Shown in pieces: positions 1 through 64,000 of a DNA stretch of 64,000 nt. Source of the stretch: a virus. The notes under the pieces are model-generated. The model was not told the origin of the DNA. It ran no database searches and was given only the letters and a program-made list of their open reading frames with translations. The translations under genes and the position numbers were made by a program. Location: IMG/VR virus record IMGVR_UViG_3300005856_000023, positions 32,001 through 96,000 of that record. The stretch is one strand, 5' to 3'. Positions within the stretch are counted from its first letter, which is position 1. Each line of letters opens with the position of its first letter.

Positions 1-2
1 CA

Positions 3-272
3 AATACCTATATATGCTCTACATCAGATACCAGTTTAGCTTTTGCTCATCTACCATACATTCTATGTTCAAGAGGTGAAACCATATGTTATTATATTTG
101 TACAGGTGCATTTGACATACAACAGTTAGAAAACATGTTAAAAGATAATCTGTTAGTTTACATACATGAATTGTATAGACTTGTATCATCTGCTATGCTA
201 TTACCATACACAGATACAGAGATAAGAGACTTACAAATAAACCACAATACCTATTATGCAGTTAGAATGTAA
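3..272 (+). CDS. 3' end of hypothetical protein (partial, runs off window start)
   Basis: Frame 3 is open from base 3 to TAA at 270-272, followed by a T-run. Confidence 0.7.
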   Translation, partial: NTYICSTSDTSLAFAHLPYILCSRGETICYYICTGAFDIQQLENMLKDNLLVYIHELYRLVSSAMLLPYTDTEIRDLQINHNTYYAVRM

Positions 273-306
273 AATTTTTTTTATTTGAAAAGCGATTTCA
301 AATCTA

Positions 307-858
307 ATGAAAATTTTCTGCCCAGAGAATTTCATTAAGATAGGAACAAACTTTTACTTGGATAATAACTCTAACCTATTGCATATAGCAAATGCAGAGA
401 TCATACAGCTAGGTAATTTACTTTATCTCTCAGGTAGTATTCCTGTTGAAGTTAGGTATAATGTTTTTGAGATAGTAGATTATGAGGTAAAGTTTATCAA
501 AACTAAGTTCTATAAACTTAAGTTGTCAAACAATTTGGAAACATATATCAACTATATGAACAAAGATATTGATAAACTAAAACTAATACCTGTTGTTAAT
601 ATAGATAGAAATCAAAAAATTAGAACAAATACAATGCGTACAAAGATAGATAATATAGCAAAGTATAGAAGTTTGTTAAATCAGGGTTTACTGACTTATG
701 TGGGACAAAGCTATATAAGTACTAAACCAGATAACTACTTGATTGAGGATGATGGTGTTTATGTAAAAGTAGTTAGTAAGGAAGTAGTTGAATTTCCGTT
801 TATTATTGAATTCAGTAAAGATATAAGTTTGATTGATTGTCTCTACTATTTACAGTAA
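307..858 (+). CDS. hypothetical protein
   Basis: 183-aa ORF; AGC-N13-ATG upstream. Confidence 0.7.
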   Translation: MKIFCPENFIKIGTNFYLDNNSNLLHIANAEIIQLGNLLYLSGSIPVEVRYNVFEIVDYEVKFIKTKFYKLKLSNNLETYINYMNKDIDKLKLIPVVNIDRNQKIRTNTMRTKIDNIAKYRSLLNQGLLTYVGQSYISTKPDNYLIEDDGVYVKVVSKEVVEFPFIIEFSKDISLIDCLYYLQ

Positions 859-866
859 ACAAAAAA

Positions 867-2201
867 TCAGAATAGTTTGTATGGATCTCTATCAGCTTTA
901 ATGTTTATTATACTTTCGTATTTAATCCAAAGTGAATTCTTGGGAATAAAGACTATATCATTTCTATCAAACACAAAATCAGATATAAATATCATAACAT
1001 CATTATCATTCATTTCATTCTTTAAATGATTTAATACTTTTTTGGGACTTGTTCCGCCTCTTCCACGAACTTCAATATTTTCAAAATCTTTTTTGCTTCT
1101 TAATATCACTGGACCATAAAAGTCTACATCAAAGTAGTATACTTTTATTCTGCTCATCTTGATTAATTTTGAGAATTTACCAAACACATCCTCGAGAAAT
1201 TCTGTTGGAATTGACCCAGATGTATCTATTACTGCATAAAGGTATCTGGGATAACCTTTGTACATAAATTTTGTTCCCAATAGATCAGGATTTAGTTTAT
1301 TGATCTTCATAGGGGTTCTTCTCATATCATAAATTTTTTTACCATATAAATCATAATCTGTAGCAAATTTTTCAAGATATTTTTTCCAGTCGAATTGTGA
1401 ATGTTCTTTTGCTTTGACCAATTCTACAAAATTTCCTGGGTTAGTTCCTACATCTTTAATGCTTTCCAATACTCTATTAATCAAAACGAGTCTCATATTA
1501 TCTGTTATATCCGGAGCATCTTGTATCAATTCACCATCTATCATATTGTTAAAATCAAGTGTCATATAATTATAATGTTGTATATTATTTTCTTGTTTAA
1601 CGGAACATGTATTGCAATTACTTTCGCTATTTATAGACGCTCTTTTATCCTCTTTTTGTTGCATTCTTTTGTATATTTCATATGCTAATTGTTCTATTGT
1701 CATTGCTAAAGCATCTTCTATTTTAATATCAAATAGTTCTTCAATGTCATTTAGGAATATATCTTTCTTCAGAAAATCTCCCAAATCTGAAGATTTGCCT
1801 AGTTTAAACATTTTTTTGATATCTTCAATTTTTTCACTTTTGGTAGCATGAATTTTTGTAGTGTTAAATTTATCAATCTTATATGCTAACTGATATATGA
1901 TCTCATTAATAAATGCATTAGCGGCCATGTTGTAAATATCAGGTGGAATAATTTCTTTAACATTGTTATATCTCTTTATATGGTTGAAGATTATATGCAT
2001 TGCTCCATGAACTAGATATTTCAATAGTGTAGATTCATCCTTTATTGCATTTCTATTTACAATAATACAATCATCTTTTACTTTTATGGGAACACCAGAT
2101 AATGATGCTTCTGCAATCTTCATGAATTGTAGCATATGTCTGAGTTCAATCGGAATCTGATTCATTAAATAAATCTTTCTTACTGCGTTTCTGATATCCA
2201 T
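867..2201 (-). CDS. DUF2201-type metallopeptidase-like + vWA domain protein (MoxR partner)
   Basis: N-terminal HGAMHIIFNH and N-x-A-x-N-x-x-IN segment; C-terminal MIDAS IDTSGS, GRGGT, ISD. Confidence 0.85.
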   Translation of the reverse strand: MDIRNAVRKIYLMNQIPIELRHMLQFMKIAEASLSGVPIKVKDDCIIVNRNAIKDESTLLKYLVHGAMHIIFNHIKRYNNVKEIIPPDIYNMAANAFINEIIYQLAYKIDKFNTTKIHATKSEKIEDIKKMFKLGKSSDLGDFLKKDIFLNDIEELFDIKIEDALAMTIEQLAYEIYKRMQQKEDKRASINSESNCNTCSVKQENNIQHYNYMTLDFNNMIDGELIQDAPDITDNMRLVLINRVLESIKDVGTNPGNFVELVKAKEHSQFDWKKYLEKFATDYDLYGKKIYDMRRTPMKINKLNPDLLGTKFMYKGYPRYLYAVIDTSGSIPTEFLEDVFGKFSKLIKMSRIKVYYFDVDFYGPVILRSKKDFENIEVRGRGGTSPKKVLNHLKNEMNDNDVMIFISDFVFDRNDIVFIPKNSLWIKYESIINIKADRDPYKLF

Positions 2202-2207
2202 GACATT

Positions 2208-2246
2208 AAATTTAGATTAGTTGTTTCTAGCATCCACTCTAAATTT
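2208..2246. promoter_or_regulatory. back-to-back class-1 phage promoters (CTAAATTT-N6-ATG on each strand); representative of about 31 sites
   Basis: AAATTTAG at 2208-2215 is 6 nt from CAT 2199-2201; CTAAATTT at 2239-2246 is 6 nt from ATG 2253. Confidence 0.8.
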
Positions 2247-2252
2247 ATAATC

Positions 2253-3932
2253 ATGCTTGGTTTGCTAGAGTTATTGAAACCATCAACATATGTGATTGAA
2301 GTAACATTCTTCTGTGCATTACAAAATAAAAGGATGTTAGATTTAATCAAAAACATTTTACCCTATTGGAGTATGCTTGCAACTGAGGAGCAAAAACCTC
2401 TATTATCAATGTTAACTACATTTGTGAATAAGGGTATACCAGAACATGATTTCAAACTATCACAGCCATTGGAGTTTTATTACAAACTATTTGACGTAGC
2501 AAATCTCGATGAATTGCAATCAACAATACTGGATAGGTTATACAAAATACAATTTGTTGCTAAGGTATATGAGAAGATTCAACTATTCCAACATCCAATA
2601 CATGACTATGATAAAGTTGAAATGATTGTTAGTGAATTGTTATCTGATCTTAATGAAGTTAGAGACAAAGAACTAACAGAGAAAATCTTCAATGCAAAAG
2701 ATTTATTAAATGTAACAGAAATATCTGATTTGAAATTGGTTAGTTTGATACCAGAGTTAGATTTAGTATTGGGAGGATTTTATGTTAATAATCTTTATCT
2801 GTTTGCTGCAGGATTGGGACAGGGTAAATCATTTACATTACTTAACATGGCAGTAGGATTTTCAGTTTTCCTAAAAGCATTTGAAAACTACTATAAAGAT
2901 TGGTATGGTAAAAAACCAGTTGTTTTATACATATCACTGGAAAATACTAGCGTTCAGATCAGGAACAGATTATACACATTACTAAATGATTGTACATTAA
3001 CAATACCAAAAGAAAAAAATACTCCTTTGAAACAATTATTCCAAGCTGTGGATAACTTCTATATCATATCTTTATCAGATGAGATAGTGGATTATGTTTA
3101 CATAGAGAATATTGTGTTGTCGATGCAATCAAAAAATATGCATCCAGTTGTCATTGTGTTAGATTATATGGATGAGTTATATGCTCCTGCTAACATAAGT
3201 GAACATAGACATAAGTTAGGTTATAATGCTAGAATGTTAAGGAAGATAGCTATGAATCACAATCTACTAATTGTATCTGCTACACAGATAAACAGAAAAG
3301 GTATTGAAGAAGGTAATATATCCATTACACATTTATCAGAATCAATAGAACATGGTAAAGTAACAGATGTATTAGTCGGTTTAGTTCCAATAACAATAAA
3401 CAAAGGTTATATTATTACAAATCAACCTTTAACCAAAGATATTATTAAAAGCAATCTAGACAACAAAGCAGAAGCAATTGGAATGATAAATAGCATGTAT
3501 CTCAAAGTATTAAAGAATAGACCAAATCTATTAACAGGCTTTGGATATGCAATTAGTAATCAAAGTTTAACAGGATTTAGATCTCTCATATATGGATTGA
3601 ATTATGAAATCTCAATCTATCTTGTTCCGAGTTTACATTCATATTTAGGAGATGATTATATAACTACAAACTATGATGTATTGCATAGCAGCGTTACAAA
3701 TAGAATAGCACCATTCGTAAAAAATCTTGATGTTAAGGATTACAGTAAATATCAATACGGATTGGAGTTAATATCAAATCTACTTGGTATTGATATAAAA
3801 CAAATAAATGTAAACAATGAAAACATAGAAAATGACTTTGTAGTAAGTAATATCAATCAAAACATAGATGCACTTGATGTCATAGATGATTTTGAAACAT
3901 TCGAACAAAAAAGTTTAGATTTAGATATATAG
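2253..3932 (+). CDS. dnaB: DnaB-family (SF4) replicative helicase
   Basis: Walker A AAGLGQGKS, YISLEN, Walker B VLDYMD, SATQINR, VLKNR. Confidence 0.9.
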   Translation: MLGLLELLKPSTYVIEVTFFCALQNKRMLDLIKNILPYWSMLATEEQKPLLSMLTTFVNKGIPEHDFKLSQPLEFYYKLFDVANLDELQSTILDRLYKIQFVAKVYEKIQLFQHPIHDYDKVEMIVSELLSDLNEVRDKELTEKIFNAKDLLNVTEISDLKLVSLIPELDLVLGGFYVNNLYLFAAGLGQGKSFTLLNMAVGFSVFLKAFENYYKDWYGKKPVVLYISLENTSVQIRNRLYTLLNDCTLTIPKEKNTPLKQLFQAVDNFYIISLSDEIVDYVYIENIVLSMQSKNMHPVVIVLDYMDELYAPANISEHRHKLGYNARMLRKIAMNHNLLIVSATQINRKGIEEGNISITHLSESIEHGKVTDVLVGLVPITINKGYIITNQPLTKDIIKSNLDNKAEAIGMINSMYLKVLKNRPNLLTGFGYAISNQSLTGFRSLIYGLNYEISIYLVPSLHSYLGDDYITTNYDVLHSSVTNRIAPFVKNLDVKDYSKYQYGLELISNLLGIDIKQINVNNENIENDFVVSNINQNIDALDVIDDFETFEQKSLDLDI

Positions 3933-4008
3933 TTTTTTTGCTATGGAATACAATAAGTTTAATAACAAAAAAAGAGGGAGGAGGAGAGTAGCCATGAAGA
4001 GCTTCTAA

Positions 4009-5745
4009 TTACCTTTGAACGATAAGTCTACCTACTACATTAGGATAGATTACAGATGCTCCGAATCTATGAACAGCAGTCATTGCTTGACCAAGAGTAT
4101 TTGCAGGATAAGGTATCATATGGGTTGCATAAGGTGCATATATTGCAGTGGAGAAGAATTCTTGTTTGGATTTGAGTACAAGCAAGTTCCTACCAACAGG
4201 AAGTATAGGTGTAGGTAATACCTTTATCCACTCTTCAGATCCATCTTTGCTTCTGGTGTATATCTTGAATGGGTCTGCTTTCGTTACAGGATCGGATACC
4301 CACTTACCTATGTTAACAAGTAGTGAAGCATCTTCAACATTCATCACAAGTATGGGTTCTACTTCGGGAACAGGTGTATTCCTGAGTATCTTACCAAGCA
4401 GGTTAGATATTGCATAAGGGAAATGAGTCATAACGTACATGCCTGGTCCCCAACTGTAATCAGCAAGAGCATCAGCGGTCATATCTACAGATTCTTCTAT
4501 GTTATGAACAAGTGATGCATTATACAAGTTCATTAGAAGGAATGCATCAGTGTTAAGTGCAATTATAGAAGATAGTATGCTGCTTACTTCGCCGAGTATA
4601 TCGAGATTGAAGAGAACTTGAGCATCAAAAGCCATTTCAGGAGATACAAGTATTGTGCTTTCAAGTCTATTCTCCGCAAGAGTTTGTCTTGCAAGTTCAA
4701 GTCTGAGCTTCCTAGCAGGATCTCTCGATTCATAGGCTACTCTTGCATATACCTCTATACCTTGAATTGCAGGAGCAGTTCCACCAGTTGCTATAACAGT
4801 TATAGTGAAATCACCAGATTTGAAGTCTACTCTACCAGTTACATTAACAGTGTAGGTATTGGCACCAATGGTTGCAGTTCCAGCTCCGGTTATAGCACCA
4901 GACGATTCAATATTGGAAGATACATTTATTGTTCCAGATGTCGTATCATCAGTTATACGAACAGCTATTACTCTAAAATCAGGTGTTACCCTAAGCTTAT
5001 TGTCAGGAGCAACAGTCGCAGGAGGCAACAAGTTAGCCTCACGTAGAATGTTATACACATTACCTCTTATTATCTCTTCTGCAGCAGGAGTTGTAGCGGG
5101 AACAAATACACCCTGCCCAGGAGCTGTTCCGTAATAGCCGAGAGAATCTCCACTGAGAAGTCTACCAGTTGTCATGTCTACTGATAGATAGGATGAGAAT
5201 GGATAAGGATTTGTAGAGTTAGTTAATTCCTCATAAAACCTGAAGAAGTAAACATACGAACCTGGAGCAGACATATTCCTGACATCATATACTTGCGTTG
5301 CAACAAGTCTTGGATACATAAACCTTATCAGAGGAGCCAAATACATAAAGTATGGTATCACATTAGCAGATGTATTTTCTGTAGCTATAGCCCTAAGACT
5401 ATTTTCATACAAAGTTTTAATGGCTTTGGATAGTGAATATACTTCTGCCTCTGATAGATTACCTTGTTCTGCAACTATATCGGTTACTATTGCATTGGAT
5501 ATTAAATCAATTACAGTCCTATCACCTTGTAAAGCTCTTTTTGCTAGTTCTGATATTTTATCTACAAATTCTGATGGATTTTTAGATGCATTAACCTTAG
5601 TTATATCCGAATAAAATTCTTTCACTATTTTCTTGGCATCTTCAGCATTCTTATTTGCCATTTCCATTGCTAGACTGTAAATTCTTTTTGTAGATATAAT
5701 TGAGTCAGATGGGTAAAATCTTGATAGTCTTACGTCTTTATCCAT
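4009..5745 (-). CDS. major capsid protein, T4 gp23-like, with probable N-terminal propeptide
   Basis: LIRFMYPRLVATQVYDVRNMSAPGSYVYFFRF and SPEMAFDAQVLFNLDILGEVSSILSSIIALNTD parallel conserved gp23 blocks; possible protease site AIATE|N; AGC-N11-ATG. Confidence 0.85.
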   Translation of the reverse strand: MDKDVRLSRFYPSDSIISTKRIYSLAMEMANKNAEDAKKIVKEFYSDITKVNASKNPSEFVDKISELAKRALQGDRTVIDLISNAIVTDIVAEQGNLSEAEVYSLSKAIKTLYENSLRAIATENTSANVIPYFMYLAPLIRFMYPRLVATQVYDVRNMSAPGSYVYFFRFYEELTNSTNPYPFSSYLSVDMTTGRLLSGDSLGYYGTAPGQGVFVPATTPAAEEIIRGNVYNILREANLLPPATVAPDNKLRVTPDFRVIAVRITDDTTSGTINVSSNIESSGAITGAGTATIGANTYTVNVTGRVDFKSGDFTITVIATGGTAPAIQGIEVYARVAYESRDPARKLRLELARQTLAENRLESTILVSPEMAFDAQVLFNLDILGEVSSILSSIIALNTDAFLLMNLYNASLVHNIEESVDMTADALADYSWGPGMYVMTHFPYAISNLLGKILRNTPVPEVEPILVMNVEDASLLVNIGKWVSDPVTKADPFKIYTRSKDGSEEWIKVLPTPILPVGRNLLVLKSKQEFFSTAIYAPYATHMIPYPANTLGQAMTAVHRFGASVIYPNVVGRLIVQR

Positions 5746-5867
5746 AACGTTCTTCTGCTAAAAAGTTGTGAGTAAACAACTTTAAATATTAATGCAAAAA
5801 ATTTTTTACAAGTATGCTAAAGATAATACTATAAGAAAACAAACATTTTATTATTGAATGCTATCAT

Positions 5868-7190
5868 TTAGTCGATATTATTCTCAAATTGCCAAACAAG
5901 ATAGTTAACCGATCCAACCTTCTTTGATTCTGGTGTTACAATAGGGTCCAAGTATCCCAACATATCTGTTACAAGTCTTATTTTGTGACTTAATCTCTTC
6001 ATTGCAAATTTATGAGCATATGTAGCCTTTAACTGTAACATAACTTCTGATATAGGATTATGTATTTTATCCTCTACATATTCAACTTGCATTATCTTAT
6101 ACAAAATGGATAGAGATGTTGAATGCTTTCTGGGCAATTTTCGTGTTCTAATTCTCTCATACAACAAATGCATTAGTTGTCTAACCAATGGATGCAATAA
6201 GAATGTTTTGAATCTTACTGTTTTGCTTTTTAGTGAGCTATACAAACCACAATTCTTTATATAATTGTAGAAGTCATTGCTTGGAACAAATGTAAATAGA
6301 AAGTAATAGGGATCTTTAAACTCCTGTCTAACCAATGGATCAAATATAGCACTTATCTCTCCATATAATAATGTCATTATCTCAAAAGAATGTTTGCCCA
6401 TAAGTCTTTCTAATAACCTACTCCCACCATAGTCCTTGAATGATTTTGCAAATCTTCTCCTATAATTGCTTTCATATGTTACATCTACAATTAATTGTTT
6501 ATTGACTGATGTATCTGTATACACAATAGATGTTTCCGTTTCTTGTATTGTTATGTATTTAACTTTCTTTCCTTTTGTTACAGTAGTTACTTTGTTTGAT
6601 TGATTATTACCTAACTCTTGCATATCAACTTGAAAGCCAGTTTGTTGTAAAACCATATACAACAAATCTAACAAGGATAAATTACTTTCCAATAAACTTT
6701 CATCATTCTTGAGCAAATACAATATCAAAAAGTTCAATACAGGTAATGTTTTATGTTTTGATTCATATAAGATTGGTTTTGTTTCATCTAAAATATTTTT
6801 AAACACTACTTTCCTATACAGATTAGATAATTTTGCATCCATACTCTCTGTTCCAAATCTATCCAAGAACTTATCTGCGATTGAGTAAATAAATACATAT
6901 CGTTGTCCATTAACTATTATGTAGTTTCCAATAAACCTAGGAATGAATGTTTTGTAATTACAAATTGCTCCATCCTTTTTATCCTTCAAACTATATTTGA
7001 TAGTGTAAACAGATATTAATCCGTCTGTTGACATGAGATCTTCTTCCTCAATTTGTAAATCAATTAATTCAGCATCAATCAGATCACAAAACCAAATTAT
7101 GGTATTTTTAACATCTTCTGTAATATTGTTTAATACTTGTTTGCGATATGAAATGGGTTTGCTGTCTATGTTTAGGTTTATGAAATACAT
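5868..7190 (-). CDS. multisubunit RNA polymerase beta subunit, N-terminal fragment
   Basis: FIPRFIGNYIIVNGQRYV (beta IP..G.FIING.ER block); C-terminal GYLDPIVTPESKKVGSVNYL (beta CPxETPEG.N.GL block); start moved to fit CTAAATTT-N6-ATG. Confidence 0.85.
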   Translation of the reverse strand: MYFINLNIDSKPISYRKQVLNNITEDVKNTIIWFCDLIDAELIDLQIEEEDLMSTDGLISVYTIKYSLKDKKDGAICNYKTFIPRFIGNYIIVNGQRYVFIYSIADKFLDRFGTESMDAKLSNLYRKVVFKNILDETKPILYESKHKTLPVLNFLILYLLKNDESLLESNLSLLDLLYMVLQQTGFQVDMQELGNNQSNKVTTVTKGKKVKYITIQETETSIVYTDTSVNKQLIVDVTYESNYRRRFAKSFKDYGGSRLLERLMGKHSFEIMTLLYGEISAIFDPLVRQEFKDPYYFLFTFVPSNDFYNYIKNCGLYSSLKSKTVRFKTFLLHPLVRQLMHLLYERIRTRKLPRKHSTSLSILYKIMQVEYVEDKIHNPISEVMLQLKATYAHKFAMKRLSHKIRLVTDMLGYLDPIVTPESKKVGSVNYLVWQFENNID

Positions 7191-7238
7191 GATAGTAAAT
7201 TTAGTATGTGTGCTCAAAAAAAATGTTTTATTTTTTTG

Positions 7239-7862
7239 TTATAGTAATATATCATCTGAATCTGATGATACATTAACAGTCACATCGGATAGATCCAAAT
7301 CCAATTCATCTTCTATGGTTGTTTTAGCAGTTTCGGATACTTTCTTTTTAGATGGCACTTCTGTTGTATATTTATTGTATAGTTCCCAGAATCTTGTGGC
7401 ATCTCTTTCAATTCTTTTTAATGTGGCACCTTTTCTCATTAGTTCTTCAATTGCATTAATAACCCTATCAATCTCCTCTTTGACATTTTCCAATACTTCA
7501 TCATTTATCTCATTATCCATTTTTGTTCCAATTTCTCTTAGATATAATGTATGATTATCTTTTATCACTGCTATGTATGGAGATGTTTTTAATCCTGTAG
7601 CTGATGTCAATCTGTTTGAATAAATCAATGCTACTGTATATCCATTCATATCATACAATTTGGTTCCTAACAGCAAATTCTCTCTTTTCTTAATCACAAT
7701 TACATGATCTTTGGATATTGGCTCAACTATTTTGAATTTTTTATCCACTGGAAATCCGACTAAATTGCTACCTACTGTTGTACAATAATATGTTTGTTCA
7801 TCATACTTAATAGGTTTGAATATGCTTGATAATTTTTCTACAGAGATAACTCTGATCTTCAT
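7239..7862 (-). CDS. hypothetical protein with acidic C-terminal tail
   Basis: ORF; class-1 promoter at ATG 7862; ends EDELDLDLSD...SDDILL. Confidence 0.75.
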   Translation of the reverse strand: MKIRVISVEKLSSIFKPIKYDEQTYYCTTVGSNLVGFPVDKKFKIVEPISKDHVIVIKKRENLLLGTKLYDMNGYTVALIYSNRLTSATGLKTSPYIAVIKDNHTLYLREIGTKMDNEINDEVLENVKEEIDRVINAIEELMRKGATLKRIERDATRFWELYNKYTTEVPSKKKVSETAKTTIEDELDLDLSDVTVNVSSDSDDILL

Positions 7863-7892
7863 GTCTATAAATTTAGACAAGTTGTAAAAAAC

Positions 7893-9044
7893 TCAAAACC
7901 AATCGATTTCATTTGAAGTATCTTTAACTGGAGATCTACCCAAATACATAAACAAATACAAAACTAAATGCTTTGCTATGTTTGAATACGTTTGCAATGA
8001 ATACTTACTTAGTATATCCTCTCTAATCTTAGGTATTGATATTGTTACATTATATAGTTTATTTATCTGATTCATATTGGTAGCATCCAATGGAAATCCG
8101 ACTACACTTATGATTTTATTTACAATCAATTTTAATTCATCATAACTCAATTTTTGTAATTGTTGAATGTATTGTTTGAATGTTTGTTTTGATATTTTGT
8201 TTCCGAGCATCTCGATTATAGTATCAACTAAATCATCTATTGGTTCAGGTTCCATTTTGAAGTTAATTATTGCATCATGATAATACCTACTGTAATCCCG
8301 TTCAGCAATCTCATCTTTAGTAATTTTCTTCTCTTTTGCTATATGTATTAGATTGTTTTTCAATCTGTTAGCATAGTTATTAACTCTTGCCCGCAAATAA
8401 CCCGTCCATACATTATGTATTTTTTTGGGTTCTCTATCAACTAATATTAATTGAGCCTTTCTTTCTGCAATTGACTCTAATAATCCTGATATGGATGAGA
8501 AATTGCTTGGATGTAATAAGTTAGATCTGGGTAATAATCTTCTGGCTTGTTCAAGATCATGCTTGTTAACTATTACAACAGACTTAGTTACTTGAACTAT
8601 AAACATGATAGCAGAAAACATAAAATAAAGATTACGAAGTATAGCTAGCTTATCTATAACTGGAATGTTATCACAATCTACTAACGCAACAACATCAGCA
8701 TGTAAGACAATAGCCGCAAGATGCCATCTGTTCATATAGTAAATTGAATTAGATAAATTTGGGTCAAGGGTTTTATGAAGTTTGAATACTAATTCCCTTA
8801 GTTCTTTTTGAACTATGCTAGTATTCGTATGCATCTTATCAAATAGTAGAGGACGAAATTTTTCTACACTGATAACATTTAAGTTGTCAACGTATGGTCT
8901 TATTTGAGTTGTAATTCTATCGGTTGTACGATACAGAGTTAGCATATAATCTTCAAAATTTTGAAAACCAAAATAGCGCACAATATGCCCAATTAGTTCT
9001 TTTTGTTGATTATTTAACCAGTGAACATATTTACAGTTCGCCAT
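7893..9044 (-). CDS. hypothetical helical protein; candidate RNAP promoter-specificity subunit
   Basis: 383-aa ORF with class-1 promoter, two genes from the RNAP beta fragment; function is inferred from context only. Confidence 0.35.
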   Translation of the reverse strand: MANCKYVHWLNNQQKELIGHIVRYFGFQNFEDYMLTLYRTTDRITTQIRPYVDNLNVISVEKFRPLLFDKMHTNTSIVQKELRELVFKLHKTLDPNLSNSIYYMNRWHLAAIVLHADVVALVDCDNIPVIDKLAILRNLYFMFSAIMFIVQVTKSVVIVNKHDLEQARRLLPRSNLLHPSNFSSISGLLESIAERKAQLILVDREPKKIHNVWTGYLRARVNNYANRLKNNLIHIAKEKKITKDEIAERDYSRYYHDAIINFKMEPEPIDDLVDTIIEMLGNKISKQTFKQYIQQLQKLSYDELKLIVNKIISVVGFPLDATNMNQINKLYNVTISIPKIREDILSKYSLQTYSNIAKHLVLYLFMYLGRSPVKDTSNEIDWF

Positions 9045-9063
9045 AATAGCTAAATTTAGCTAC

Positions 9064-9189
9064 GTTGTGCATTACTAATACGTAAACAGTTGTGAACTAC
9101 TCTATCTTGTAGAAGATGGAGCTTCCTACTTCACAGGAGCTATACGCTCCCTCCCTATAGAGAATGGAGACTTCTTACCTGATTTTTTT
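9064..9189 (+). ncRNA. candidate structured small RNA
   Basis: Preceded by the palindromic promoter TAGCTAAATTTAGCTA (9047-9062); GC-richer than background; stems CTCTATCTT-GTAG-AAGATGGAG and AGCTTCCT..AGGAGCT; ends at T7. Confidence 0.4.
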
Positions 9190-9207
9190 AAAAGCACATA
9201 ATGAAAT

Positions 9208-10947
9208 ATGTTTATTCCAAATCAACTTGCACCTGGTGTTTACATCAATGTTGTATTTGCGCCTGAACCATTAATTGGATTACCTGAAAAATACAATGCA
9301 TTATTCTTTATTGTAGCAGAGAAAGGACCTGCAAATAAACCAGTGTACATAACATCAGCTCAAAGATTTCTTGATACTTTTGGTCAGCCAGATCCGAAAT
9401 TCCCATTAACATCACTTTACGCATATGAATATGTTAGGAATGGAGGACCAGCATATGTGGTTAGATTACTTCCGAGAAATGCTACAAAAGCTAATGCTAC
9501 CTTAGCTCTTGTTCCTGACCCAGTTGATGCAAATACCTATGTATGGGCATATGGGTATGTAGATTACTCTACTAATACATTTATTGGTCGCGATGAAATT
9601 AATAATAGAAGTATATCACTACCTGTATCTGCAACTTATGCTCCACCAGAACCTAACAAAGCAGTTATAATTGCACAGTTTGGTGAATACGGTATGTATT
9701 ATAACACCTATAGATTGAGATTTTTATTACCGTTACTTAGAACAAACAAAACATTTAATGTAGTTATAGAAAGAGTTGTAGGAACACAAACTGAAAATGT
9801 TGCGGTATTCAATGGTGTTACTTTTGAACCAAATGTAAATGAATTGGGATACCCAACACAAATTAATCATAGTCTTTACACATTTAACCAACCAGCATTT
9901 GAATACTTAAAGGCTAACTACATAATAAAGTATAAAGATTATGAAACGAATACTGTTACAGATACTAATACAAGACCAATAGATTCTGTTGACATAGTGT
10001 ATTCAACTAATACAATATGGAATTTTGCAGGTGGTTCTGATGGTGGATTAAGAGATCCGCTTACAGGTTCGGTAGATTTCTCATTGTTTGCCGATCTAGT
10101 TGTAGAAGCTGTATATGGTTATACTACATTACTTCCAAACAGAATACAAGGACTTATTGATGATGAAACAATATTCATCAAATACATTGTTGATCCCTGT
10201 GATGAGAGATTTCCCTATGCAAAGAGAAGATTAGTATGGAATGCTTTAGTTGATTTGGCTCAATCCAAGTATATGCTTAATGCTGGTGCTATAGTTCTGA
10301 GTAACATAGCTGATTTGTTTGACTGGTCAGATATAGGACTTTTAGATTCAACCAATCCTCCTATACCTAGACATTATCTACATGCAACTTACTATTCAAA
10401 AATTGAGGATGTTGATGGCAGAATATATCCTCACCTTAGATATGTAGTTCAAAATATTGCTAAATTAAGAGTACAACAACAAAGTATTGAACCACTTGCT
10501 GGTATTATTAATGCTACGATAACAACAGGAGTAGATGTTATACCGAGATTAACAGTTCCTGAGAGATCAAGACTGGTAGAACTTGGAATTAACTTTGCTC
10601 ACAAAGATCCTTTCTATGGTGTATTTACTGATCTTGATAGAACTACATCACTTGCTCTCGGTAAATTTCTGTATGTAATTGAGGACGTTGTTGATATTAA
10701 GAGAGAGCTAGTTAAATTGCTAAGACCGTTTGTACATAAATTAGAAACTTATGATTGGGAGAGCGTCAAAAGTTTAATCATAGACTTCATACTAAAACCA
10801 AGAGTAGCAAGTGGTTTAATAAAGGAATATGAAGTTAACTTGAGATTATCCGAAGAATTAACTAGACAAAATGTACTAGGCATAGATATGAATCTACGAT
10901 ATGCTCGCGAAATAGAACGTATTGCAGTAACAATATATGTGAGATAA
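9208..10947 (+). CDS. contractile tail sheath protein
   Basis: APGVYINV, AEKGPANKPVYITS..F...FG, YVVRL, FAGGSDG, LVELGIN and the typical sheath C-terminal domain. Confidence 0.92.
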   Translation: MFIPNQLAPGVYINVVFAPEPLIGLPEKYNALFFIVAEKGPANKPVYITSAQRFLDTFGQPDPKFPLTSLYAYEYVRNGGPAYVVRLLPRNATKANATLALVPDPVDANTYVWAYGYVDYSTNTFIGRDEINNRSISLPVSATYAPPEPNKAVIIAQFGEYGMYYNTYRLRFLLPLLRTNKTFNVVIERVVGTQTENVAVFNGVTFEPNVNELGYPTQINHSLYTFNQPAFEYLKANYIIKYKDYETNTVTDTNTRPIDSVDIVYSTNTIWNFAGGSDGGLRDPLTGSVDFSLFADLVVEAVYGYTTLLPNRIQGLIDDETIFIKYIVDPCDERFPYAKRRLVWNALVDLAQSKYMLNAGAIVLSNIADLFDWSDIGLLDSTNPPIPRHYLHATYYSKIEDVDGRIYPHLRYVVQNIAKLRVQQQSIEPLAGIINATITTGVDVIPRLTVPERSRLVELGINFAHKDPFYGVFTDLDRTTSLALGKFLYVIEDVVDIKRELVKLLRPFVHKLETYDWESVKSLIIDFILKPRVASGLIKEYEVNLRLSEELTRQNVLGIDMNLRYAREIERIAVTIYVR

Positions 10948-10968
10948 TTTTTTTTACTAACAAAAAAA
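10948..10968. terminator. bidirectional hairpin-less T-tract terminator (representative)
   Basis: T8 after the sheath TAA and T7 (minus strand) after the convergent gene's TAA. Confidence 0.6.
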
Positions 10969-11928
10969 TTAAGATAGATGGATAGTTTGAATTGTTGCAG
11001 GATAAACTTTTATTTTTTGATCTCCAAATGTTGTTAATATGCTTTCAAAGTAAAAGTTTGGAGCTAAGACCTGATTATCATTTTCAACAATCTTTAAAAT
11101 TGGTTTAATAATAGCAATTGGATAAAGTAAAGGTCTATTAACTTTGTTGTTTATAATGATGTCTATAATCAAGTTTTCATCTTCATTATAAAGAAAACCT
11201 GTTATATCAAAAACAGTGTAGGTTACGCCAGAACGATTTATTGTTATTAATTCATTAGTTGATTCAACAGGTAATGTATATCTGTTACGAAGCACATTAA
11301 AATCAGAAATTAGTTTTGCTTTCGATAAATTAATTGCATAACTATAAACTTCAACGTTCAAAAATCTGTTGCTTATCATTCTAGCAAACAATGATGAATT
11401 TTGTTCATAATCTATAACCAAATCTACTATTAAAGCATTTGTTTTTGGTAAACGAAATCTTAAAAAGTTTTGTTGTAATAGGGAATTAGCATAAAATACT
11501 GGAATCGCATCTATATTTAACAATATCCGGTGTGCTAGTATTGGTAAGTAAATATAATCCAAACTACTATTGATATTTAGTTCAGCTAAAGTATGCTCTT
11601 GTGTTGTATTTGTAATTATATCTTGATAAACTATTTTGTAGATTATTTTATTTAGTGTCCAGTTAAAATTATAGACTTGGCTAAAGAGATAAGGTGTATA
11701 ATATTCTGGTGTTGTTACTAACCTAGTATGTTTATCAAAAGTCAAAGTTGTATAAGACCTTAGCAGACTCGTAGGTATTTCCAAAAACAGAAGACGATAA
11801 GAATTTCTGAGTGTATTTATGTCATAGGTATAATCTGTATGTTCTGCGTATAGGTTAAAAGTTGTTGAAATTACATTTGCTTCTATTAGTTTGAGTAAAT
11901 TTTCCAGATGTCTATTAACAACATACAT
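10969..11928 (-). CDS. hypothetical, probable virion protein
   Basis: 319-aa ORF; AGC-N9-ATG. Confidence 0.6.
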   Translation of the reverse strand: MYVVNRHLENLLKLIEANVISTTFNLYAEHTDYTYDINTLRNSYRLLFLEIPTSLLRSYTTLTFDKHTRLVTTPEYYTPYLFSQVYNFNWTLNKIIYKIVYQDIITNTTQEHTLAELNINSSLDYIYLPILAHRILLNIDAIPVFYANSLLQQNFLRFRLPKTNALIVDLVIDYEQNSSLFARMISNRFLNVEVYSYAINLSKAKLISDFNVLRNRYTLPVESTNELITINRSGVTYTVFDITGFLYNEDENLIIDIIINNKVNRPLLYPIAIIKPILKIVENDNQVLAPNFYFESILTTFGDQKIKVYPATIQTIHLS

Positions 11929-11933
11929 TTGCT

Positions 11934-12767
11934 TTATGCTTTATCATCTATATTGCCAAGCAGAAATTTCTCAAATTCTGTTATACTATCTTGTTTACGT
12001 ACAAGTAAATTAGGTATTGCTAACTTGATATTCTCAAAATACAACTGTCGTATTGGATATAAATATTTTATGGCTTGCTTAAATCTTAGCATTTTAGCAT
12101 ACTTACAATTACTATTCCTATACAACTTAAATACATCATCATTACAAGTTAAAGTTTGAGCAAGCCAAGTCTCGATATAAACACTAGTTATATCCAAACC
12201 TAGTAGTTCTGCTAACTGTTGGATTCTGTCAAAAGCTTTTTGACCATTCAAGCCATTTATCATGTTAAGCCAATCTGCCATTTGCTCTAGTATTGACATT
12301 GCAATATCAGCAGTTAACGTTAGATTTTCCACTCTAGCAAATGGTGTTTGTTCTTCAGGATAATACAACAAAGCCAAATATACATTTTTATCTTTAATCC
12401 TGAGAGTCAAATTATCTGATTCAGTATCTTGAGATTCTGCTTCAGATAACAACCTAGACAAAGGTCTATTTGTTTTTTGTAAATTAGCTTCGTTCAAATA
12501 TACACATACATAATGTATACCAGTAGTGTAATAAACATTACTATATTTTACATCATGTAAATCTATAGTCTCTTCGTTATCTAGCAAATCATATATTTCC
12601 AGAGCAATATCTCTATCCTGTGTAAAATATAACAATGGTATACAATAAAGTTCGTTTTCCTGTTTTAATATATGTGTTGTTTTAAGAATGATATACAAAT
12701 TAGGTAAATTTGTTAGCAATGTTACATTATCGCTGTCTACAGTAATAGGAATTTTATCTTTGCTCAT
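11934..12767 (-). CDS. RNA polymerase beta' C-terminal fragment (possibly virion RNAP)
   Basis: SVYIETWLAQTL resembles HIEVIVRQM; LYFENIKLAI...KQDSITEFEKFLLG resembles ASFQETTRVL...GK.D.L.GLKENVIVG; AGC-class promoter. Confidence 0.6.
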   Translation of the reverse strand: MSKDKIPITVDSDNVTLLTNLPNLYIILKTTHILKQENELYCIPLLYFTQDRDIALEIYDLLDNEETIDLHDVKYSNVYYTTGIHYVCVYLNEANLQKTNRPLSRLLSEAESQDTESDNLTLRIKDKNVYLALLYYPEEQTPFARVENLTLTADIAMSILEQMADWLNMINGLNGQKAFDRIQQLAELLGLDITSVYIETWLAQTLTCNDDVFKLYRNSNCKYAKMLRFKQAIKYLYPIRQLYFENIKLAIPNLLVRKQDSITEFEKFLLGNIDDKA

Positions 12768-12783
12768 TCTAGTTAGGTGCTAT

Positions 12784-14817
12784 TTAACGTCTGGGAATTC
12801 CAGCAACTCTACTCAAATCTACTAATTCCCACTTACCATTATAATATTCAAAAACAGCTATATGAAAGTGATGTCCTGTAGACAGTCTGGATATGTATTT
12901 TGTTCCACTTATTTCATAATGTTTCATATCAACTATAACTATTTTACCATCACTGGTTTTTGCTTGTAATATGTAGTTTGCATCACTAGAACCAAAAGAA
13001 CAAATACCAAAATAGCGCCTTATTCTATTTGTAATATCTGTTCCCATATCTATTTTTGCACTTCCAGTTGGTATATCAGTACCTGCATGATGTCCTAGAC
13101 CAGGTCTTGCATCTAATGGAACTGATGATGCAAATCTGAATCTGTTGTCATATAGTATGCTAGGTATTTGAGATATTAAACTGGATGCACTATATTGTGT
13201 TGTTACAATATCTCCGTCACAGTACAATGAAACTTCATCCAAACATAATCTACCAGAACGACTAAGTTGTTGTTGTAATTGCTTACGTACATTATCATCT
13301 TCTGTAAGTTCCCACCTGTTATTTCTCAGAATGTAGGTTGTTATGCGACCTCTTTCATACTTTACCTTAACTGGAACTTGTTCTCCATTGATAATTACAT
13401 AATTATTACATCCGGTTGTTTTTATTGGTTTTCGTGTTTTTGCATTTGGTTTGGTATAAGTATCTTTTTTTGGTGGAGCAATCGGTCCAGTAGCTCCAGT
13501 TCCTGTTTCAATATTCAATCTATCCTTTGTTAGAGTCTTCAAAATTGGATGACCCATTGCTAACAGAATCTCTCTAGACTGAAATTCATTATCTAGTTCA
13601 GATATATTTTGCTCTAAAACATACTTAATGGGATCAAAGAAATATGCTCCGGTAAATAGTGGTGAAGTCGGTTGAGCAAGATACTTGAGATCCTTAGTTG
13701 CAACAACTATGTTTGCTATATCAGAGACAGTTAAGTTGATAGTTACTTTTTTAGGCCATCCGTTAGCAAAAGTTTCTTTGCTTGTTTGTAAATTAAAATC
13801 TGTTATAATTCCTAATGGTATGAATATTTTACCAGGAACTAAGAGTGTAACATAGTGAGGTTCACCAGCAAATAATTGAGAATAGTTTTGTAATATGGCT
13901 AATATATCTTTAATTAACCTATTTGTTGCTTCAAATCTATTTAGATAGTCAGGTCCAGCTTGTTGCAAAGTCATACCTGTTAGATACAAAGATGGAACAA
14001 ATATATTCTCGTAAAATTGTCTAGCAGAATTTGCTACCAAAGTTATTGTTATCGAGCATTGACAATTGTAAGAGGTAGATGTATACACTCTTGGTAGTTG
14101 TATGTTTTTAATTAACTTGGATAACAGTATGGCTAGAGTTGCTGTTTCCATAAGAGTTTCAGGTAGATTAGTTAGTATATTTGATGTTGGTTCATTTGTT
14201 GTAGTTGATTTATTAATTCCAATTAAATCGGTTATAGATTTTGCAAGACTACTACCTAGATAAACTGATATACCATATTGTCTGAGCAACTGAACAAACC
14301 GTTCATCTAGATCTAATTCAGAATCGCTATAACGATTAGTTATTGTCTGACTAATATCTACATCATCAGCTAAAAATCCTACCAAAACAGATTGCCTCAA
14401 GCTACTAACCAATTTATTAACATCAACTCCTCTTATTACATCCATTGTATCAAATCTTTTAAGTTTTTCTGAATTACCGGATAATGATAATATATACTGA
14501 GCAATTTTATCGTTATAATATCTGGCTCTGCCTCCAACAGACCTAATAAGCTTGTAAAATTCAAATACGTTGCTAGCAGATAGTTTAACTTTAGTTTTGT
14601 TCAAATCCAACGCTGTTAACAAACCGATCAGTAGAATTGATTGTATAGTTGTTAGTTGTCCTAAATTTATGTTTATAGGATCTAAGGGAAGTAAGTAACA
14701 AATGTCACTTGTTATAATTGTATCTTTATAAACTTGACTCATTAATACATCTGTATTTGAAGTCACATCTTTTCCGAAAACAGTGATAGTTCCATATCTG
14801 CTTTTTAGGGTGTACAT
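12784..14817 (-). CDS. baseplate hub-like protein with C-terminal M23-family peptidase
   Basis: Tube/hub-like segment GIITDFNL...NGWPKKVTINLTVSD; HHAGTD (HxxxD) and STGHHFH (HxH) zinc motifs. Confidence 0.65.
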   Translation of the reverse strand: MYTLKSRYGTITVFGKDVTSNTDVLMSQVYKDTIITSDICYLLPLDPININLGQLTTIQSILLIGLLTALDLNKTKVKLSASNVFEFYKLIRSVGGRARYYNDKIAQYILSLSGNSEKLKRFDTMDVIRGVDVNKLVSSLRQSVLVGFLADDVDISQTITNRYSDSELDLDERFVQLLRQYGISVYLGSSLAKSITDLIGINKSTTTNEPTSNILTNLPETLMETATLAILLSKLIKNIQLPRVYTSTSYNCQCSITITLVANSARQFYENIFVPSLYLTGMTLQQAGPDYLNRFEATNRLIKDILAILQNYSQLFAGEPHYVTLLVPGKIFIPLGIITDFNLQTSKETFANGWPKKVTINLTVSDIANIVVATKDLKYLAQPTSPLFTGAYFFDPIKYVLEQNISELDNEFQSREILLAMGHPILKTLTKDRLNIETGTGATGPIAPPKKDTYTKPNAKTRKPIKTTGCNNYVIINGEQVPVKVKYERGRITTYILRNNRWELTEDDNVRKQLQQQLSRSGRLCLDEVSLYCDGDIVTTQYSASSLISQIPSILYDNRFRFASSVPLDARPGLGHHAGTDIPTGSAKIDMGTDITNRIRRYFGICSFGSSDANYILQAKTSDGKIVIVDMKHYEISGTKYISRLSTGHHFHIAVFEYYNGKWELVDLSRVAGIPRR

Positions 14818-14860
14818 AAGCTGACTTGCTTGTTGTTTCAATTAAACGATAACAAAAAAA

Positions 14861-15289
14861 CTACATAACTACCTGAGCAATATAATCTACTCCATTAATT
14901 TTTACTCTCACTTCATAAAATGGTAGAGCATCAGATTGAGTTACTGCATTCACTTGATCATAGATAACATACTCATTTGTTGTTGGATCTTTAAGCAAAT
15001 ACTTTAAATTTAATTCCAGACTTTCAATTAGTAATAAGAGTTCGCGAGCTTCTGTTTCACTTAAACCATAATTAATCATGTTACGAACTATATCCTCTCT
15101 AAAATCATTAAGTGAAGGATAATGAGTTTTACCAAGCAAATTGTATAAATAACTACCTCCAGTTAAATCTATTATAAAAGCATTTTTTGGAAAACTTAAT
15201 GTTTTTATGATAAAGTATAATAACTTTAATGCTTTATCATCAATATCTCTTAAAATTGACCCATCATAAATGTTTTGTATTGGAAGCAT
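14861..15289 (-). CDS. putative baseplate wedge (gp25-like) protein
   Basis: Size, P.....D..GGSYLY.LLG pattern, adjacent to hub gene. Confidence 0.45.
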   Translation of the reverse strand: MLPIQNIYDGSILRDIDDKALKLLYFIIKTLSFPKNAFIIDLTGGSYLYNLLGKTHYPSLNDFREDIVRNMINYGLSETEARELLLLIESLELNLKYLLKDPTTNEYVIYDQVNAVTQSDALPFYEVRVKINGVDYIAQVVM

Positions 15290-15301
15290 CTACATAATGC
15301 T
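15285..15301. promoter_or_regulatory. interlocked divergent class-2 (AGC) promoters
   Basis: AGCAT-CTACATA-ATGCT: each gene's ATG-CT start supplies the AGC for the opposite gene, with a 9-nt spacer both ways. Confidence 0.65.
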
Positions 15302-16352
15302 AGATATTAAGAGAATATATGCCACAGATAATTCAGAGATTACAAACTTATTCAAAAAAGTTCCTTTAAAAAAAGATGAAACTTCTATTATGAAACTTTA
15401 CCAACTAACTTGTAAAGGTTCTGCTTCCGTTGACTATACAGAAACAGAAAAAAATAAATTAACTAGGATACCCATATTTACTTTATCTGTTAATAAAACA
15501 ATTATTTACATTCCAAAGTATGATTTATATAGCGTTGATGTTGTAACTCCTGTTAAACAGCTAGAAGAATATTTTGGAAAGTTTTATGCCAAGTTTTTAG
15601 CAACTCTATCAGATCAAGGAAAAATAGTTATAGTTAGAGATATCGTTTTACCCAGATTTATAGCCGTTCAATGTCTTACGTATGTAGCTGATAGATTTGT
15701 CTTGAATTCACTGCCCAAAATTGTTAGTGACTTATATATCATATCTAAAAGTAAAGATGAAGTCACTGTAGATGCTTTGTTATCTCCGATTAGTAAGATT
15801 AAATTGATGCTTGATATGTATAACAATATCAACAACAGGTTTGATATATTAGTAGAGTATTTATCCAGCAATATTGAAATATTTTTGGAACAAGTCTTGG
15901 AGATGTTTAAATACTTTCTATTTTCACAGAAAGGACTAAATGTTAGTCAAATCAAAGATGAAGTTCACGCTAAAATAATACTTTACATTTTACATCACTT
16001 TATATCTCCATTAATGTTTCCGAATTTGACTGATCAACAAAGAGAACAAATCATAAACAAGTTTTCAAAACGATTGAATTATAAATTTGTTTACAATCCA
16101 AATTACATACCAACGCTGGGAAATCTGTTCTCATCAATATCCAAGTTAGATAAAGAGTTATACTACTATCAAGATGTAACAAGAGTATTTGCTCGTGCCT
16201 ATAAAATACATCCGTATTTGATATGGACTTTAAGTAATATTTATGGTATGTTGCATACTCTTATTGCGAATCAATTCAACATACAAATAATGAAGATACC
16301 TTTGTTATCAAGGTTTATTACCTTACAACTTCCTCTAAAAAGAGGAGAGTAA
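15297..16352 (+). CDS. hypothetical protein
   Basis: ORF; start moved to AGC-N9-ATG. Confidence 0.7.
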   Translation: MLDIKRIYATDNSEITNLFKKVPLKKDETSIMKLYQLTCKGSASVDYTETEKNKLTRIPIFTLSVNKTIIYIPKYDLYSVDVVTPVKQLEEYFGKFYAKFLATLSDQGKIVIVRDIVLPRFIAVQCLTYVADRFVLNSLPKIVSDLYIISKSKDEVTVDALLSPISKIKLMLDMYNNINNRFDILVEYLSSNIEIFLEQVLEMFKYFLFSQKGLNVSQIKDEVHAKIILYILHHFISPLMFPNLTDQQREQIINKFSKRLNYKFVYNPNYIPTLGNLFSSISKLDKELYYYQDVTRVFARAYKIHPYLIWTLSNIYGMLHTLIANQFNIQIMKIPLLSRFITLQLPLKRGE

Positions 16353-16354
16353 AA

Positions 16355-17008
16355 ATGATTTACATAACTTATAAATACAACATGAGACAATCTCCTGCAA
16401 CTAAATCATTAAAACATTTCGAGCAAAGAATATTTGATCGCATACATCAGATCGAGAAAGGATTACTTGAATTACAAATATCTCCTTTGTTTAAGTTTAG
16501 CAAAAATGAGTTTAGATGGCTCTTGTTTTTGGATGTAGAAACCATCACTAAAATTAGAGAACCAAATAAAGGATTAACATTAAAAACTTTCACAGGTAGA
16601 GGCTTACATGTTTTCAATTTTGTTGCTTACAAGATTCGTGATATTATTAAAACTAGACAAATGTTAAAACAAAACGAATGCATAAAAAATAAGATTGATA
16701 TAACAACTACATTAAGAGTAACACCAATGAGATTTTTAGGTTGCTTTTCAACAAAACATAAAATATGGCTACATCCTTATTTAGTTGAACATGATGATTA
16801 CGAACAAATAAAATATCTTGCTTCCAAACCACCAAGTGTGTATTTACAAACAAAATTTGCAAAACAAGTTTGTGATTATTTATCCATATCATATAACAAA
16901 CACGATTTAGATACGTATGCTAGAATAATAGTTGAACCTTTCAAAAAAATTATTAAAAGCGAAAGTAACATTTTGGATATTGTAAATCATATGCTAAATT
17001 GTGTGTAA
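16355..17008 (+). CDS. archaeo-eukaryotic primase (AEP) catalytic-domain protein
   Basis: FLDVE (motif I), FTGRGLHV (motif II), KID...MRFLG (motif III); GAGGAG SD. Confidence 0.7.
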   Translation: MIYITYKYNMRQSPATKSLKHFEQRIFDRIHQIEKGLLELQISPLFKFSKNEFRWLLFLDVETITKIREPNKGLTLKTFTGRGLHVFNFVAYKIRDIIKTRQMLKQNECIKNKIDITTTLRVTPMRFLGCFSTKHKIWLHPYLVEHDDYEQIKYLASKPPSVYLQTKFAKQVCDYLSISYNKHDLDTYARIIVEPFKKIIKSESNILDIVNHMLNCV

Positions 17009-17028
17009 CAGAGCTAAATTTTTAAAAC

Positions 17029-17472
17029 ATGAGGAGCTTTGCCATACCTAGAAACCTATTGAACATACCTTTTAATGTTGTTTATGCAGATAAATTCATT
17101 ATTTGTAGCATGGAACCCAGTACTAATGATGAAGATAGTCTTCTGATTGCAGGATTAGATTTTACAGAAATTGCTGCTAATAATAAACGAGTAAAATTTT
17201 CCAACTTAGAAAAAGGTTTAAGATTGTATATAGGTAGTTCTTACTATGTTGTTAAGGATATCGTACATGTAAAACAAAATAATCTAGTTCCATTTTACAT
17301 TGCAAAACCATTTATGGAATTTGGAGAATTTAGAATCTTTGGTCCGTTTAGAGTTAATTTAGAAATAACAGAAAACGAAACTGAGGAATATGAAATAGCT
17401 AATCTAAAAATAAGTTTTGAAAAGAAATTTAATTTGTTAGAGGTATTAGATACTAACTTTAAGGTAAATTAG
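17029..17472 (+). CDS. hypothetical protein
   Basis: ORF with class-1 promoter. Confidence 0.7.
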   Translation: MRSFAIPRNLLNIPFNVVYADKFIICSMEPSTNDEDSLLIAGLDFTEIAANNKRVKFSNLEKGLRLYIGSSYYVVKDIVHVKQNNLVPFYIAKPFMEFGEFRIFGPFRVNLEITENETEEYEIANLKISFEKKFNLLEVLDTNFKVN

Positions 17473-17496
17473 CAAAATTGTCTAAATTTTTTTACA

Positions 17497-17733
17497 ATGA
17501 GGAAAGTGAAAGTTCCAAAGAGAGAATTTCCCAATTTAGATCAATTAATACTCGATTTCATGAATCTACCATCAATTGATAGAGTAAGAAGAATTATGCA
17601 TTGCATGTATAATGTAAATACATGTGATAAAGATACAATGAAAATTGATCCTTATTTAATACCAATGTTTAGAAAATTGAAATCTATGTATCCAACAGTT
17701 AGGGATGAAGTCTTATTAAGAGCAATTCTCTAA
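17497..17733 (+). CDS. small hypothetical protein
   Basis: 78 aa, class-1 promoter, T-run after stop. Confidence 0.7.
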   Translation: MRKVKVPKREFPNLDQLILDFMNLPSIDRVRRIMHCMYNVNTCDKDTMKIDPYLIPMFRKLKSMYPTVRDEVLLRAIL

Positions 17734-17765
17734 TTTTTTTGCTCAACGATGCTAAATTTATCAAA

Positions 17766-18371
17766 ATGAAAGAATTCTTGAGTATAGCAAAACAATTAGT
17801 AGATTTAACAAAAAATGATTCAATTGCAAATCATTTTACTGAATCTGCAGAGAGAGTATCAAAATACTGGACGGAGATCATGCAATTTGCTATTAATAGA
17901 AAAAATTTTGATTCTGATGCAGAATGTATTAAGCATCTACTAACTATCAAAACTTTTGAGGATAATTTTGAAGATGAAGATGTAAGCATGAACAAAAGCA
18001 AAAATTTGCTATTCGTTGGACCTATTAAAGTATATAGTGTATGTGCTCATCATTATGCTCCCATTATAGGTAATGTCTGGTGTGGATACAAGCCACAAAA
18101 CAAAATCATTGGCTTATCAAAATTATCACGTATTGCTAAACTATATGCAAGACAACCCATTGTACAGGAACTATATACTGATGGACTATTTGATTTGCTA
18201 AAGTATTTTACTGAATCGGACAGAATAGTAGTAATAACTTATATGAGACATTTATGTATGGAGTCTAGAGGAATAAACGATACAAACTCCATAACAACAT
18301 ACTACAAACATAATTTAGATGATGCGGAATTCCAAGCATTACTATCTACAATTAAGTTTGAGAAACCATAA
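17766..18371 (+). CDS. folE: GTP cyclohydrolase I
   Basis: SVCAHHYAP, IIGLSKLSR, QE, HLCMESRG. Confidence 0.95.
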   Translation: MKEFLSIAKQLVDLTKNDSIANHFTESAERVSKYWTEIMQFAINRKNFDSDAECIKHLLTIKTFEDNFEDEDVSMNKSKNLLFVGPIKVYSVCAHHYAPIIGNVWCGYKPQNKIIGLSKLSRIAKLYARQPIVQELYTDGLFDLLKYFTESDRIVVITYMRHLCMESRGINDTNSITTYYKHNLDDAEFQALLSTIKFEKP

Positions 18372-18401
18372 CTACCTTACAAGTAATCTAAATTTTTTGT
18401 T

Positions 18402-19460
18402 ATGAGGTTAAGTAGTTTGCTACAAATTAATATTGATCGAATGCTATTGCTAGGACCTCCAGGTATCGGTAAAACATCTATTATTAAGCAGATTGCAATA
18501 TCAGAATCTGAAAAGAGAAATAAAATATTTGTTGATCTGAATGAAAAATTTTCAGCAGATGAGATATTGAAAAATCCAGATAAATACTATGTATACTATA
18601 GGATTATTGCTCCGTATTTTAATAGTGATATCATAGAATTTCCAAAAATTGTTGATGGATATGTTAAATTATTTCCTGTAGAGGTATTTGAAGTATTACA
18701 GAAATGCGAAGGTATACTATTTGTTGATGAGATAACGAATGTTCAAATACCTCATATAAGAACATTGTTCTATTCATTACTTGATTCAAAGGAATTGGGT
18801 AGTCATATAAAATTGAGTCATTTGAAAATTGTAGCGGCTGGGAACAAAATTGAACATTCGGAAGATGCGGAAACATTACCAAAACCATTGAGAAACAGAT
18901 TAATAATTGTTAATGTAGAAGTAGATGCTAATGATTGGCTAAAGTGGTATACATCATCTAATTCATTCAATGAACATGTTGCCGCGTTTATACATGAACA
19001 TCCAGGATATTTGCTATATGATGTTGATCCAAAATATGATGATGGATACACTAATTTTGCATCACCAAGAACATGGGAACGAGTTGGATTATTGCTAAAT
19101 GAAACAAAAGATAATATTGATACAAAAATTAGGAGAGAATTGTTAATGGGATTGTTAGGACCAATTGTAGCTGATAAGTTTGACTCATTCTTAAAATATA
19201 ATGTTGACTATCATAGATTAAAGAATCACTATGAATATTGGAACTCATTACATAGATCACAGAAATTGATGGCAATATTCACGATTGCAGCTAACATCAA
19301 CAAAGAATGGATTAAATTTCTAATGTGGCTAATTGATCATGAACCGGAGATGGTTAAGATTTGTTTGGATAAGGTTAATACAAAACTAGATATGGATATA
19401 GTCAAAGATCTAACAATGCTTAATGTTCAACTATCAAAAAAGATTTCGCTATTGAGATAA
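18402..19460 (+). CDS. MoxR-like AAA+ ATPase
   Basis: GPPGIGKT, LFVDEI, VAAGN, PLRNR, FASPRTWE. Confidence 0.88.
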   Translation: MRLSSLLQINIDRMLLLGPPGIGKTSIIKQIAISESEKRNKIFVDLNEKFSADEILKNPDKYYVYYRIIAPYFNSDIIEFPKIVDGYVKLFPVEVFEVLQKCEGILFVDEITNVQIPHIRTLFYSLLDSKELGSHIKLSHLKIVAAGNKIEHSEDAETLPKPLRNRLIIVNVEVDANDWLKWYTSSNSFNEHVAAFIHEHPGYLLYDVDPKYDDGYTNFASPRTWERVGLLLNETKDNIDTKIRRELLMGLLGPIVADKFDSFLKYNVDYHRLKNHYEYWNSLHRSQKLMAIFTIAANINKEWIKFLMWLIDHEPEMVKICLDKVNTKLDMDIVKDLTMLNVQLSKKISLLR

Positions 19461-19832
19461 ATTGATCATTTTTTGCTTCCAGAACTCTATTAAATACTTC
19501 TTTTTAAATATGTGATTTCTGCTAGCATACAATTTCAGAGTATTTTTTATAATCCTCATTGTATATAATTTGAGACTAAAATATTTACCATCGGTTAGAT
19601 ACGAGATTAGCAGCCTATCTTTATAGATTTCAGAGCTCATCATTAATTCCTTTAAGCCAAGCCTGGTAAAATTTGATGCTAATTTATCACCTCCGTAAAC
19701 AGGCAATATATCCACATCGTCAATATCATAAAAGTTATCATCTTTTGCATATTTGATTTGATAGAATTTTTTTGCTTTCTCATGTTGTCCAAATAATATG
19801 TGTGCTGATACCTCCTTATGCTGATCTTGCAT
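19449..19832 (-). CDS. hypothetical protein
   Basis: 127-aa ORF with class-1 promoter. Confidence 0.65.
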   Translation of the reverse strand: MQDQHKEVSAHILFGQHEKAKKFYQIKYAKDDNFYDIDDVDILPVYGGDKLASNFTRLGLKELMMSSEIYKDRLLISYLTDGKYFSLKLYTMRIIKNTLKLYASRNHIFKKKYLIEFWKQKMINLSQ

Positions 19833-19862
19833 AACAAAAAATTTAGTATAATTGTAAAAAAA

Positions 19863-20897
19863 CTACCATCTTAATTCATTTCTCTTTGCATATGTTTGTG
19901 GTTTCTTTTGGAAGAAATCTGTTTTGGTATTGTTTATTGTCCTAAATTGATCAATCCAAGGTAATGGATTCTCTGTTATATGATATATTGGCTTGAAACC
20001 TAATTGAGTTATCCTCAAGTTAGCCAAATATTTTATATACTTCTCAATCAAATCATTGTTTATACCCAATATTTTGTTTTGCGTTACATATTGTCCCCAT
20101 CTAATTTCGTGATATGTAGCAAACTTAAAATATTCAACAATCCATTTCTCAAGTTCTTTAAATACATCCGGTTGCTCCTCTTTTAGGCTAAGTATTATAT
20201 TGCGAAACAATGTAACATGAGTTAACTCGTCTCTGTTTATGTATTTTATTTGTTGAACTGTGTTTAACATTTTGCCTTGTCTACCAAGTGTATAGAAGAA
20301 TGCAAAACCAGAATAGAAGTATAAGCTCTCAAGTACGTAGTTTGCAATAGTAGCTTTAACAAAGTTTTCAATACTTGGATTGAATCTCAAGTTATCATAA
20401 ATTTCAGCTATGACTTTTATACGTTCCTTCAATACTTCATCCTGTCTCCAGTAGTTGTATATTTCATCTGCTTTGATAGGATCTACAACACTTTCAAGTA
20501 TTAGTTGATAGGAATATGAATGTAGTGCTTCCTGAAACTCCTGTGCTGTTATAGCCATATGCAATTCTGGAGCAGTTAAATATCTTGTGAATTCTTTCAA
20601 ATTAACAACTTGAAAACTATCCAAAGCAATTAGAAAGCTTAACGCTAATTCATATGCTCGCTTCTCAGCTTCTGATAGTGATTTCTCATATTGTTTTTTG
20701 TCATCATTCATAGGTATTTCTTCAGGTATCCAAAAGTTGGTAAAGCCCATAGTCTTGTATAGGTCAAAAGCCCACTGATATTTGACGTTATTAAGTTCCA
20801 TAATGTTAGTTGTATTTCCGCCAATGATGCATCTGGCATTAATATTTCTTTCTCCAAATTCGTTAAATATTTTTGTTGGATTTAAATGTTTTTCCAT
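19863..20897 (-). CDS. nrdB: class I ribonucleotide reductase beta subunit
   Basis: NFWIPEEI, ALDSFQ, QEALHSYSY, LESLYFYSGF, RDELTH, KTDFF. Confidence 0.95.
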   Translation of the reverse strand: MEKHLNPTKIFNEFGERNINARCIIGGNTTNIMELNNVKYQWAFDLYKTMGFTNFWIPEEIPMNDDKKQYEKSLSEAEKRAYELALSFLIALDSFQVVNLKEFTRYLTAPELHMAITAQEFQEALHSYSYQLILESVVDPIKADEIYNYWRQDEVLKERIKVIAEIYDNLRFNPSIENFVKATIANYVLESLYFYSGFAFFYTLGRQGKMLNTVQQIKYINRDELTHVTLFRNIILSLKEEQPDVFKELEKWIVEYFKFATYHEIRWGQYVTQNKILGINNDLIEKYIKYLANLRITQLGFKPIYHITENPLPWIDQFRTINNTKTDFFQKKPQTYAKRNELRW

Positions 20898-20929
20898 AGT
20901 GATAAATTTAGCATAGGTGTAAAAAAATG

Positions 20930-21226
20930 TTAAAACTTCATTCTTCTTAATTTCAAAATACACTTCGGATGTACTTCATGCATGTAAAATTCAACAATTT
21001 TATTCTCTTTTTCCAATTCGCGTGGAATAAATTTTACTGGGACATAAAATAATTTTGGAGTTATTTGTAATTTAATCACATCTGAATTGTAATGTACGAG
21101 ATAGTTGGTATCATTTTTAAATACCATAATTTCAATTGATACAGATCCTGGTATCAATTCTTTCATGACAGCAGAAATTAAATCGTAATTTAGAATTCCT
21201 TCCTTGTCGTATATAAACACTTCCAT
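20930..21226 (-). CDS. hypothetical protein
   Basis: 98-aa ORF with class-1 promoter. Confidence 0.55.
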   Translation of the reverse strand: MEVFIYDKEGILNYDLISAVMKELIPGSVSIEIMVFKNDTNYLVHYNSDVIKLQITPKLFYVPVKFIPRELEKENKIVEFYMHEVHPKCILKLRRMKF

Positions 21227-21256
21227 GTTTATAAATTTAGATTGGTTGTAAAAAAA

Positions 21257-21841
21257 TTAAACTAATCTAAATAAACTGTAGCTATCATATCTTCCAATCA
21301 ATATTATATGTTCATCATCTGCATATATGTCGATTACCTCTGGATCAAAGTCAAGTATTGTGTTTAATGGAACTTCTAATTTTGTTTCTGCATCCAGATA
21401 TATTTCTGATTCAAAATCAATCGTTGAACATACTATTTTATCATTTTCAATGTTTACATTCAATCCTTTCATAACAGAAGTTAGTTCATAAACCTTGCTT
21501 AGAATACCTGTATCAATTCTATAGTTGTACACATTGTTGGTATATAGATTTATAATCTTCTTGAGCAAATCATTTTTATCTTCATTTTTCATTACAGTGA
21601 ATTTAAACTTTCCAAAATTTGTTTCAATTACTAACTCATTTGAATCATAATTTACAGCAATGTTTTTGATTGCATCTTTCTCAAGAATTTGTAGTGGAGT
21701 GTAATTAACAATTGAACAGTTGGGTAGAAAATCATTTGCTCCGACTAATACAAAATCATTGTTGTAAGCATACATAATATTATCATCAATTGTAATAAAG
21801 AATGCTCCAATTTTAGTTGCCGTCTTAATGAATTCCTTCAT
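21257..21841 (-). CDS. putative DNA sliding clamp (PCNA/gp45-like)
   Basis: Acidic 194-aa protein with two helix/strand repeats; RFC-like loader elsewhere in window. Confidence 0.45.
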   Translation of the reverse strand: MKEFIKTATKIGAFFITIDDNIMYAYNNDFVLVGANDFLPNCSIVNYTPLQILEKDAIKNIAVNYDSNELVIETNFGKFKFTVMKNEDKNDLLKKIINLYTNNVYNYRIDTGILSKVYELTSVMKGLNVNIENDKIVCSTIDFESEIYLDAETKLEVPLNTILDFDPEVIDIYADDEHIILIGRYDSYSLFRLV

Positions 21842-21872
21842 TTTAATAAATTTAGCCTGGTTGCATAAAAAA

Positions 21873-22985
21873 TCATATATCTATATCCAATTCATCAAGT
21901 TGATGATTTTTCTTTTTTGTTTTTTTGTTTATGTCTGTATCCTCTATTGATAATACATCTTCAGTTTTCTGCATATTAGCGAGTATGTCCATTTCTGTTT
22001 GACTATCAGAAACATTATCTTCAAACATATATGGTTTGACTAATATCTCGTATGTACTATTGTTAATTAAGTTATCAAGCTGTTCTCTGAACTTTGTATC
22101 ATTTTTGTATAGAGTTATAACATCTTTTATTAATAAACCTTTGTCTGTAAATGGAAACTTTAATCTTCCTTGTTTTGATTCAATTACATTATAATCAACT
22201 AGAAATTGTAATGATGATAGCAAATCAAAGAACCCGTATTTATCGGAGAATGCTATTTTTACATTTTTTCCACTAGTAAACAATCTGTTCTTTATAATAC
22301 CAACCTCGACGAATCTTATTTGAACATTACCTGCTAACTCTTTTGTTTCTTTTGCTATTAGATACAGCATTTGATTTGCTGCGTACAGTAATGCAGCTCC
22401 ACCCGGTATCCTGTATTTTCCCTTTATTGTCAGTAACCCAGTTGTTCCAAAGGGAGTTAAACTTATGTTCTCTTTCATGTGAGCAGTTATAACAACGGTT
22501 AGATTATAGTCAATTTTATATCTAAACAGTTTGTTTATTAGTCTGGTTAACAGATTTGCTTTTATACCTAGTGCTATACTATCTGTTAGTGAACTAAATT
22601 CTTGTTTCGTTGATAGTGCTGATATACTATCTATAACTAACAAAGTTTTCTTATCTTGTAATTTCGGTAATAATTCTGATTCAATTGCTTCATCCAATTC
22701 TTCTATAGTTGGAGCATATTGTATGAGATCATTCAAATCTAATCCAAATGCTTTAGCTCTTGTTTCTGTTACAGCAATTTCTGTGTCCAAATAGAATATT
22801 TGATAACCCTGCTTCTTAAATTGTGATGCAATTTGAATAGATAATTGTGTCTTACCTGCACCCGGAGTTCCTACGATCAGTACTATTCCTCTTTCTTCTA
22901 TTCCACCTCCTAATATACTATCCAATACTTTAATTTGAGTGGGTATAATTCTTCTCTCTACAAATCTACCTGTTTTTGTAAACAT
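21873..22985 (-). CDS. recA: RecA/UvsX-like recombinase
   Basis: LDSILGGGI, GTPGAGKT, YLDTE, VIDSI, PGGAAL, KNR. Confidence 0.92.
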   Translation of the reverse strand: MFTKTGRFVERRIIPTQIKVLDSILGGGIEERGIVLIVGTPGAGKTQLSIQIASQFKKQGYQIFYLDTEIAVTETRAKAFGLDLNDLIQYAPTIEELDEAIESELLPKLQDKKTLLVIDSISALSTKQEFSSLTDSIALGIKANLLTRLINKLFRYKIDYNLTVVITAHMKENISLTPFGTTGLLTIKGKYRIPGGAALLYAANQMLYLIAKETKELAGNVQIRFVEVGIIKNRLFTSGKNVKIAFSDKYGFFDLLSSLQFLVDYNVIESKQGRLKFPFTDKGLLIKDVITLYKNDTKFREQLDNLINNSTYEILVKPYMFEDNVSDSQTEMDILANMQKTEDVLSIEDTDINKKTKKKNHQLDELDIDI

Positions 22986-23007
22986 AAACAAAAATTTAGA
23001 CTGAGTG

Positions 23008-24282
23008 CTAAACACTAATTGTTAGTTTATCTCTACTAATATGTACAAACAATTTAACATTAATTAATCTATTGTAGATATTAAATGTAAACAAAAGTTC
23101 AATGTATACTAAACCAAGTGCTTCCACATGTTCTATGTTTAGTATTTGAAAATCTTGTACAATTTCTTTCAGATACAAATTTATATCATTTACGGATGCA
23201 TTAAGCGCATCCAAAACCCTATTTATACTAAGCGAATGTAGAGCCCTTAATAAATAGACTCTTAATATTTTCTTCAAAATAGATATTCCTGCTATGAAGT
23301 ATTCTTGATAAAATTTGTGCTTGTGTGTGTAAAGATAATCTGTTAATACATCTTCAGCAATTAACCGAGTTGTATATGTATTCGGATCAATTAAATACTT
23401 AAAATCAACATGATCAACTGTTAAAGTTTTTTGTTGTAATCTTGCTTGTAGTAACAGAGCATAGTATATGTAAGACAATAAAATATCTTTATCTCTAAAG
23501 TAAGGAAGGTAATTAAATTGAAAGACTTCATGTGTCAAAGAATCATTATCTAGTCTGCGTAAAGCAAATAGGTATTCCTTCTGATTCACTTCAGGATAAT
23601 GATGTGAAGCATAAACAACAAAACCAGAACCGTAAACTTCCTTATATTCATAGTATAGTTTGTTTAGCCAATCGTTTATAATAGGTATTTGTTCTGCATC
23701 TAATTGTTCAGGTAAAACTATAAATGTAATATCATGACCAGCTGTTAATGTTCTGTGCAAGTTATATAATAAATCTTCAAGCTGAATCACCTCAATTGTA
23801 TAAGTTAAAGCTTGATCATCCAAATCATTTATGTTTATGTTATTTAAACTTTCCCTATCTATAAAAAATGCATCCGTGATATCTCTGTGATTTGTGTAAT
23901 CAATCAATCTTAATTGAGATGATAATATCTTTGCTCTTATGTTAAGATCTGCTGGTAAAGTTCTTATTGAGTATGCAATAGTTTGATTACTTATTGATAG
24001 TTTGTAGTAGACTACTGTGCTTGTTCTTGTTTCTGGTAGAACATACACATAGAAGGGTAAGTTGTTACTTGCTAACTTCCAAGCAACAAAATAAGAACTG
24101 TAGCTATTACTATTAATTATCTCAATGGGAATTTTACTTACTAATTTATTCAAACTATTAACAAAGATTAAATCTTTTGTGTATGCTTTACCCTTAACAA
24201 AAATAATAGTTGTTAGCGGATCAAATTTTGGTTCTTCTACTTTTTCTTCTATAAATGTGTTAAGCTGCAAAGCATAAAACAT
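23008..24282 (-). CDS. divergent tail-sheath-like protein
   Basis: C-terminus LKEIVQDFQI...LVYIELLFTF..RLINVKLFV mirrors the sheath C-terminal domain; AGC-class promoter. Confidence 0.5.
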   Translation of the reverse strand: MFYALQLNTFIEEKVEEPKFDPLTTIIFVKGKAYTKDLIFVNSLNKLVSKIPIEIINSNSYSSYFVAWKLASNNLPFYVYVLPETRTSTVVYYKLSISNQTIAYSIRTLPADLNIRAKILSSQLRLIDYTNHRDITDAFFIDRESLNNININDLDDQALTYTIEVIQLEDLLYNLHRTLTAGHDITFIVLPEQLDAEQIPIINDWLNKLYYEYKEVYGSGFVVYASHHYPEVNQKEYLFALRRLDNDSLTHEVFQFNYLPYFRDKDILLSYIYYALLLQARLQQKTLTVDHVDFKYLIDPNTYTTRLIAEDVLTDYLYTHKHKFYQEYFIAGISILKKILRVYLLRALHSLSINRVLDALNASVNDINLYLKEIVQDFQILNIEHVEALGLVYIELLFTFNIYNRLINVKLFVHISRDKLTISV

Positions 24283-24304
24283 TTATTTGTTAGCTCAAGT
24301 CAAA
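24283..24304. promoter_or_regulatory. single palindromic AGCT shared by two divergent genes
   Basis: CAT-N9-AGCT(24292-24295)-N9-ATG, exactly symmetric. Confidence 0.65.
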
Positions 24305-24523
24305 ATGCTTTTCACAGAAATGCAAATATACCTTGACTTAAACAATGAAGAGGTTATCACTTTACCTTCATACACTATATATCAATACAGACCTGAGATC
24401 ATGGCTTTAAGAGAAAAAAATATAGTTTATCATGATCAGATAAATGATTACATAAAGTTTAACATACTAATAAATACGAAGAAGAAGTTTATATCTGATC
24501 TTGAATTTGTAGATAGATTTTAA
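24305..24523 (+). CDS. small LysM/gp53-like baseplate protein
   Basis: YQYRPEIMA motif; size. Confidence 0.45.
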   Translation: MLFTEMQIYLDLNNEEVITLPSYTIYQYRPEIMALREKNIVYHDQINDYIKFNILINTKKKFISDLEFVDRF

Positions 24524-24551
24524 CAGAATTCAAGCAAGAAGTGGAAGTAGT

Positions 24552-24941
24552 TCACTCCAAATCAACGCCAAATCTAAAGGCCACGTAGTAATGTAGAAGT
24601 TTTGTGTATATGAGATCTAAAACTAATGCTTCACTTCCAAAACATTCAATTAAAATATCGTATGTTTCCTCGTTTATAACATTTTTAAAGTTACGAGTTA
24701 ATCTTACTATCTCGTTTGATACATATGATTCAAAATCTACAAAATTACCGACTATTGTATCATTAAATTGTGATAGAGCCAAAGCATTAGCTATACAATA
24801 ATTTTCTACTATCTCCATACAAATTTGTTTTTTAAAATTGTCATCCATGTACATTTCCAATTCATATTCTTGATCTATATCCTCATCTACAAAATCATTA
24901 GTTTTGTCTCTCATAAAGATTTTTTTTAGCCAATCAAACAT
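24552..24941 (-). CDS. hypothetical acidic protein
   Basis: ORF; AGC-N10-ATG. Confidence 0.65.
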   Translation of the reverse strand: MFDWLKKIFMRDKTNDFVDEDIDQEYELEMYMDDNFKKQICMEIVENYCIANALALSQFNDTIVGNFVDFESYVSNEIVRLTRNFKNVINEETYDILIECFGSEALVLDLIYTKLLHYYVAFRFGVDLE

Positions 24942-24973
24942 ACTCCTAACAGCTGTTACAAAAAAATAAAAAA

Positions 24974-25633
24974 CTAACATTTAGCGACGCTAGGGAATAA
25001 TTTATCACGATAATATAATCCTTTCGGATCCCACTTTGGATTAAAACAAGGAACTGCTGCTACATATCTGAACGATACACTGAACTGAGCTAAATCAGTT
25101 GCAGATACGTCTCCTGCTATAGCATCATTCGATATTGATTCTGGGTAAACATTGTAGAATATGATTTTCAAATCTATTGCAGATAGGTCTGGTATTAGGT
25201 AATAGATTGTTAATCTACCAGACATTTTTGGTGGATCATAGTATATGGCTTTGCCTGAGAAGTCATCCCAAGTTTTTCTCCAAAGCAAGAAGAAATCTCT
25301 AGCAGAAGGTTTTCTTGTTTCCAGAAATTGTAAGGTTATGGTTCCTGGCTCTTCATGCTTAGGAGCAGATATAGCATATCTACCACCATACACTTGTTGC
25401 TTTGCATAAGTAGATCTCGGTATCCAGTCTGAAATAGATATGGTTCTAGCAGCTAGTTTTACACCAAAATCTTTGTCACCACCATATTTTGTTATGTAGT
25501 TAAATAAATCTCTATTAACATCTGGAACTATTCTTGGTAATTCTATTACAGCGAATGCAAAATTTGTTGTGGGTATTATGTCTGGTTCTGTTATTGATTT
25601 CTTTAATCCTGTCGCACCTGGAACATAAGGCAT
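24974..25633 (-). CDS. tail tube protein
   Basis: GTITLQFLE...FFLLW; IIFYNVYPESI...LAQFSVSFRY, typical of gp19-like tubes. Confidence 0.8.
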   Translation of the reverse strand: MPYVPGATGLKKSITEPDIIPTTNFAFAVIELPRIVPDVNRDLFNYITKYGGDKDFGVKLAARTISISDWIPRSTYAKQQVYGGRYAISAPKHEEPGTITLQFLETRKPSARDFFLLWRKTWDDFSGKAIYYDPPKMSGRLTIYYLIPDLSAIDLKIIFYNVYPESISNDAIAGDVSATDLAQFSVSFRYVAAVPCFNPKWDPKGLYYRDKLFPSVAKC

Positions 25634-25696
25634 AAAGAATTTATGCTTTTGAGATCACAATATATCAAATTACTCAACCACTCTAAATTTTAGAGT

Positions 25697-26299
25697 ATGC
25701 GTATAGTAATAGATGGACTTTCAAAAATTGGTAAATCATTTCTATTCAATGAACTTATGAAATATACAAAAAAGATTATATTCATAGAACCCAAGTACAA
25801 TGAATGTGAGTTACAAAATTTACCAATAATTGATAGGCAGAAAAAATTTATTGAGACATATTCCAAAATTACAAAAAATGCAATGAAATTTAATTCATTT
25901 GTAATGTATAGAAGTATTGTATCCGTTGATGTTTATAACACTCATTATTTCAAACTTAGATTGAAGGATGATATTGATAACAATAGTATTTTGAATAACA
26001 TAGCTATTCTACAAAAGTTATCACCATTAGTTATATTTCTGCACTGTTCAGATATTAACATTTTGAAAGACATTTATTACTACATGATTTATAATGTTCC
26101 ATCAGAAAGCATGTTCTTCAAATCACTAAAATCATTCACAGAAGATAATCTTGAGATAGGTTATAAGTTGCTAGAAAGTTACAATAAGTTTATGTTTACA
26201 ACTAAAATTTATGATTTAAAAGATTTCTATAATGGTAATGTGGTAGATTCTTTTACAAAGAGAAATGAATCAATTTTGAAAGATATTCTGTTAAAGTAA
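25697..26299 (+). CDS. deoxynucleoside monophosphate (thymidylate-type) kinase
   Basis: IVIDGLSKIGKS P-loop, VMYRS, LVIFL. Confidence 0.65.
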   Translation: MRIVIDGLSKIGKSFLFNELMKYTKKIIFIEPKYNECELQNLPIIDRQKKFIETYSKITKNAMKFNSFVMYRSIVSVDVYNTHYFKLRLKDDIDNNSILNNIAILQKLSPLVIFLHCSDINILKDIYYYMIYNVPSESMFFKSLKSFTEDNLEIGYKLLESYNKFMFTTKIYDLKDFYNGNVVDSFTKRNESILKDILLK

Positions 26300-26402
26300 A
26301 AGTTTTTTGATGATTCAAAGTATACACAAAAAAACAAATTGCTTACTATAAAATATTTCTCGTAGATCTTATTTGTATTACCATTAAGCACAATTGTAAA
26401 GT

Positions 26403-26746
26403 ATGGCTTGGACTTGGATAGAAAACGGAAATATTTGTTTCCGATTCAAAGGATATAGCTACGAAAGATATAGCAATTGAAGTTCCTGATGGAACTCTAC
26501 CACAAGATTTAACAATTGAGAATGGAAATATAGTTTTCAAAACCGAAGCAAAGAAAACTCGCAGAACTCAAGAACTATGTTGCAACATTGCTTGTTCAAA
26601 CTGATTATGTAATTGTAAAGATTGCAGAAGCAGAAGTTATCGGAGACATGGATACAGTAGCACAGCTTAAACAGAAATATACAACTCAACTCCAACAGAG
26701 AGAAACAATACGAGCTTGAAGTGAGCAGATGAAGCAAGCAATGTAA
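26403..26746 (+). pseudogene. tail-fibre assembly/chaperone pseudogene, paralog of 61720-62316
   Basis: AGC-N13-ATG, then AIEVPDGTLPQDLTIENGNIVFKTEA/KLAELK, similar to AIELEVSSPDDVILDNGQIRVKTEAEKLAEVK; two frameshifts and an internal TGA. Confidence 0.75.
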
Positions 26747-26831
26747 TTTTGCAGACGGGCAGGGTGTTCCACTTTTTTTGTCAAATTACAAGTAGTTAAC
26801 CTACTAACATTAACTAGATTAAGATAAAAAA

Positions 26832-27380
26832 TTACACTGCCACTTTTCCACTAGTCCAATCAAGTAAATGCACTTTTATATCTTTTTTTGTTGATTTCAA
26901 ATACTTTTCAAAATCCAAATCATATAAAAGATATGTATGCCAAGCATCCAATCTATCAATATAGGGTAATTTATCTCTTATAATCTCGAAAACTTTTAGT
27001 TGTTCAAAATCTATTTGTTTTTGCTCAAGGTTCCTAAAATCAATATTCTCCTGATAAGCTCTAAACAATATCTCAGGATCAATTAATTTCTCACTATCAG
27101 TGTATTGCAATCCATACTTTAATATGTATGGAATTAAATCCAATTGTTCATTTGTAATTGCTTTGTATAGAATTTTGAAGATGGTTTGATTAGTTAGAAT
27201 ATAGTATGCTAACAATATTCTGGCTATGCTTGTTTGCATATTTTGCTTAATTGATTCAAAAACAATAGGAATTTTACTTTCATCTTTAACTATCAATAGT
27301 GTTATAATTTGTAGTAATGTAGCAAATGGATTTGTTGTAACTGAATTCAGACTTGTTCCATATCTTTGTTTTATGTTCAT
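26832..27380 (-). CDS. hypothetical protein
   Basis: ORF with class-1 promoter. Confidence 0.7.
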   Translation of the reverse strand: MNIKQRYGTSLNSVTTNPFATLLQIITLLIVKDESKIPIVFESIKQNMQTSIARILLAYYILTNQTIFKILYKAITNEQLDLIPYILKYGLQYTDSEKLIDPEILFRAYQENIDFRNLEQKQIDFEQLKVFEIIRDKLPYIDRLDAWHTYLLYDLDFEKYLKSTKKDIKVHLLDWTSGKVAV

Positions 27381-27412
27381 AATCATAAATTTAGATTAGA
27401 TGCAAAAAAACA

Positions 27413-28093
27413 TTATTGAGCAAAAGGTTTAAACCAAACAGTCCATATAACTTCTATTCTTTTCAAATCATATTTATAAACAGGAACAGGTAGTGTTGTG
27501 TAAGCTATCATCTTAGGAGTTTGATTATTTATTGACACTAACAAATCTAATTCAGTTATAGCTACGTATCTTCTATCACCACTTTTACAATATCCTGTAA
27601 ATGATGAATCTTGGATATCTATATTTGCTTCTGTGTAATCTATATCAAACAGTAATTGTATTCCTCCAATGGTAGCGGTATAGCTACCGCAATTACTTGA
27701 TTGTTCAACAAATCTTACTTTGCTTACAATTTTTAGATCTGAACTGCTAGTAATACGAATTATGTTATTGCGAGACGGATTATCTGATAAGTAACTTGTT
27801 GGTATAGTAAGAACAGGGTTATAAGAACAACTAGAGGAATTAAATCCTGTATGACCTAAACTCAAATACCAAACTAAATTATTCACATTATTTGTAGGGT
27901 TGTAACTAGAAAAGTCTGTTTCCTTTCCTGGCCAAGCACCAAATATTTGTTTGCCTAGTAACATAGATAGAAAGTAAGAGAATGATGGCAATGTTGCATT
28001 GGCTGTAACTATATAATCCATCAATTCATTCTCTTTATTATAGGTGTAAACATAAACTAAGTTTAATATCTCCGAATGATCTACTATTTTCAT
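27413..28093 (-). CDS. putative baseplate/tail-collar protein
   Basis: YLSLG...ITELDL...MIAYTTLPVPVYK...IEVIWTVWF pattern; AGC class. Confidence 0.55.
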   Translation of the reverse strand: MKIVDHSEILNLVYVYTYNKENELMDYIVTANATLPSFSYFLSMLLGKQIFGAWPGKETDFSSYNPTNNVNNLVWYLSLGHTGFNSSSCSYNPVLTIPTSYLSDNPSRNNIIRITSSSDLKIVSKVRFVEQSSNCGSYTATIGGIQLLFDIDYTEANIDIQDSSFTGYCKSGDRRYVAITELDLLVSINNQTPKMIAYTTLPVPVYKYDLKRIEVIWTVWFKPFAQ

Positions 28094-28106
28094 TGTTTAA
28101 ACGATG

Positions 28107-28649
28107 CTAGCGTAATTCAATAATTGTCTTTTGTTTGTTGTGCTTATCATAAACTACTTTTAATAGTTTTATGGGTTCAGCTTTCATAGTTATTAGTAAT
28201 TGTTTTAGCATATCGGGATTTATTTTCCAACCTTTAATTTCATTAGATAATATACCTCCAAACTTCAATCCTTCAACAACACCTTCTGAACAAAAGTATC
28301 CACCATTACTAGTAAACACAGGTATCACAAAACCAATAACACCAAGCCAATTATATGGCACATTATTCGTTGCAAGATAGTTATAAAATCTCATAGCATA
28401 ATCATATTCCTGATCACTAACACTTAATTTATATACTTCTACAATAGTATCATCAGAATGATCAAGCAATGTAAAATAATTCCAATATATTCTGCATAAA
28501 CTACCATTTGGATAGACTTCAATAGTTTTGTAGGGATACTCCAATTCCAATATTATACCTGCATGACTAATATCTGATCTTGTCCAAAATTCTATTAGTC
28601 TGGAAAATAGAGATCTACCCTTAAAGAGACCGATGTATATGTCTTGCAT
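28107..28649 (-). CDS. permuted papain-like (YaeF/YiiX, C92) amidase
   Basis: LIEFWTRSDISHAGI ... PYNW.G ... YFCSE. Confidence 0.8.
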   Translation of the reverse strand: MQDIYIGLFKGRSLFSRLIEFWTRSDISHAGIILELEYPYKTIEVYPNGSLCRIYWNYFTLLDHSDDTIVEVYKLSVSDQEYDYAMRFYNYLATNNVPYNWLGVIGFVIPVFTSNGGYFCSEGVVEGLKFGGILSNEIKGWKINPDMLKQLLITMKAEPIKLLKVVYDKHNKQKTIIELR

Positions 28650-28739
28650 TTATAGTATACGCTCACAAAATAAAATCTAAACATCACTGATAAGTTATCG
28701 TTAGCTTACATAACTTAAAAGCAATCTAAATTTTTTTCT

Positions 28740-29264
28740 ATGAAATGTTTGTTACAAGACGAGAAATTAACGTTTATATTTAGACACTATTATGTTTCAT
28801 GTTATAATTATAGTTATAGTAATTATCAAGCCAATGGAATATTATCTTTCGCTGCCATGGATTTATCTTTTAAAATTATAAAGGAACAAAAAAGAAAATC
28901 TATTATTTTAAAAAAGAGGAAACCGATCATACATTTATTAAATTACATTGATATACTCAATTTCAATCTCAATAGTAATAAATTTGACATTACCTTTTTC
29001 TCAATAAATAACTACAAAATAAAATTAGTATATAACTTGTATTTATACCGAAGAAGACCCTTTAAGGACTTTGCTTATAAAGATAGCCTAAAAGTTATTG
29101 AACGCGAAAACCTATGTGTCATTAGATTTGAAGATGATTTTGCTAGTAGAGTACAGCCAAAGAATGTAAATTTATCCGCTATGGTAATGCATATACTTGA
29201 GAAGGAAAAGAGTTATGAGATAGATGTAGGTAGTATAATATTTTATTGTGTACTTCTAATGTGA
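28740..29264 (+). CDS. paralog family protein, copy 1
   Basis: MKCLL...IIFYCVLLM. Confidence 0.85.
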   Translation: MKCLLQDEKLTFIFRHYYVSCYNYSYSNYQANGILSFAAMDLSFKIIKEQKRKSIILKKRKPIIHLLNYIDILNFNLNSNKFDITFFSINNYKIKLVYNLYLYRRRPFKDFAYKDSLKVIERENLCVIRFEDDFASRVQPKNVNLSAMVMHILEKEKSYEIDVGSIIFYCVLLM

Positions 29265-29326
29265 TAAACATTACTGATATGTTATCGTTAGCTTACATAA
29301 CTTAAAAACAATCTAAATTTTTTTCT

Positions 29327-29845
29327 ATGAAATGTTTGTTACACGACGAGAAATTAACCTTTGTATTTAAACACTATTATATTTCATATTATAATTGTGG
29401 TTTTAGGAATTATCAAATCAATGGAGTATTATCTTTTGCTATCATGGATTTAGCTTTTAAAATTATAAAGGAGCAAAAAAGAAAATCTATTACTTTAAAA
29501 AAGAGAAAACCAATTATACATTTGTTAAATTATATTGATATACTCAATTTCAATCTCAATAGTAACAAATTTGGCATTGACTTTATCTCAGAAAATAACT
29601 ACAAAACAGAATTAGCACGTAACTTGTATTTATACCGAACAAGACCCTTTAAGGACTTTGCTAAAGATAGCCTAGAAGTTATTGAATACGAAAACTTATG
29701 TGTCATTAGATTTACATATGATTATGCTAGTAGAATACAGCCAAAGAATGTAAATTTAGCTGCTATGGTAATACATATACTTGAGAAGGAAGAGAGTAAG
29801 ATAGATGTAGGTAGTATAATATTTTATTGTGTACTTCTAATGTGA
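29327..29845 (+). CDS. paralog family protein, copy 2
   Basis: MKCLL...IIFYCVLLM. Confidence 0.85.
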   Translation: MKCLLHDEKLTFVFKHYYISYYNCGFRNYQINGVLSFAIMDLAFKIIKEQKRKSITLKKRKPIIHLLNYIDILNFNLNSNKFGIDFISENNYKTELARNLYLYRTRPFKDFAKDSLEVIEYENLCVIRFTYDYASRIQPKNVNLAAMVIHILEKEESKIDVGSIIFYCVLLM

Positions 29846-29907
29846 TAAGCATTTCTGATATGTTATCGTTAGCTTACGTAGCTTAAAAACAATCTAAATT
29901 TTTTTCT

Positions 29908-30432
29908 ATGAAATGTTTGTTACACGACGAGAAATTAACCTTTGAATTTAGAAACAATTATGTTTCATGTGATAATTATACTTATAGTAATTATCAAGCC
30001 AATGGAATATTATCTTTTGCTGTCATGGATTTACTTATTAAAATTATAAAGGAACAAAAAAGAAAATCTATTGTTTTAAAAAAGAGGAAACCGATCATAC
30101 ATTTATTAAATTACGTTGATATACTCAATTTCAATCTCAATAGTAACAAAGTTGACATTACCCTTTTCTCAAAAAATAACTACAAAACAAAATTAGTATA
30201 TAACTTGTATTTATACCGAACAAGACCCTTTAAGGACTTTGTTTATAAAGATAGTCTAAAAGTTATTGAACGTGAAAACTTATGCATCATTAGATTTGAA
30301 TATGATTATACTACTATAGTACAGCTAAAGAATGTAAATTTAGCCGCTATGGTAATGCATATACTTGAGAAGAAAAAGAGTCGTGTGATAGATGAAAGTG
30401 GTATAATATTTTATTGTGTATTTCTAATGTGA
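29908..30432 (+). CDS. paralog family protein, copy 3
   Basis: MKCLL...IIFYCVFLM. Confidence 0.85.
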   Translation: MKCLLHDEKLTFEFRNNYVSCDNYTYSNYQANGILSFAVMDLLIKIIKEQKRKSIVLKKRKPIIHLLNYVDILNFNLNSNKVDITLFSKNNYKTKLVYNLYLYRTRPFKDFVYKDSLKVIERENLCIIRFEYDYTTIVQLKNVNLAAMVMHILEKKKSRVIDESGIIFYCVFLM

Positions 30433-30493
30433 TAAACATCACTGATAAGTTGTCGTTAGCTTACGTAGCTTAAAACAATCTAAATTTTTTTTT

Positions 30494-31012
30494 ATGAAAT
30501 GTTTGTTATACGACTATAAATTAACCTTTACATTTAGAAACGATCATGTTACATTTTGTATTCATGTTTATGGTGATTATCAAGCCAATGAAATATTATC
30601 TTTTGCTGTCATAGATTTATTTATTAAAATTATAAAGCAACAAAAAAGAAAACTTATTATTTTAAAAAAGAGAAAACCGATCTTACATTTGTTAAATTAC
30701 ATTGATATGCTCAATTTCATTAGTAATGAATTTAACATTACCTTTTTCTCAAAAAATAAATACAAAGCAGAATTATTATATAACTTGTATTCATACCGAA
30801 CAAAACCCTTTAAGGACTTTGGTCGTAAAAATGGTCTAAAAGTTATTGAAAACGAAAACTTTTGTGTCATTAGATTTGAATATGATTATGTTAATATAGT
30901 AAAGCCAAAGAATGTAGATTTAGCCGCTATGGTAATGCATATACTTAAGAAGGAAGAGAGTGATGAGATAGATGTAAGTAGTATAATATTTTATTGTGTA
31001 CTTCTAATGTGA
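30494..31012 (+). CDS. paralog family protein, copy 4
   Basis: MKCLL...IIFYCVLLM. Confidence 0.85.
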   Translation: MKCLLYDYKLTFTFRNDHVTFCIHVYGDYQANEILSFAVIDLFIKIIKQQKRKLIILKKRKPILHLLNYIDMLNFISNEFNITFFSKNKYKAELLYNLYSYRTKPFKDFGRKNGLKVIENENFCVIRFEYDYVNIVKPKNVDLAAMVMHILKKEESDEIDVSSIIFYCVLLM

Positions 31013-31057
31013 TAAGCATTTTTTTATACGTTTTACAATCTGTCTAAATTTAGTGAT

Positions 31058-31786
31058 ATGATTATAATCCCTTTTAGAAAGAACATTTCCGTTATCAATT
31101 TAATTCCATCACCAAAATATGGTTCTGCAATATTGTTTTATATTATTCCATTAAACAAAGAATTGAGTAGTATAACTGAAAGACAGTACGAAGAAAAAAT
31201 CGTCGATTCGGTTAATGCAAAAATAAGAGAATTCAGGCCAATAAATTTCATCGGAGCAAATATAATCAAGAAACCGATAAGAGATGTGTTCATTGAATTA
31301 GCTGAATTCATGAATAAAGAAGCAGGAACATTTGAACTACCAATTACAATTAAAAACATTATGTTTAAAATGATTAAAAGTGGAAACACATTCACTATAA
31401 TAACAACAGATAAAGATGGTAATGTAAAAGATTTTACTGATCAGATAGTTGTTGACACATCAGTAATTGTCAATAAAATAAATCAGTTGCTAGCAAATCT
31501 TGATAGTGATCAATCAAATAACAATATGTCAGCAAATCAATTGGATACAATTATAAAATTGTTGGAAAGGTTAAACTTAACTATGGAAAAGATAAACAAT
31601 AATCTAGAAAAGATTTTAGCTAATAAGGAAACAATTGGATATGAGATTGCGAAAGAGACATCACCTATTGAACTTGTTACAAATGTAGAGAAAGATAATC
31701 AAAAAGATATTGCTCAAGATGATATTAGTTTATTCCAAGATCAATTAGATTTACAAAACATTAGTGTTAATGATCTACTATCATAA
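31058..31786 (+). CDS. hypothetical protein with coiled coil and acidic tail (possible SSB-like replication factor)
   Basis: Class-1 promoter; acidic C-terminus; function speculative. Confidence 0.5.
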   Translation: MIIIPFRKNISVINLIPSPKYGSAILFYIIPLNKELSSITERQYEEKIVDSVNAKIREFRPINFIGANIIKKPIRDVFIELAEFMNKEAGTFELPITIKNIMFKMIKSGNTFTIITTDKDGNVKDFTDQIVVDTSVIVNKINQLLANLDSDQSNNNMSANQLDTIIKLLERLNLTMEKINNNLEKILANKETIGYEIAKETSPIELVTNVEKDNQKDIAQDDISLFQDQLDLQNISVNDLLS

Positions 31787-31827
31787 TTTTTTTATAGAAT
31801 GTTAGCTGTTATGACAGCACTTTGAGA

Positions 31828-33000
31828 ATGCTTAAGAGATTAAGATTACACGATGATAAGATTATTGCTCACAGATACTATCAGAATTACTATGAGCTAT
31901 TACTCTCTTACTTACCCTATGTTAAAAGAGTATTTGCAAGACTTTATATGCCTTACATACAAGCAGCATCTTCTAACAGAGCCTATTTAAATCTTAATTT
32001 ACCAACTGTTGCAGATATTTTGGAAAATAGTTTATATAATACTGTTGTAGATAATTCAACAGAAATAAAAACTGGAATGGTTCAATCTCCATATGCATTA
32101 ACAGGTATACAATACCTAACTATAGATGATTTTCCAATCTATTTAATTGATACAAATATTGCTGCAAATCCTTTACGTATTTCTGATTCAACTGTATCCT
32201 ATGATAATAATTCAACAATGATGCTGTTACGCAAATTCCCTAAAGATGATTATACCTTCAATATATTTCCTGGTATCAAATCCTTTCTTGATTGTGTGAT
32301 AGAATTTTATGATGATACAAGCAACATTAGAAGATATAAAATCGTTGCCGAAAGTAAATATAATGCTCTCGGAGATAAGATTGATACGCTATACCAATGT
32401 ACAACAACTCTGCTAACCGATGAATTCTCACCTAGCATATATACCACAAGATATTTATATAATCAGAATGTAGATCGCATATTGGACACAGATACAAATC
32501 AGTTACTAGAGAATGCACTAACAATAATAAACAATGTTGATAAAGATTTCAAAACAGGCACTAGATTGTTTGGATATAAAAATGAAAGTATAGTTCTTGA
32601 TGCTTATGTTTTAACTCGTTTATTGGACTTAAGCTACAACAGTTATAATTTTAGTTCTTGGCCATATATTGATCAACCAACTATAGATGTTTTAATATCT
32701 ACGGCCAATGTCAAGTATGCAAACTTAGCTAATACAATTAGAAACTTAAATATAGACTTAGATAGCATAACATTATCGACATATTATATTTATCCTGTAA
32801 AACAGCATTATAGAAACTTTGTTGGAAACAGAATTAGTTTTGTTGAATCAATAATAGTACCTGATTTGATAAAATTAACTAGTTTATCTGTTTTGTTGAA
32901 TGTAGATGATCATGTGTCAGGTACAGATGCTATAACACCAAACATGAAGTATTGGTTCAAATTCATTCGTAGCATATACATAACAAAACTACTACAATAA
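31828..33000 (+). CDS. hypothetical, probable virion (neck/head-closure-like) protein
   Basis: ORF; AGC-N9-ATG. Confidence 0.55.
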   Translation: MLKRLRLHDDKIIAHRYYQNYYELLLSYLPYVKRVFARLYMPYIQAASSNRAYLNLNLPTVADILENSLYNTVVDNSTEIKTGMVQSPYALTGIQYLTIDDFPIYLIDTNIAANPLRISDSTVSYDNNSTMMLLRKFPKDDYTFNIFPGIKSFLDCVIEFYDDTSNIRRYKIVAESKYNALGDKIDTLYQCTTTLLTDEFSPSIYTTRYLYNQNVDRILDTDTNQLLENALTIINNVDKDFKTGTRLFGYKNESIVLDAYVLTRLLDLSYNSYNFSSWPYIDQPTIDVLISTANVKYANLANTIRNLNIDLDSITLSTYYIYPVKQHYRNFVGNRISFVESIIVPDLIKLTSLSVLLNVDDHVSGTDAITPNMKYWFKFIRSIYITKLLQ

Positions 33001-33020
33001 CATGTGAGCATGTTATTTAT

Positions 33021-33728
33021 ATGGTTAGCTGGCTTATTGGTGTTGGAGACATAGGAGATGAAACAGATTTTGCAAAAATCAGGCAATACGGATTTGTTTA
33101 TGTTTTTAAATTGGGTTCAGGTAATAATCCAGTAGCAACAGAAATAAAAAACAATCTAAACGAGGTTTTATTCAAAACATTTCAGAGAATAACATTACCG
33201 GAATGGCCGCAACAATTTGCTACACAAGATGTATATACACTTAGAATAGAACAACCAGTTATAACTGGTATTGGTGAGCAATTTACTGTTGAATATTTAT
33301 CTGTTTTCAAAAAAGTAGGAGCGGATACAGCATACAATTTTGTAGTTAATAGTTTGCTAAAATGGAAGTATTATTTGGATACATCTATTGAGAAAGGTTG
33401 GATGCCACATACAATAGATCCCAGAGAGCGAACTGCTGTAATAGGATATGTTTTATTATCTCCTGATCTGAGTGAGATATGGGGCGGAGAAATATTCGGT
33501 GGATGTAATTTAACTGAAATTGATACAGGACATAGATATACGGCGGGACAAGTAGAGTTAGCTGTAGCAAGAGCTACATTTGAATTCACTGAGAGAATTC
33601 CATTATTAACTGCGATAAGAGGACAATTAAGAGACACTCTATTTAATCCTGATATAGATTATTTAGCAGATATCCAAAGAGTTATTGAGAAAGCAAAGTC
33701 TATATTCACATTTGCAGATCAGGGATAG
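33021..33728 (+). CDS. second tail tube-like protein
   Basis: FTVEYL...W; YVLLSPDLS...IFGGCNLTEID...ARATFEF, parallel to 24974-25633. Confidence 0.7.
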   Translation: MVSWLIGVGDIGDETDFAKIRQYGFVYVFKLGSGNNPVATEIKNNLNEVLFKTFQRITLPEWPQQFATQDVYTLRIEQPVITGIGEQFTVEYLSVFKKVGADTAYNFVVNSLLKWKYYLDTSIEKGWMPHTIDPRERTAVIGYVLLSPDLSEIWGGEIFGGCNLTEIDTGHRYTAGQVELAVARATFEFTERIPLLTAIRGQLRDTLFNPDIDYLADIQRVIEKAKSIFTFADQG

Positions 33729-33738
33729 TTTTTTTGCC

Positions 33739-33760
33739 AAAAAAAGCCCCGCGAGGGGGG
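33739..33760 (-). terminator. classical intrinsic terminator
   Basis: Minus strand CCCC-TCGC-GGGG-C-T7 right after the 33762 stop. Confidence 0.75.
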
Positions 33761-33761
33761 A

Positions 33762-34064
33762 TCAAGCTTTTTTGTGCTTAGCAATCAATTCACTCAATGT
33801 AAAACCATGTTGCGTGGGCTCTTGCTTGGCTTGCTTGAGTTCTTCCTTGGAGTCTTCCTTCTTGGAACCTTCTTGTTTGGAACCTTGACCAGGAATTGTT
33901 AAGATGATGATTTCTCCAACAAGCTCTAGAATCAGCTTTCTTCCCCTGGGTGGTCTTGGCGAAAATACAAACGTCTGCCCTGGATAAAGCCTACGCAATT
34001 CATCGATAATTTGCTTTGCTCTTTCCTTGCTAACTTTGTTGGCAAAGGTAATAAAGTATACCAT
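33762..34064 (-). CDS. small hypothetical protein, SD-led and GC-richer
   Basis: AAGGAGGT SD; class-1 motif plus 26-nt leader; own hairpin terminator. Confidence 0.8.
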   Translation of the reverse strand: MVYFITFANKVSKERAKQIIDELRRLYPGQTFVFSPRPPRGRKLILELVGEIIILTIPGQGSKQEGSKKEDSKEELKQAKQEPTQHGFTLSELIAKHKKA

Positions 34065-34183
34065 GTTACACCTCCTTAAAAGTTTTTCTTGTATATAAAT
34101 TTAGGCAGTTTTTTAACACATTCTTAAAGTGGATTATAAGCAAAAATTTCATGAATGAACTACAACATATAATAAACTACATT
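34062..34183. repeat. ~120-bp promoter/SD-leader cassette, donor copy
   Basis: Near-identical to 47398-47509 and 51071-51190. Confidence 0.95.
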
Positions 34184-34564
34184 AACGAAGCAAAACAAGA
34201 CCTCGGTAAAACAAAAAAGATTATTGAACAACTACAAAATCGTATAGAGCAAATTCTCAACAAAGAGAAACTATCTACATTTGATTTACATCAACTTAGA
34301 ATATTTAGTGAATTGCTTGATAGCATAAACAATAGAGAAAACAACATAAACAATGCTATCATAAAGAAGATTGAAGTATTGGTTAAATACTCAGAGCAAC
34401 TTGGCATATCTGCTTCCAGCTTGGATTTGAATGAATTGTTAAAAACAGAAAAGATTAATTTGTTTGTTGATAAGGATATAACAGATCCTAAAACTTTTAC
34501 TGAAGAGAGAATAAAGAACACAATCTTTGTGAATGATGATAATGAGGAAAATTTTACTGGCTAG
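34151..34564 (+). CDS. coiled-coil hypothetical protein
   Basis: 137 aa; AGC-N9-ATG. Confidence 0.7.
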   Translation: MNELQHIINYINEAKQDLGKTKKIIEQLQNRIEQILNKEKLSTFDLHQLRIFSELLDSINNRENNINNAIIKKIEVLVKYSEQLGISASSLDLNELLKTEKINLFVDKDITDPKTFTEERIKNTIFVNDDNEENFTG

Positions 34565-34587
34565 CAACATGACTAAAATTATAGATT

Positions 34588-35805
34588 ATGGATTTGTTAA
34601 ACAGCTTTGTAAACAATTGGAATACGAAAATATTTTATGCTCACAATATGAGTTCATTTGACAAGTATGTTCCTGAGAATGTATTCAAAGAATTGGGAAT
34701 TGGTTATCTCATATCATTGGGAACATATCTATCAAGTAAAGTGGATTTAAACACCTTCATAACAATTATTAAAAATCTTGAGAAATTACCGTATGCAGCT
34801 ATTTATATTGACAGTGGCGGATTTCAGTACATAAAAGGTAAACTAACAAAAAAAGATATTGATAGCCATATTAAAGTTTATTTTGAGTTAATTGACTATA
34901 TAGATGCTCAATACAAGCAACAAAACATATCCAAACCAATCTTCATATTCAGCTTGGATATTCCTGCATGCAGAGCTAACAATACAGATGATGTTGTAGA
35001 TGAACAAACAAGTATTAGCGCATCATATGATGTCTACTCAGAAATTGCTAGAAGATTTAAGGAATATGAAACTCAAAGACAATTTATAATAACCGTATTA
35101 CATTTTTCACCAAGTATAGTCTATCAAAATTGGAAGCAAATATATCAACTTCCAAATTTGAATATGGCTCAGTATGTAGCAACTGGATCATCATGGTGGA
35201 TGCACAAAAAGCCAATTTCAGTCGGAGCATATAATGTCTTACATTACTGTTTATTAAGAGCAAACGGATTTAAAAACATAAAATTATACCATATACTAGG
35301 AACAAAAAGCTTGGATAGGTTATATCCTTCTTATGATGTGCTAACAATGTATAACATAAGTATAACACATGATACAACACCATATACTTATTACAGACCA
35401 TTACTAGTTCCCATCTACAATAAAAAGACGAATAGATATAATGTAACAAAATTGGATATACGTAGCAATAAACTACAGTTAATCAAAATTGTCGATGAAT
35501 TGCTCGGAGATAATGTTGCAAAATGGGTTGAAAGTATGTTTGATGAGTTAAATGATTTGAGCAATGTCAAGCATATAACCAAAACAAAAAACATAAAAGT
35601 AAGTAAAATGATGTATGTATCTTTGCTTGATATTTTATCAACGTTATTGATAAACAAGGTTATTGATAAGATTGATAGAAGCATATACACAGAATTTAAA
35701 ATCAACAGAGATTATCAATTTAAATTATTGGAGTTAGCAGATCAGGACCCAGAGAAATTAGAACAATTATTATTGCCATATCTGGATAAGTTTATTGAGG
35801 ATTAG
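34588..35805 (+). CDS. dpdA: DpdA/TGT-like 7-deazaguanine DNA transglycosylase
   Basis: IYIDSGGFQ, FSLDIP, TVLH, YHILG, ITHDTT; FolE, QueE and QueC in the same window. Confidence 0.75.
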   Translation: MDLLNSFVNNWNTKIFYAHNMSSFDKYVPENVFKELGIGYLISLGTYLSSKVDLNTFITIIKNLEKLPYAAIYIDSGGFQYIKGKLTKKDIDSHIKVYFELIDYIDAQYKQQNISKPIFIFSLDIPACRANNTDDVVDEQTSISASYDVYSEIARRFKEYETQRQFIITVLHFSPSIVYQNWKQIYQLPNLNMAQYVATGSSWWMHKKPISVGAYNVLHYCLLRANGFKNIKLYHILGTKSLDRLYPSYDVLTMYNISITHDTTPYTYYRPLLVPIYNKKTNRYNVTKLDIRSNKLQLIKIVDELLGDNVAKWVESMFDELNDLSNVKHITKTKNIKVSKMMYVSLLDILSTLLINKVIDKIDRSIYTEFKINRDYQFKLLELADQDPEKLEQLLLPYLDKFIED

Positions 35806-35851
35806 TTTTTTTACTTTAAGATCAAAATAAAATCTGTCTAAATTTATATTA

Positions 35852-35896
35852 ATGAGAGTAAGGCTTAAAGTTCGCAAAGGTAAATGCTCGAAGTAA
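35852..35896 (+). CDS. 14-aa basic mini-ORF MRVRLKVRKGKCSK
   Basis: Exact CTAAATTT-N6-ATG; T7 at 35934-35940. Confidence 0.4.
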   Translation: MRVRLKVRKGKCSK

Positions 35897-35953
35897 TCGG
35901 TTTGATCACTATTTTGACTATTTATATTTCTTATTTTTTTGCAAAAAACTAGC

Positions 35954-37321
35954 TTACGTTGCTATAACATATCCTGCTAGTGAATCATACAATATGTTAA
36001 CATTTAAACCTCCATGTGGAACAAATAAATGTTTTGTTACATCAAACTTATCATTTTTGCTATCAAGATAGAATAAGACAACTGTATCACCATCAGCATC
36101 TGCATTGTATCCTTCCCATACCAGTTGATTCATTTGTATTGCAAATCCATCGTATGCTCCAGCTATTTTGAATTGCATTGTAGAAGGCAAATGTAATACA
36201 GGTTGTCTCATAAGCAATACATAAACATCTTCTTTGTTTATTATCTCATCAATTATTTTTTTGATTGTTTCATCTACCTTTAAAGTTTGGTAGACATAAT
36301 CAATTCTTTCAGTTATATTACTTTGTTTCTGCTCAATTAGTTTGGATATGATTTTGTCCTCTAGCAACATGAAAGCACAAATATAAGGAACAACTACTTC
36401 ATTTGGTTTGATAGCAGGATTTCCAACCAAAACAGCCCTAGTGCTTAAATCAATTCTTCTACCTAGCGTTTTACCTCTAATTGGACCTGTTTTCTTTTTT
36501 ATGAAGGATGATATTATTTTATGCTCTATTTTGTATAGTTTATGTAACATATTACCATATATAAAGTATTTTGTAGATGTTTCATCTATATCAAGTTTCT
36601 TGTTTGCAGATAAGAGATCAAGATAATCTCTGTTGATCTCATGCAAATTTAAAACGGTTAGATTTTTACCAAATGCAATATTAATATCTCTGACTCCAGC
36701 AGGTAATACATTAATATATTCCACAAAAGCATTGTCAAAGCTAACATTGTTTCTGATGGCTTGTACTAGTTGTATGTTATCATTCAGTTTATTATAAATG
36801 AGCGATGAAACTTGTTCATATAAATCCAAATCCTGATCCAAATATAAACCTTTCTCCAAAGCAATTGAACCAAATTTATCAATCATTGTTTGTATGGACG
36901 CATTATATATCTTAGCAAGTAAATGAAGCCATATACCAAAAGGAGATAAAACCTTCTTCTCAATATACAAACCAAGTGATTTATCCTGTATACCATTATT
37001 CTCATCATAAGCATACATTCCAAATAAACTTTCATACCTATGAAGTATTAACAATATTAATGGATGTGGAACAGGAACATTCAATTTAATTTTACCGATT
37101 GTGTATGCTCTCATGTATGCAGGTTTAGATTCAACATTGCAAACAGGACAAATATATTTTGGTGGGCGAATTATATTGCAAGCACAAGTATAATCATATA
37201 CTGGACCAAATATAGTCTCACTAAATATACCTAATGGATGAAATCTCCACGTTAATCCATAATTTTCTGGCTTAATATTTGATCCCTCAAATATAAGTGG
37301 TTCTGTGATAAATAAACTCAT
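35954..37321 (-). CDS. RNA polymerase beta' N-terminal/catalytic fragment
   Basis: GIFSETIFGP..DYTCAC..CPVC zinc finger, LGRRIDLSTRAV, MRQPVLH, catalytic YNADADGD. Confidence 0.92.
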   Translation of the reverse strand: MSLFITEPLIFEGSNIKPENYGLTWRFHPLGIFSETIFGPVYDYTCACNIIRPPKYICPVCNVESKPAYMRAYTIGKIKLNVPVPHPLILLILHRYESLFGMYAYDENNGIQDKSLGLYIEKKVLSPFGIWLHLLAKIYNASIQTMIDKFGSIALEKGLYLDQDLDLYEQVSSLIYNKLNDNIQLVQAIRNNVSFDNAFVEYINVLPAGVRDINIAFGKNLTVLNLHEINRDYLDLLSANKKLDIDETSTKYFIYGNMLHKLYKIEHKIISSFIKKKTGPIRGKTLGRRIDLSTRAVLVGNPAIKPNEVVVPYICAFMLLEDKIISKLIEQKQSNITERIDYVYQTLKVDETIKKIIDEIINKEDVYVLLMRQPVLHLPSTMQFKIAGAYDGFAIQMNQLVWEGYNADADGDTVVLFYLDSKNDKFDVTKHLFVPHGGLNVNILYDSLAGYVIAT

Positions 37322-37453
37322 AACAAAAAAATTTAGCATACGTGCAAATAACTACTATCTCAGTAGCAGACTATATAATAACAATTTTTGTTTAGTTTTT
37401 GATCATAGTTTTTGTTTATATAAGTATACAAAAAAATTTAGATGATTTGTTCG

Positions 37454-38020
37454 TTATCTCAAGAGCAAATTATATATCACCGTAAATATAAGTTCTTTCT
37501 CTATTCTATTCCATTGAGCTATCTCGTAAACCATATTTATCAAATCCTGATTTGCAAAATCTATGATTTTACGTTCTTTGTTATAGTGATCGTGAACATC
37601 AATACACACTCTATCTAACCCAATAAAACTAACCCCGATATTGCAGTTAAAATTGTAATTCCATATCAGAATATCATAAATACAATCTAATATAAGCTTG
37701 TTTTGTTTCTCGTGACGCCAGGTTTTGTTACTATCAAAATAACTTAAACCGAATTCTGTGGGATTGTAGTACAAACAATTATGATAATTTAAAAGAGCGA
37801 TAATACTATTTACATTTTTTGGGAAATTATCTACAATCAATGACATAAGATGCAAACTGAAAGAATCTTTGAATTGATAATTATATTGCAATTTATACGC
37901 TGATTTATTACTGGATGTTATGTAAGTGTTGTAAAATACGCCGAACTTATAAACTCGATTTTGAAAATTACCAACAGTAAAATATCTTAATTGATTTGTT
38001 CTTGTGTGAATGAGTTTCAT
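37454..38020 (-). CDS. distant member of the 28.7-31.0 kb paralog family
   Basis: SIIALLNY..LYYN resembles PIIHLLNY..LNFN; NQDLINMVYEI resembles NVNLAAMVMHI; class-1 promoter. Confidence 0.65.
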   Translation of the reverse strand: MKLIHTRTNQLRYFTVGNFQNRVYKFGVFYNTYITSSNKSAYKLQYNYQFKDSFSLHLMSLIVDNFPKNVNSIIALLNYHNCLYYNPTEFGLSYFDSNKTWRHEKQNKLILDCIYDILIWNYNFNCNIGVSFIGLDRVCIDVHDHYNKERKIIDFANQDLINMVYEIAQWNRIEKELIFTVIYNLLLR

Positions 38021-38322
38021 GCAAAAAAATTTAGATATGTTTTTTTTGCTCATAACAATAACATAAGATAAAGTAGCAACGACTGCGGCAAATGCTTTTC
38101 ATTTGGACGATTCTCTATCATAGGCGGAAGTGAGTTAAATTTATAATTTCGATGTAACAATTGAAATCAACACACGTAGCAAAAAATTAGACTATTTTTT
38201 GTTACTTAATCAAAATACAAATAATCTCACTGATCAATAACATACTCGCTTTTCTTCTATCCAAACCAGATTGTTATTGCTATAGTAACGAACTTTTACT
38301 AATTTACTTAGACAGTTTTTGT

Positions 38323-40623
38323 TTATACGCTACAGCTTTCACATTCCTCTATCTCTGTTAAGCTTTTACTTCTGCAGTAATACACGGTTTTTAACCCAAG
38401 TTCCCAAGCAAGTTCATAAAGTCTTGAGAGCTTAGGTCCATCAATCTGCTCTGGGTCTATAAACAAGTTCAAAGATTGGGCTTGGTCTATCCATTTTTGC
38501 CTTTCGGCAGCAGCCCTTATTACCCACTCTTGGTCTATATTGTATGCAGACTTATAATGCCAGAAGTATTTGTCTATTTCTGGTGGAACTTGTGGGAGAA
38601 TGCCAGACATATTTTCTTCCTTGTAGTATTTGGCAAAGATAGGATCAATGGACGGAGTGGCTCCTATTATCAGAGATGTGGAGCCTGTGGGCATCAAGGC
38701 AAGCAAGTAGGCATTTCTCAGTCCATATCTCTTGACATCCTCCGCAAGTCCTATCCAGTCTAAGTTATTGCCATTTTCTTCAGATATTTTTTGGTTTTCT
38801 TCTGGCTCTCTTCCAAAGAATATGCCTTTGCTCCAATCTGAACCTTCAAATAAAGGATAAGCTCCTCTTTCTTTTGCCAATTGCATAGAGCCTTTTATAG
38901 CATAGTAAGCTATCCTTTCAAACAAGGCATTGGCAAACCTGAGGTGTTCCTCTGACTCCCATTGGATGCCATTTTTGACCAGACAGTAGTGGTAGTTGCT
39001 TACTCCTATGCCTATGGCTCTGTAGCGTTTGTTGGTATATTCCGCTTCCTTTATGGCATAGTAGTTCATCTCTATCACATTGTCCAGCATCCTCACAAGG
39101 ATAGGAACTACCCTTTCCAAGTCCTCTTTTGTCCAAATCTTGCCAAGGTTTATAGAACCCAGATTACAAACCACCACATCTCCGGACTTTTTCACATGAG
39201 TTATAGTGCCATCTTCTGCTACAGTTTCTGAAATATGCGTTGATACACTTTGATTTTGCACTATCTCGTGGCAAAGATTGGACGAGTAGATCATACCACA
39301 ATGCTTGTTAGGGTTTAACCTGTTGGCGGTGTCCCTAAAGAATATGTAAGGCTCTCCCGTTTCAAAAATCACAGTAAGCAGTCTCTTCCATAGCTCAAAG
39401 GCATCCACTTCTTTTTTGGTGTTTGGCGGAAGTTCTCTCTCAAGCCTTTCATAAAGCTCTTCAAACTCTTGACCGTAGAAGTCCTCCAGGTTTTTGCCAT
39501 CTTTTACATTCTTGCAGTAGTAGGGATCAAAGAGCGTCCACTTTTGTCTGTTTTTCAGTCTTTTCATAAACAGATCTGGTATGGATATGGCAGGATGTAT
39601 GTCGTGAGCCTTCTTTCTCTCGTCTCCTACATTGGTTTTGACCTCCAGAAAGTCCAATACATCCTTATGCCATATGTCAAGGGTTATGGATGCGGAGCCT
39701 TTCCTCATGCCAAGCTGGTCCACATACACCATCACATCGTTGAGAATTTTAACCACAGGTAAAACACCAGAGCTTGCTCCTTTGAATTTCCTTATAGGAG
39801 AACCTGCAGCTCTAATTTTGCCAAGGTATATACCAAGACCTCCTGCAAACTTGGATATTTGTCCTGCCTTTTGCACATTGTCAAAGATATCATAAAGGTC
39901 ATCATCTACTGTTAAAACAAAACAAGAAGAAAGTTGACTATGTGGTCTTCTTGCATTCATAAGTGTAGGAGTTGCCAGAGAGATTTCATGGTTTGATATA
40001 AGGTCATAAAAGAGTTTTGCATATTTTAGCCTTTCCTCCTTCTTTTCAGGAATAGCCAAAGTCATAGCAATAAGCATATACATCTCTTGTGGAAGCTCTA
40101 TAACATTTCCATTCTCATCCCTTACTAAATACCTATCGTAGAGTACTTTTATACCCGTATAGTTGAAAAGAAGGTCTCTGTCTGGATTTATGTAGCTGGC
40201 AAGAGTATCAAACTCTTCTTTGGAGTATTCCCTTAGCAAATACTCGCCGTATATACCTCTGTCTGTGTAGGTCTTCACAAGAGTGTAAAAGCTTTCTGTG
40301 TTGTAAGGCTTGTATTTACCATTTATCTTGTCTTTTATCTTGTAGCCTCTTATATACGCCACATCCTTATAAAGATCGTAAAGAAGAAGTCTTGCTGCCA
40401 CATACTGCCAATCTGGATTTTCTGGAGATACCTTTTCCGCGGCAGTTCTTATGAGCAGCTGCTGTATTTCTTTGGTGGTGATGTCCTCTCTGAATTGTAT
40501 GCGAGCATCCATCTCAAGCTCATAAGGATCAACTCTAAGCCCATTGCAAGCAAAATTGACAATAGATCTGATTTTATTAATTGATAATGGTTCTGTATAA
40601 CCAGTTCGTTTTACAACTCTCAT
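38323..40623 (-). CDS. nrdA: class I ribonucleotide reductase alpha subunit
   Basis: ATP cone, [43 protein letters not shown]-terminal CESC. Confidence 0.97.
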
Positions 40624-40663
40624 TCTTAGTTTTGCTCAAAGCGTTCAGTAAGAACAAAAAAAG

Positions 40664-41602
40664 TTAAAGCTTTAAATTATAGCATTCTTTATATCCGATT
40701 ATTTGTTCGATAGCTTCAGCAAATTCTCTTATCTCAAATTGAGCGTGTTTATGTTTACGTAACTTTATAAAATTGTCTACAGATATTCTTGGAACTGTCC
40801 AGTAAAATCTTGTTTTCATAAATTGTGGCAAAACACCACGAGCTATCTCTTTAGCAACATCTAATTCTCTTAATAAATTGTAAGTAACTTTCATAGTTTT
40901 AACACTTGTTTGTAATAAGCTAACTAGCAAAGTATTTTGTTCATCGTCTAGATAATTATCATCTGAAGCTTGCTTATTGTTTTTTGATTGCAGTCTCAAC
41001 TTTTCTGGAATATAGAAATCCAAATCAACATCCGTATATCTTCTGCTGACTTCATTAAAAGAACCAAATCTATGTCTGAACCATTGTCTTGCAACAAACA
41101 ATGGACATTCTACAATAAATGTATAGTGATCTAAGCATGTTCCAAGTTCTAGTTTGTCCAATAATTTTATCCAACCACTGCTTGTTGTTATAATTTGATC
41201 GTTTTGATCTTTATCTATTGTGTAATTATTTACATTACTTTTGTGTAAAACAAAGCTCATCGTAGTCGGTATTATTTGCTGGGCGTATTCAACTAACTTA
41301 TAAGGCAATTGATCAATAAAATTAATTAATGTGCGAGCATTAAGCCATATATAACTTCCATCATAATAGATGTTAACAACAGGATAAGATATTTTTGATA
41401 TGAGATTTATATATTCTTTTTTATTTGCTTTGAATGCAAATATAACATGTTCAAAAGGAGAAGCGTGCTTATTATCAAGCAAATATTTTATCAATTTTTT
41501 GTCTCTTTCAACATCAATAACAGATGATAAATCTTTAGCAAATGATACTCTTGCAGCTTTAACAATACGTTGATCGCTACCCATTGAAAATAGTTGACTC
41601 AT
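40664..41602 (-). CDS. thyX: flavin-dependent thymidylate synthase, long Aquifex-type
   Basis: AARVSF, HASPFEH, QWFRHRFGSFNEVSRRY, HAQFEIR; MGSDQRIV start recalls Aquifex ThyX. Confidence 0.95.
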   Translation of the reverse strand: MSQLFSMGSDQRIVKAARVSFAKDLSSVIDVERDKKLIKYLLDNKHASPFEHVIFAFKANKKEYINLISKISYPVVNIYYDGSYIWLNARTLINFIDQLPYKLVEYAQQIIPTTMSFVLHKSNVNNYTIDKDQNDQIITTSSGWIKLLDKLELGTCLDHYTFIVECPLFVARQWFRHRFGSFNEVSRRYTDVDLDFYIPEKLRLQSKNNKQASDDNYLDDEQNTLLVSLLQTSVKTMKVTYNLLRELDVAKEIARGVLPQFMKTRFYWTVPRISVDNFIKLRKHKHAQFEIREFAEAIEQIIGYKECYNLKL

Positions 41603-41645
41603 TTGATCTTTTACGCTAATAAAAAAGCTCAAAAAATAAAAACTT

Positions 41646-43331
41646 TTATATTTTCAGCTGGCTTAATGTTAGCAATATATCTTTATCGTTTATTGTTCCT
41701 GCTATTTTAGCTAAATCCTCTAATAATTGTTCTTCTGTTTGGTGAACATTCTGAGCAACCTTTTGATAGATCAATAATTGACTGAATGCTGCTACTTCAT
41801 TTACTGTTGTTTGTTCATTATCCTGATTAATATTTTCTAGCATACTATCATTCTTTATTGCATATAGAGCAATACAGTAAGCCATTAATAAGTCATCATG
41901 TTCAAGTTCAGATACAATTTTTCCTTTTCTCTTTTTAAGTGATAGTATTTGTATGGCTAGGTTTTTGCTTTTGATTGCATCTGGATTTTGATTAACAACA
42001 TCATATAAAATAGAGAACATTTTCTCTTTACTTTTTTGTGTAGTGTAGACACCCGGTTTTTGATCATTTAGATTATCTATATAAATTTTCTCTGCATATG
42101 TTTGCTGCAAAATTTCAATAATATGTGAGCCTAGATTCCTCTCTATAACCAATTTACAGTTACGAAACTGTTTAGCTATTTCTGATAATATTCTCAAAAC
42201 AAATGTTACGTCTATGTTACTAGCTTGCCATTCAAATACTAAATCACCATTCTGTGGATCAACACCAACAATAGCATAGCTATCCTTACCATAAGCAGTG
42301 GCTATGTCAACTCCAATATAAATTGGTTTTTGAAACATATACAATTCTATATCACTATACACATTTAAAGCAGTTATAACTTCTCCAAAATCATCTTTCA
42401 AAAAGTATGTTTTTTGTTTAATATTATTGTTAATCCTAACTAATTTGTTCAAAACCTCATCATCATCAATGAAACTATCGCTATCAGGTAAGAACATACA
42501 TTCATAGTTTATTAAAATCTGCCTGAGGTTTCTTGTTCTCTTATATTCCTCTTCAATGTGTTTGTTAGCTTGTTCGTCATCTAGTAAGTCTCTATAGTAG
42601 AATAGTATAGGAGTATATGCTGTTAGACCTTGTGTGCTATCATACCATAATTTGAATGCAAATCTAGCTTCATCATTAATCAAAGCAGCAGCATTAGACA
42701 ATAATATTAATGATGTTGGAAATATATTGCGCATCATACTACGTGTAGCAGCTAATCTTGTTGTTGCTAATTCCAACATTCTCCAATTATTCTTAATGTT
42801 AGCAAACTCATCTATAATCAATATTTGAACAGTTAATTGTTTGAATAGATAGCTTGGATCTTTGTAGTGTTTATTGATACCACTAACTCTGAAAACTGAA
42901 TTATTCTCAAACAATATAACTTTGTTTTGAAACGGTTGTCTTTTGTACTCAACCTTTATAGCGGGAAACATATTATCAATGATACGCAAAACTCTGCTCT
43001 GGAAGTCCATAGCCAATTCATCTTTTAACGATAGATAGTAGACGTGTATTCCTGGATATGCAACTAAAACATATGCTGTTAGTAAAGCAGCAGCTGTAGT
43101 TTTGCCAGCTATCTGAGTTGAACCTAGTGCATATATATCATTAGATTGTAGTGCATTAGTTATTAACAATTTTTGAGGAACGTTTAATGTTATACGAACT
43201 TTTTTGTTATCATCTGTTGGAGCAGGCATTAAAAACAAATTCTCTATGGTCTCAATAGGATGCTGCCTAATATATTGTAACAACAAATCTTTGTTTTGTA
43301 TGTAGTTTTTTAATCCATCTATAAAATTCAT
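41646..43331 (-). CDS. terminase large subunit
   Basis: LNVPQ, GSTQIAGKTT, ILIIDEFA, YECMF, IGVDIA, IERN, HDDLLMA. Confidence 0.9.
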   Translation of the reverse strand: MNFIDGLKNYIQNKDLLLQYIRQHPIETIENLFLMPAPTDDNKKVRITLNVPQKLLITNALQSNDIYALGSTQIAGKTTAAALLTAYVLVAYPGIHVYYLSLKDELAMDFQSRVLRIIDNMFPAIKVEYKRQPFQNKVILFENNSVFRVSGINKHYKDPSYLFKQLTVQILIIDEFANIKNNWRMLELATTRLAATRSMMRNIFPTSLILLSNAAALINDEARFAFKLWYDSTQGLTAYTPILFYYRDLLDDEQANKHIEEEYKRTRNLRQILINYECMFLPDSDSFIDDDEVLNKLVRINNNIKQKTYFLKDDFGEVITALNVYSDIELYMFQKPIYIGVDIATAYGKDSYAIVGVDPQNGDLVFEWQASNIDVTFVLRILSEIAKQFRNCKLVIERNLGSHIIEILQQTYAEKIYIDNLNDQKPGVYTTQKSKEKMFSILYDVVNQNPDAIKSKNLAIQILSLKKRKGKIVSELEHDDLLMAYCIALYAIKNDSMLENINQDNEQTTVNEVAAFSQLLIYQKVAQNVHQTEEQLLEDLAKIAGTINDKDILLTLSQLKI

Positions 43332-43380
43332 CAATTATGTGTGCTATGATATATTTTCCTTACTTCAAGCTGCTGTAAAA

Positions 43381-45081
43381 ATGCAACCTAGCAATAAGGA
43401 TTTTGAAAAGCTATCCAATGTTGAAAGATTGCTTAAAGGTTTAGTTCAAAATAAGTTAGAACAACAAGACGCTGGTATATCAGAAAGATTGTTAAGAGTT
43501 TTAGAAGAAATAGCTCCCACTCTGAAATCTGATTTGAGCAATATATTAAGAAGCACAAATCAAACAAGCATAACAATTGAAACACTAAATGGAAATCCTA
43601 TATTGCAAAGAATATTTGAAATATATATGACCAATTTAGCACCTCAACTATATAATGGCGATAGATATATCATAACTCTTGATATGGAAGTAGACAAAGA
43701 TATAGTATTTAACTTAGCAAAATCACTAGACTTAAACAATATAATCTATGAAGTACTATCTACACTTATAGTAGATGGAAAATGTTATGTTTGGCTAGTT
43801 GACTACAGTAACATTGAGAAACTACTAAATGTAAACAAAGAAAGTTATGTTTATATAGAGAATACACAAGATTATGATTTTGCCTTCATGCAATTGCGAA
43901 ATCTACAGAATAGTAGCAAAAAAAACGAAAACATTAAAGTCACAATAAGCAATAATAAGTTTCACAGACACACAATGCTATATAAAGCACATATTGTTAA
44001 CAAAACAAGAGTTAAAGCTCTTACTTTAGGTAAATTAACAATTGCTTATCTTGTTGTGGGTAATCCATTTACTCAAGATTTGCATACACCTATTAACAGA
44101 GAACAAAATAATCCAGAAAGAGAGCAATTACTAAGGAATATAACAAATGCTCTTGCGAATGCTATATTTGAACACAATGAAGAAATGCTAAGGAAAATTA
44201 AACAAGATTTAGCAGATCATTTTAGTGAGAGCATCTTTTTAGTTCCTGTAAATAAGATTGTTGAGTTTAAATTTCCTAAACCTTATGATGAAGGTTTAAT
44301 AAAAGACATTATTAGTCTGAGTAACTTGTATAATTTATTGTTACAGAAGATAGCTACAGACATTGTCAACGAAAGAAAGGTATTAAATGTTACTGTGGAA
44401 GTTTCTAATCTATCTAATGCTCATGTATCACATTATCTGCAACAAGCACTCACAATGTTTAAAAGCGAATTAATTCCAGTTAATGATATTATACCAGCTC
44501 AGACATTTCCCAAATTCTTAACACCATACAACATACTTATCATACCAACAAAGAATGGACAAAAATATTTTAACATTGAAGGTTTTACACCTATGGGAGA
44601 ATATAATCCAAACTTACAATCTTTATTCGATATGCTACAAAGTATTATAGGCAAGGTAGCTGGCTTACCAGCTTCACATCTAATACAAGAAACAGAAACG
44701 GCTCTATTAGGAATAGTGTCTAGCTACTTTCTAGAGAAAATAATAATGTTACAAGAACCAATTAATCAAGCACTAACAAAACTTATGTTGTACTATATGT
44801 ATTTGCTAGATAAAGATCTTTACTATATGTATGCAGAACTACTCAAAATTGAATTAACGAAACCTGTAAGTCTGATATTTAGCACACTGTCTGAGATATT
44901 TTCATCTCTATCTACAATGCAGTCTATACAATTGCAAAAGAATGTTAATTTTGATAATCTCATAAAGCAAATACTCGGAGAAAAGTTTTATGAGATGTTA
45001 ACAAAAGAAAGCATAAACCTTAATACAAATAATACTGAAGTAGACGAAACTTTTACAACTGAACAATTTCCTTATTCCTAA
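43381..45081 (+). CDS. portal protein
   Basis: Size, LIVDGKCYV and GLPASHL motifs, divergent from terminase. Confidence 0.7.
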   Translation: MQPSNKDFEKLSNVERLLKGLVQNKLEQQDAGISERLLRVLEEIAPTLKSDLSNILRSTNQTSITIETLNGNPILQRIFEIYMTNLAPQLYNGDRYIITLDMEVDKDIVFNLAKSLDLNNIIYEVLSTLIVDGKCYVWLVDYSNIEKLLNVNKESYVYIENTQDYDFAFMQLRNLQNSSKKNENIKVTISNNKFHRHTMLYKAHIVNKTRVKALTLGKLTIAYLVVGNPFTQDLHTPINREQNNPEREQLLRNITNALANAIFEHNEEMLRKIKQDLADHFSESIFLVPVNKIVEFKFPKPYDEGLIKDIISLSNLYNLLLQKIATDIVNERKVLNVTVEVSNLSNAHVSHYLQQALTMFKSELIPVNDIIPAQTFPKFLTPYNILIIPTKNGQKYFNIEGFTPMGEYNPNLQSLFDMLQSIIGKVAGLPASHLIQETETALLGIVSSYFLEKIIMLQEPINQALTKLMLYYMYLLDKDLYYMYAELLKIELTKPVSLIFSTLSEIFSSLSTMQSIQLQKNVNFDNLIKQILGEKFYEMLTKESINLNTNNTEVDETFTTEQFPYS

Positions 45082-45099
45082 TTATTTTTTTGCAAAAAA

Positions 45100-45669
45100 T
45101 TATGGATACAACTCAGCTGTCAGTGGAATATTAACAGATGCATTATATATAGTTGTAGAAGTGTCTATATCTAGTGCTAGTATAGGTATTCTACAATTTG
45201 GAGTATTACTTAAGTTAAATATTTTACTTTCAGATCCAGTAGATAGAACCCATTCCATGTTCGTTGTTTTGATACCATCATTACATCTTATTATATTTGT
45301 TTGTACACAGAGATAAGTTCTAAATAGAGTTGCTGTTATATTGTTTGCTGTTTTGTAACTATCTATCTCACTTTTTGTTATTGTAATTGCTTTTGGTTTA
45401 GATATTATTAGTCCAAAACTTTCACATTGTGCTAGCCCAGGTTGTATTGTAACAACAATATCATTTGGAGAAGATGTCACAACCGCAGGTAGAAATCCTT
45501 TTAATGGTCCTATGAAGTCAAAACGACCTGTAATAGCAAAACCTGGAAAGAGATACTTTATTCTATCAGGTGTATATTTATAAACCTCATCAAAGACAAA
45601 TAAATAATCTTCATTATTCATTAGTTGATCTAGCGTTCTTATATCCTGTTGAACAATTGCCACAGACAT
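45100..45669 (-). CDS. probable tail/baseplate structural protein
   Basis: VTIQPGLA..., IPILAL pattern; AGC class. Confidence 0.5.
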   Translation of the reverse strand: MSVAIVQQDIRTLDQLMNNEDYLFVFDEVYKYTPDRIKYLFPGFAITGRFDFIGPLKGFLPAVVTSSPNDIVVTIQPGLAQCESFGLIISKPKAITITKSEIDSYKTANNITATLFRTYLCVQTNIIRCNDGIKTTNMEWVLSTGSESKIFNLSNTPNCRIPILALDIDTSTTIYNASVNIPLTAELYP

Positions 45670-45703
45670 ATCAAATTTTTGTGCTTACAATAAACAAAAA
45701 ATT

Positions 45704-46465
45704 TTATCCTATGAATTCTTTCTCTTTAAAATCCTGTAAAATATGTAATCTGGGACTGAATATCAAATTATGTTTTGCGCAGAATAATAGTGTCTCATAA
45801 CTATTGTTTAATTGTTTTTCTCTTGTTGCTCCTTCTGGCATAACAAATATGCCAATTGCTTTATTTCTTACTTTTTCTACCAATGACAATATAAATTCCT
45901 GGGTTTGTGAACTTTCATAAACAAATTTAAGGGAAAAGCTTATGTTGTTTACATTCATATTGTTTAACTGATCTACGAGTTTTGGATACGTATCTACATA
46001 TTTATGTTGATATCTCGTTTCTTTTGGTGATATGCTAAAATGAAATTTTATGTTATTACAATGAACAAAGTCATCTATTATAGGGTTTGTTCCATTTGTT
46101 TCTATTATGACAAAATCTTTTCCACTATATTCATTCCATAGTTTTGATACTTCAATTATAAATGCTTGTCTATCTTCTGTCATTAAAGGTTCTCCACCAG
46201 TAAACATAAGCAAATAATCTTTTAGCTCATAACTAACATTCTGAACAGAATCAACTATATAGTTTGCTAATATGTAGTTTATCAGTTCCTCTGGACTAAA
46301 ATCTTTACCTGGATTTGACCAATTCTCATAGCTATCACAAAATTTACATCTTAGATTACAACTAGCAAATCTGATTAACAATACAGGTAACCCTATATAT
46401 GCTCCTTCTCCTTGCAATGTCTTGAAAATTTGATAAATACGCTGTTTATTAACTTTGGTTGTCAT
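45704..46465 (-). CDS. queE: 7-carboxy-7-deazaguanine synthase (radical SAM)
   Basis: TLQGEG, CNLRCKFCD, TGGEP, IETNG, ISPK, SPRLH. Confidence 0.93.
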   Translation of the reverse strand: MTTKVNKQRIYQIFKTLQGEGAYIGLPVLLIRFASCNLRCKFCDSYENWSNPGKDFSPEELINYILANYIVDSVQNVSYELKDYLLMFTGGEPLMTEDRQAFIIEVSKLWNEYSGKDFVIIETNGTNPIIDDFVHCNNIKFHFSISPKETRYQHKYVDTYPKLVDQLNNMNVNNISFSLKFVYESSQTQEFILSLVEKVRNKAIGIFVMPEGATREKQLNNSYETLLFCAKHNLIFSPRLHILQDFKEKEFIG

Positions 46466-46511
46466 GCTAATAAATTTAGGTATATTGTAGCAAAAAAAAC
46501 TAATCTAAAAG

Positions 46512-46874
46512 TTAATCTTTGTAGATGTTGTAATACGAGAGCAAGTCAATAAACATTAGAAAATCATTTTCGTACGCTTGGAGTTTGTAAATATACTCTC
46601 TGTGAACATAATCATAATCGTTATACACTAGCTCTATACCTATCAAAATCCAAACACTTTCACCACTTTCCTCCGTTTTTCTATGTAAGAATTGTTCGTT
46701 ACTTAGTATATACAGCTCAGAGTATCCTCTCATGTAATCGTCATTTCTCTTAACCAGAGACGGTTCAGGTAAAAGCATCTCTTCTTCTGTTAATTCTCTA
46801 TCAAGCACTTCCATAAACCAGAAAAACTTCTTTCTAAGCTCACTATAAAACTTTCCTTTTTTTGCTAAAGGCAT
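46512..46874 (-). CDS. hypothetical protein
   Basis: AAGGAGGT SD; 120 aa. Confidence 0.75.
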   Translation of the reverse strand: MPLAKKGKFYSELRKKFFWFMEVLDRELTEEEMLLPEPSLVKRNDDYMRGYSELYILSNEQFLHRKTEESGESVWILIGIELVYNDYDYVHREYIYKLQAYENDFLMFIDLLSYYNIYKD

Positions 46875-46889
46875 AGCACCACCTCCTTT

Positions 46890-47390
46890 TTAGGTTTGAT
46901 TATGATTTTTTTCTCTTTGGATATGCGTGTAGAATAGAGAACTTAGTGTTATGTCTTCGTATCTTTTCCAAACGAGTTTCAAAAACTCCCGTTTTGGCTT
47001 TATTGCAGACCACGTGGGTGATCTATCTACAGCCCTTAGTACTTTTTCTATAGTTTCTTGCCTGACCATTGCAATAGGATAACTTTCTTGTTCCAGTAGT
47101 TCTCTTCTAAGATACACAATAAAAGGCAAAGGTGCAAAGGTGTAATGTCTTATGTGTATCCTAATAGAACACGTAGTAAGACTTACCCACTCCGTTAGAG
47201 GAACTGCATGAACAAGTCCCTCGTCTTCTATATGGAAAATTAGCACGTATTCTTCGGGCATCCAGAAAAGAACTCTAATTTGTCCAACCTGAACAGGGAC
47301 CCTTGCTTCTTCCTTTACTTTAAGCCTTTCTGTCCCCAAACTGTCTTTATAGAATTTCAGAGAAGCCTTAAGCTCTTTTATATCCCTCAT
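46890..47390 (-). CDS. hypothetical protein, paralog of 49838-50350
   Basis: Shared LFWMP.EYVL, GLVHAVPLT.WVSLTTCSI, SPTWSAIKP. Confidence 0.85.
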   Translation of the reverse strand: MRDIKELKASLKFYKDSLGTERLKVKEEARVPVQVGQIRVLFWMPEEYVLIFHIEDEGLVHAVPLTEWVSLTTCSIRIHIRHYTFAPLPFIVYLRRELLEQESYPIAMVRQETIEKVLRAVDRSPTWSAIKPKREFLKLVWKRYEDITLSSLFYTHIQREKNHNQT

Positions 47391-47657
47391 ATCCAACCAC
47401 CTCCTTTAAAAGTTTTTCTTGTATACAAATTTAGATAGTTTTTTAACACATTCTTAAAGTGGATTATAAGCAAAAATTTCATGAACTACAACATATAATA
47501 AACTACATTTTACCAAAGATTTAAAGGTTCAACAACTAAAATGTAATAGTCATAGCGAAAGAAAAAGAAAAATCTATCCTTTCTGTTGCAAGGTATTACA
47601 TATTTGCAATCTACATAATCTATCAAGTAAAGTAAAGCGTTCTTCTCATCATTAGGT

Positions 47658-47783
47658 TTAGTCAATCTTCTCAAAAATACGTCTCCACCAAATCTCCCTG
47701 TCATCAACATGTTCTACCACGACCTTGCCTCCTTGCTTGTTTTCAATTTGCTGGGCTTCGCCCCTGGTTTGTAACTCTTTCAT
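47658..47783 (-). CDS. 41-aa ORF MKELQTRG..., possibly the frameshifted 5' part of a gene ending at 47510
   Basis: GGAGGTG SD, ATGA overlap with upstream stop; identical copy at 51339-51464. Confidence 0.5.
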   Translation of the reverse strand: MKELQTRGEAQQIENKQGGKVVVEHVDDREIWWRRIFEKID

Positions 47784-48394
47784 GATTTCACCTCCTGTAA
47801 TTTTTCTTTTATGAGATTTATTACCTCCTCAGCCAACTCCTTTCTTTCTCTCCTTGGCATCCAATCCCAGTCTGGGTTCCCTTTAAATACAATGTTTAGG
47901 ATTTCATCAGGTTCCAGCCTATCAATGTAATATTTCAACCAGTTTTTCCACAAGTCCAAAACCCACTGATCTGTATCTTTTATCTCCTTCCTTGCAATCA
48001 GTTCTTTCTTAAGAAGGTCTAACCACTCCTCCACACTTAGCCCTGCCCATTTCTCCTCCTTTCCTGCTAACTCTTCAATTCTTTCATAAATTTCCCAAGC
48101 TAACTCCTTCCTTTCCTCAGCCTCTAAATTGTTCCACTCGTCCATTCCACTCAAGAATGTGTCCATAATGGAAGCCAAACTCCACCCCCAACTCCTTTCA
48201 GGAGTAGTATCTAACCAAATCAGTAGTCCTTTTGCCCAGTTTCTTGGCTTTCTAAGATAGTCATAGTAAAGACTGTCCCTTAGAAATTCAATAAATTGAT
48301 TGACCAAAGCTTCCCTATCCATATCACCACCTCCTTTTTGGCTTTGCTGGGATACCCTCCCAGCGGGGGTTTGAACTTGCTCCTTCTTTTCCAT
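47780..48394 (-). CDS. hypothetical protein (copy A), with in-frame upstream ATG at 48421
   Basis: SD AAGGAGGTG; two internal W....ERKELA.E repeats. Confidence 0.8.
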   Translation of the reverse strand: MEKKEQVQTPAGRVSQQSQKGGGDMDREALVNQFIEFLRDSLYYDYLRKPRNWAKGLLIWLDTTPERSWGWSLASIMDTFLSGMDEWNNLEAEERKELAWEIYERIEELAGKEEKWAGLSVEEWLDLLKKELIARKEIKDTDQWVLDLWKNWLKYYIDRLEPDEILNIVFKGNPDWDWMPRRERKELAEEVINLIKEKLQEVKS

Positions 48395-48428
48395 GGCTTC
48401 ACCTCCTTTTAAAGTTTTCATAGTTTTA

Positions 48429-48457
48429 ATTATATACTTAGTCTAAAACTCTGTCAA
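48429..48457 (-). promoter_or_regulatory. consensus sigma70 promoter
   Basis: TTGACA-N17-TATAAT, exact. Confidence 0.85.
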
Positions 48458-48483
48458 GGACTTTTTTATGATTTCCATCATAA

Positions 48484-49242
48484 TTAAAGATTAAAGATAG
48501 CTTGCAAGTATGCAAGGTAGATGCTGTCTCCTAAACCTGCCCCCACCATGAGGTTAGCCAAAAAGGACAAAAGCCCAGCCTTTGAAACCTTGACTTCCCT
48601 CCATCTTTCATTTTCCAAGTCTATAAAAAGCTCTCCCGGAATTTCCGCCCCCATCCCTATAGTTCCAGCGTAAAGCTGATAAGCGTAGATGTGCGGGGAC
48701 ACGGGCAGGTTCAGCTTTGAAAGTTTTCTCACAATCTCTTCTGCCACCTCTTCCACTTGCCCCTGCAAAACCTTCCTCAACCATGAGTGATACTGAAAAA
48801 TTGCAAGTTCGTTCAAGGGTAAATCGTTTCTAATGATCAGCCAGAACAAAGCTTCTCCACCGCCATATGAAGCATTCCATATCTGATCTGGTTCTCGGAA
48901 ATAACAATGCCCTACTTCATGAATGATTATGTGCTCTGCCGGGTTTTCATCTCTGAATGACACCACCCCCTCTTCTATGAAAGCCACCCCGCCCGTCCTG
49001 CTGGCATAGGCGGGGAGCTTAGCAGTCTCTCTTTCAAACTCTTCTTTTGTAATAGCCTTCATCTCAAAAAGCATCTCAAGGAATGCAAGATGATCTACCG
49101 CTTCAGGATTGCGGTCTGCCACGGCAAACTCCTCTTTCCACGGGATGACTTCTACGCTTTTAGAAAATTCAACGAAGTCTTGAAATTTCCTCTTGATAAG
49201 AGGAAAGCTTGGGCATCTCACGAGGTAGTCGTAAGCTTTCAT
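48484..49242 (-). CDS. HExxH zincin-like metallopeptidase domain protein
   Basis: IIIHEVGHCYF; SD GGAGG. Confidence 0.65.
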   Translation of the reverse strand: MKAYDYLVRCPSFPLIKRKFQDFVEFSKSVEVIPWKEEFAVADRNPEAVDHLAFLEMLFEMKAITKEEFERETAKLPAYASRTGGVAFIEEGVVSFRDENPAEHIIIHEVGHCYFREPDQIWNASYGGGEALFWLIIRNDLPLNELAIFQYHSWLRKVLQGQVEEVAEEIVRKLSKLNLPVSPHIYAYQLYAGTIGMGAEIPGELFIDLENERWREVKVSKAGLLSFLANLMVGAGLGDSIYLAYLQAIFNL

Positions 49243-49254
49243 CTTGTCCCCTCC

Positions 49255-49776
49255 TTATTCAAGTTCTTTCAAAAGTTCTTCATCTTCAACGGGCAATTCT
49301 TCTACTCTACCGTCTATATGAAGTATAGTTATGCCTCTTGGCGGTGCTCCATATAGCCTCCCCGTTCTGCTCCATTTAATTTTTATTGCTTCGCTTGATG
49401 TTTCTACCAACACGCCCTCACTCACTCCCAAAGATCCTCTTGGTGACGAATATTCCCAAAACTTATACACTTTACAGTCTTCACAATCATACACTTCTAA
49501 GCTACTATCTCCCCTATAACCACACCCTTTGATGTAATAAAAAACATTTTTATTCGTGTCGGGTTTGAGTATAAGGGTTCTATCGCTCTTTCCCTGTTCT
49601 ATTCTTGCACCTTTGGCTGGAAAGATGAACCTTCTCGCTTCAATAAGTTCTTCGCTCAGAAGCTTTCTATTGATCCATAGCAGATAAGTAGGTCTGCCGT
49701 GAGTTTCTGCACCGATTTCCACATAATAAAACACCTTACCGTCCGCTTCCTTCTCATAAAGATATAGCTTTACCAT
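49255..49776 (-). CDS. hypothetical protein
   Basis: SD AAGGAGGTGA; 173 aa. Confidence 0.8.
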   Translation of the reverse strand: MVKLYLYEKEADGKVFYYVEIGAETHGRPTYLLWINRKLLSEELIEARRFIFPAKGARIEQGKSDRTLILKPDTNKNVFYYIKGCGYRGDSSLEVYDCEDCKVYKFWEYSSPRGSLGVSEGVLVETSSEAIKIKWSRTGRLYGAPPRGITILHIDGRVEELPVEDEELLKELE

Positions 49777-49837
49777 TGCATCACCTCCTTTCCCTTGTTT
49801 TAATCATCTACTAAGTTATATATAACCCCCCCTTCCC

Positions 49838-50350
49838 TCATTTCCTGACACTCTCCCTAAGGCTATACGTGTAGAATAGAGAATTTAGTATTATGTCTTC
49901 GTATCTTTTCCAGACGAGCTTTAGAAAGTCCCTTATGGGTTTTATGGCGGACCAGGTGGGAGAGGTCTCTACGTCCTTTAAAACCTTTTCTATTGTGTCT
50001 GGACGGACTTTGTAGACGGGGACTCCCTCTTCTTCCAGAATTTCCTTTCTGATATAGACCACAAAGGGCAAGGGTGCATAGAGTTTGGGAAAGCCCACCA
50101 CATACTCGGGAAGATGAATTTTGATGGAACAGGTGGTGAGGCTGACCCACACAGTCAAGGGCACCGCATGGACAAGGCCATCCTCTTCCACATGGAACAC
50201 AAGGACATATTCATTGGGCATCCAGAAGAGGTTTCTGAGCTGGCCTATCTCAACGGGTTGTCTTTTATCTTCCTTGACCCTTAACCTTTCCTCTCCTAAG
50301 CTCTCCTTGTACAGTTTCAGAAACATTCTCAGTTCTTCCTTGTCTAACAT
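49838..50350 (-). CDS. hypothetical protein, paralog of 46890-47390
   Basis: SD AAGGAGGTGA; shared motifs. Confidence 0.85.
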   Translation of the reverse strand: MLDKEELRMFLKLYKESLGEERLRVKEDKRQPVEIGQLRNLFWMPNEYVLVFHVEEDGLVHAVPLTVWVSLTTCSIKIHLPEYVVGFPKLYAPLPFVVYIRKEILEEEGVPVYKVRPDTIEKVLKDVETSPTWSAIKPIRDFLKLVWKRYEDIILNSLFYTYSLRESVRK

Positions 50351-50419
50351 GGCTTCACCTCCTTTTAAGTTTTTTTGCTAGGCTTAAATAACCCACCCCA
50401 CTGCGGCGGTGGGATAAAA

Positions 50420-51073
50420 TTAAGGGTAATAGACATACATGTCATAGCCTTCCTCAAAACCTTCTTTCTCTAAATTCACCTTTAAATCCTCCAATAGTCC
50501 TTTTCTCTCCTGTGGTTTCAGCGTTGCAAGTTTCTCAAAGAGGTCGCCAAACTCCTTCAACCACTTCTGATAATATCTTTCTATGTATGCCCTGAAAGCC
50601 CTTTCTCCGCTCTCTAAAACATCTTCATCCTTTAGAAGCATTCTTATCACCCAAACCAACTTGTGCCATTTCTCCGCCTTTTCTTTTTCCTCCTGAGTCC
50701 AGTTCTCCTCTACCGCTACACCCGACAGTCTTCTGTCTCTCACATCTTTAAAGAGGGATAAGACCGATTCCTTGTTCCAAATCTGGATAACCTCATTGTT
50801 CCATTCGGGTTCCACATAAACCAAGTTCCCTCCTATTTCAACTCCAATATAATCCAATCTTTCTAATGCATAAGGATTATCTGGACTTACCCTTTTTACT
50901 AACCAAACATTCCTAGCATCATCAAGTGGACAAAGCCACCAACGGATTGGCCAATACCAGTCCAAGTTTTGAATGGTAAATTTCCAGGGTACAGAAGGAA
51001 CTTGTGGCTTCTCATCATACAAACGGACAAGCATAACATCTACTTCAAATTGGATTTGTTGCAACTCTTTCAT
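50420..51073 (-). CDS. hypothetical protein
   Basis: Driven by cassette copy 51071-51190; SD. Confidence 0.8.
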   Translation of the reverse strand: MKELQQIQFEVDVMLVRLYDEKPQVPSVPWKFTIQNLDWYWPIRWWLCPLDDARNVWLVKRVSPDNPYALERLDYIGVEIGGNLVYVEPEWNNEVIQIWNKESVLSLFKDVRDRRLSGVAVEENWTQEEKEKAEKWHKLVWVIRMLLKDEDVLESGERAFRAYIERYYQKWLKEFGDLFEKLATLKPQERKGLLEDLKVNLEKEGFEEGYDMYVYYP

Positions 51074-51077
51074 GTTA

Positions 51078-52108
51078 CACCTCCTTTAAAAGTTTTTCTT
51101 GTATACAAATTTAGACAGTTTTTTTAACACATTCTTAAAGTGGATTATAAGTAAAAATTTCATGAACTACAACATATAATAAACTACATTTTACCAAAGA
51201 TTTAAAGGTTCAACAACTAAAATGTAATAGTCATAGCGAAAGAAAAAGAAAAATCTATCCTTTCTGTTGCAAGGTATTACATATTTGCAATCTACATAAT
51301 CTATCAAGTAAAGTAAAGCGTTCTTCTCATCATTAGGTTTAGTCAATCTTCTCAAAAATACGTCTCCACCAAATCTCCCTGTCATCAACATGTTCTACCA
51401 CGACCTTGCCTCCTTGCTTGTTTTCAATTTGCTGGGCTTCGCCCCTGGTTTGTAACTCTTTCATGATTTCACCTCCTGTAATTTTTCTTTTATGAGATTT
51501 ATTACCTCCTCAGCCAACTCCTTTCTTTCTCTCCTTGGCATCCAATCCCAGTCTGGGTTCCCTTTAAATACAATGTTTAGGATTTCATCAGGTTCCAGCC
51601 TATCAATGTAATATTTCAACCAGTTTTTCCATAGGTCCCTAACCCACTCTTCCGAATCTCTTATCTCCTTCCTTGCAATCAGTTCCTTCTTCAGAAGGTC
51701 TACCCACTCCTCCACACTTAGCCCTGCCCATTTCTCCTCCTTTCCTGCTAACTCTTCAATTCTTTCATAAATTTCCCAAGCTAACTCCTTCCTTTCCTCA
51801 GCCTCTAAATTGTTCCACTCGTCCATTCCACTCAAGAATGTGTCCATAATGGAAGCCAAACTCCACCCCCAACTCCTTTCAGGAGTAGTATCTAACCAAA
51901 TCAGTAGTCCTTTTGCCCAGTTTCTTGGCTTTCTAAGATAGTCATAGTAAAGACTGTCCCTTAGAAACTCAATAAATTGATTGAGTAGGGCTTCCCTATC
52001 CATATCAACATCTCCTTCATCGGTTTGGCTTTGCTGGGATACACTCCCAGCGGGGGTTTGAACTTGCTCCTTCCTTTCCATGACTTTACCTCCTCTTAAG
52101 GTTTTCAT
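51078..52108. repeat. ~1-kb direct repeat, copy B
   Basis: Matches 47398-48420. Confidence 0.95.
51461..52081 (-). CDS. hypothetical protein (copy B), with in-frame upstream ATG at 52108
   Basis: Near-identical to 47780-48394. Confidence 0.8.
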   Translation of the reverse strand: MERKEQVQTPAGSVSQQSQTDEGDVDMDREALLNQFIEFLRDSLYYDYLRKPRNWAKGLLIWLDTTPERSWGWSLASIMDTFLSGMDEWNNLEAEERKELAWEIYERIEELAGKEEKWAGLSVEEWVDLLKKELIARKEIRDSEEWVRDLWKNWLKYYIDRLEPDEILNIVFKGNPDWDWMPRRERKELAEEVINLIKEKLQEVKS

Positions 52109-52173
52109 AATTTTAATTTTAGACAAGTTTAGACGTAGTCAAGGTTTTTTTATGATTTTTATCATGTTTCCTT

Positions 52174-52257
52174 TCATGGTAGAAAAATAGCCTGCAAGTA
52201 TGCAGAATATATGCCGTCTCCCAAGCCCGCCCCAACTATGAGATTAGCAAAGAAGGA
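52174..52257 (-). pseudogene. 3' remnant of a paralog of 48484-49242
   Basis: SFFANLIVGAGLGDGIYSAYLQAIFLP* versus SFLANLMVGAGLGDSIYLAYLQAIFNL*. Confidence 0.85.
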
Positions 52258-52259
52258 AC

Positions 52260-52560
52260 ATACTATGCGGGCAAGCAACTTCTGAAAGAGATTGAAGATG
52301 CACTGCGAGAAGGGAAAACGGAACTTGTGAATAAAGCGGTCAAATGGTGGGTCTACGATAAGCAGCTATACAGGCTAAAAACGATTGCATGGACGGAGAC
52401 TGCACATGCTTATATGAAAGCAACGGTGGAACTCATAAAGGATGAAGAAGAGATAGTGGGCTATCAGTGGAGGCTGTCAAAAAGCCATCCGAGGGCAGAT
52501 ATCTGCGATGTTTATGCAAACGTGGATTATGGGCTTGGTAGAGGCGTGCATCCAAAAAAA
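52260..52560 (+). pseudogene. internal fragment of a Mu gpF/SPP1 gp7-like head morphogenesis gene
   Basis: RLKTIAWTETAHAY...GYQWRLSKSHPRADICD.YA.VDYGLGRGVHP; no proper start or end. Confidence 0.7.
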
Positions 52561-52582
52561 ACAGTAACCCTTTCCTTCTTCT

Positions 52583-53347
52583 TCATACTAACTCTTCAGC
52601 TGATCTTTCAATACATGATTTATCATACTTTAGACGGCTTCTTATGGTATCGCTCGCTGAAATTAGACATACTTCCCTGCTCCACCATGCTTCTTCTACG
52701 CAATTCTTCAATTTCTTGTGAAGGTAGATATACCCCCACCGCTCAGGTTCATCCTCATCTATCTCCACCTTTTCTATATATTTCTTTAAAAGCAACGGGC
52801 TTATTTCATACAGCATATTCAAAAACTCTTCTATTCTACCGCTTGAGCTTTCTATTAACTTGCTATTAATATTCTTGTTCCTGTAATCAAACCAGAAAGG
52901 ATTATAAAATGTAGTATGAGGATGGAACATTCTCGGTTCTCTTTTTACCATTAAACTTTTCCATCCATCTTGTCCATCTTGATTCTTGTGTTCTGGATGC
53001 AGTAGTTTTATGAAATCTTCTAAATTCATCGCTTCATCTAGCTCTACACTTCTTAGCCTTATGTGATAATCATCAGGGAAAATATAAGAGGCAAGAGTGA
53101 TGAAATCTTCTATACGCAGATGTCCAACGCCTTTCCAGTTGCTTTTTGTGAAATTTAGACTTAGCAACCAATCCAACAAATATTCGCGATTTAATTTCCA
53201 TTTGTAAGGGTTCTTGCGCAGACTATTCCTCATAAATGTTATTTCAACATGTTTTTCTGTTAAATTAAGCTCATAATCTGGGTATTTATATTCACAGTTT
53301 GGGTCTCCACATCTGTGTGTTAGCAAAGATATGTTTACTTTTTTCAT
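52583..53347 (-). CDS. hypothetical protein
   Basis: AAGGAGGT SD 7 nt before ATG 53347. Confidence 0.75.
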   Translation of the reverse strand: MKKVNISLLTHRCGDPNCEYKYPDYELNLTEKHVEITFMRNSLRKNPYKWKLNREYLLDWLLSLNFTKSNWKGVGHLRIEDFITLASYIFPDDYHIRLRSVELDEAMNLEDFIKLLHPEHKNQDGQDGWKSLMVKREPRMFHPHTTFYNPFWFDYRNKNINSKLIESSSGRIEEFLNMLYEISPLLLKKYIEKVEIDEDEPERWGYIYLHKKLKNCVEEAWWSREVCLISASDTIRSRLKYDKSCIERSAEELV

Positions 53348-53367
53348 CTCTGACACCTCCTTGTCTG

Positions 53368-53729
53368 TTAAGCTTCTTGGTAGTGAATGCTATAGCCCTC
53401 CTCTTCATAGCCTTTCAGAAAGCCCTCCATTTCCTCTCTTTTCAGCAGATGGCATGGGTAATCTCATAAACCCTAATCCTTGAGTGATAATTCCCACCAT
53501 CATTATGCATAATCCGGTCGTATTTCCAACAATCACACGGTTCTTCTACTATCACACACTCCTCTAATACTTGTAGGTTGTCTATCAACTCCGCCAAGCC
53601 CTCATCACCATTTATCCCATACACCTCATCATACCCAAAGCTTTCCACAACCACATTGCCAAGCACTCCGCGGTCGCAATACTCTCTCATGTCCCTTTCG
53701 TATTTGCACATGGTTTGCAACTCTTTCAT
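53368..53729 (-). pseudogene. frameshifted/internally deleted hypothetical gene (ORF stops at 53442)
   Basis: Protein-like tail LLKREEMEGFLKGYEEEGYSIHYQEA* continues in another frame. Confidence 0.5.
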
Positions 53730-53813
53730 GACTTCACCTCCTCTTAAGGTTTTCATAATTTTAATTTTAGACAAGTTTTAGACTTATCATGTGTAGTATG
53801 CTTAAAGTATATT

Positions 53814-54371
53814 TTACTCAACCTGTATAGCATAAAGATCTTTTAAGTTGCGATACATGCCCATGTAATCCAAGCCATATCCGATAATCCAGATGTTTTC
53901 ATTGTCTATGGTGAACAGACTGAAATCTGGCTTGTAGACATTATCTTTAGTTACGTTTGCCAGCAATGTAGCTGTTATTATTTGTTTAGCTCCTTTATTT
54001 TGTAAATGTTCTGTTACAAAATACAATGTTTTGCCCGTTGCCACTATATCATCAAGCAATAATACAACTTGATCTTTTATATTGTGATTTATGTCTTTAA
54101 TGAATTTAATGTTTCCGGATGTGAATGAGTTTCCATAACTGCTTACTTGGATGAAATCCAAAACAACAGGTATTTTGCTGAAAGCAGATGCTACATCTAT
54201 TGTGAAATAAATTGCTCCAGTTAGTATACCGATAATGAATAGTTTATTGATATTGTTTGTAATTAATTCTCTTTCTAAGTCGTTTACAAATTCGTTAATA
54301 CTTGATGTTATTTGTTTGTTATCAATAAACAAATGAGCTAATTTACCATCAGGTAAATGTATATATGACAT
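53814..54371 (-). CDS. hpt: hypoxanthine/guanine phosphoribosyltransferase
   Basis: GILTGA, VSSYG, VLLLDDIVATGKTL, IGYGLDY...YRNL; SD AGGAGGT before ATG 54371. Confidence 0.92.
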   Translation of the reverse strand: MSYIHLPDGKLAHLFIDNKQITSSINEFVNDLERELITNNINKLFIIGILTGAIYFTIDVASAFSKIPVVLDFIQVSSYGNSFTSGNIKFIKDINHNIKDQVVLLLDDIVATGKTLYFVTEHLQNKGAKQIITATLLANVTKDNVYKPDFSLFTIDNENIWIIGYGLDYMGMYRNLKDLYAIQVE

Positions 54372-54530
54372 AGTCCACCTCCTAATGCGTTTTGTAGCAA
54401 TAACAATTTGTATATAACCTTCTCTAGCCAATCTCTCTATAAATCTTCTTTCTGTGAATGTTAATTTGGAGTGATATCTTGCAATACCGCAACGTACTTC
54501 AGGGAATTTGTACTTAGATTTCTAGCAAAT

Positions 54531-55154
54531 CTACTTGTAAACTAAAATCTCTTTGAGATCAATAACTTTAACACTATATGGTTGCATACTACAGAATCTA
54601 TCATCAGGTTTATATGCAACATATATATACATATCATCAATAATGGTGTAATATAGAGGCATAAATGTATTTGCAATAACTAGCTTATCATTTTCTACGT
54701 CATAAACTATTTCTACACTTGATCTTGGATATTTTTTTACTGATTGCATAAACCATTTGTTAATGTTCTCATAATCAATAGTCTCATATATATCAAGCAA
54801 AGCCTGACTATCAATCTTAATGTTTTTGTTTATTTGTTCTGCATTTGGTATTATTCCATGATGTGCTACATAAAATCTATTGTTTGTGTAAATATTCGGT
54901 CCATTGTATGTATTTGTTTCTGTTTCTGGTATTGCTCTACTATGTAGTAATAACAACTTAGTTGGCATATATAAATCAACTAGTGTTTTGAATGTATCAT
55001 AATCTTTGTTATGTATTAAGCGAACATTAAAATCATCATCAACAATCAATGCACTGTAATTATCTCTACCTTTTGTTGGCAATATATCAAGCATATAATC
55101 AACTAAATCAGGCTCCAAATAATTCTTGCTGTAGGATAAAACTATGTTACACAT
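54531..55154 (-). CDS. class II (Ntn) glutamine amidotransferase, Gat
   Basis: N-terminal MC, HSRA, VAHHGII, IDSQ; overlaps the queC stop. Confidence 0.85.
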   Translation of the reverse strand: MCNIVLSYSKNYLEPDLVDYMLDILPTKGRDNYSALIVDDDFNVRLIHNKDYDTFKTLVDLYMPTKLLLLHSRAIPETETNTYNGPNIYTNNRFYVAHHGIIPNAEQINKNIKIDSQALLDIYETIDYENINKWFMQSVKKYPRSSVEIVYDVENDKLVIANTFMPLYYTIIDDMYIYVAYKPDDRFCSMQPYSVKVIDLKEILVYK

Positions 55155-55965
55155 GGCTTGCTCCTAAGGTAAGTCCAAATTTCTCAAGTTTTTGTTCTAG
55201 TTTCTGTTTATCCTGTAATGCTACATCCAAGAGCATTTTAACATCTTCATAACTTACCGGTTGAGAATCAAAATCTATTTCAATAGCATAATCTATTTGA
55301 TCTTTAACTTTGGCTCTTTTGAATGCTTCTATTCTAAATCTACATGAGTTACATACTCCACATGCTAAGTTGTTAACAGGATAATAGCAAGATGTTGAAT
55401 TTTTGAAATCTGCTCCAAGATATGCTCCAATCTTTACCAATTCTGTTTTTGTGAATCTTATTGTTGGACTTATGAAGAAGATTGGTTGCTCATAGGGATA
55501 GTATGTAGTAGCAAGAAACATTTCATTCAAATTCTCAAGAAATCTATCTGTGTTATCTGGGTATGCTCCCATTTCACTAATATTGAATGCAAATGATACT
55601 ATGTTAATGTTTAATTTGCGAGCATATTGTGCTCCTATCAGTGCAAACTGTAAATTCCTGTATGGAACTAAATCTACAGGAGCCTCTCTGCCATCAGATA
55701 CATCTACATCAATATCACTATTTCCATCTGTCAATTTTGAACCAAGTATTCTATCACTAATTTTATGCGTGATTAATTTTAATCCATTTGCAGAAGCAAA
55801 TCTTTTTGTAGATTGTAATTCAGCTTCTAATGCTTTTTGTCCATAATCAATAAACAACAATATAGGTTCAATCTTGTAAATATGTTGTAATATGCTAACA
55901 TTAACAACAGAATCTAATCCTGAACTGAATAGTACAATTGCTTTTTGGTTAGTTACGTTTGTCAT
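55147..55965 (-). CDS. queC: 7-cyano-7-deazaguanine synthase
   Basis: SSGLDS, DYGQ, VPYRN, YPD, SCY..ACGVCNSC..R. Confidence 0.95.
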   Translation of the reverse strand: MTNVTNQKAIVLFSSGLDSVVNVSILQHIYKIEPILLFIDYGQKALEAELQSTKRFASANGLKLITHKISDRILGSKLTDGNSDIDVDVSDGREAPVDLVPYRNLQFALIGAQYARKLNINIVSFAFNISEMGAYPDNTDRFLENLNEMFLATTYYPYEQPIFFISPTIRFTKTELVKIGAYLGADFKNSTSCYYPVNNLACGVCNSCRFRIEAFKRAKVKDQIDYAIEIDFDSQPVSYEDVKMLLDVALQDKQKLEQKLEKFGLTLGASHV

Positions 55966-55979
55966 AATGATAAATTTAG

Positions 55980-57300
55980 TTTACCTGCTAACTATCTTAA
56001 TCCAGTAAGCAATAACATTACAATAGATGTTTCAGAGTTTTGTACAATAAAATTGCTAACGATACTAGCTATGTCTTTTCTTATGATATCCTCCCTCTTT
56101 GTTTTCTTTACAGTGAACAGAATCTAGACATGCAAACAGTATAAAACTAAATGTAAACTGCAAACGATAAGTTGTCAAAATAAATTCTCCCTCTTTTTTT
56201 GTTTGGTTTTCTAAGACTATGGACTATAAATTTAAGCACGAATGCAATCAAACTATATCATAATTGTAATAATGTAAAATGCAACTAATGATATAGAACT
56301 GCAAAAGGAAACTTGAAGATTTCCTCCCTCTTTTTGTTTTACTGAACAGTCTATAAGTAAGTTTAGGCATAGTGAATAAAACTTTTACTACACTATAGCT
56401 AAACTATATAGTAAGTATATAGACGATATTTACTATGTATGATACACATATAAAATCAGCATACATTCATAAGCAATATTCAAAATACAGAATACAAAAT
56501 ATAGACAATAAGTCAAATAAGTATATAACATACTAACAGATATTATATAACTGATTTAACAATAGTATTTCTTTGTTTTGTAATACAGTATCTATATTCT
56601 GTATTCTGTTTAATTGTTACATTGTTATCTTCTTTTTCTGATAATCTATCTGTTTTACAATAACGTTATAGATAATATGTATACTGTATTGTTATTATTC
56701 CGTTCCGATATAGTAACAATATTTATAGCTTATTTATCCTCTATACGTTATGTGTACAACATATACCAAATATATAATTTAGCATTGCATGACAAACAGT
56801 GAAATAGAAAGACAAAACAATTAACAGATCAGATACAAAACGATACAATAGTTTCTATGCAATCAAATTTTACTTTTTGTTCTTTGCAGTAGAAATTTAG
56901 CTATTGTGATTACAGATTATAAAGAAAACTATTTTCTGTTTTTTGCAAACATATAATACCGTATTCTGTTATGCTATAGATCATAATCTGTTTACAGAGA
57001 AATATTTCTTTTTTTGTCTATTGCAATAGAATTCATTTTATTTCGATACAACTGTATTTGCAATCGGATTTAAAGAATCTTTCTGCTAACAGATATTTAG
57101 AAACAGTGTATCATATACATTTAAAATGTTTTCTGCAAACAAATATATTAGACTTACATCTATTGTTTAGAAGTTTTAATGCAATGCAATTCAAAAACAG
57201 TAGATAAGAAAGCAATAAGATTTAAGAAATGTATTGCATACAAAAAAAGCAAAATATTCACTAAGTCCACTTTTATAGTATGTGTTATCAAATGTATATT
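55980..57300. other. 1.3-kb non-coding AT-rich region, candidate replication origin or genome-end region
   Basis: No credible ORF; many TGCAA motifs; inverted repeat 56486-56505/56591-56610; three CTCCCTCT(n)GTTT copies. Confidence 0.5.
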
Positions 57301-57314
57301 GTAGCTATCATTTT

Positions 57315-57845
57315 ATGTTTTCATATGAAAGTTTTGATAGCAGCATAAAAAAGATAGATAACATCATAATCTTTTTGGAGTCTAAAGGAAATAAAACAGA
57401 AAGCACAAATTTAAACAATAATGAAAACAGTTTGAAAAACAATGATTTAAGTTTAACGGATTTTAGTTTGAATGAACAAGAAAACAGTTTAAAAAACAAC
57501 GATGATAGTTTAATAGATTTGGATGCAGAGTTAGATATAAATAAAGTTCAATCCAATATAGATGATATAAGTGCTATCAATGTAAATGATATAGATGAAC
57601 AACTATATAAAGAGACATTGCTCTCAAAAATAGATTATATTGTAACTCTGATACAGATATTACATAGGAAACTAATAAATGATCTAGAGAAAAAGTATAT
57701 GTTAAAATTCTTGCAAAAAGAGTTAAGTAAAATTGCAACTGCTATGAACAGCGAAACCAGTATAAACAATGTTGATGAATATCTTGATGCTATCATTCAG
57801 AAATTGGAAGCATTTATTGCAGAGCAAATAACAAAAAAAATCTAA
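57315..57845 (+). CDS. acidic hypothetical protein, possible head/scaffold component
   Basis: AGC-N9-ATG; internal ENSLKNND duplication. Confidence 0.65.
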   Translation: MFSYESFDSSIKKIDNIIIFLESKGNKTESTNLNNNENSLKNNDLSLTDFSLNEQENSLKNNDDSLIDLDAELDINKVQSNIDDISAINVNDIDEQLYKETLLSKIDYIVTLIQILHRKLINDLEKKYMLKFLQKELSKIATAMNSETSINNVDEYLDAIIQKLEAFIAEQITKKI

Positions 57846-57854
57846 TAGTACTGG

Positions 57855-58550
57855 TTAGGTTTTATTTTTGTATACGAGTTTAACTCCATCTAGTTTCTTT
57901 ATATCTTCTGCGGTTAAATATTTGTTGTTTTTGGCTTGCTTTCTATCAACACCAAGATACATAGAACCGTTATTGAACTCTATTATTTTGTAGCGGTATA
58001 ATAAAGGTTTTAGTTTACTTAGTTTTGCTACTAATTCTTTGTCTTGCTGTAAAGCTTTAATTTTTTGTTCTGTAGCAATAACATCAAATGATATATTGTT
58101 ATTCTTTTTAGTGTTTGTTTCTGCATCCACTTTTGGTGTTTCTTCATTATTATTATTAGCAGACTCTAGGTTCAATTGTACTTGTTTGTTTTCTGTATTA
58201 CTCAATATGTAAGCAATTATACTTGGTAAAACAAGGTTAGCAAAAGGAACAAATATAGTTATTGATACTGAGAGTAAAGAGACATCTGTCCATAGTTTTG
58301 TAGTTGCAGTCATAACTAAAAACCAAACAAATGCTCCAAATGATAAAGCAATAATCTTTAGAATTAATTTACGATAATAGATAGCTACAAACGAAAAGTA
58401 TGCTGCTAATAATTCTACACCTAACGATAATGGTATTGTCTGTAACGTATGCACAGCAAAATATCTATAGACATAAACCAGATCTACAAATATGAACATG
58501 AGTATTAGTGTGTATATAGTTAAGCCAGAAATCATAAAGAATTTCTGCAT
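57855..58550 (-). CDS. membrane protein with about four N-terminal TM helices
   Basis: Four hydrophobic stretches in the first 115 aa; basic soluble C-terminus. Confidence 0.75.
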   Translation of the reverse strand: MQKFFMISGLTIYTLILMFIFVDLVYVYRYFAVHTLQTIPLSLGVELLAAYFSFVAIYYRKLILKIIALSFGAFVWFLVMTATTKLWTDVSLLSVSITIFVPFANLVLPSIIAYILSNTENKQVQLNLESANNNNEETPKVDAETNTKKNNNISFDVIATEQKIKALQQDKELVAKLSKLKPLLYRYKIIEFNNGSMYLGVDRKQAKNNKYLTAEDIKKLDGVKLVYKNKT

Positions 58551-58576
58551 TTAGTTTAGCTAATAAAAACAAAAAA

Positions 58577-59368
58577 TTATTTGTTAAATAAACTGCATTT
58601 GCTTTGATATTTACAAAACCTACATAGAGGGTTTTTTCTTGGTTCGTATTCTGATCTTAATACTTTATCTGTAAGCTCATTAATAGTCTCTAATACCTCC
58701 GTCTTACTTTTTTGTTCAGTATTATTCACTATCCTTACATCCATATCAGCAAATGATACATAGATAAAATATGATTTCTCTACATCAAATAGAGAGGTAT
58801 AAATACTTAGTTGCCAGTTATAATCATCGTAAATATATAGATTTGATAATGGTTTGCTAGTTGTTTTTAAATCAACAATTGCATTTGATAAAATAAGATC
58901 TGGTGTTAACTTGAGTATGAATTTATCATTTTCAAACAGATAAACACTTTCAACTTCTATTATTTTTTGATTAAAACTTAGTATGGCTTGAAATGCTTTC
59001 TTAGCTAAATATCCATACTCTATAGAGTCTTTAAATAACTTTTTATTCTCTATATTGTTTGTTTCTTCTAATATCTCAGCTATCGTATTATCAATAACTT
59101 CAAGCAGTAATTGATTTGTTCTTCCATTTAAACCAAATAGATATGATCTCAATAAGAATTCAACTGCCCTATGAATAATAATTCCATGTGCTAAAGCTAT
59201 ATTCCTGGGTAAGTCTAGTTTTTGTTCCTTCTGATCCATGATAAATAGTTTGAAATATAATGGACATCTCTTATACGTAAGCAATGAGTTTGTTCTCCAA
59301 AATACCTTGTTATTTTCCAATATGCTAAATCCATTACTTTTTCTATCCAGCAATCTAGAGATATTCAT
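58577..59368 (-). CDS. Cas4/AddB-like PD-(D/E)XK exonuclease with 4Fe-4S cysteines
   Basis: CP..G.IIH..PD..VDLKT..QLSIY..CRFCKY...C. Confidence 0.88.
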   Translation of the reverse strand: MNISRLLDRKSNGFSILENNKVFWRTNSLLTYKRCPLYFKLFIMDQKEQKLDLPRNIALAHGIIIHRAVEFLLRSYLFGLNGRTNQLLLEVIDNTIAEILEETNNIENKKLFKDSIEYGYLAKKAFQAILSFNQKIIEVESVYLFENDKFILKLTPDLILSNAIVDLKTTSKPLSNLYIYDDYNWQLSIYTSLFDVEKSYFIYVSFADMDVRIVNNTEQKSKTEVLETINELTDKVLRSEYEPRKNPLCRFCKYQSKCSLFNK

Positions 59369-59441
59369 AATCTCAAATTTAGCTGTGATGTCTAAACATT
59401 CATAATCAAACAATTTATACAACTAAACTAAAATTATAGTT

Positions 59442-60380
59442 ATGGGTTTGCTTGTTGAGAAATACAGACCAGATTCACTCGAACATGTTGTACTCCCTTA
59501 TTATGTAAAGGAGAAAATAAAACAAATGATTGATAGCAAGGATATACCAAATTTGCTTTTGTATGGTCCACCAGGAACAGGTAAAACAACCATAGCCAGA
59601 ATAATAATCAAAAACATTCTAACCAATGAGAAGAATGCTCTAATATTGAATGCTTCTGATGACAGAGGCATAGATGTTATACGTAACAAAATTACTCCTT
59701 TTATATCTGTTAAACCTGCAAATGATAATTTTAGGATTGTATTCATGGAAGAAGTAGGTGCACCACAGGGTGGCTTAACAATGGCAGCACAATCAGCATT
59801 ATTGAATATAATTGAAGATAAGCATACTTATGCTAGATTTATAATGACAACAAATTTTCCTGAAAGATTATTGCCATCCTTAAGATCTAGATTTGTTCAA
59901 ATAAAAATAGAAGAAATGCAAAAAAATGATATGCTTGATAGATTGAGATATATATGCGAACAAGAACAAATACAATATGATGATCAACAATTAATGAGAA
60001 TAATAAACACTACATATCCGAATATGAGAAATGCTCTACAACTATTAGAAGGATGTATTGTGCAGAGAGCAAATGTTAAGTTAATTGATGATAATCTGTT
60101 AACAAAAGCAATAGCCGAAATTTATAGTATTAATAGAATTGAACTCAGCAAACAATTCATAGTTGCATTATGGAAAAACAGAAAGAATTTCACGAAAGAA
60201 ACAATCAAAACTTTACCGTTTGTTATTGATAAAATTGAGGATATTCCTATTGAAACTGTTATGCAATTACTAGACAAGAAGGATGAACTTGAATTGATTG
60301 AGATGATGATAGATTTAAGAAAAAAGAATAAAGATGCTAGCTTGATAGATTTGATTGCTCAGATACTTAATAGTGATTAG
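59442..60380 (+). CDS. clamp loader subunit (RFC small/gp44-like)
   Basis: VEKYRP, GPPGTGKTT, LNASDDRGIDVIR, LRSRF. Confidence 0.92.
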   Translation: MGLLVEKYRPDSLEHVVLPYYVKEKIKQMIDSKDIPNLLLYGPPGTGKTTIARIIIKNILTNEKNALILNASDDRGIDVIRNKITPFISVKPANDNFRIVFMEEVGAPQGGLTMAAQSALLNIIEDKHTYARFIMTTNFPERLLPSLRSRFVQIKIEEMQKNDMLDRLRYICEQEQIQYDDQQLMRIINTTYPNMRNALQLLEGCIVQRANVKLIDDNLLTKAIAEIYSINRIELSKQFIVALWKNRKNFTKETIKTLPFVIDKIEDIPIETVMQLLDKKDELELIEMMIDLRKKNKDASLIDLIAQILNSD

Positions 60381-60439
60381 TTGATGCATTTAAAAATATT
60401 AGACTTTTTGAACCTTAAATCGTCAAGCTATAACTTCAG

Positions 60440-60465
60440 GCATGGCTTTATGCCATGCGGTTTTT
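60440..60465 (+). terminator. hairpin terminator
   Basis: GCATGGC-TTTAT-GCCATGC-GG-T5. Confidence 0.6.
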
Positions 60466-60551
60466 ACCTCTGTGTTAACTAACTCTTTACAAAAACTTCT
60501 TTACTTAGTTAACTCCCTCTTAACAATTTAGTTTAGAAGGAGGTGGCTGGC

Positions 60552-61715
60552 ATGGATGCTAAGAACTTGCAAGTTAGAGATGTAATTGATAGCAAGACCG
60601 TATTTGAAACTAAAGATGGCAAAATTGTGGAAACCTCTGCTTTTCCTTTCTGGAGGCTGGCGTTCAATGTAAAACATGAACTTTCAGATAAGACTTGGCG
60701 GTATGCTGCGGGCTGGAGTGAAGAATACCCTCTAAAGTTTGCACAGGTTCATGTGGAAAGGGACTTGGAAAAGGATGAATTTGCAAATGGCAAAGAGTTT
60801 CAGGAGTTTGTGGAAAAACTGACGAACGGGACTTTTTACGATATGAGTTTCACTTGGGCTGGGTCTGAATGGCTAAAAGGCTACTTTAAGATGGACGAAC
60901 CTTTCAAAATGGAAGTGTGGTCTTATTGGATAAAGGGAGTGCTGATAGGCTTGAGGTTCATTCGCTGGGGCAACTCCACTTACGCATCCAACATCAAAAA
61001 ATTCACAATAGAAACTCCAAGCGGTGTTCTCTTTGAAAAGGAAAGACCGATGCTTAAGGCTTCTCCATATCCTCATAAAGACTGGTATATCATCCACGAG
61101 GTCTCTCAGAAAGACCTTGTAAGAAGTGCAAGGCTGAAAATGGCACATGAATACGGCAGTGCAGTGGGCTATCACACCGCAGGCTTGGCCTCAAGGCTTC
61201 TAAGGGACAAGGGCGTGCTTGGAAAGGTTCTACCTCTAAAGCCCATTGACTTTCAACCTTCTGAAAAGGGAGGCTATATTGTCAAAGGCTACGGCAAATA
61301 CATAATCACAGATGCAAACAAGTTTGGCTATTACCTCATCACAGAAGAACTTGAGAGGGTAAAGTTTGCTAAACTTGTAAAAGAAGTGGATGATGTGGAA
61401 GAGGAAATAAGAGCTTGGGAGAAGATAAAGGCAGAAAGAGAGGAAGAACTAAAGGAGAAACTTCTAAAAGGAGAAGCTTATGTGGTGAGTGTTTCTTATG
61501 TGATGAATGAGAAGAAAATCACAAAATTCTACTACTTAGAAAGGGAAAACGGAAAGCTGGTTCTCAGAGTTCCCAAATGGATGGCAGGACATGTGATAGG
61601 AAAAGGAGGGCAAAGGATAAAGAGATTGCAGGAGGTCTTGGGAGAAAAGGTGTACATAGAGACTTATGATGATGGTGTGATGCCCGAAAAAATTGAGTTG
61701 AGTTTTGGGTGGTAG
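60552..61715 (+). CDS. KH-domain RNA-binding protein, horizontally acquired
   Basis: C-terminal VP..MAGHVIGKGGQRIKRLQ; higher GC; AAGGAGGT SD. Confidence 0.8.
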   Translation: MDAKNLQVRDVIDSKTVFETKDGKIVETSAFPFWRLAFNVKHELSDKTWRYAAGWSEEYPLKFAQVHVERDLEKDEFANGKEFQEFVEKLTNGTFYDMSFTWAGSEWLKGYFKMDEPFKMEVWSYWIKGVLIGLRFIRWGNSTYASNIKKFTIETPSGVLFEKERPMLKASPYPHKDWYIIHEVSQKDLVRSARLKMAHEYGSAVGYHTAGLASRLLRDKGVLGKVLPLKPIDFQPSEKGGYIVKGYGKYIITDANKFGYYLITEELERVKFAKLVKEVDDVEEEIRAWEKIKAEREEELKEKLLKGEAYVVSVSYVMNEKKITKFYYLERENGKLVLRVPKWMAGHVIGKGGQRIKRLQEVLGEKVYIETYDDGVMPEKIELSFGW

Positions 61716-61719
61716 CAAG

Positions 61720-62316
61720 TTAAACTCCTTCGGGCCAGGGTTCAGTAAATGTTAATGAATCTGGAGCAGGTAAATCTTTTTTACTGGTAGCATTTTCAAT
61801 CTTTTGTTTCATTTGATGATATTGTTGTTTAACTCTGTGAACAAAGTATTGTCTGAAAGCAACCTTCATTAATTGTGTAAGCCAGTGATTAATGTAAGGA
61901 TCTTGTGTTGAGCCATAAACTGCTAGTATATTGTTCAAAGCAGTAGTGAAATCAGGATAATATGCTAAAACTTGAGCTGCTATATCTGCTCTTAATTGTG
62001 TTGTATTGATCTGTTTATATGCTAGGTAAGTTTCTCCTACTTCCTTATCAGATATATCAGATTTCTGTTTCGAATCAGGATAGTATGTATTTATATAAGC
62101 CGTTGCTCTGTTTTGTAATAATTTGATTAAGTCTGCTTTGACTTCTGCGAGTTTTTCTGCTTCTGTTTTTACTCTGATTTGTCCGTTGTCAAGAATTACA
62201 TCATCAGGAGATGATACTTCAAGTTCTATTGCTTGGACGCCTTCAGGAACCGCTTCAGGCAACAAAGCACAACAAAGTATGTTTAATTGTGGATGTATGT
62301 AAGCCCAGACTTTCAT
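61720..62316 (-). CDS. tail fibre assembly/chaperone protein
   Basis: Coupled (TAATG) to the fibre gene; ends IENATS..DL....WP. Confidence 0.65.
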   Translation of the reverse strand: MKVWAYIHPQLNILCCALLPEAVPEGVQAIELEVSSPDDVILDNGQIRVKTEAEKLAEVKADLIKLLQNRATAYINTYYPDSKQKSDISDKEVGETYLAYKQINTTQLRADIAAQVLAYYPDFTTALNNILAVYGSTQDPYINHWLTQLMKVAFRQYFVHRVKQQYHQMKQKIENATSKKDLPAPDSLTFTEPWPEGV

Positions 62317-63320
62317 TATGCTAACCTCCTGACTAAGATATAACCTGAAGTTGGTTGTGGAAAAGTAATAGTTCCGAGCGAAGTCCAGACTGTTGTACTA
62401 TCTTTCCAATCTGTAGAAAAAACTACAATAGTTGGGGTATCAATACTACTTCCATATACATCGTAAACACCCTTCACATTTTTATATTGAGTGAAATTTG
62501 TGATAAAAAACGTACAATTAGAAAAAAGCCATCCGCATCTGAATGCTGAATAAGTAGAATAATGGTGGCCAAGATCAATAGAATTTCTATATATAGTTGC
62601 ATATACAAAAGCATTTGTATATTGTGTATTATTAGGGTTTAGAAAAATTGGGTCAAAATTTGCACTTTCATCATAAGCATTACTACAAATCAAATGACAT
62701 TCATAATAAGTCCCGCTTTGCGTTGCTATTCTTAACGGCACACTCGTTGCGTTGCTAAAACTTATATAAGCCTCTTCTCCAACCTGCAACTCATAATCAC
62801 TCGTCGCATTAGTTAAATCAACTCTACGAAATGTATAAACATCGCTTTTCACATAAGTTGCGCTCAAATCTAAAATTCCATTCGCATTGAGAGGGACTAT
62901 CACATTCGGTGCTGGAGTAAGACTTGCATGAAATCCATCAACTTTGTCCGCATTTAGCTGTGTAAGTATATAGTTTAAGTCTATAGCTGTATCCATTTCA
63001 TACGAACTAATTCTATAAATAATAACCTTATCCATATCGTATTCAGCATTAATCGGCGATGTTACATACACTTTTGAATTGCTAACCCTATAGGTTGGAG
63101 GATCTGTACTTACATTAAATATTCCAGTTTGTAAGTCATATATGACATACAACGAACTATTCGGTGGAGGTGTTGTTGGTAGATTATAAGAGTCAACTAA
63201 AGTTCGAGCTGTAACATGATTCTTATAATACAGGAGTATTCTATTATTTCGAGAATCGTAAAAGCATTTTGCTTCATAAATTTTTGCTAGAATCGGAATA
63301 TCTTTTTGTAACAAGTCCAT
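62316..63320 (-). CDS. tail fibre / receptor-binding protein
   Basis: LNADKVDGFHAS fibre motif; beta-rich C-terminal domain; AGC class. Confidence 0.75.
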   Translation of the reverse strand: MDLLQKDIPILAKIYEAKCFYDSRNNRILLYYKNHVTARTLVDSYNLPTTPPPNSSLYVIYDLQTGIFNVSTDPPTYRVSNSKVYVTSPINAEYDMDKVIIYRISSYEMDTAIDLNYILTQLNADKVDGFHASLTPAPNVIVPLNANGILDLSATYVKSDVYTFRRVDLTNATSDYELQVGEEAYISFSNATSVPLRIATQSGTYYECHLICSNAYDESANFDPIFLNPNNTQYTNAFVYATIYRNSIDLGHHYSTYSAFRCGWLFSNCTFFITNFTQYKNVKGVYDVYGSSIDTPTIVVFSTDWKDSTTVWTSLGTITFPQPTSGYILVRRLA

Positions 63321-63392
63321 AAAACGTTTAATTGCTTATTAAAACATAAAATGAAAATAATTTTTGTTTAGTTTATACAGCATTGTCTAAGT

Positions 63393-64000
63393 ATGAACAA
63401 TCTTAAACAAAAACTTGAACTGGAAAAGATTAAAAAGAAGGAAAGAGAAATTAGAAAGATATTTAAACATGCTAATTTGAAAGATTTTAATGTAGACGAT
63501 TTTAGTAAGAACGTAAACAACATTCCTTATCTTCAATATGCTCTCAACTTGGAAATGTATAACGATATGCTTTTTAAAATCAAATATGTAAATAAAGATC
63601 TATCAAATCTTGTATTTACAGTAGATAAGGATTATGAAGTTGAGATTTTAACAATAAACCTTAATGGACAATTAAGATGGTCAAAAATAGTAGAAGTAAG
63701 TGTACATCTAAATTTGGATGGATATAGCATACAACTAAAAGATGAATATGCTAACAATCTAAAAATGAAACAAACTAATTTTAAAGTATCTAGTGATCAT
63801 TCTTTACTTGTTTATGATGTTAGCAAACAGAAAATAATCAAAGCTACACCAAAGAAAATTTCTCGCAATCTAGACAACTATTGTTTTATTGGTTATCCAA
63901 AGAAACTATTCAACAATTATATAGAGATAGAGCGGTACGAAGATTTAGCTTTCATACCTTGTTCTTGGTTTGAATTTAAACCAGAACAAAAGTTAACTTT
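63393..64000 (+). CDS. partial ORF containing a Hint/intein-like domain
   Basis: Open to window end; EILTINLNGQLRWSKIVEVSVH...FKVSSDHSLLVYD...IKATPKKI resembles intein blocks including TxDH. Confidence 0.55.
   Translation, partial: MNNLKQKLELEKIKKKEREIRKIFKHANLKDFNVDDFSKNVNNIPYLQYALNLEMYNDMLFKIKYVNKDLSNLVFTVDKDYEVEILTINLNGQLRWSKIVEVSVHLNLDGYSIQLKDEYANNLKMKQTNFKVSSDHSLLVYDVSKQKIIKATPKKISRNLDNYCFIGYPKKLFNNYIEIERYEDLAFIPCSWFEFKPEQKLT

Follow-up and report, generated by a model that had tools for sequence, protein, structure and literature searches.

A recurrent C-rich element immediately upstream of oligo-T runs in a phage with a highly divergent RNA polymerase

A C-rich word followed by a run of T and a G recurs in the non-coding DNA of this giant phage from a hot spring, once behind the major capsid gene and three times in a single intergenic region. 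Its CCUCC core is that of the anti-Shine-Dalgarno (anti-SD) tail of 16S rRNA, which raises the question of what the element does, as RNA or DNA, and on which strand. The initial annotation had favoured a role against the ribosome and offered strong terminators as a fallback. It is this fallback that the evidence favours, through T-runs past stop codons, the lack of a hairpin and, as a weak hint, the ends of capsid contigs. We put at roughly even the chance that the C-rich element is a cis-acting polypyrimidine extension of oligo-T terminators and not a ribosome decoy.

Copies, surroundings and strain variation

The window (the whole stretch of 64,000 nucleotides that was analysed) holds three exact matches to CCTCCCTC, at 3974-3981 on the minus strand and at 56090 and 56323 on the plus strand, against 0.29 expected; none of 100 dinucleotide shuffles of the 64-kb window reached three copies. 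The longer core CTCCCTCTTT has four exact matches in the window (3971 minus; 56091, 56187 and 56324 plus), and ten with at most one mismatch, against 3.04 expected. The recurrence first noted is thereby confirmed, and the motif is non-random. Searching the whole 129,010-bp record returns the same four exact sites of CTCCCTCTTT only, where none are expected, and no match to the reversed pattern.

The capsid copy (CTCTCCTCCTCCCTC-T7-GTT; 3964-3988, minus strand) lies 35 nt past the stop codon of the major capsid protein gene and in the direction of that gene. The gene itself (gp23-like MCP; 4009-5745, minus strand) was assigned by PHROG major head protein matches and has AGCA-N10-ATG upstream; PF07068 is listed for homologues of its product. 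Convergent with this copy, the stop codon of the helicase gene is immediately followed by a plain T7-G terminator (3933-3940, plus strand). The other three copies, all on the plus strand, fall inside 250 nt of one non-coding region: copy 1, CCTCCCTC-TTT-G-TTTT at 56090-56105, associated with repeat families D1 and D4; copy 2, TCTCCCTC-T7-GTT(TGG) at 56186-56204; and copy 3, CCTCCCTC-T5-GTTTT at 56323-56340. The U tracts that follow the four C tracts thus comprise runs of T7, T3+T4, T7 and T5. The region spans 1,349 nt (55966-57314) between two divergent genes, one QueC-like (minus strand) and the other unknown (plus strand). No ORF of at least 70 aa lies in it, its DNA has no match among deposited phages, and no Rfam family was matched in the window.

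Elsewhere in native DNA, C-rich words are rare, and the earlier remark to this effect was broadly right. Non-ORF polypyrimidine tracts of at least 13 nt with at least four C occur only at 3967 (minus), 56185 and 56320 (plus), with one further tract at positions 118545-118569 of the record; the remaining polypyrimidine tracts are antisense to coding sequence or lie inside SD-led islands. The C-rich word CTCCCTCCCT, which had been grouped with the element, is present in the 9.1-kb intergenic region (9147-9156, plus strand) but was rejected as a member of the family, having no T-run and lying in a strain-variable segment. The word is absent from the 96%-identical strain G001, and RNA-library contigs of three of four runs (X3, X5 and X8) skip 9118/9121-9185 and carry 14-17 other letters instead. 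It is thus a strain-variable indel and not a conserved copy. Small hydrophobic ORFs across the motif, such as MATLLLPLFLLL... 3′ of the capsid gene, were also rejected: their frames differ among copies, the ATG is lost in G001, and L, P, S and F are encoded by any pyrimidine tract.

The relatives found in IMG/VR are two strains ~95-97% identical, G001 (via the capsid protein) and G002 (via the promoter pattern), and conservation weighs little, since the comparison covers only strains this close. Both the capsid locus and the non-coding locus are absent from G002. In G001 the capsid copy is kept as CCTCCCTC-T7-GTTATT, with 7 of the 12 nt upstream differing; across three strain variants this flank keeps its pure pyrimidine composition and changes its sequence. 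G001 lacks copy 1, which is part of an indel of ~170 bp flanked by TGC[AT]AAC boxes. Copy 2 reads CCTCCCTC-T7-GTTTGG, and copy 3 is degenerate (CTTCTCTC-T5-GTTTTG), so that CCUCC is retained at the capsid copy and copy 2 and lost at copy 3. A G001-like contig met again inside a MAG is not an independent strain. The 18-mer CCTCCCTCTTTTTTTGTT was found in 11 IMG/VR stretches, two in G001 and nine in unrelated contigs with no BLAST similarity to the phage. The capsid protein has no match in the deposited phage collection and two homologues, at 97% and 57% identity, in a set of 5.8 billion proteins. Among 20 proteins of the islands, their neighbours and the G001 insertion, four had Pfam matches at or above the cut-off, those named being an HTH protein (from the G001 insertion), a phosphoribosyltransferase and a KH-domain protein; the results on island and insertion proteins gave no clue to the C-rich element.

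The composition of the non-coding region allows for a role as DNA. It is 26% GC, contains many inverted repeats, and has TGC[AT]A boxes 16 times on the plus strand versus 7 on the minus and GCAA[AT]C 7 times versus none. Indels adjoin the elements as well: besides the 170-bp indel at copy 1, inserted DNA, 562 nt long in one RNA-library contig and 2.9 kb in G001, separates the capsid element from the stop codon of the helicase gene. Elements and boxes together might bind a phage protein, as origin iterons or as sites for a transcription factor, or mark the scars or targets of mobile insertions. We regard this as quite improbable. It would leave unaccounted for why the element goes with T(n)-G strand-specifically and points the way the capsid gene is transcribed, and a position between two convergent genes, as at the capsid copy, is an odd place for an origin. 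Cumulative GC skew, uninformative as an origin marker here, tracks gene orientation; its minimum is at 86 kb, and it has no turning point at the non-coding region.

Oligo-T runs as probable hairpin-less terminators

Runs of at least six T are found within 40 nt past the stop codon in 74 of 134 crude ORFs and abut the stop directly in 22 of these. The base after the run is G in 48 of the 74, A in 22 and C in four. Inside ORFs, the same runs on the sense strand are depleted about 6-fold, at 17 versus 97.8 +/- 9.6 in codon-order shuffles, none of 200 of which was as low; runs of at least six A inside ORFs number 203 versus 236. Convergent gene pairs carry T-runs on both strands, as in TAATTTTTTTTACTAACAAAAAAATTA after the sheath gene, where a T8 (10948-10955, plus strand) abuts the tail-sheath stop and an A7 serving the convergent gene follows 6 nt on. 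Terminators of the hairpin-plus-T kind number zero in 55000-58000, and the folds of all four element copies contain no GC-rich stem-loop next to the U tract. By these statistics, the T(n)-G half of the element is the phage's general hairpin-less terminator and nothing special. The C tract is the distinctive half: six C among the eight bases before the T-run are found at the capsid gene only, one of the 74 genes with such a run.

The phage encodes homologues of RNA polymerase beta (PF00562, E 2e-37) and beta-prime (PF04998, PF05000), the former only 25-27% identical to those of AR9, phiR1-37 and YerA41. Metagenomes of hot springs and mats are the only known source of this lineage, and its RNA polymerase is ~25% identical to any that has been studied.

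In the reinforced-terminator reading, T(n)-G would be the ordinary stop signal, 6-8 T in the coding strand with G as the usual next base and no need of an RNA hairpin, presumably recognised by multisubunit RNA polymerases that the phage itself encodes. CCTCCCTC would be a rare all-pyrimidine extension immediately 5′ of the T-run that may sharpen termination or 3′-end formation in cis. Where the transcript consists of pyrimidines throughout, its hybrid with the template DNA should be of the weakest type over its entire length. Behind the polymerase, a GC-rich block of 8 bp, set in a genome of 30% GC, should also rewind strongly, which would take the place of a hairpin. The three clustered plus-strand copies would set the 3′ ends of short non-coding transcripts from the same region. 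Both the enhancing role of the C tract and these short plus-strand RNAs are putative. The plain T-run after the tail sheath and other late genes is left unexplained by this reading. Two findings in the non-coding region, detailed below, also count against it: the class-1 matrix gave no plus-strand promoter upstream of the clustered copies, and the A- and T-runs over 55966-56893 have the pattern of minus-strand transcription.

Contigs of four RNA-library runs, compared over 1-20000 of the window, bear on where capsid RNA ends. An X5 contig (record 16) spans 3977-5706 without a loose end; in an X8 contig (record 24; 3993-5265), the adapter is joined to 16 variant letters, which puts the fragment end at the equivalent of 3977. 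Capsid contigs of two studies thus stop at the identical base, ...CCUCC, 3 nt before CUC-U7. Assembled contigs cannot prove an RNA end or its strand, and the coincident stops are a weak hint that capsid RNA ends at the C-rich element; as such they fit the earlier proposal of an abundant RNA ending in CCUCC(CUC). One X3 contig crosses the 3977 site uninterrupted. Further contig or adapter ends, which likewise cannot fix an RNA end, lie with this one 1-14 nt before T-runs (at 3977, 7892, about 10941 and 261), that at about 10941 being the adapter-bearing end of an X8 contig near the tail-sheath T8. At the capsid site the end is 3 nt upstream of the T-run and not within it.

Ribosome-directed readings of either strand

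The initial annotation had proposed that abundant RNAs ending in the C-rich word silence SD-led host mRNAs while leaderless phage mRNAs escape, or that the opposite strand acts as a decoy for 30S subunits. Two of its premises stand. Native phage genes lack SD sequences and have promoter motifs, CTAAATTT-N6-ATG and AGCW-N8-10-ATG, at fixed distances from ATG, which, given the AR9 promoter geometry, implies leaderless native mRNAs. Foreign-looking islands carry AAAGGAGGTG leaders, in a layout of CTAAATTT followed by a ~32-nt leader with an SD. The candidate-host MAG, linked to the phage by binning alone, has SD sequences at 10 of 17 crude ORFs and a 16S rRNA that ends in a canonical anti-SD.

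The silencing and decoy model itself gained no positive evidence. The element shares with the candidate-host 16S tail GGAUCACCUCCUUUCU (the MAG 16S ends GGATCACCTCCTTTCT) only the five nucleotides CCUCC/CCTCC. Copies 1 and 3 read GAU-NN-CCUCC and resemble GAUCACCUCC, but, unlike the 16S tail CACCUCCUUUCU, the element CCUCCCUCUUU has an extra CUC, and its pairing with AAAGGAGGUG is limited to 5 bp. The best predicted duplexes of the element across 134 start regions of the phage have energies of -19.5 to -28.3, and those of the reversed element, the control, match them (-19.2 to -25.8).

A narrower form of this model is unlikely but deserves a hearing. The three clustered units would be genes for small RNAs of the phage, with a 3′-UTR counterpart in the capsid tail, acting in trans through an unpaired CCUCCCUC seed that pairs with the SD regions of particular host or island mRNAs and blocks their translation. 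In minimum-free-energy folds the C tract and the 10-20 nt before it are unpaired in all four copies, with a U tail following, though the fold energies are no better than those of shuffles. The SD usage of islands and candidate host, the leaderless look of native genes and, weakly, the apparent ...CCUCC end of capsid RNA also speak for it. So does precedent: multicopy sRNAs and sRNAs with C-rich motifs are known to bind SD regions, the UCCC-motif or C-rich-loop sRNAs of Firmicutes being the model here. Examples are Rsa of S. aureus (PMC2790875), LhrC of Listeria, which is multicopy (PMC4132741), and 6C of Mycobacterium (PMC6486639). Such RNAs are like the element in their unpaired C-rich motifs complementary to SD, possible multiplicity and U-rich 3′ end. 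Their motifs, however, occupy hairpin loops of defined sRNAs that are expressed and whose targets have been validated, whereas the phage motif is known from sequence and lies directly before a T-run. Beyond the 5-nt match and the unremarkable duplexes, the strain variants weigh against trans-acting RNAs in this form as in the first, with CCUCC lost from copy 3 and copy 1 absent in G001 and with flanks that keep composition but not sequence. A promoter for the small RNAs was sought upstream of the three clustered copies, and the class-1 matrix gave no plus-strand hit in 55966-56340. AGCW boxes that precede copies 1 and 3 by 85-90 nt were rejected as promoters for ~90-nt RNAs, AGC[AT] not being enriched (8.9 per kb in the non-coding region versus 9.3 genome-wide). 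Titration of SD sites globally would probably require implausible amounts of RNA.

A bolder version, which we hold to be very unlikely, supposes abundant RNAs with an unpaired CCUCCCUC at their end, from the capsid mRNA and as many as three small RNAs of the non-coding region, that shift translation in an SD-using host towards leaderless messages, by SD pairing or some other imitation of the 16S tail. Its sequence premises, which are leaderless native genes, a candidate host that uses SD and an unpaired C tract at the 3′ end of an RNA, hold; the action is putative.

The purine-rich strand could instead be the functional one, in a minus-strand leader RNA that runs towards the QueC-like gene and carries A(n)-GAGGGAGG. 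It might provide SD sites that lack a start codon or lead only a mini-ORF (ribosome traps or stand-by sites), remnants of the leaders of lost SD-led mobile genes, or polypurine stretches whose stable R-loops prime replication. This reading is doubtful, although several observations point towards it. Over 55966-56893 the plus strand has no run of at least five A (~4 expected) and four runs of at least five T. Minus-strand T-runs are thus avoided as they are inside genes, a signature of minus-strand and not plus-strand transcription. A class-1-like minus-strand promoter lies at 56893-56916 (12.3 bits), but it scores below every real site (minimum 13.1) and is not conserved in G001. As read from the alignment, a perfect class-1 site (TGCA-N6-CTAAATTT) lies upstream of copy 2 in G001, and SD-led island genes are laid out alike; in G000 this site is disrupted by a 1-nt insertion. 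At the capsid copy the purine strand reads GAGGGAGG-N5-ATG plus three codons, an ORF of 4 codons in all; at copy 2 it reads GAGGGAG-N8-TTG, with an ORF of 37 codons in G000 but 5 in G001. Neither copy 1 nor copy 3 is followed by a start codon at SD distance. Across the copies, no conserved ORF with a start 5-10 nt downstream was found. The purine strand of the capsid copy, moreover, lies behind the T7-G terminator of the helicase gene and runs antisense into the capsid gene, and the common T(n)-G makes sense on the pyrimidine strand only.

Relation to known signals and implications

Oligo-T terminators without a hairpin serve the RNA polymerase of archaea and, in eukaryotes, RNA polymerase III; Pol II, too, terminates at T-tracts. 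We know of no C-rich all-pyrimidine upstream module described as part of these signals. The phage signal is like the archaeal and Pol III ones in that a non-template T-run suffices, no hairpin is involved and T-runs are avoided in sense strands. It differs in belonging to a bacterial virus with a very divergent polymerase of its own and in having its T-run right at the stop codon, with G as the usual next base. Hairpin-less and T-tract termination is treated in PMC13385618 and PMC7615648. Bacterial intrinsic (Rho-independent) terminators share with the phage signal a U-rich 3′ end, placement at the ends of genes or operons and bidirectional arrangement at convergent genes, but their defining GC-rich stem-loop is missing from it. 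The giant phages 201phi2-1 and AR9, which encode RNAP, also have mapped intrinsic terminators, and the 201phi2-1 motifs form stem-loops.

The promoters also invite comparison with the AR9/phiKZ group (PMC5312081, PMC5449584), which likewise has two promoter classes, an AT-rich conserved box and a short late motif. AR9 promoters read AAATATATATTAT-(6N)-G, an AT-rich box with the start 6 nt downstream, and, for late genes, AACA-(6N)-T-A/G. Unlike in AR9, whose 5′ UTRs are 26-491 nt, the start point here would be on or a few nt from the ATG, yielding leaderless mRNAs.

The locus raises the question of how a phage with leaderless genes competes for ribosomes in an SD-using host, for which the C-rich tails are the sole sequence lead found here. 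If the reinforced-terminator reading is correct, the phage would have a very compact gene grammar, in which every gene has its mRNA begun on or beside the ATG by a promoter at constant spacing and ended by a bare T-run immediately 3′ of the stop codon. A multisubunit polymerase in a bacterial virus would then terminate without hairpins, in the manner of Pol III and archaea. Plain T7-G and CCTCCCTC-T7-G would form a natural pair of weak and reinforced terminators, in which the effect of upstream sequence on RNA release could be seen.

The element copies and the genome that carries them

The virus record, G000, spans 129,010 bp at ~30% GC, the window covering its bases 32,001-96,000. The window encodes a major capsid protein of gp23 type (4009-5745, minus strand), a tail sheath, large terminase, DnaB-like helicase, ribonucleotide reductase and a QueC-like protein; outside it lie genes for two RNA polymerase subunit homologues, beta (914 aa; PF00562, E 2e-37) and beta-prime (PF04998, PF05000). 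Identity of the beta homologue to its AR9, phiR1-37 and YerA41 counterparts is just 25-27%, and only two capsid protein homologues occur in a large protein set, one of them (P0002) 57% identical, which points to a deep, unstudied lineage of phages with their own polymerase. Of the sampled words of 2000-11000, 33-39% are present in RNA libraries carrying the label hot-springs or microbial-mat metagenome.

The initial annotation described a recurrent C-rich tract followed by T(n)-G in non-coding DNA, and a genome-wide search bears this out. The core CCTCCCTC was found three times in the window against 0.29 expected (at least three in 0 of 100 shuffles), and CTCCCTCTTT four times, the same four being the total for the whole record; the reversed control gave none. 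One copy (3964-3988, minus strand) lies on the capsid's strand, 35 nt 3′ of the capsid stop codon, and is part of a longer, all-pyrimidine run of 22 nt, CTCTCCTCCTCCCTC-T7. Copies 1-3 (56090, 56186 and 56323, plus strand) fall within an ORF-less 1,349-nt stretch between divergent genes. The related word CTCCCTCCCT is present at 9147, as annotated, but was rejected as a copy: it has no T-run, is missing from the related strain G001, and lies in a segment replaced in RNA contigs. That 63-66-nt segment (9118-9185) belongs to the divergent promoter region that separates 7893-9044 (minus strand) from the sheath gene; contigs from three of the four RNA libraries have 14-17 different letters in its place.

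G000 is not collinear with the IMG/VR strains G001 and G002 in its gene order, with junctions at window positions 26332, 38332, 46508, 54483, 60382, 85930 and 86862; both strains join 46508 directly to 86862. Both also link the record end to the record start, which suggests that the genome is circularly permuted or closed at ~129 kb, plus or minus islands, rather than at the estimated 50% completeness. In the family-B DNA polymerase (L008 9421-11241), the exonuclease domain is fused to a uracil-DNA-glycosylase-superfamily domain (PF03167, E 1e-23) at the N-terminus. Positions 28740-31012 contain a tandem array of four paralogous genes (172-174 aa), each with the same ~62-nt spacer and a CTAAATTT-TTTTTCT-ATG promoter.

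Gene starts and foreign-looking islands

Calling ORFs crudely (at least 70 aa, first ATG, greedy non-overlap) yielded 134, which together take up 93% of the record; only 19 of them have a Shine-Dalgarno (SD)-like word upstream. Two other classes of upstream motif were found at near-constant distances from the ATG (examples at 17000-23000). The first, CTAAA[AT]TT preceded by a T-rich [TA][GA]CA box, stands before 48 ORFs, in full T-rich [TA][GA]CA box-N5-CTAAATTT-N6-ATG; the ATG follows after exactly 6 nt in 40 cases and 7 nt in six. The second is an [AT]GC[ATG] word 5-16 nt before the ATG in 60 of the 71 other ORFs without an SD, nearly always AGC[ATG] and at 8-10 nt in 41; genes of this AGC[ATG]-N8-10-ATG class include capsid, sheath and terminase. 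For AR9, published work describes an early promoter with an AT-rich box and a start point 6 nt downstream, and a late promoter AACA-(6N)-T-A/G(+1) (PMC5312081, PMC5449584). Applied here, this geometry would have transcription begin at the ATG or no more than a few nucleotides away. The mRNAs of nearly all native genes, proposed earlier to be leaderless, would thus be leaderless or near-leaderless, a reading that the fixed-distance motifs, the AR9 geometry and the scarcity of SD-like words make well founded. Two 5′-side RNA-contig ends, each 12 nt inside an ORF (5733 against an ATG at 5745; 7850 against 7862), are compatible with leaderless mRNAs without constituting proof.

Most ORFs with an SD-like word sit in foreign-looking, GC-richer islands (46512-54371, 60552-62316 and 33762-34064; ~40% GC) with strong AAAGGAGGTG SD leaders. 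The island at 46508-54483 is absent from both G001 and G002, and a Pfam search of island genes returned almost nothing. Some island genes have a CTAAATTT promoter ~32 nt upstream; the island interior also holds paralogous genes and two near-identical 387-389-nt stretches outside called ORFs (47391-47779 and 51074-51460).

Probable oligo-T termination and a proposed reinforcing C tract

The T(n)-G half of the element is far more widespread than its C tract. A run of 6-8 T lies within 40 nt after the stop codon in 74 of the 134 ORFs, abutting the stop in 22, and is followed by G in 48 cases, A in 22 and C in four; convergent gene pairs carry T-runs on both strands. Inside ORFs, sense-strand runs of at least six T number 17 against 97.8 +/- 9.6 in codon-order shuffles (as low in 0 of 200), while A runs of the same minimum length are near expectation (203 vs 236). 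No hairpin-plus-T terminators were found around the clustered copies. Taken together, these statistics argue that T(n)-GTT is the phage's ordinary stop signal, and the generic T-run is well supported as a putative phage-wide, hairpin-less terminator. Archaeal RNA polymerase and Pol III likewise use hairpin-less oligo-T termination signals. In contrast, the mapped terminators of 201phi2-1 and the predicted ones of AR9 are stem-loops.

The C tract is exceptional in this setting. The capsid T-run is the only one of the 74 after stop codons to have six C in the 8 nt before it; no other has more than four. Native non-coding DNA has just one more C-containing pyrimidine tract of at least 13 nt, the looser fifth element CTCCTTTTTCTCTCTTC-T8 (record 118545-118569, minus strand; 86545-86569 on the window scale, outside the window). 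It lies in the sense direction directly 3′ of a small unannotated ORF (~62 aa, record 118.5 kb), which has a CCTAAATTT-N6-ATG promoter and escaped calling because it is below the 70-aa cut-off. Minimum-free-energy folds leave the C tract unpaired in all four copies, with ordinary fold energies. The leading reading, to which we would give an even chance, is that the element is a polypyrimidine-reinforced version of the hairpin-less oligo-T terminator, the C tract presumably providing the reinforcement. The fallback suggestion of strong terminators has gained support.

Four RNA libraries were compared over 1-20000 as assembled contigs, so that their ends and strands are not proven. A contig from library X5 covers 3977-5706 with no loose end; one from X8 (3993-5265) runs on into 16 strain-variant letters (GGAGGAAGGGGGCAAT) joined directly to sequencing adapter, which places the fragment end at 3977, as in X5. 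On the capsid strand both end in ...CCUCC, 3 nt before CUC-U7. These coincident stops in two studies hint weakly at a capsid RNA end; a contig of X3 that reads through this position, carrying 562 additional letters between 3937 and 3956, counts against one. Other ends also stand close ahead of T-runs: 7892, 1-2 nt from a T6; ~10941, 6 nt from the T8 of the sheath gene; and 261, 14 nt from a T8.

In G001 (88 kb, 95-97% identical), the capsid 3′ side retains CCTCCCTC-T7-GTTATT exactly, and 7 of the 12 bases before it are changed; these 12 nt adjoining the C tract are hypervariable between strains. The pure pyrimidine run is kept in G000, G001 and the X8 variant. Copy 1 is absent from G001 as part of a 170-bp indel with TGC[AT]AAC boxes at its borders, copy 2 is perfect, and copy 3 reads CTTCTCTC where G000 has CCTCCCTC. 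Pyrimidine content is therefore held and the C-rich core not strictly, which, between near-identical strains, argues weakly for a composition-type constraint on the tract and argues against a need for an exact anti-SD core.

The interval from the helicase stop to the putative capsid terminator is also an insertion hot spot (3937-3956; L021 14480-17394), where G001 carries 2.9 kb with one HTH protein gene and three unknown ORFs, and X3 its 562 letters. An end-like sequence, GGG[CT]AGGGTGT[TC]CCA(C)-T7-GTCAAATTA, is common to the G001 insertion edge and the 532-nt intergenic region at 26.3-26.8 kb (window 26757-26790; L010 4803-4835), and may be a mobile-element terminus; the intergenic region is a breakpoint between G000 and G001/G002.

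A sizeable rival for the clustered copies makes the purine strand the functional one, as A(n)-GAGGGAGG in a leader RNA. It is kept because no plus-strand promoter of either class was found for these copies and because 55966-56893 has no plus-strand A runs of at least five (~4 expected) and four such T runs, the pattern of minus-strand genes. Candidate minus-strand promoters, however, are not common to G000 and G001, and at the capsid copy a purine-strand reading makes little sense, as it would lie behind the helicase's own T7-G and read the capsid gene in antisense. Copies 1 and 3 share GAT-NN-CCTCCCTC...GTTTT..AC.TGAACAG past the core and look like a duplication. An AA[AC]T[TG]C[AT]AA box lies 23-36 nt upstream of every clustered copy, and the region abounds in boxes that favour the plus strand (TGC[AT]A, 16 vs 7; GCAA[AT]C, 7 vs 0). 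Over ~150-200 nt at 56400-56700, past copy 3 and before the right half of the region, the two strains are entirely dissimilar, with inverted repeats ACAGAATACAAAATATAGA / TCTATATTCTGTATTCTGT in G000 and tandem T-rich repeats (ttttttctattgt-like) in G001.

The proposed link to the 16S tail

The element was originally proposed to act as an anti-SD mimic or decoy. A G001-like phage contig (L060 / G005 contig C110) is binned in a metagenome-assembled genome (MAG) titled Thermodesulfobacteriaceae, a weak hint of the host. The MAG's full 16S (L064 1440-1580) ends in GGATCACCTCCTTTCT, the canonical anti-SD tail, and on one MAG contig 10 of 17 crudely called ORFs have an SD; with the apparently leaderless phage genes, this leaves the premises of the proposal largely right. 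The mechanism itself is unsupported: island leaders AAAGGAGGTG fully match the candidate-host 16S tail, and the element has only CCTCC in common with it. SD-led genes rank top in a duplex search of the four elements against the 134 phage start regions, but the energies are no better than those of the reversed element. Neither comparison thus gives positive evidence of action in trans, which stays a minor possibility.

More striking than the element is the gene grammar around it, in which apparently leaderless genes, fixed-distance promoters and putative stop-abutting T-run terminators stand beside SD-led mobile islands.

Follow-up and report, generated by a model that had tools for sequence, protein, structure and literature searches.

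Accessory genes in this phage genome and in its relatives are preceded by copies of a short cassette composed of a putative promoter motif and an SD leader. We consider it fairly probable that this cassette and its variants form a family of regulatory promoter-leader units that act as recombination joints for accessory genes. The cassette marks points at which such genes get swapped in the phage and its relatives.

Three copies of the cassette and their downstream genes

The initial annotation reported a block of about 120 bp that occurs three times. Self-BLAST of the window (the whole 64,000-nucleotide stretch that was analyzed) and of the complete 129,010-bp genome recovered the same three copies and none elsewhere: 34062-34183 (copy A), 47398-47509 (copy B), and 51071-51190 (copy C), all on the minus strand. 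Copy-to-copy identity in the block is about 93% (A versus C, 92.7% across 124 nt, E 4e-44; A versus B, 93.1% across 116 nt, E 5e-42). The element measures ~80 to 120 bp, and the genome is that of an uncultivated hot-spring phage. Alignments of the three copies reproduce the minus-strand reading that had been claimed, a motif followed by a leader: CTAAATTT-N6-AAGAAAAACTTTTAA(A)GGAGGTG. In copy A, the motif C-TAAATTT lies at 34103-34097 and is followed by N6, a predicted +1 at A 34090, and a 26-nt leader (AAGAAAAACTTTTAAGGAGGTGTAAC) that runs up to the ATG at 34064-34062. The corresponding features are TAAATTT 47433-47427, predicted +1 A 47420, and a 30-nt leader in copy B and TAAATTT 51113-51107, predicted +1 A 51100, and a 27-nt leader in copy C. 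Copies A and C remain identical as far as the ATG (GGAGGTGTAACATG). Copy B departs from both after GGAGGTG, and its homology stops inside the SD (GGAGGTG followed by GTTGGATATG).

As first described, each copy stands ahead of a different SD-dependent gene: the three downstream genes fall into separate blastp clusters, and all carry GGAGGTG 5 to 8 nt ahead of the ATG. The GC content of these passengers is 38 to 42%, compared with about 29% in the backbone. Copy A precedes a 100-aa gene of family F1 (33762-34064, minus strand; GC 42%), whose product had no Pfam or PHROG match and matched none of 90 genomes from the family of the Thermocrinis MAG; in relatives, this family has a Q/T-rich N-terminal extension of varying length. 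The passenger of copy B, a 166-aa gene of family F5 (46890-47390, minus strand), has its own blastp cluster, 70 to 75% nucleotide identity to a Thermocrinis MAG contig, and a paralogue at 49838-50350 (108 of 172 aligned columns identical). Copy C precedes a 217-aa gene of family F7 (50420-51073, minus strand; GC 41%), directly followed by a terminator-like GC-rich hairpin and a T-run (50392-50418, minus strand). For this 217-aa protein, a search of viral_contigs returned no relative and a search of Atlas no usable match, and there was 1 weak match among 90 Aquificaceae-family genomes. The description of the passengers as foreign is borne out for the 166/170-aa family, as it is for other island genes with nucleotide matches to the Thermocrinis MAG contig, and not for the 100-aa and 217-aa passengers.

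Origin of the island copies

At its upstream end, the block carries in reverse complement the opening 33 nt (11 codons) of gene 34151-34564, a 137-aa backbone gene on the plus strand that serves as a source marker for the island copies and has 96% identity in relative L001. In copy A, these codons 1 to 11 are joined by the 5' flank of the gene, with a class-2 "AGC" motif 9 nt ahead of the ATG that lies in the upstream part of the block. Copies B and C carry the same start of the gene, as had been noted, and in both the remnant lacks 4 nt (ATGAATGAAC to ATGAAC); the claimed frameshift is present, and the shortened remnant encodes M-N-Y-N-I-stop. A reported change of AGC is found in copy C alone (TTATAAGC to TTATAAGT; plus-strand T at 51152), at a position that flanks the remnant ATG on its 5' side, within the class-2 motif, and not in a codon. 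The shortened remnant adjoins the stop codon of ORF 47510-47710 in copy B and, by the same junction, the stop of ORF 51191-51391 in copy C.

Both copies lie in an accessory island (46512-55154) with a GC content of 35 to 45%, GGAGGTG SDs, and every gene on the minus strand. It is bordered by a radical-SAM (QueE-like) gene at 45704-46465 on one side and by QueC at 55147-55965 on the other, with QueC overlapping the first island gene, and is not found at the corresponding position in relative G001. Island genes have 70 to 84% nucleotide identity to a 44%-GC Thermocrinis MAG contig. Self-BLAST revealed a duplication of ~1.18 kb within the island, 47398-48567 and 51078-52257 (93.5% over 1,183 nt; both minus strand), of which copies B and C are the distal ~112 to 120 nt. 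One unit holds the 3' end of a 252-aa gene, a 204-aa gene, two small ORFs, and copy B; the other holds a 252-like C-terminus remnant, a 206-aa gene, two small ORFs, and copy C. The 252-like remnant reads ...ANLIVGAGLGDGIYSAYLQAIF... in frame 1 of 52090-52600 on the minus strand.

Because copies B and C are the ends of one duplication, the three copies represent two events, not three. The 4-nt gap and a TTTG in place of TTTA are common to B and C and absent from 22/22 other copies covering these positions, and the upstream (5') junction is identical in both. Together with the duplication, these common states point to a single capture from the 34-kb locus of copy A followed by duplication, so that only one transfer is demonstrable within this genome. 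The 34-kb locus is ancestral, since the architecture of copy A is also present in relative G001 and on 10 metagenome contigs. As judged from these alignments, the remnant of gene 34151 shows that the island copies derive from the 34-kb locus type, in line with the donor named initially.

Misassembly, the objection foreseen in the initial annotation, is countered for copies A and B by independently assembled contigs, L035 (99.45% identity to 29656-36014) and L030 (99% identity to 35771-47468, ending inside cassette B). That B and C, or even the entire duplication, are strain variants wrongly concatenated during metagenome assembly strikes us as very improbable. The duplication units are otherwise ~90% identical and contain a perfectly identical 479-nt run (47472-47950 and 51153-51631), and L030 breaks off inside cassette B, a typical assembler behavior at repeats, both of which would fit such an artifact. 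However, 3.7 kb of unique genes separates the units, the decayed 3' remnant of the 252-aa gene before unit C is an evolutionary scar rather than a product of assembly, and B and C differ from each other at several positions of the block. Copy A is confirmed by nine other contigs besides L035, and multiple cassettes occur on the independent contig L011 as well.

Putative promoter motif and leader

The motif CTAAATTT-N6-ATG occurs 23 times in the window, compared with 0.17 expected. Genome-wide, 42 such class-1 sites precede ORFs of at least 50 aa; at -1 they invariably have a C, and positions -10 to -6 hold an ACAAC element. These sites were the source of our class-1 PWM. With this PWM, the cassette flanks score 3.3 to 5.7, whereas 138 other TAAATTT sites have a median of -13.8; among the 42 true class-1 sites, the cassette flanks occupy the low rank of 4 to 5. 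Their upstream element, AAAAC-N3-C, is shifted by one base relative to the class-1 ACAAC-N4-C and fits the consensus poorly. The C at -1, the TAAATTT, and an A six bases downstream are present in 3/3 window copies and 24/24 metagenome copies. In backbone class-1 genes, the motif lies exactly six bases ahead of the ATG and presumably gives leaderless mRNAs. The A of the cassette sits where the backbone ATG has its A, and the position of the ATG reads AAG. Motif and ATG can be separated. A 27-nt SD leader behind the motif is sensible only for a promoter, which argues that the motif is a promoter and not a fixed-spacing translation signal. These data support the view that the cassette is a putative class-1-type promoter motif with a 26- to 30-nt SD leader in place of the backbone ATG.

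Sigma-70 scans found no -35/-10 pair in cassette orientation in any of the three copies; in these canonical copies, TAAATT matches TATAAT at 4/6 positions. No stem-loop was predicted in the cassette: the three copies fold at -12.3 to -13.1 kcal/mol, more weakly than shuffled sequences (z, +1.36 to +1.54; 184 to 194 of 200 shuffles fold equally well or better), and the leader alone folds at -1.4 kcal/mol.

The region from -45 to -12 (TATAATCCA...CTTTAAGAATGTGTTAA) is conserved in the cassettes and carries no information in ordinary class-1 promoters. This conservation may reflect another function, or it may instead reflect recent common descent. If the former, the element might be functional without being a class-1 promoter, or not only one: the region might serve a phage regulator as its operator, or it might be a host-type -10 (TATAAT) or a divergent class-2 promoter, which in the island would fire antisense into the upstream ORFs, and the leader might be a translational control region. 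We regard this as unlikely. The region's median identity across contexts is 0.67, compared with 0.49 at random, the core contains a TATAAT hexamer, and the AGC motif and ATG of the remnant are intact in copy B. However, that hexamer has no -35 partner at the locus of copy A, the remnant ORF is just 5 codons long and its AGC is mutated in copy C, the leader has no predicted structure, and metagenome contig L025 lacks everything upstream of CACTTTAAG, yet an intact gene follows.

Three sister modules in the island have a related plan, for a tally of 3 canonical copies and 3 variant modules in 129 kb. The module of the 204-aa gene (48395-48457, minus strand) reads TTGACA-N17-TATAAT, T, N6, ATGAAAACTTTAAAAGGAGGTGAAGCC, then ATG, and its sigma-70 promoter (48457-48429; 12/12 consensus) is the sole one among cassette and sister modules. 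The modules of the 206-aa gene (52082-52125, minus strand; family D13) and of a 95-aa gene (53730-53775, minus strand) read gtcTAAAATT-aaaatt-ATGAAAACCTTAAGAGGAGGTAAAGTC and gtcTAAAATT-aaaatt-ATGAAAACCTTAAGAGGAGGTGAAGTC, respectively, each followed by ATG. In all three, a 5'-terminal ATG shares the reading frame of the SD-led ATG and, for the 204-aa gene, lies 9 codons upstream of it. By eye, the N terminus of the 95-aa gene product resembles family F3, which follows a canonical cassette in relatives.

Cassette copies in metagenome contigs

Metagenome contigs were searched with a 23-nt core pattern, so core conservation among the matches is by construction and diverged copies lie outside the sample. 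The core was found at 26 metagenome loci; 24 copies, counted apart from the three of the window, lie on 23 phage-like contigs: 10 at the locus of copy A, 12 in a hypervariable slot between window positions 37387 and 38124, downstream of an RNR gene, 1 on L025, where the flanks resemble window positions ~26.3 kb and ~60.3 kb, and 1 that is copy B. L011 carries two copies 768 nt apart, each ahead of a different gene. The metagenome copies precede six protein families, which with the 217-aa gene of the window makes seven unrelated ones. When copies whose genes belong to different families are paired, the leader has a median identity of 0.92 and the stretch from -45 to -1 one of 0.67; over 90 nt past the ATG, the median drops to 0.49, which is chance level (random-sequence baseline, 0.49 to 0.52). 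In RNA-library and DNA contigs from other runs, the cassette core is connected to 38182 and 37387 (likeness threshold, 88), which weakly backs the slot arrangement.

The comparison with related phages that the initial annotation had proposed thus places unrelated families behind one core. With at least four contexts, seven families, and homology ending at the ATG, it supports an element that is portable at the population level. The claimed portability holds at that level; within this genome alone, a single transfer and a duplication suffice. Family F5 offers a view of the junctions: its gene follows the canonical cassette in copy B, L030, and L025 and other elements elsewhere (a TAAATTT-aaaatt-ATG module in L013, a leader only at 50350, and a plain host-type SD in L008). 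In copy B, the gene retains a tail of its own, GGAGGTG-TTGG..ATG, which is also present on the Thermocrinis MAG contig, and the predicted crossover point of this copy is the SD.

These distributions bear on whether the cassette is a mere relic, a recombination and duplication scar retained through youth and without regulatory role, with expression of the island genes supplied by QueC-promoter read-through or by sigma-70-type promoters of the island itself. B and C are indeed one event plus a duplication and carry a useless frameshifted gene fragment, the cassettes score low among class-1 sites, and the perfect TTGACA-N17-TATAAT at 48457-48429, or read-through from the QueC promoter at 55978 into the overlapping island gene, could make them dispensable. 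A scar is nevertheless an improbable explanation for one core ahead of seven unrelated families in at least four contexts, with homology stopping at the ATG. Moreover, the promoter-leader core is kept in L025 and in the slot copies although the 34151 remnant is missing from them, which implies that the part that persists is the regulatory part.

Host and translation

Three of the core-search matches are CRISPR spacers, and the repeats next to them occur in the Thermocrinis MAG. This link indicates a probable SD-using Aquificota host of the Thermocrinis type. Genes of the presumed host type have GGAGGTG SDs of their own.

The cassette had also been proposed to bridge two incompatible translation-initiation systems. 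We reject this proposal, because both gene sets have to be translated within the same cell of an SD-using host; the SDs are of the host type, and the three sister modules combine them with an in-frame 5'-terminal ATG.

Proposed assembly and exchange of modules

In the explanation that we favor, in which the modules are promoter-leader joints, a -10-like heptamer would be followed by six bases, by an A as the predicted transcription start, and by a 26- to 30-nt strong-SD leader up to the ATG; in the canonical form, the heptamer is the class-1 motif native to the phage, C-TAAATTT. An incoming gene would then need nothing beyond its own SD or ATG to be transcribed from a phage-type promoter. Downstream genes would be swapped by homologous exchange between copies and by crossovers within the common SD, and a rare illegitimate event would copy a module to a new place. 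Here, the divergent intergenic region of copy A, along with 33 nt of gene 34151, would have been placed directly behind the stop at which a small ORF of the island ends. Copies B and C would then have arisen when a segment of at least 1.18 kb was duplicated, and the 217-aa gene may later have been acquired or lost at the SD of one of the two units. On sequence predictions only, the 217-aa gene, with cassette C ahead of it and the hairpin (50392-50418) behind it, would make up a self-contained moron-like unit.

Comparison with known systems

The analogue suggested initially was the PeSL (promoter-early stem-loop) cassette, a small intergenic regulatory repeat of T4-type phages with about 50 copies per genome (Arbiol et al. 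2010, PMC2839356; Comeau et al. 2014, PMC4122927). A PeSL contains a stable stem-loop that serves as terminator or attenuator, and neighboring PeSLs can recombine to form mini-circles. As far as those descriptions go, the resemblance is functional. PeSLs likewise run from an upstream stop codon (here in B and C) to a downstream SD and start codon and lie in hyperplastic regions, ahead of ORFans, at insertion, deletion, or replacement boundaries between close relatives. Such a boundary location is found here in the slot at 37387-38124 and in the island, with 7 passenger families and random identity past the ATG. Unlike the PeSLs of those accounts, the phage cassette has no stem-loop or terminator inside it, its canonical copies have a phage-specific -10-like heptamer with no -35 instead of a sigma-70 consensus early promoter, and it is present in few copies (3 canonical and 3 variant versus about 50). 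The host is an apparent Aquificota thermophile, and the phage is not T4-like save for a weak Gp23 capsid match. We therefore reject identity with PeSL on the grounds of the absent stem-loop and the absent sigma-70 -35/-10 pair; the cassette appears to work like a PeSL or a moron but is no PeSL.

Morons are units of promoter, gene, and terminator between backbone genes of lambdoid and other tailed phages. The predicted unit around the 217-aa gene is similar, with a GC content of 41% versus 29% and a place among accessory genes. Unlike in morons, the promoter would be a reusable common module from the phage's own promoter class, not brought along with each gene.

Leaderless middle and late genes were reportedly found in Thermus phage phiYS40 by Sevostyanova and colleagues in 2007. 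In Deinococcus-Thermus, a -10 region that directly adjoins the ORF drives leaderless expression (PMC12340547). A mobile cassette that turns a leaderless promoter into an SD-leader promoter is a difference from these systems as described there. Common to them and to this phage are a short, constant spacing between a -10-like element and the ATG and the presence of SD-led and leaderless genes together in one thermophilic phage-host system.

A predicted promoter with an SD leader occurs three times in the phage genome

The virus genome is a single contig of 129,010 bp with a GC content of 30.7%, and the window comprises its bases 32001 to 96000. It encodes a Gp23-like capsid protein (4009-5745), a DnaB-like helicase, ThyX, the large subunit of a class I RNR (38323-40623), QueC (55147-55965), a radical-SAM (QueE-like) enzyme (45704-46465), and a 455-aa beta'-like protein that matches the catalytic region of bacterial RNAP beta'. 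No tRNAs were found in the window. Searches of GenBank phages by megablast of the 33- to 53-kb region, tblastn of the capsid protein, and blastn of the cassette returned no match, and the beta'-like protein gave matches at 24 to 30% only; by nucleotide, capsid, or beta' comparison, the phage appears to have no close relative among them. A PDB sequence search with the neighbors 34588-35805 and 41646-43334 also yielded no match. The RNR large-subunit gene has a GC content of 39 to 42% in a 29% GC backbone, has its best phage matches in Bacillota phages (44 to 49% amino acid identity), and is possibly another acquired gene.

Two upstream signals characterize the backbone genes. The sequence CTAAATTT-N6-ATG occurs 23 times in the window (0.17 expected), and across the genome 42 such class-1 sites precede ORFs of ≥50 aa, their consensus being ACAAC-N4-C-TAAATTT-N6-ATG. 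A second class, with AGC about 9 to 11 nt before the ATG (e.g., 34139-34141, 45683-45685, and 33005-33007), is found at roughly 30 backbone genes without TAAATTT or an SD, gene 34151 among them. Judged by these motifs, almost all of the phage's own genes appear to be of the leaderless type, in which the promoter abuts the ATG. Strong SDs are almost confined to one region of the window: AAGGAGGTG-N5-ATG (up to one mismatch) occurs 11 times (0.16 expected), all of them minus-strand sites within 46.8 to 53.8 kb. GC content at 46.5 to 54.4 kb is 35 to 45%, compared with ~29% elsewhere. This island of SD-led accessory genes (46512-55154) interrupts a 7-deazaguanine-type gene set, lying between the QueE-like and QueC genes, and contains an SD-led phosphoribosyltransferase gene (53814-54371). 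Outside the island, positions 28678-31021 hold four tandem copies of a ~585-bp unit (76 to 93% identity), each with a class-1 promoter motif and a 172- to 174-aa ORF.

Self-alignment of the full genome recovered exactly the three copies of the cassette block reported in the initial annotation, at 34062-34183 (A), 47398-47509 (B), and 51071-51190 (C), and no others. On the minus strand, each consists of the reverse complement of the start and 5' flank of gene 34151-34564, C-TAAATTT, six bases, AAGAAAAACTTTTAA(A)GGAGGTG, and the ATG of the downstream gene. The downstream proteins (100, 166, and 217 aa for A, B, and C) are mutually unrelated by blastp clustering. Neither Pfam nor PHROGs gave a match for these three passengers or for most island genes, and the ESM Atlas returned nothing usable on passenger function (scores of <0.9 and TM of <0.5).

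The 4-nt gap of B and C was likewise as annotated, as was the G-to-A change in C. Three copies exist, but they do not represent three independent events: B and C are the ends of one duplication (47398-48567 and 51078-52257; 93.5% identity, with 479 nt identical). They share the 4-nt gap, TTTG for TTTA, and an extra A ahead of the SD, and both adjoin the stop codon of a 66-codon ORF at the same junction. Misassembly is countered by a decayed copy of the C terminus of a 252-aa gene that precedes the unit carrying C and marks the duplication as an evolutionary event. Behind the two units lie two paralogous genes, of 166 and 170 aa. In unit C, the cassette is separated from the 170-aa gene by the 217-aa gene and a terminator-like hairpin (50392-50418); the 170-aa gene retains a leader-like AAAAAACTTAAAAGGAGGTGAAGCC and has no promoter motif. 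Small overlapping ORFs at 47510-47783 and 51191-51464 are identical between the units, each pair comprising a 41-aa ORF with an SD and a 66-aa ORF without one; the 41-aa ORF begins with MKELQT, as does the 95-aa gene at 53729, and each pair may represent a single frameshifted gene.

As the block carries the start and 5' flank of gene 34151-34564, the island copies can be traced to locus A, the 34-kb site. This locus is also present in G001, a 53.9-kb IMG/VR contig that is colinear with 26.8 to 46.5 kb of the window at 91 to 97% identity. There, C-TAAATTT-atatac-AAGAAAAAC...GGAGGTGTAGCCATG precedes the orthologous gene (113 aa in G001), and this shared architecture indicates that locus A is the ancestral site. 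G001 joins position 46508 to 86862 and so is without the island and the next 32 kb at that position (~40 kb, 46509-86861). The missing segment includes QueC and several genes with class-1 promoter motifs in addition to the island, and in a further run the RNA-library contigs part from this genome at 46509 too, as a loose end. G001 has counterparts for only two of the four tandem ~585-bp units. It was the only relative found in IMG/VR with the 23-nt cassette core; a longer pattern including CTTTTAA had no match there, and the 217-aa passenger had no relative.

The cassette precedes unrelated genes in metagenome populations

We searched metagenome contigs with the 23-nt core CTAAATTTRTATACAAGAAAAAC as the pattern, so that conservation of the 23-mer itself is imposed; the contigs are short. 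The 26 loci recovered consisted of three CRISPR arrays and 23 contigs with 24 copies. Ten of the 24 copies lie at locus A, including G001's own contig and one with a 99.45% match to this genome. Twelve lie in a slot (37387-38124 in this genome) flanked by the beta'-like and RNR genes and downstream of the latter; it is occupied by a leaderless-type 188-aa gene here and by an 84-aa gene in G001. One of the remaining two is copy B itself, and the other (L025) has flanks resembling the window at ~26.3 and ~60.3 kb.

When the three window copies are included, the ORFs behind the cassettes fall into seven families unrelated by blastp (F1, 11 members; F2, 2; F3, 5; F4, 4; F5, 3; F6, 1; F7, 1). Four different families stand behind the same flank and cassette in the slot, and on one contig (L011), 768 nt separate two cassettes that precede different genes. 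When copies with different passengers were compared pairwise, the median identity was 0.92 in the leader and 0.67 from -45 to -1; it was 0.49 in the first 90 nt after the ATG and 0.52 from -170 to -100, compared with 0.49 to 0.52 for random sequence. This profile places one end of the shared element at about -45 (ATAATCCA...) and the other at the SD or ATG; L025 retains only -33 to the SD. The comparison of cassette-adjacent genes among related phages that the initial annotation proposed revealed unrelated families behind one cassette, and its core claim, a portable module of predicted promoter plus SD leader, is supported by seven passenger families with identity at the random level past the ATG.

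In contigs from other runs, 38182 and 37387 are connected to the cassette core, and in a DNA run 34149 is connected to 47791 (likeness 88 in each case); these joins are weakly consistent with the slot arrangement and hint at further junction variants. Sequencing runs with phage matches had shares of at most 0.17, all as assembled contigs. Relatives of 33.5 to 46.5 kb were covered by contigs of three RNA-library runs and one DNA run. At 47.4 to 53.4 kb, contigs of DNA run X1 cover parts only, and RNA-library contigs are absent and uninformative on island expression.

The gene content of the slot differs in nearly every relative (L011, L013, L014, L017, L019, L023, L024, L026, L027, and L032), and its genes share a pool with the island, including homologues of 52583-53347, 53442-53729, and 46890-47390. 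At the slot edge, 37403-37447 has a high-scoring class-1 motif (flank score of 11.8) followed by an A/T-rich leader of ~24 nt; an SD is lacking, and the only ORF behind it is short. This element is possibly a cassette in decay, and one DNA contig from a different run connects 51096 with 37428. The F1 protein (33762-34064; homologues in L012 to L036) has an N-terminal Q/T/N-rich low-complexity region of variable length, absent in this genome and L022 and reaching ~45 residues elsewhere, on a backbone of ~95% identity.

Sister modules share the cassette geometry

Three further island genes are preceded by modules of the same geometry. TTGACA-N17-TATAAT-T-N6-ATGAAAACTTTAAAAGGAGGTGAAGCC-ATG, matching the sigma-70 consensus at 12 of 12 positions, precedes the ATG at 48394, and gtcTAAAATT-N6-ATGAAAACCTTAAGAGGAGGT(G/A)AAGTC-ATG precedes those at 52081 and 53729. 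All three have a first ATG at the position of the cassette's AAG, in frame and nine codons upstream of the SD-led ATG. A module in L013, TAAATTT-aaaatt-ATGAAAACCTTAAAGGAGGTG ahead of an F5 gene, appears to link the canonical and variant forms. Spacing in the sigma-70-type module equals that in class-1 sites (hexamer, 7 nt, then A), which supports TAAATT(T) as a putative -10-like element and the following A as the predicted transcription start.

A tentative reading, less likely than not, is that a modular "expression adaptor" family serves the island and the hypervariable slot, its parts being swapped by recombination. One part would be a -10-like heptamer (host-type TTGACA-N17-TATAAT, TAAAATT, or class-1 TAAATTT) and the other the first transcribed triplet. 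ATG would provide a start codon at the very 5' end, in frame with the SD-led one, and AAG would permit SD-led initiation only. Swaps would then set both the timing of accessory-gene transcription, by host or phage-programmed polymerase, and the mode of translation (leaderless, SD-led, or both). This would amount to shuffling like that by PeSLs, the promoter-early stem-loop cassettes of T4-type phages, on a leaderless-type promoter, in a 129-kb Thermocrinis phage lineage that is so far undescribed and encodes a beta'-like RNAP subunit, by an element conserved enough for recurrent CRISPR targeting.

CRISPR spacers and shared genes point to a Thermocrinis-type host

Array L016 (19 repeats and 18 spacers) contains one spacer matching copy A at 34 of 36 positions, two identical spacers matching 18968-19003 at 36/36, one matching 65971-66006 at 35/36, and two that match G001's F1 gene over nearly their full length; two more match only 17 to 19 nt of the Q-rich repeat region of that gene and are weak. 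Over most of their length, 3 of the 18 match the cassette or the adjoining F1 gene. The set looks like locally clustered (primed-type) acquisition. Arrays L021 (28 spacers) and L031 (29 spacers) each have one spacer that spans the cassette together with the leader variant of L011.

Repeat 1 of the arrays occurs four times, with one mismatch, in G002, a MAG titled Thermocrinis sp. For repeat 2 (up to three mismatches), G002 has 93 occurrences, and 24 of the 61 genomes sampled from the MAG's family contain it. A 24-kb G002 contig (L008; GC 44%) shares segments with the phage at 70 to 84% nucleotide identity, namely the KH-domain gene (60552-61715), the 166/170-aa gene, and the 252-aa gene. It has its own GGAGGTG SDs on the homologues of the first two; no GGAGG was found upstream of the third. 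These repeats and SD-bearing segments indicate that the host is most likely a Thermocrinis-type, SD-using Aquificota bacterium, and at least part of the island is host-type DNA. The initial annotation had the cassette bridging two "incompatible" translation systems, a description that does not fit a probable SD-using host and three sister modules with an in-frame first ATG.

The closest phage-host match is that of the SD-led KH-domain gene (GC 42%) to L008 3-715, at 84% nucleotide identity, which suggests recent exchange. Neighboring L008 genes for a clamp-like protein, an M78 peptidase, and a Type ISP restriction enzyme suggest a mobile or defense region. The 252-aa gene has 146 metagenome homologues at an E value of ≤0.001 among 382 candidates, with 63 to 85% identity among the 119 matches listed besides the query. 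Among 90 genomes of the MAG's family, F1 had no homologue and F7 one weak match (E = 2e-4), a result that is not evidence of absence.

Comparison with known systems

Literature on PeSLs, on leaderless expression in Thermocrinis and Thermus, and on Aquificae viruses and CRISPR gave no account of this phage lineage or cassette. Leaderless expression from a -10 element adjoining the ORF has been reported for Deinococcus-Thermus (PMC12340547), and one Aquificae virus paper concerns a different viral genus (PMC7689252). The unit carrying C, with its own gene and terminator-like hairpin, also fits the moron concept. Leaderless expression from an ORF-adjacent -10 reportedly also occurs in Thermus phage phiYS40.

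If the cassette is an active promoter, it would offer a leaderless-type phage a route to express genes from an SD-using host. Precise fusion at the ATG would be unnecessary, any crossover in the shared ~30-nt leader being enough. The 23-nt core also serves as a handle for extracting the lineage's accessory-gene hot spots from hot-spring metagenomes; here it yielded 23 phage-like contigs, three CRISPR arrays, and a host assignment.

PeSLs have been defined as pairing a sigma-70 early promoter with a stem-loop terminator, bounded upstream by a stop codon and downstream by an SD and start codon; ~50 occur in a genome, where they mediate indels in hyperplastic regions (PMC2839356). The PeSL analogy of the initial annotation holds for boundary features and the association with gene swaps, but not for the stem-loop (none was found within the cassette), the sigma-70 consensus, or the copy number. 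Regulatory-cassette-mediated gene shuffling has so far been documented for T4-type phages of Gram-negative mesophiles; an active cassette would add an uncultivated phage that infects hyperthermophilic Aquificota, where the promoter logic differs and the stem-loop is absent. In its boundaries and gene swaps, the cassette thus appears to work like a PeSL without being one.
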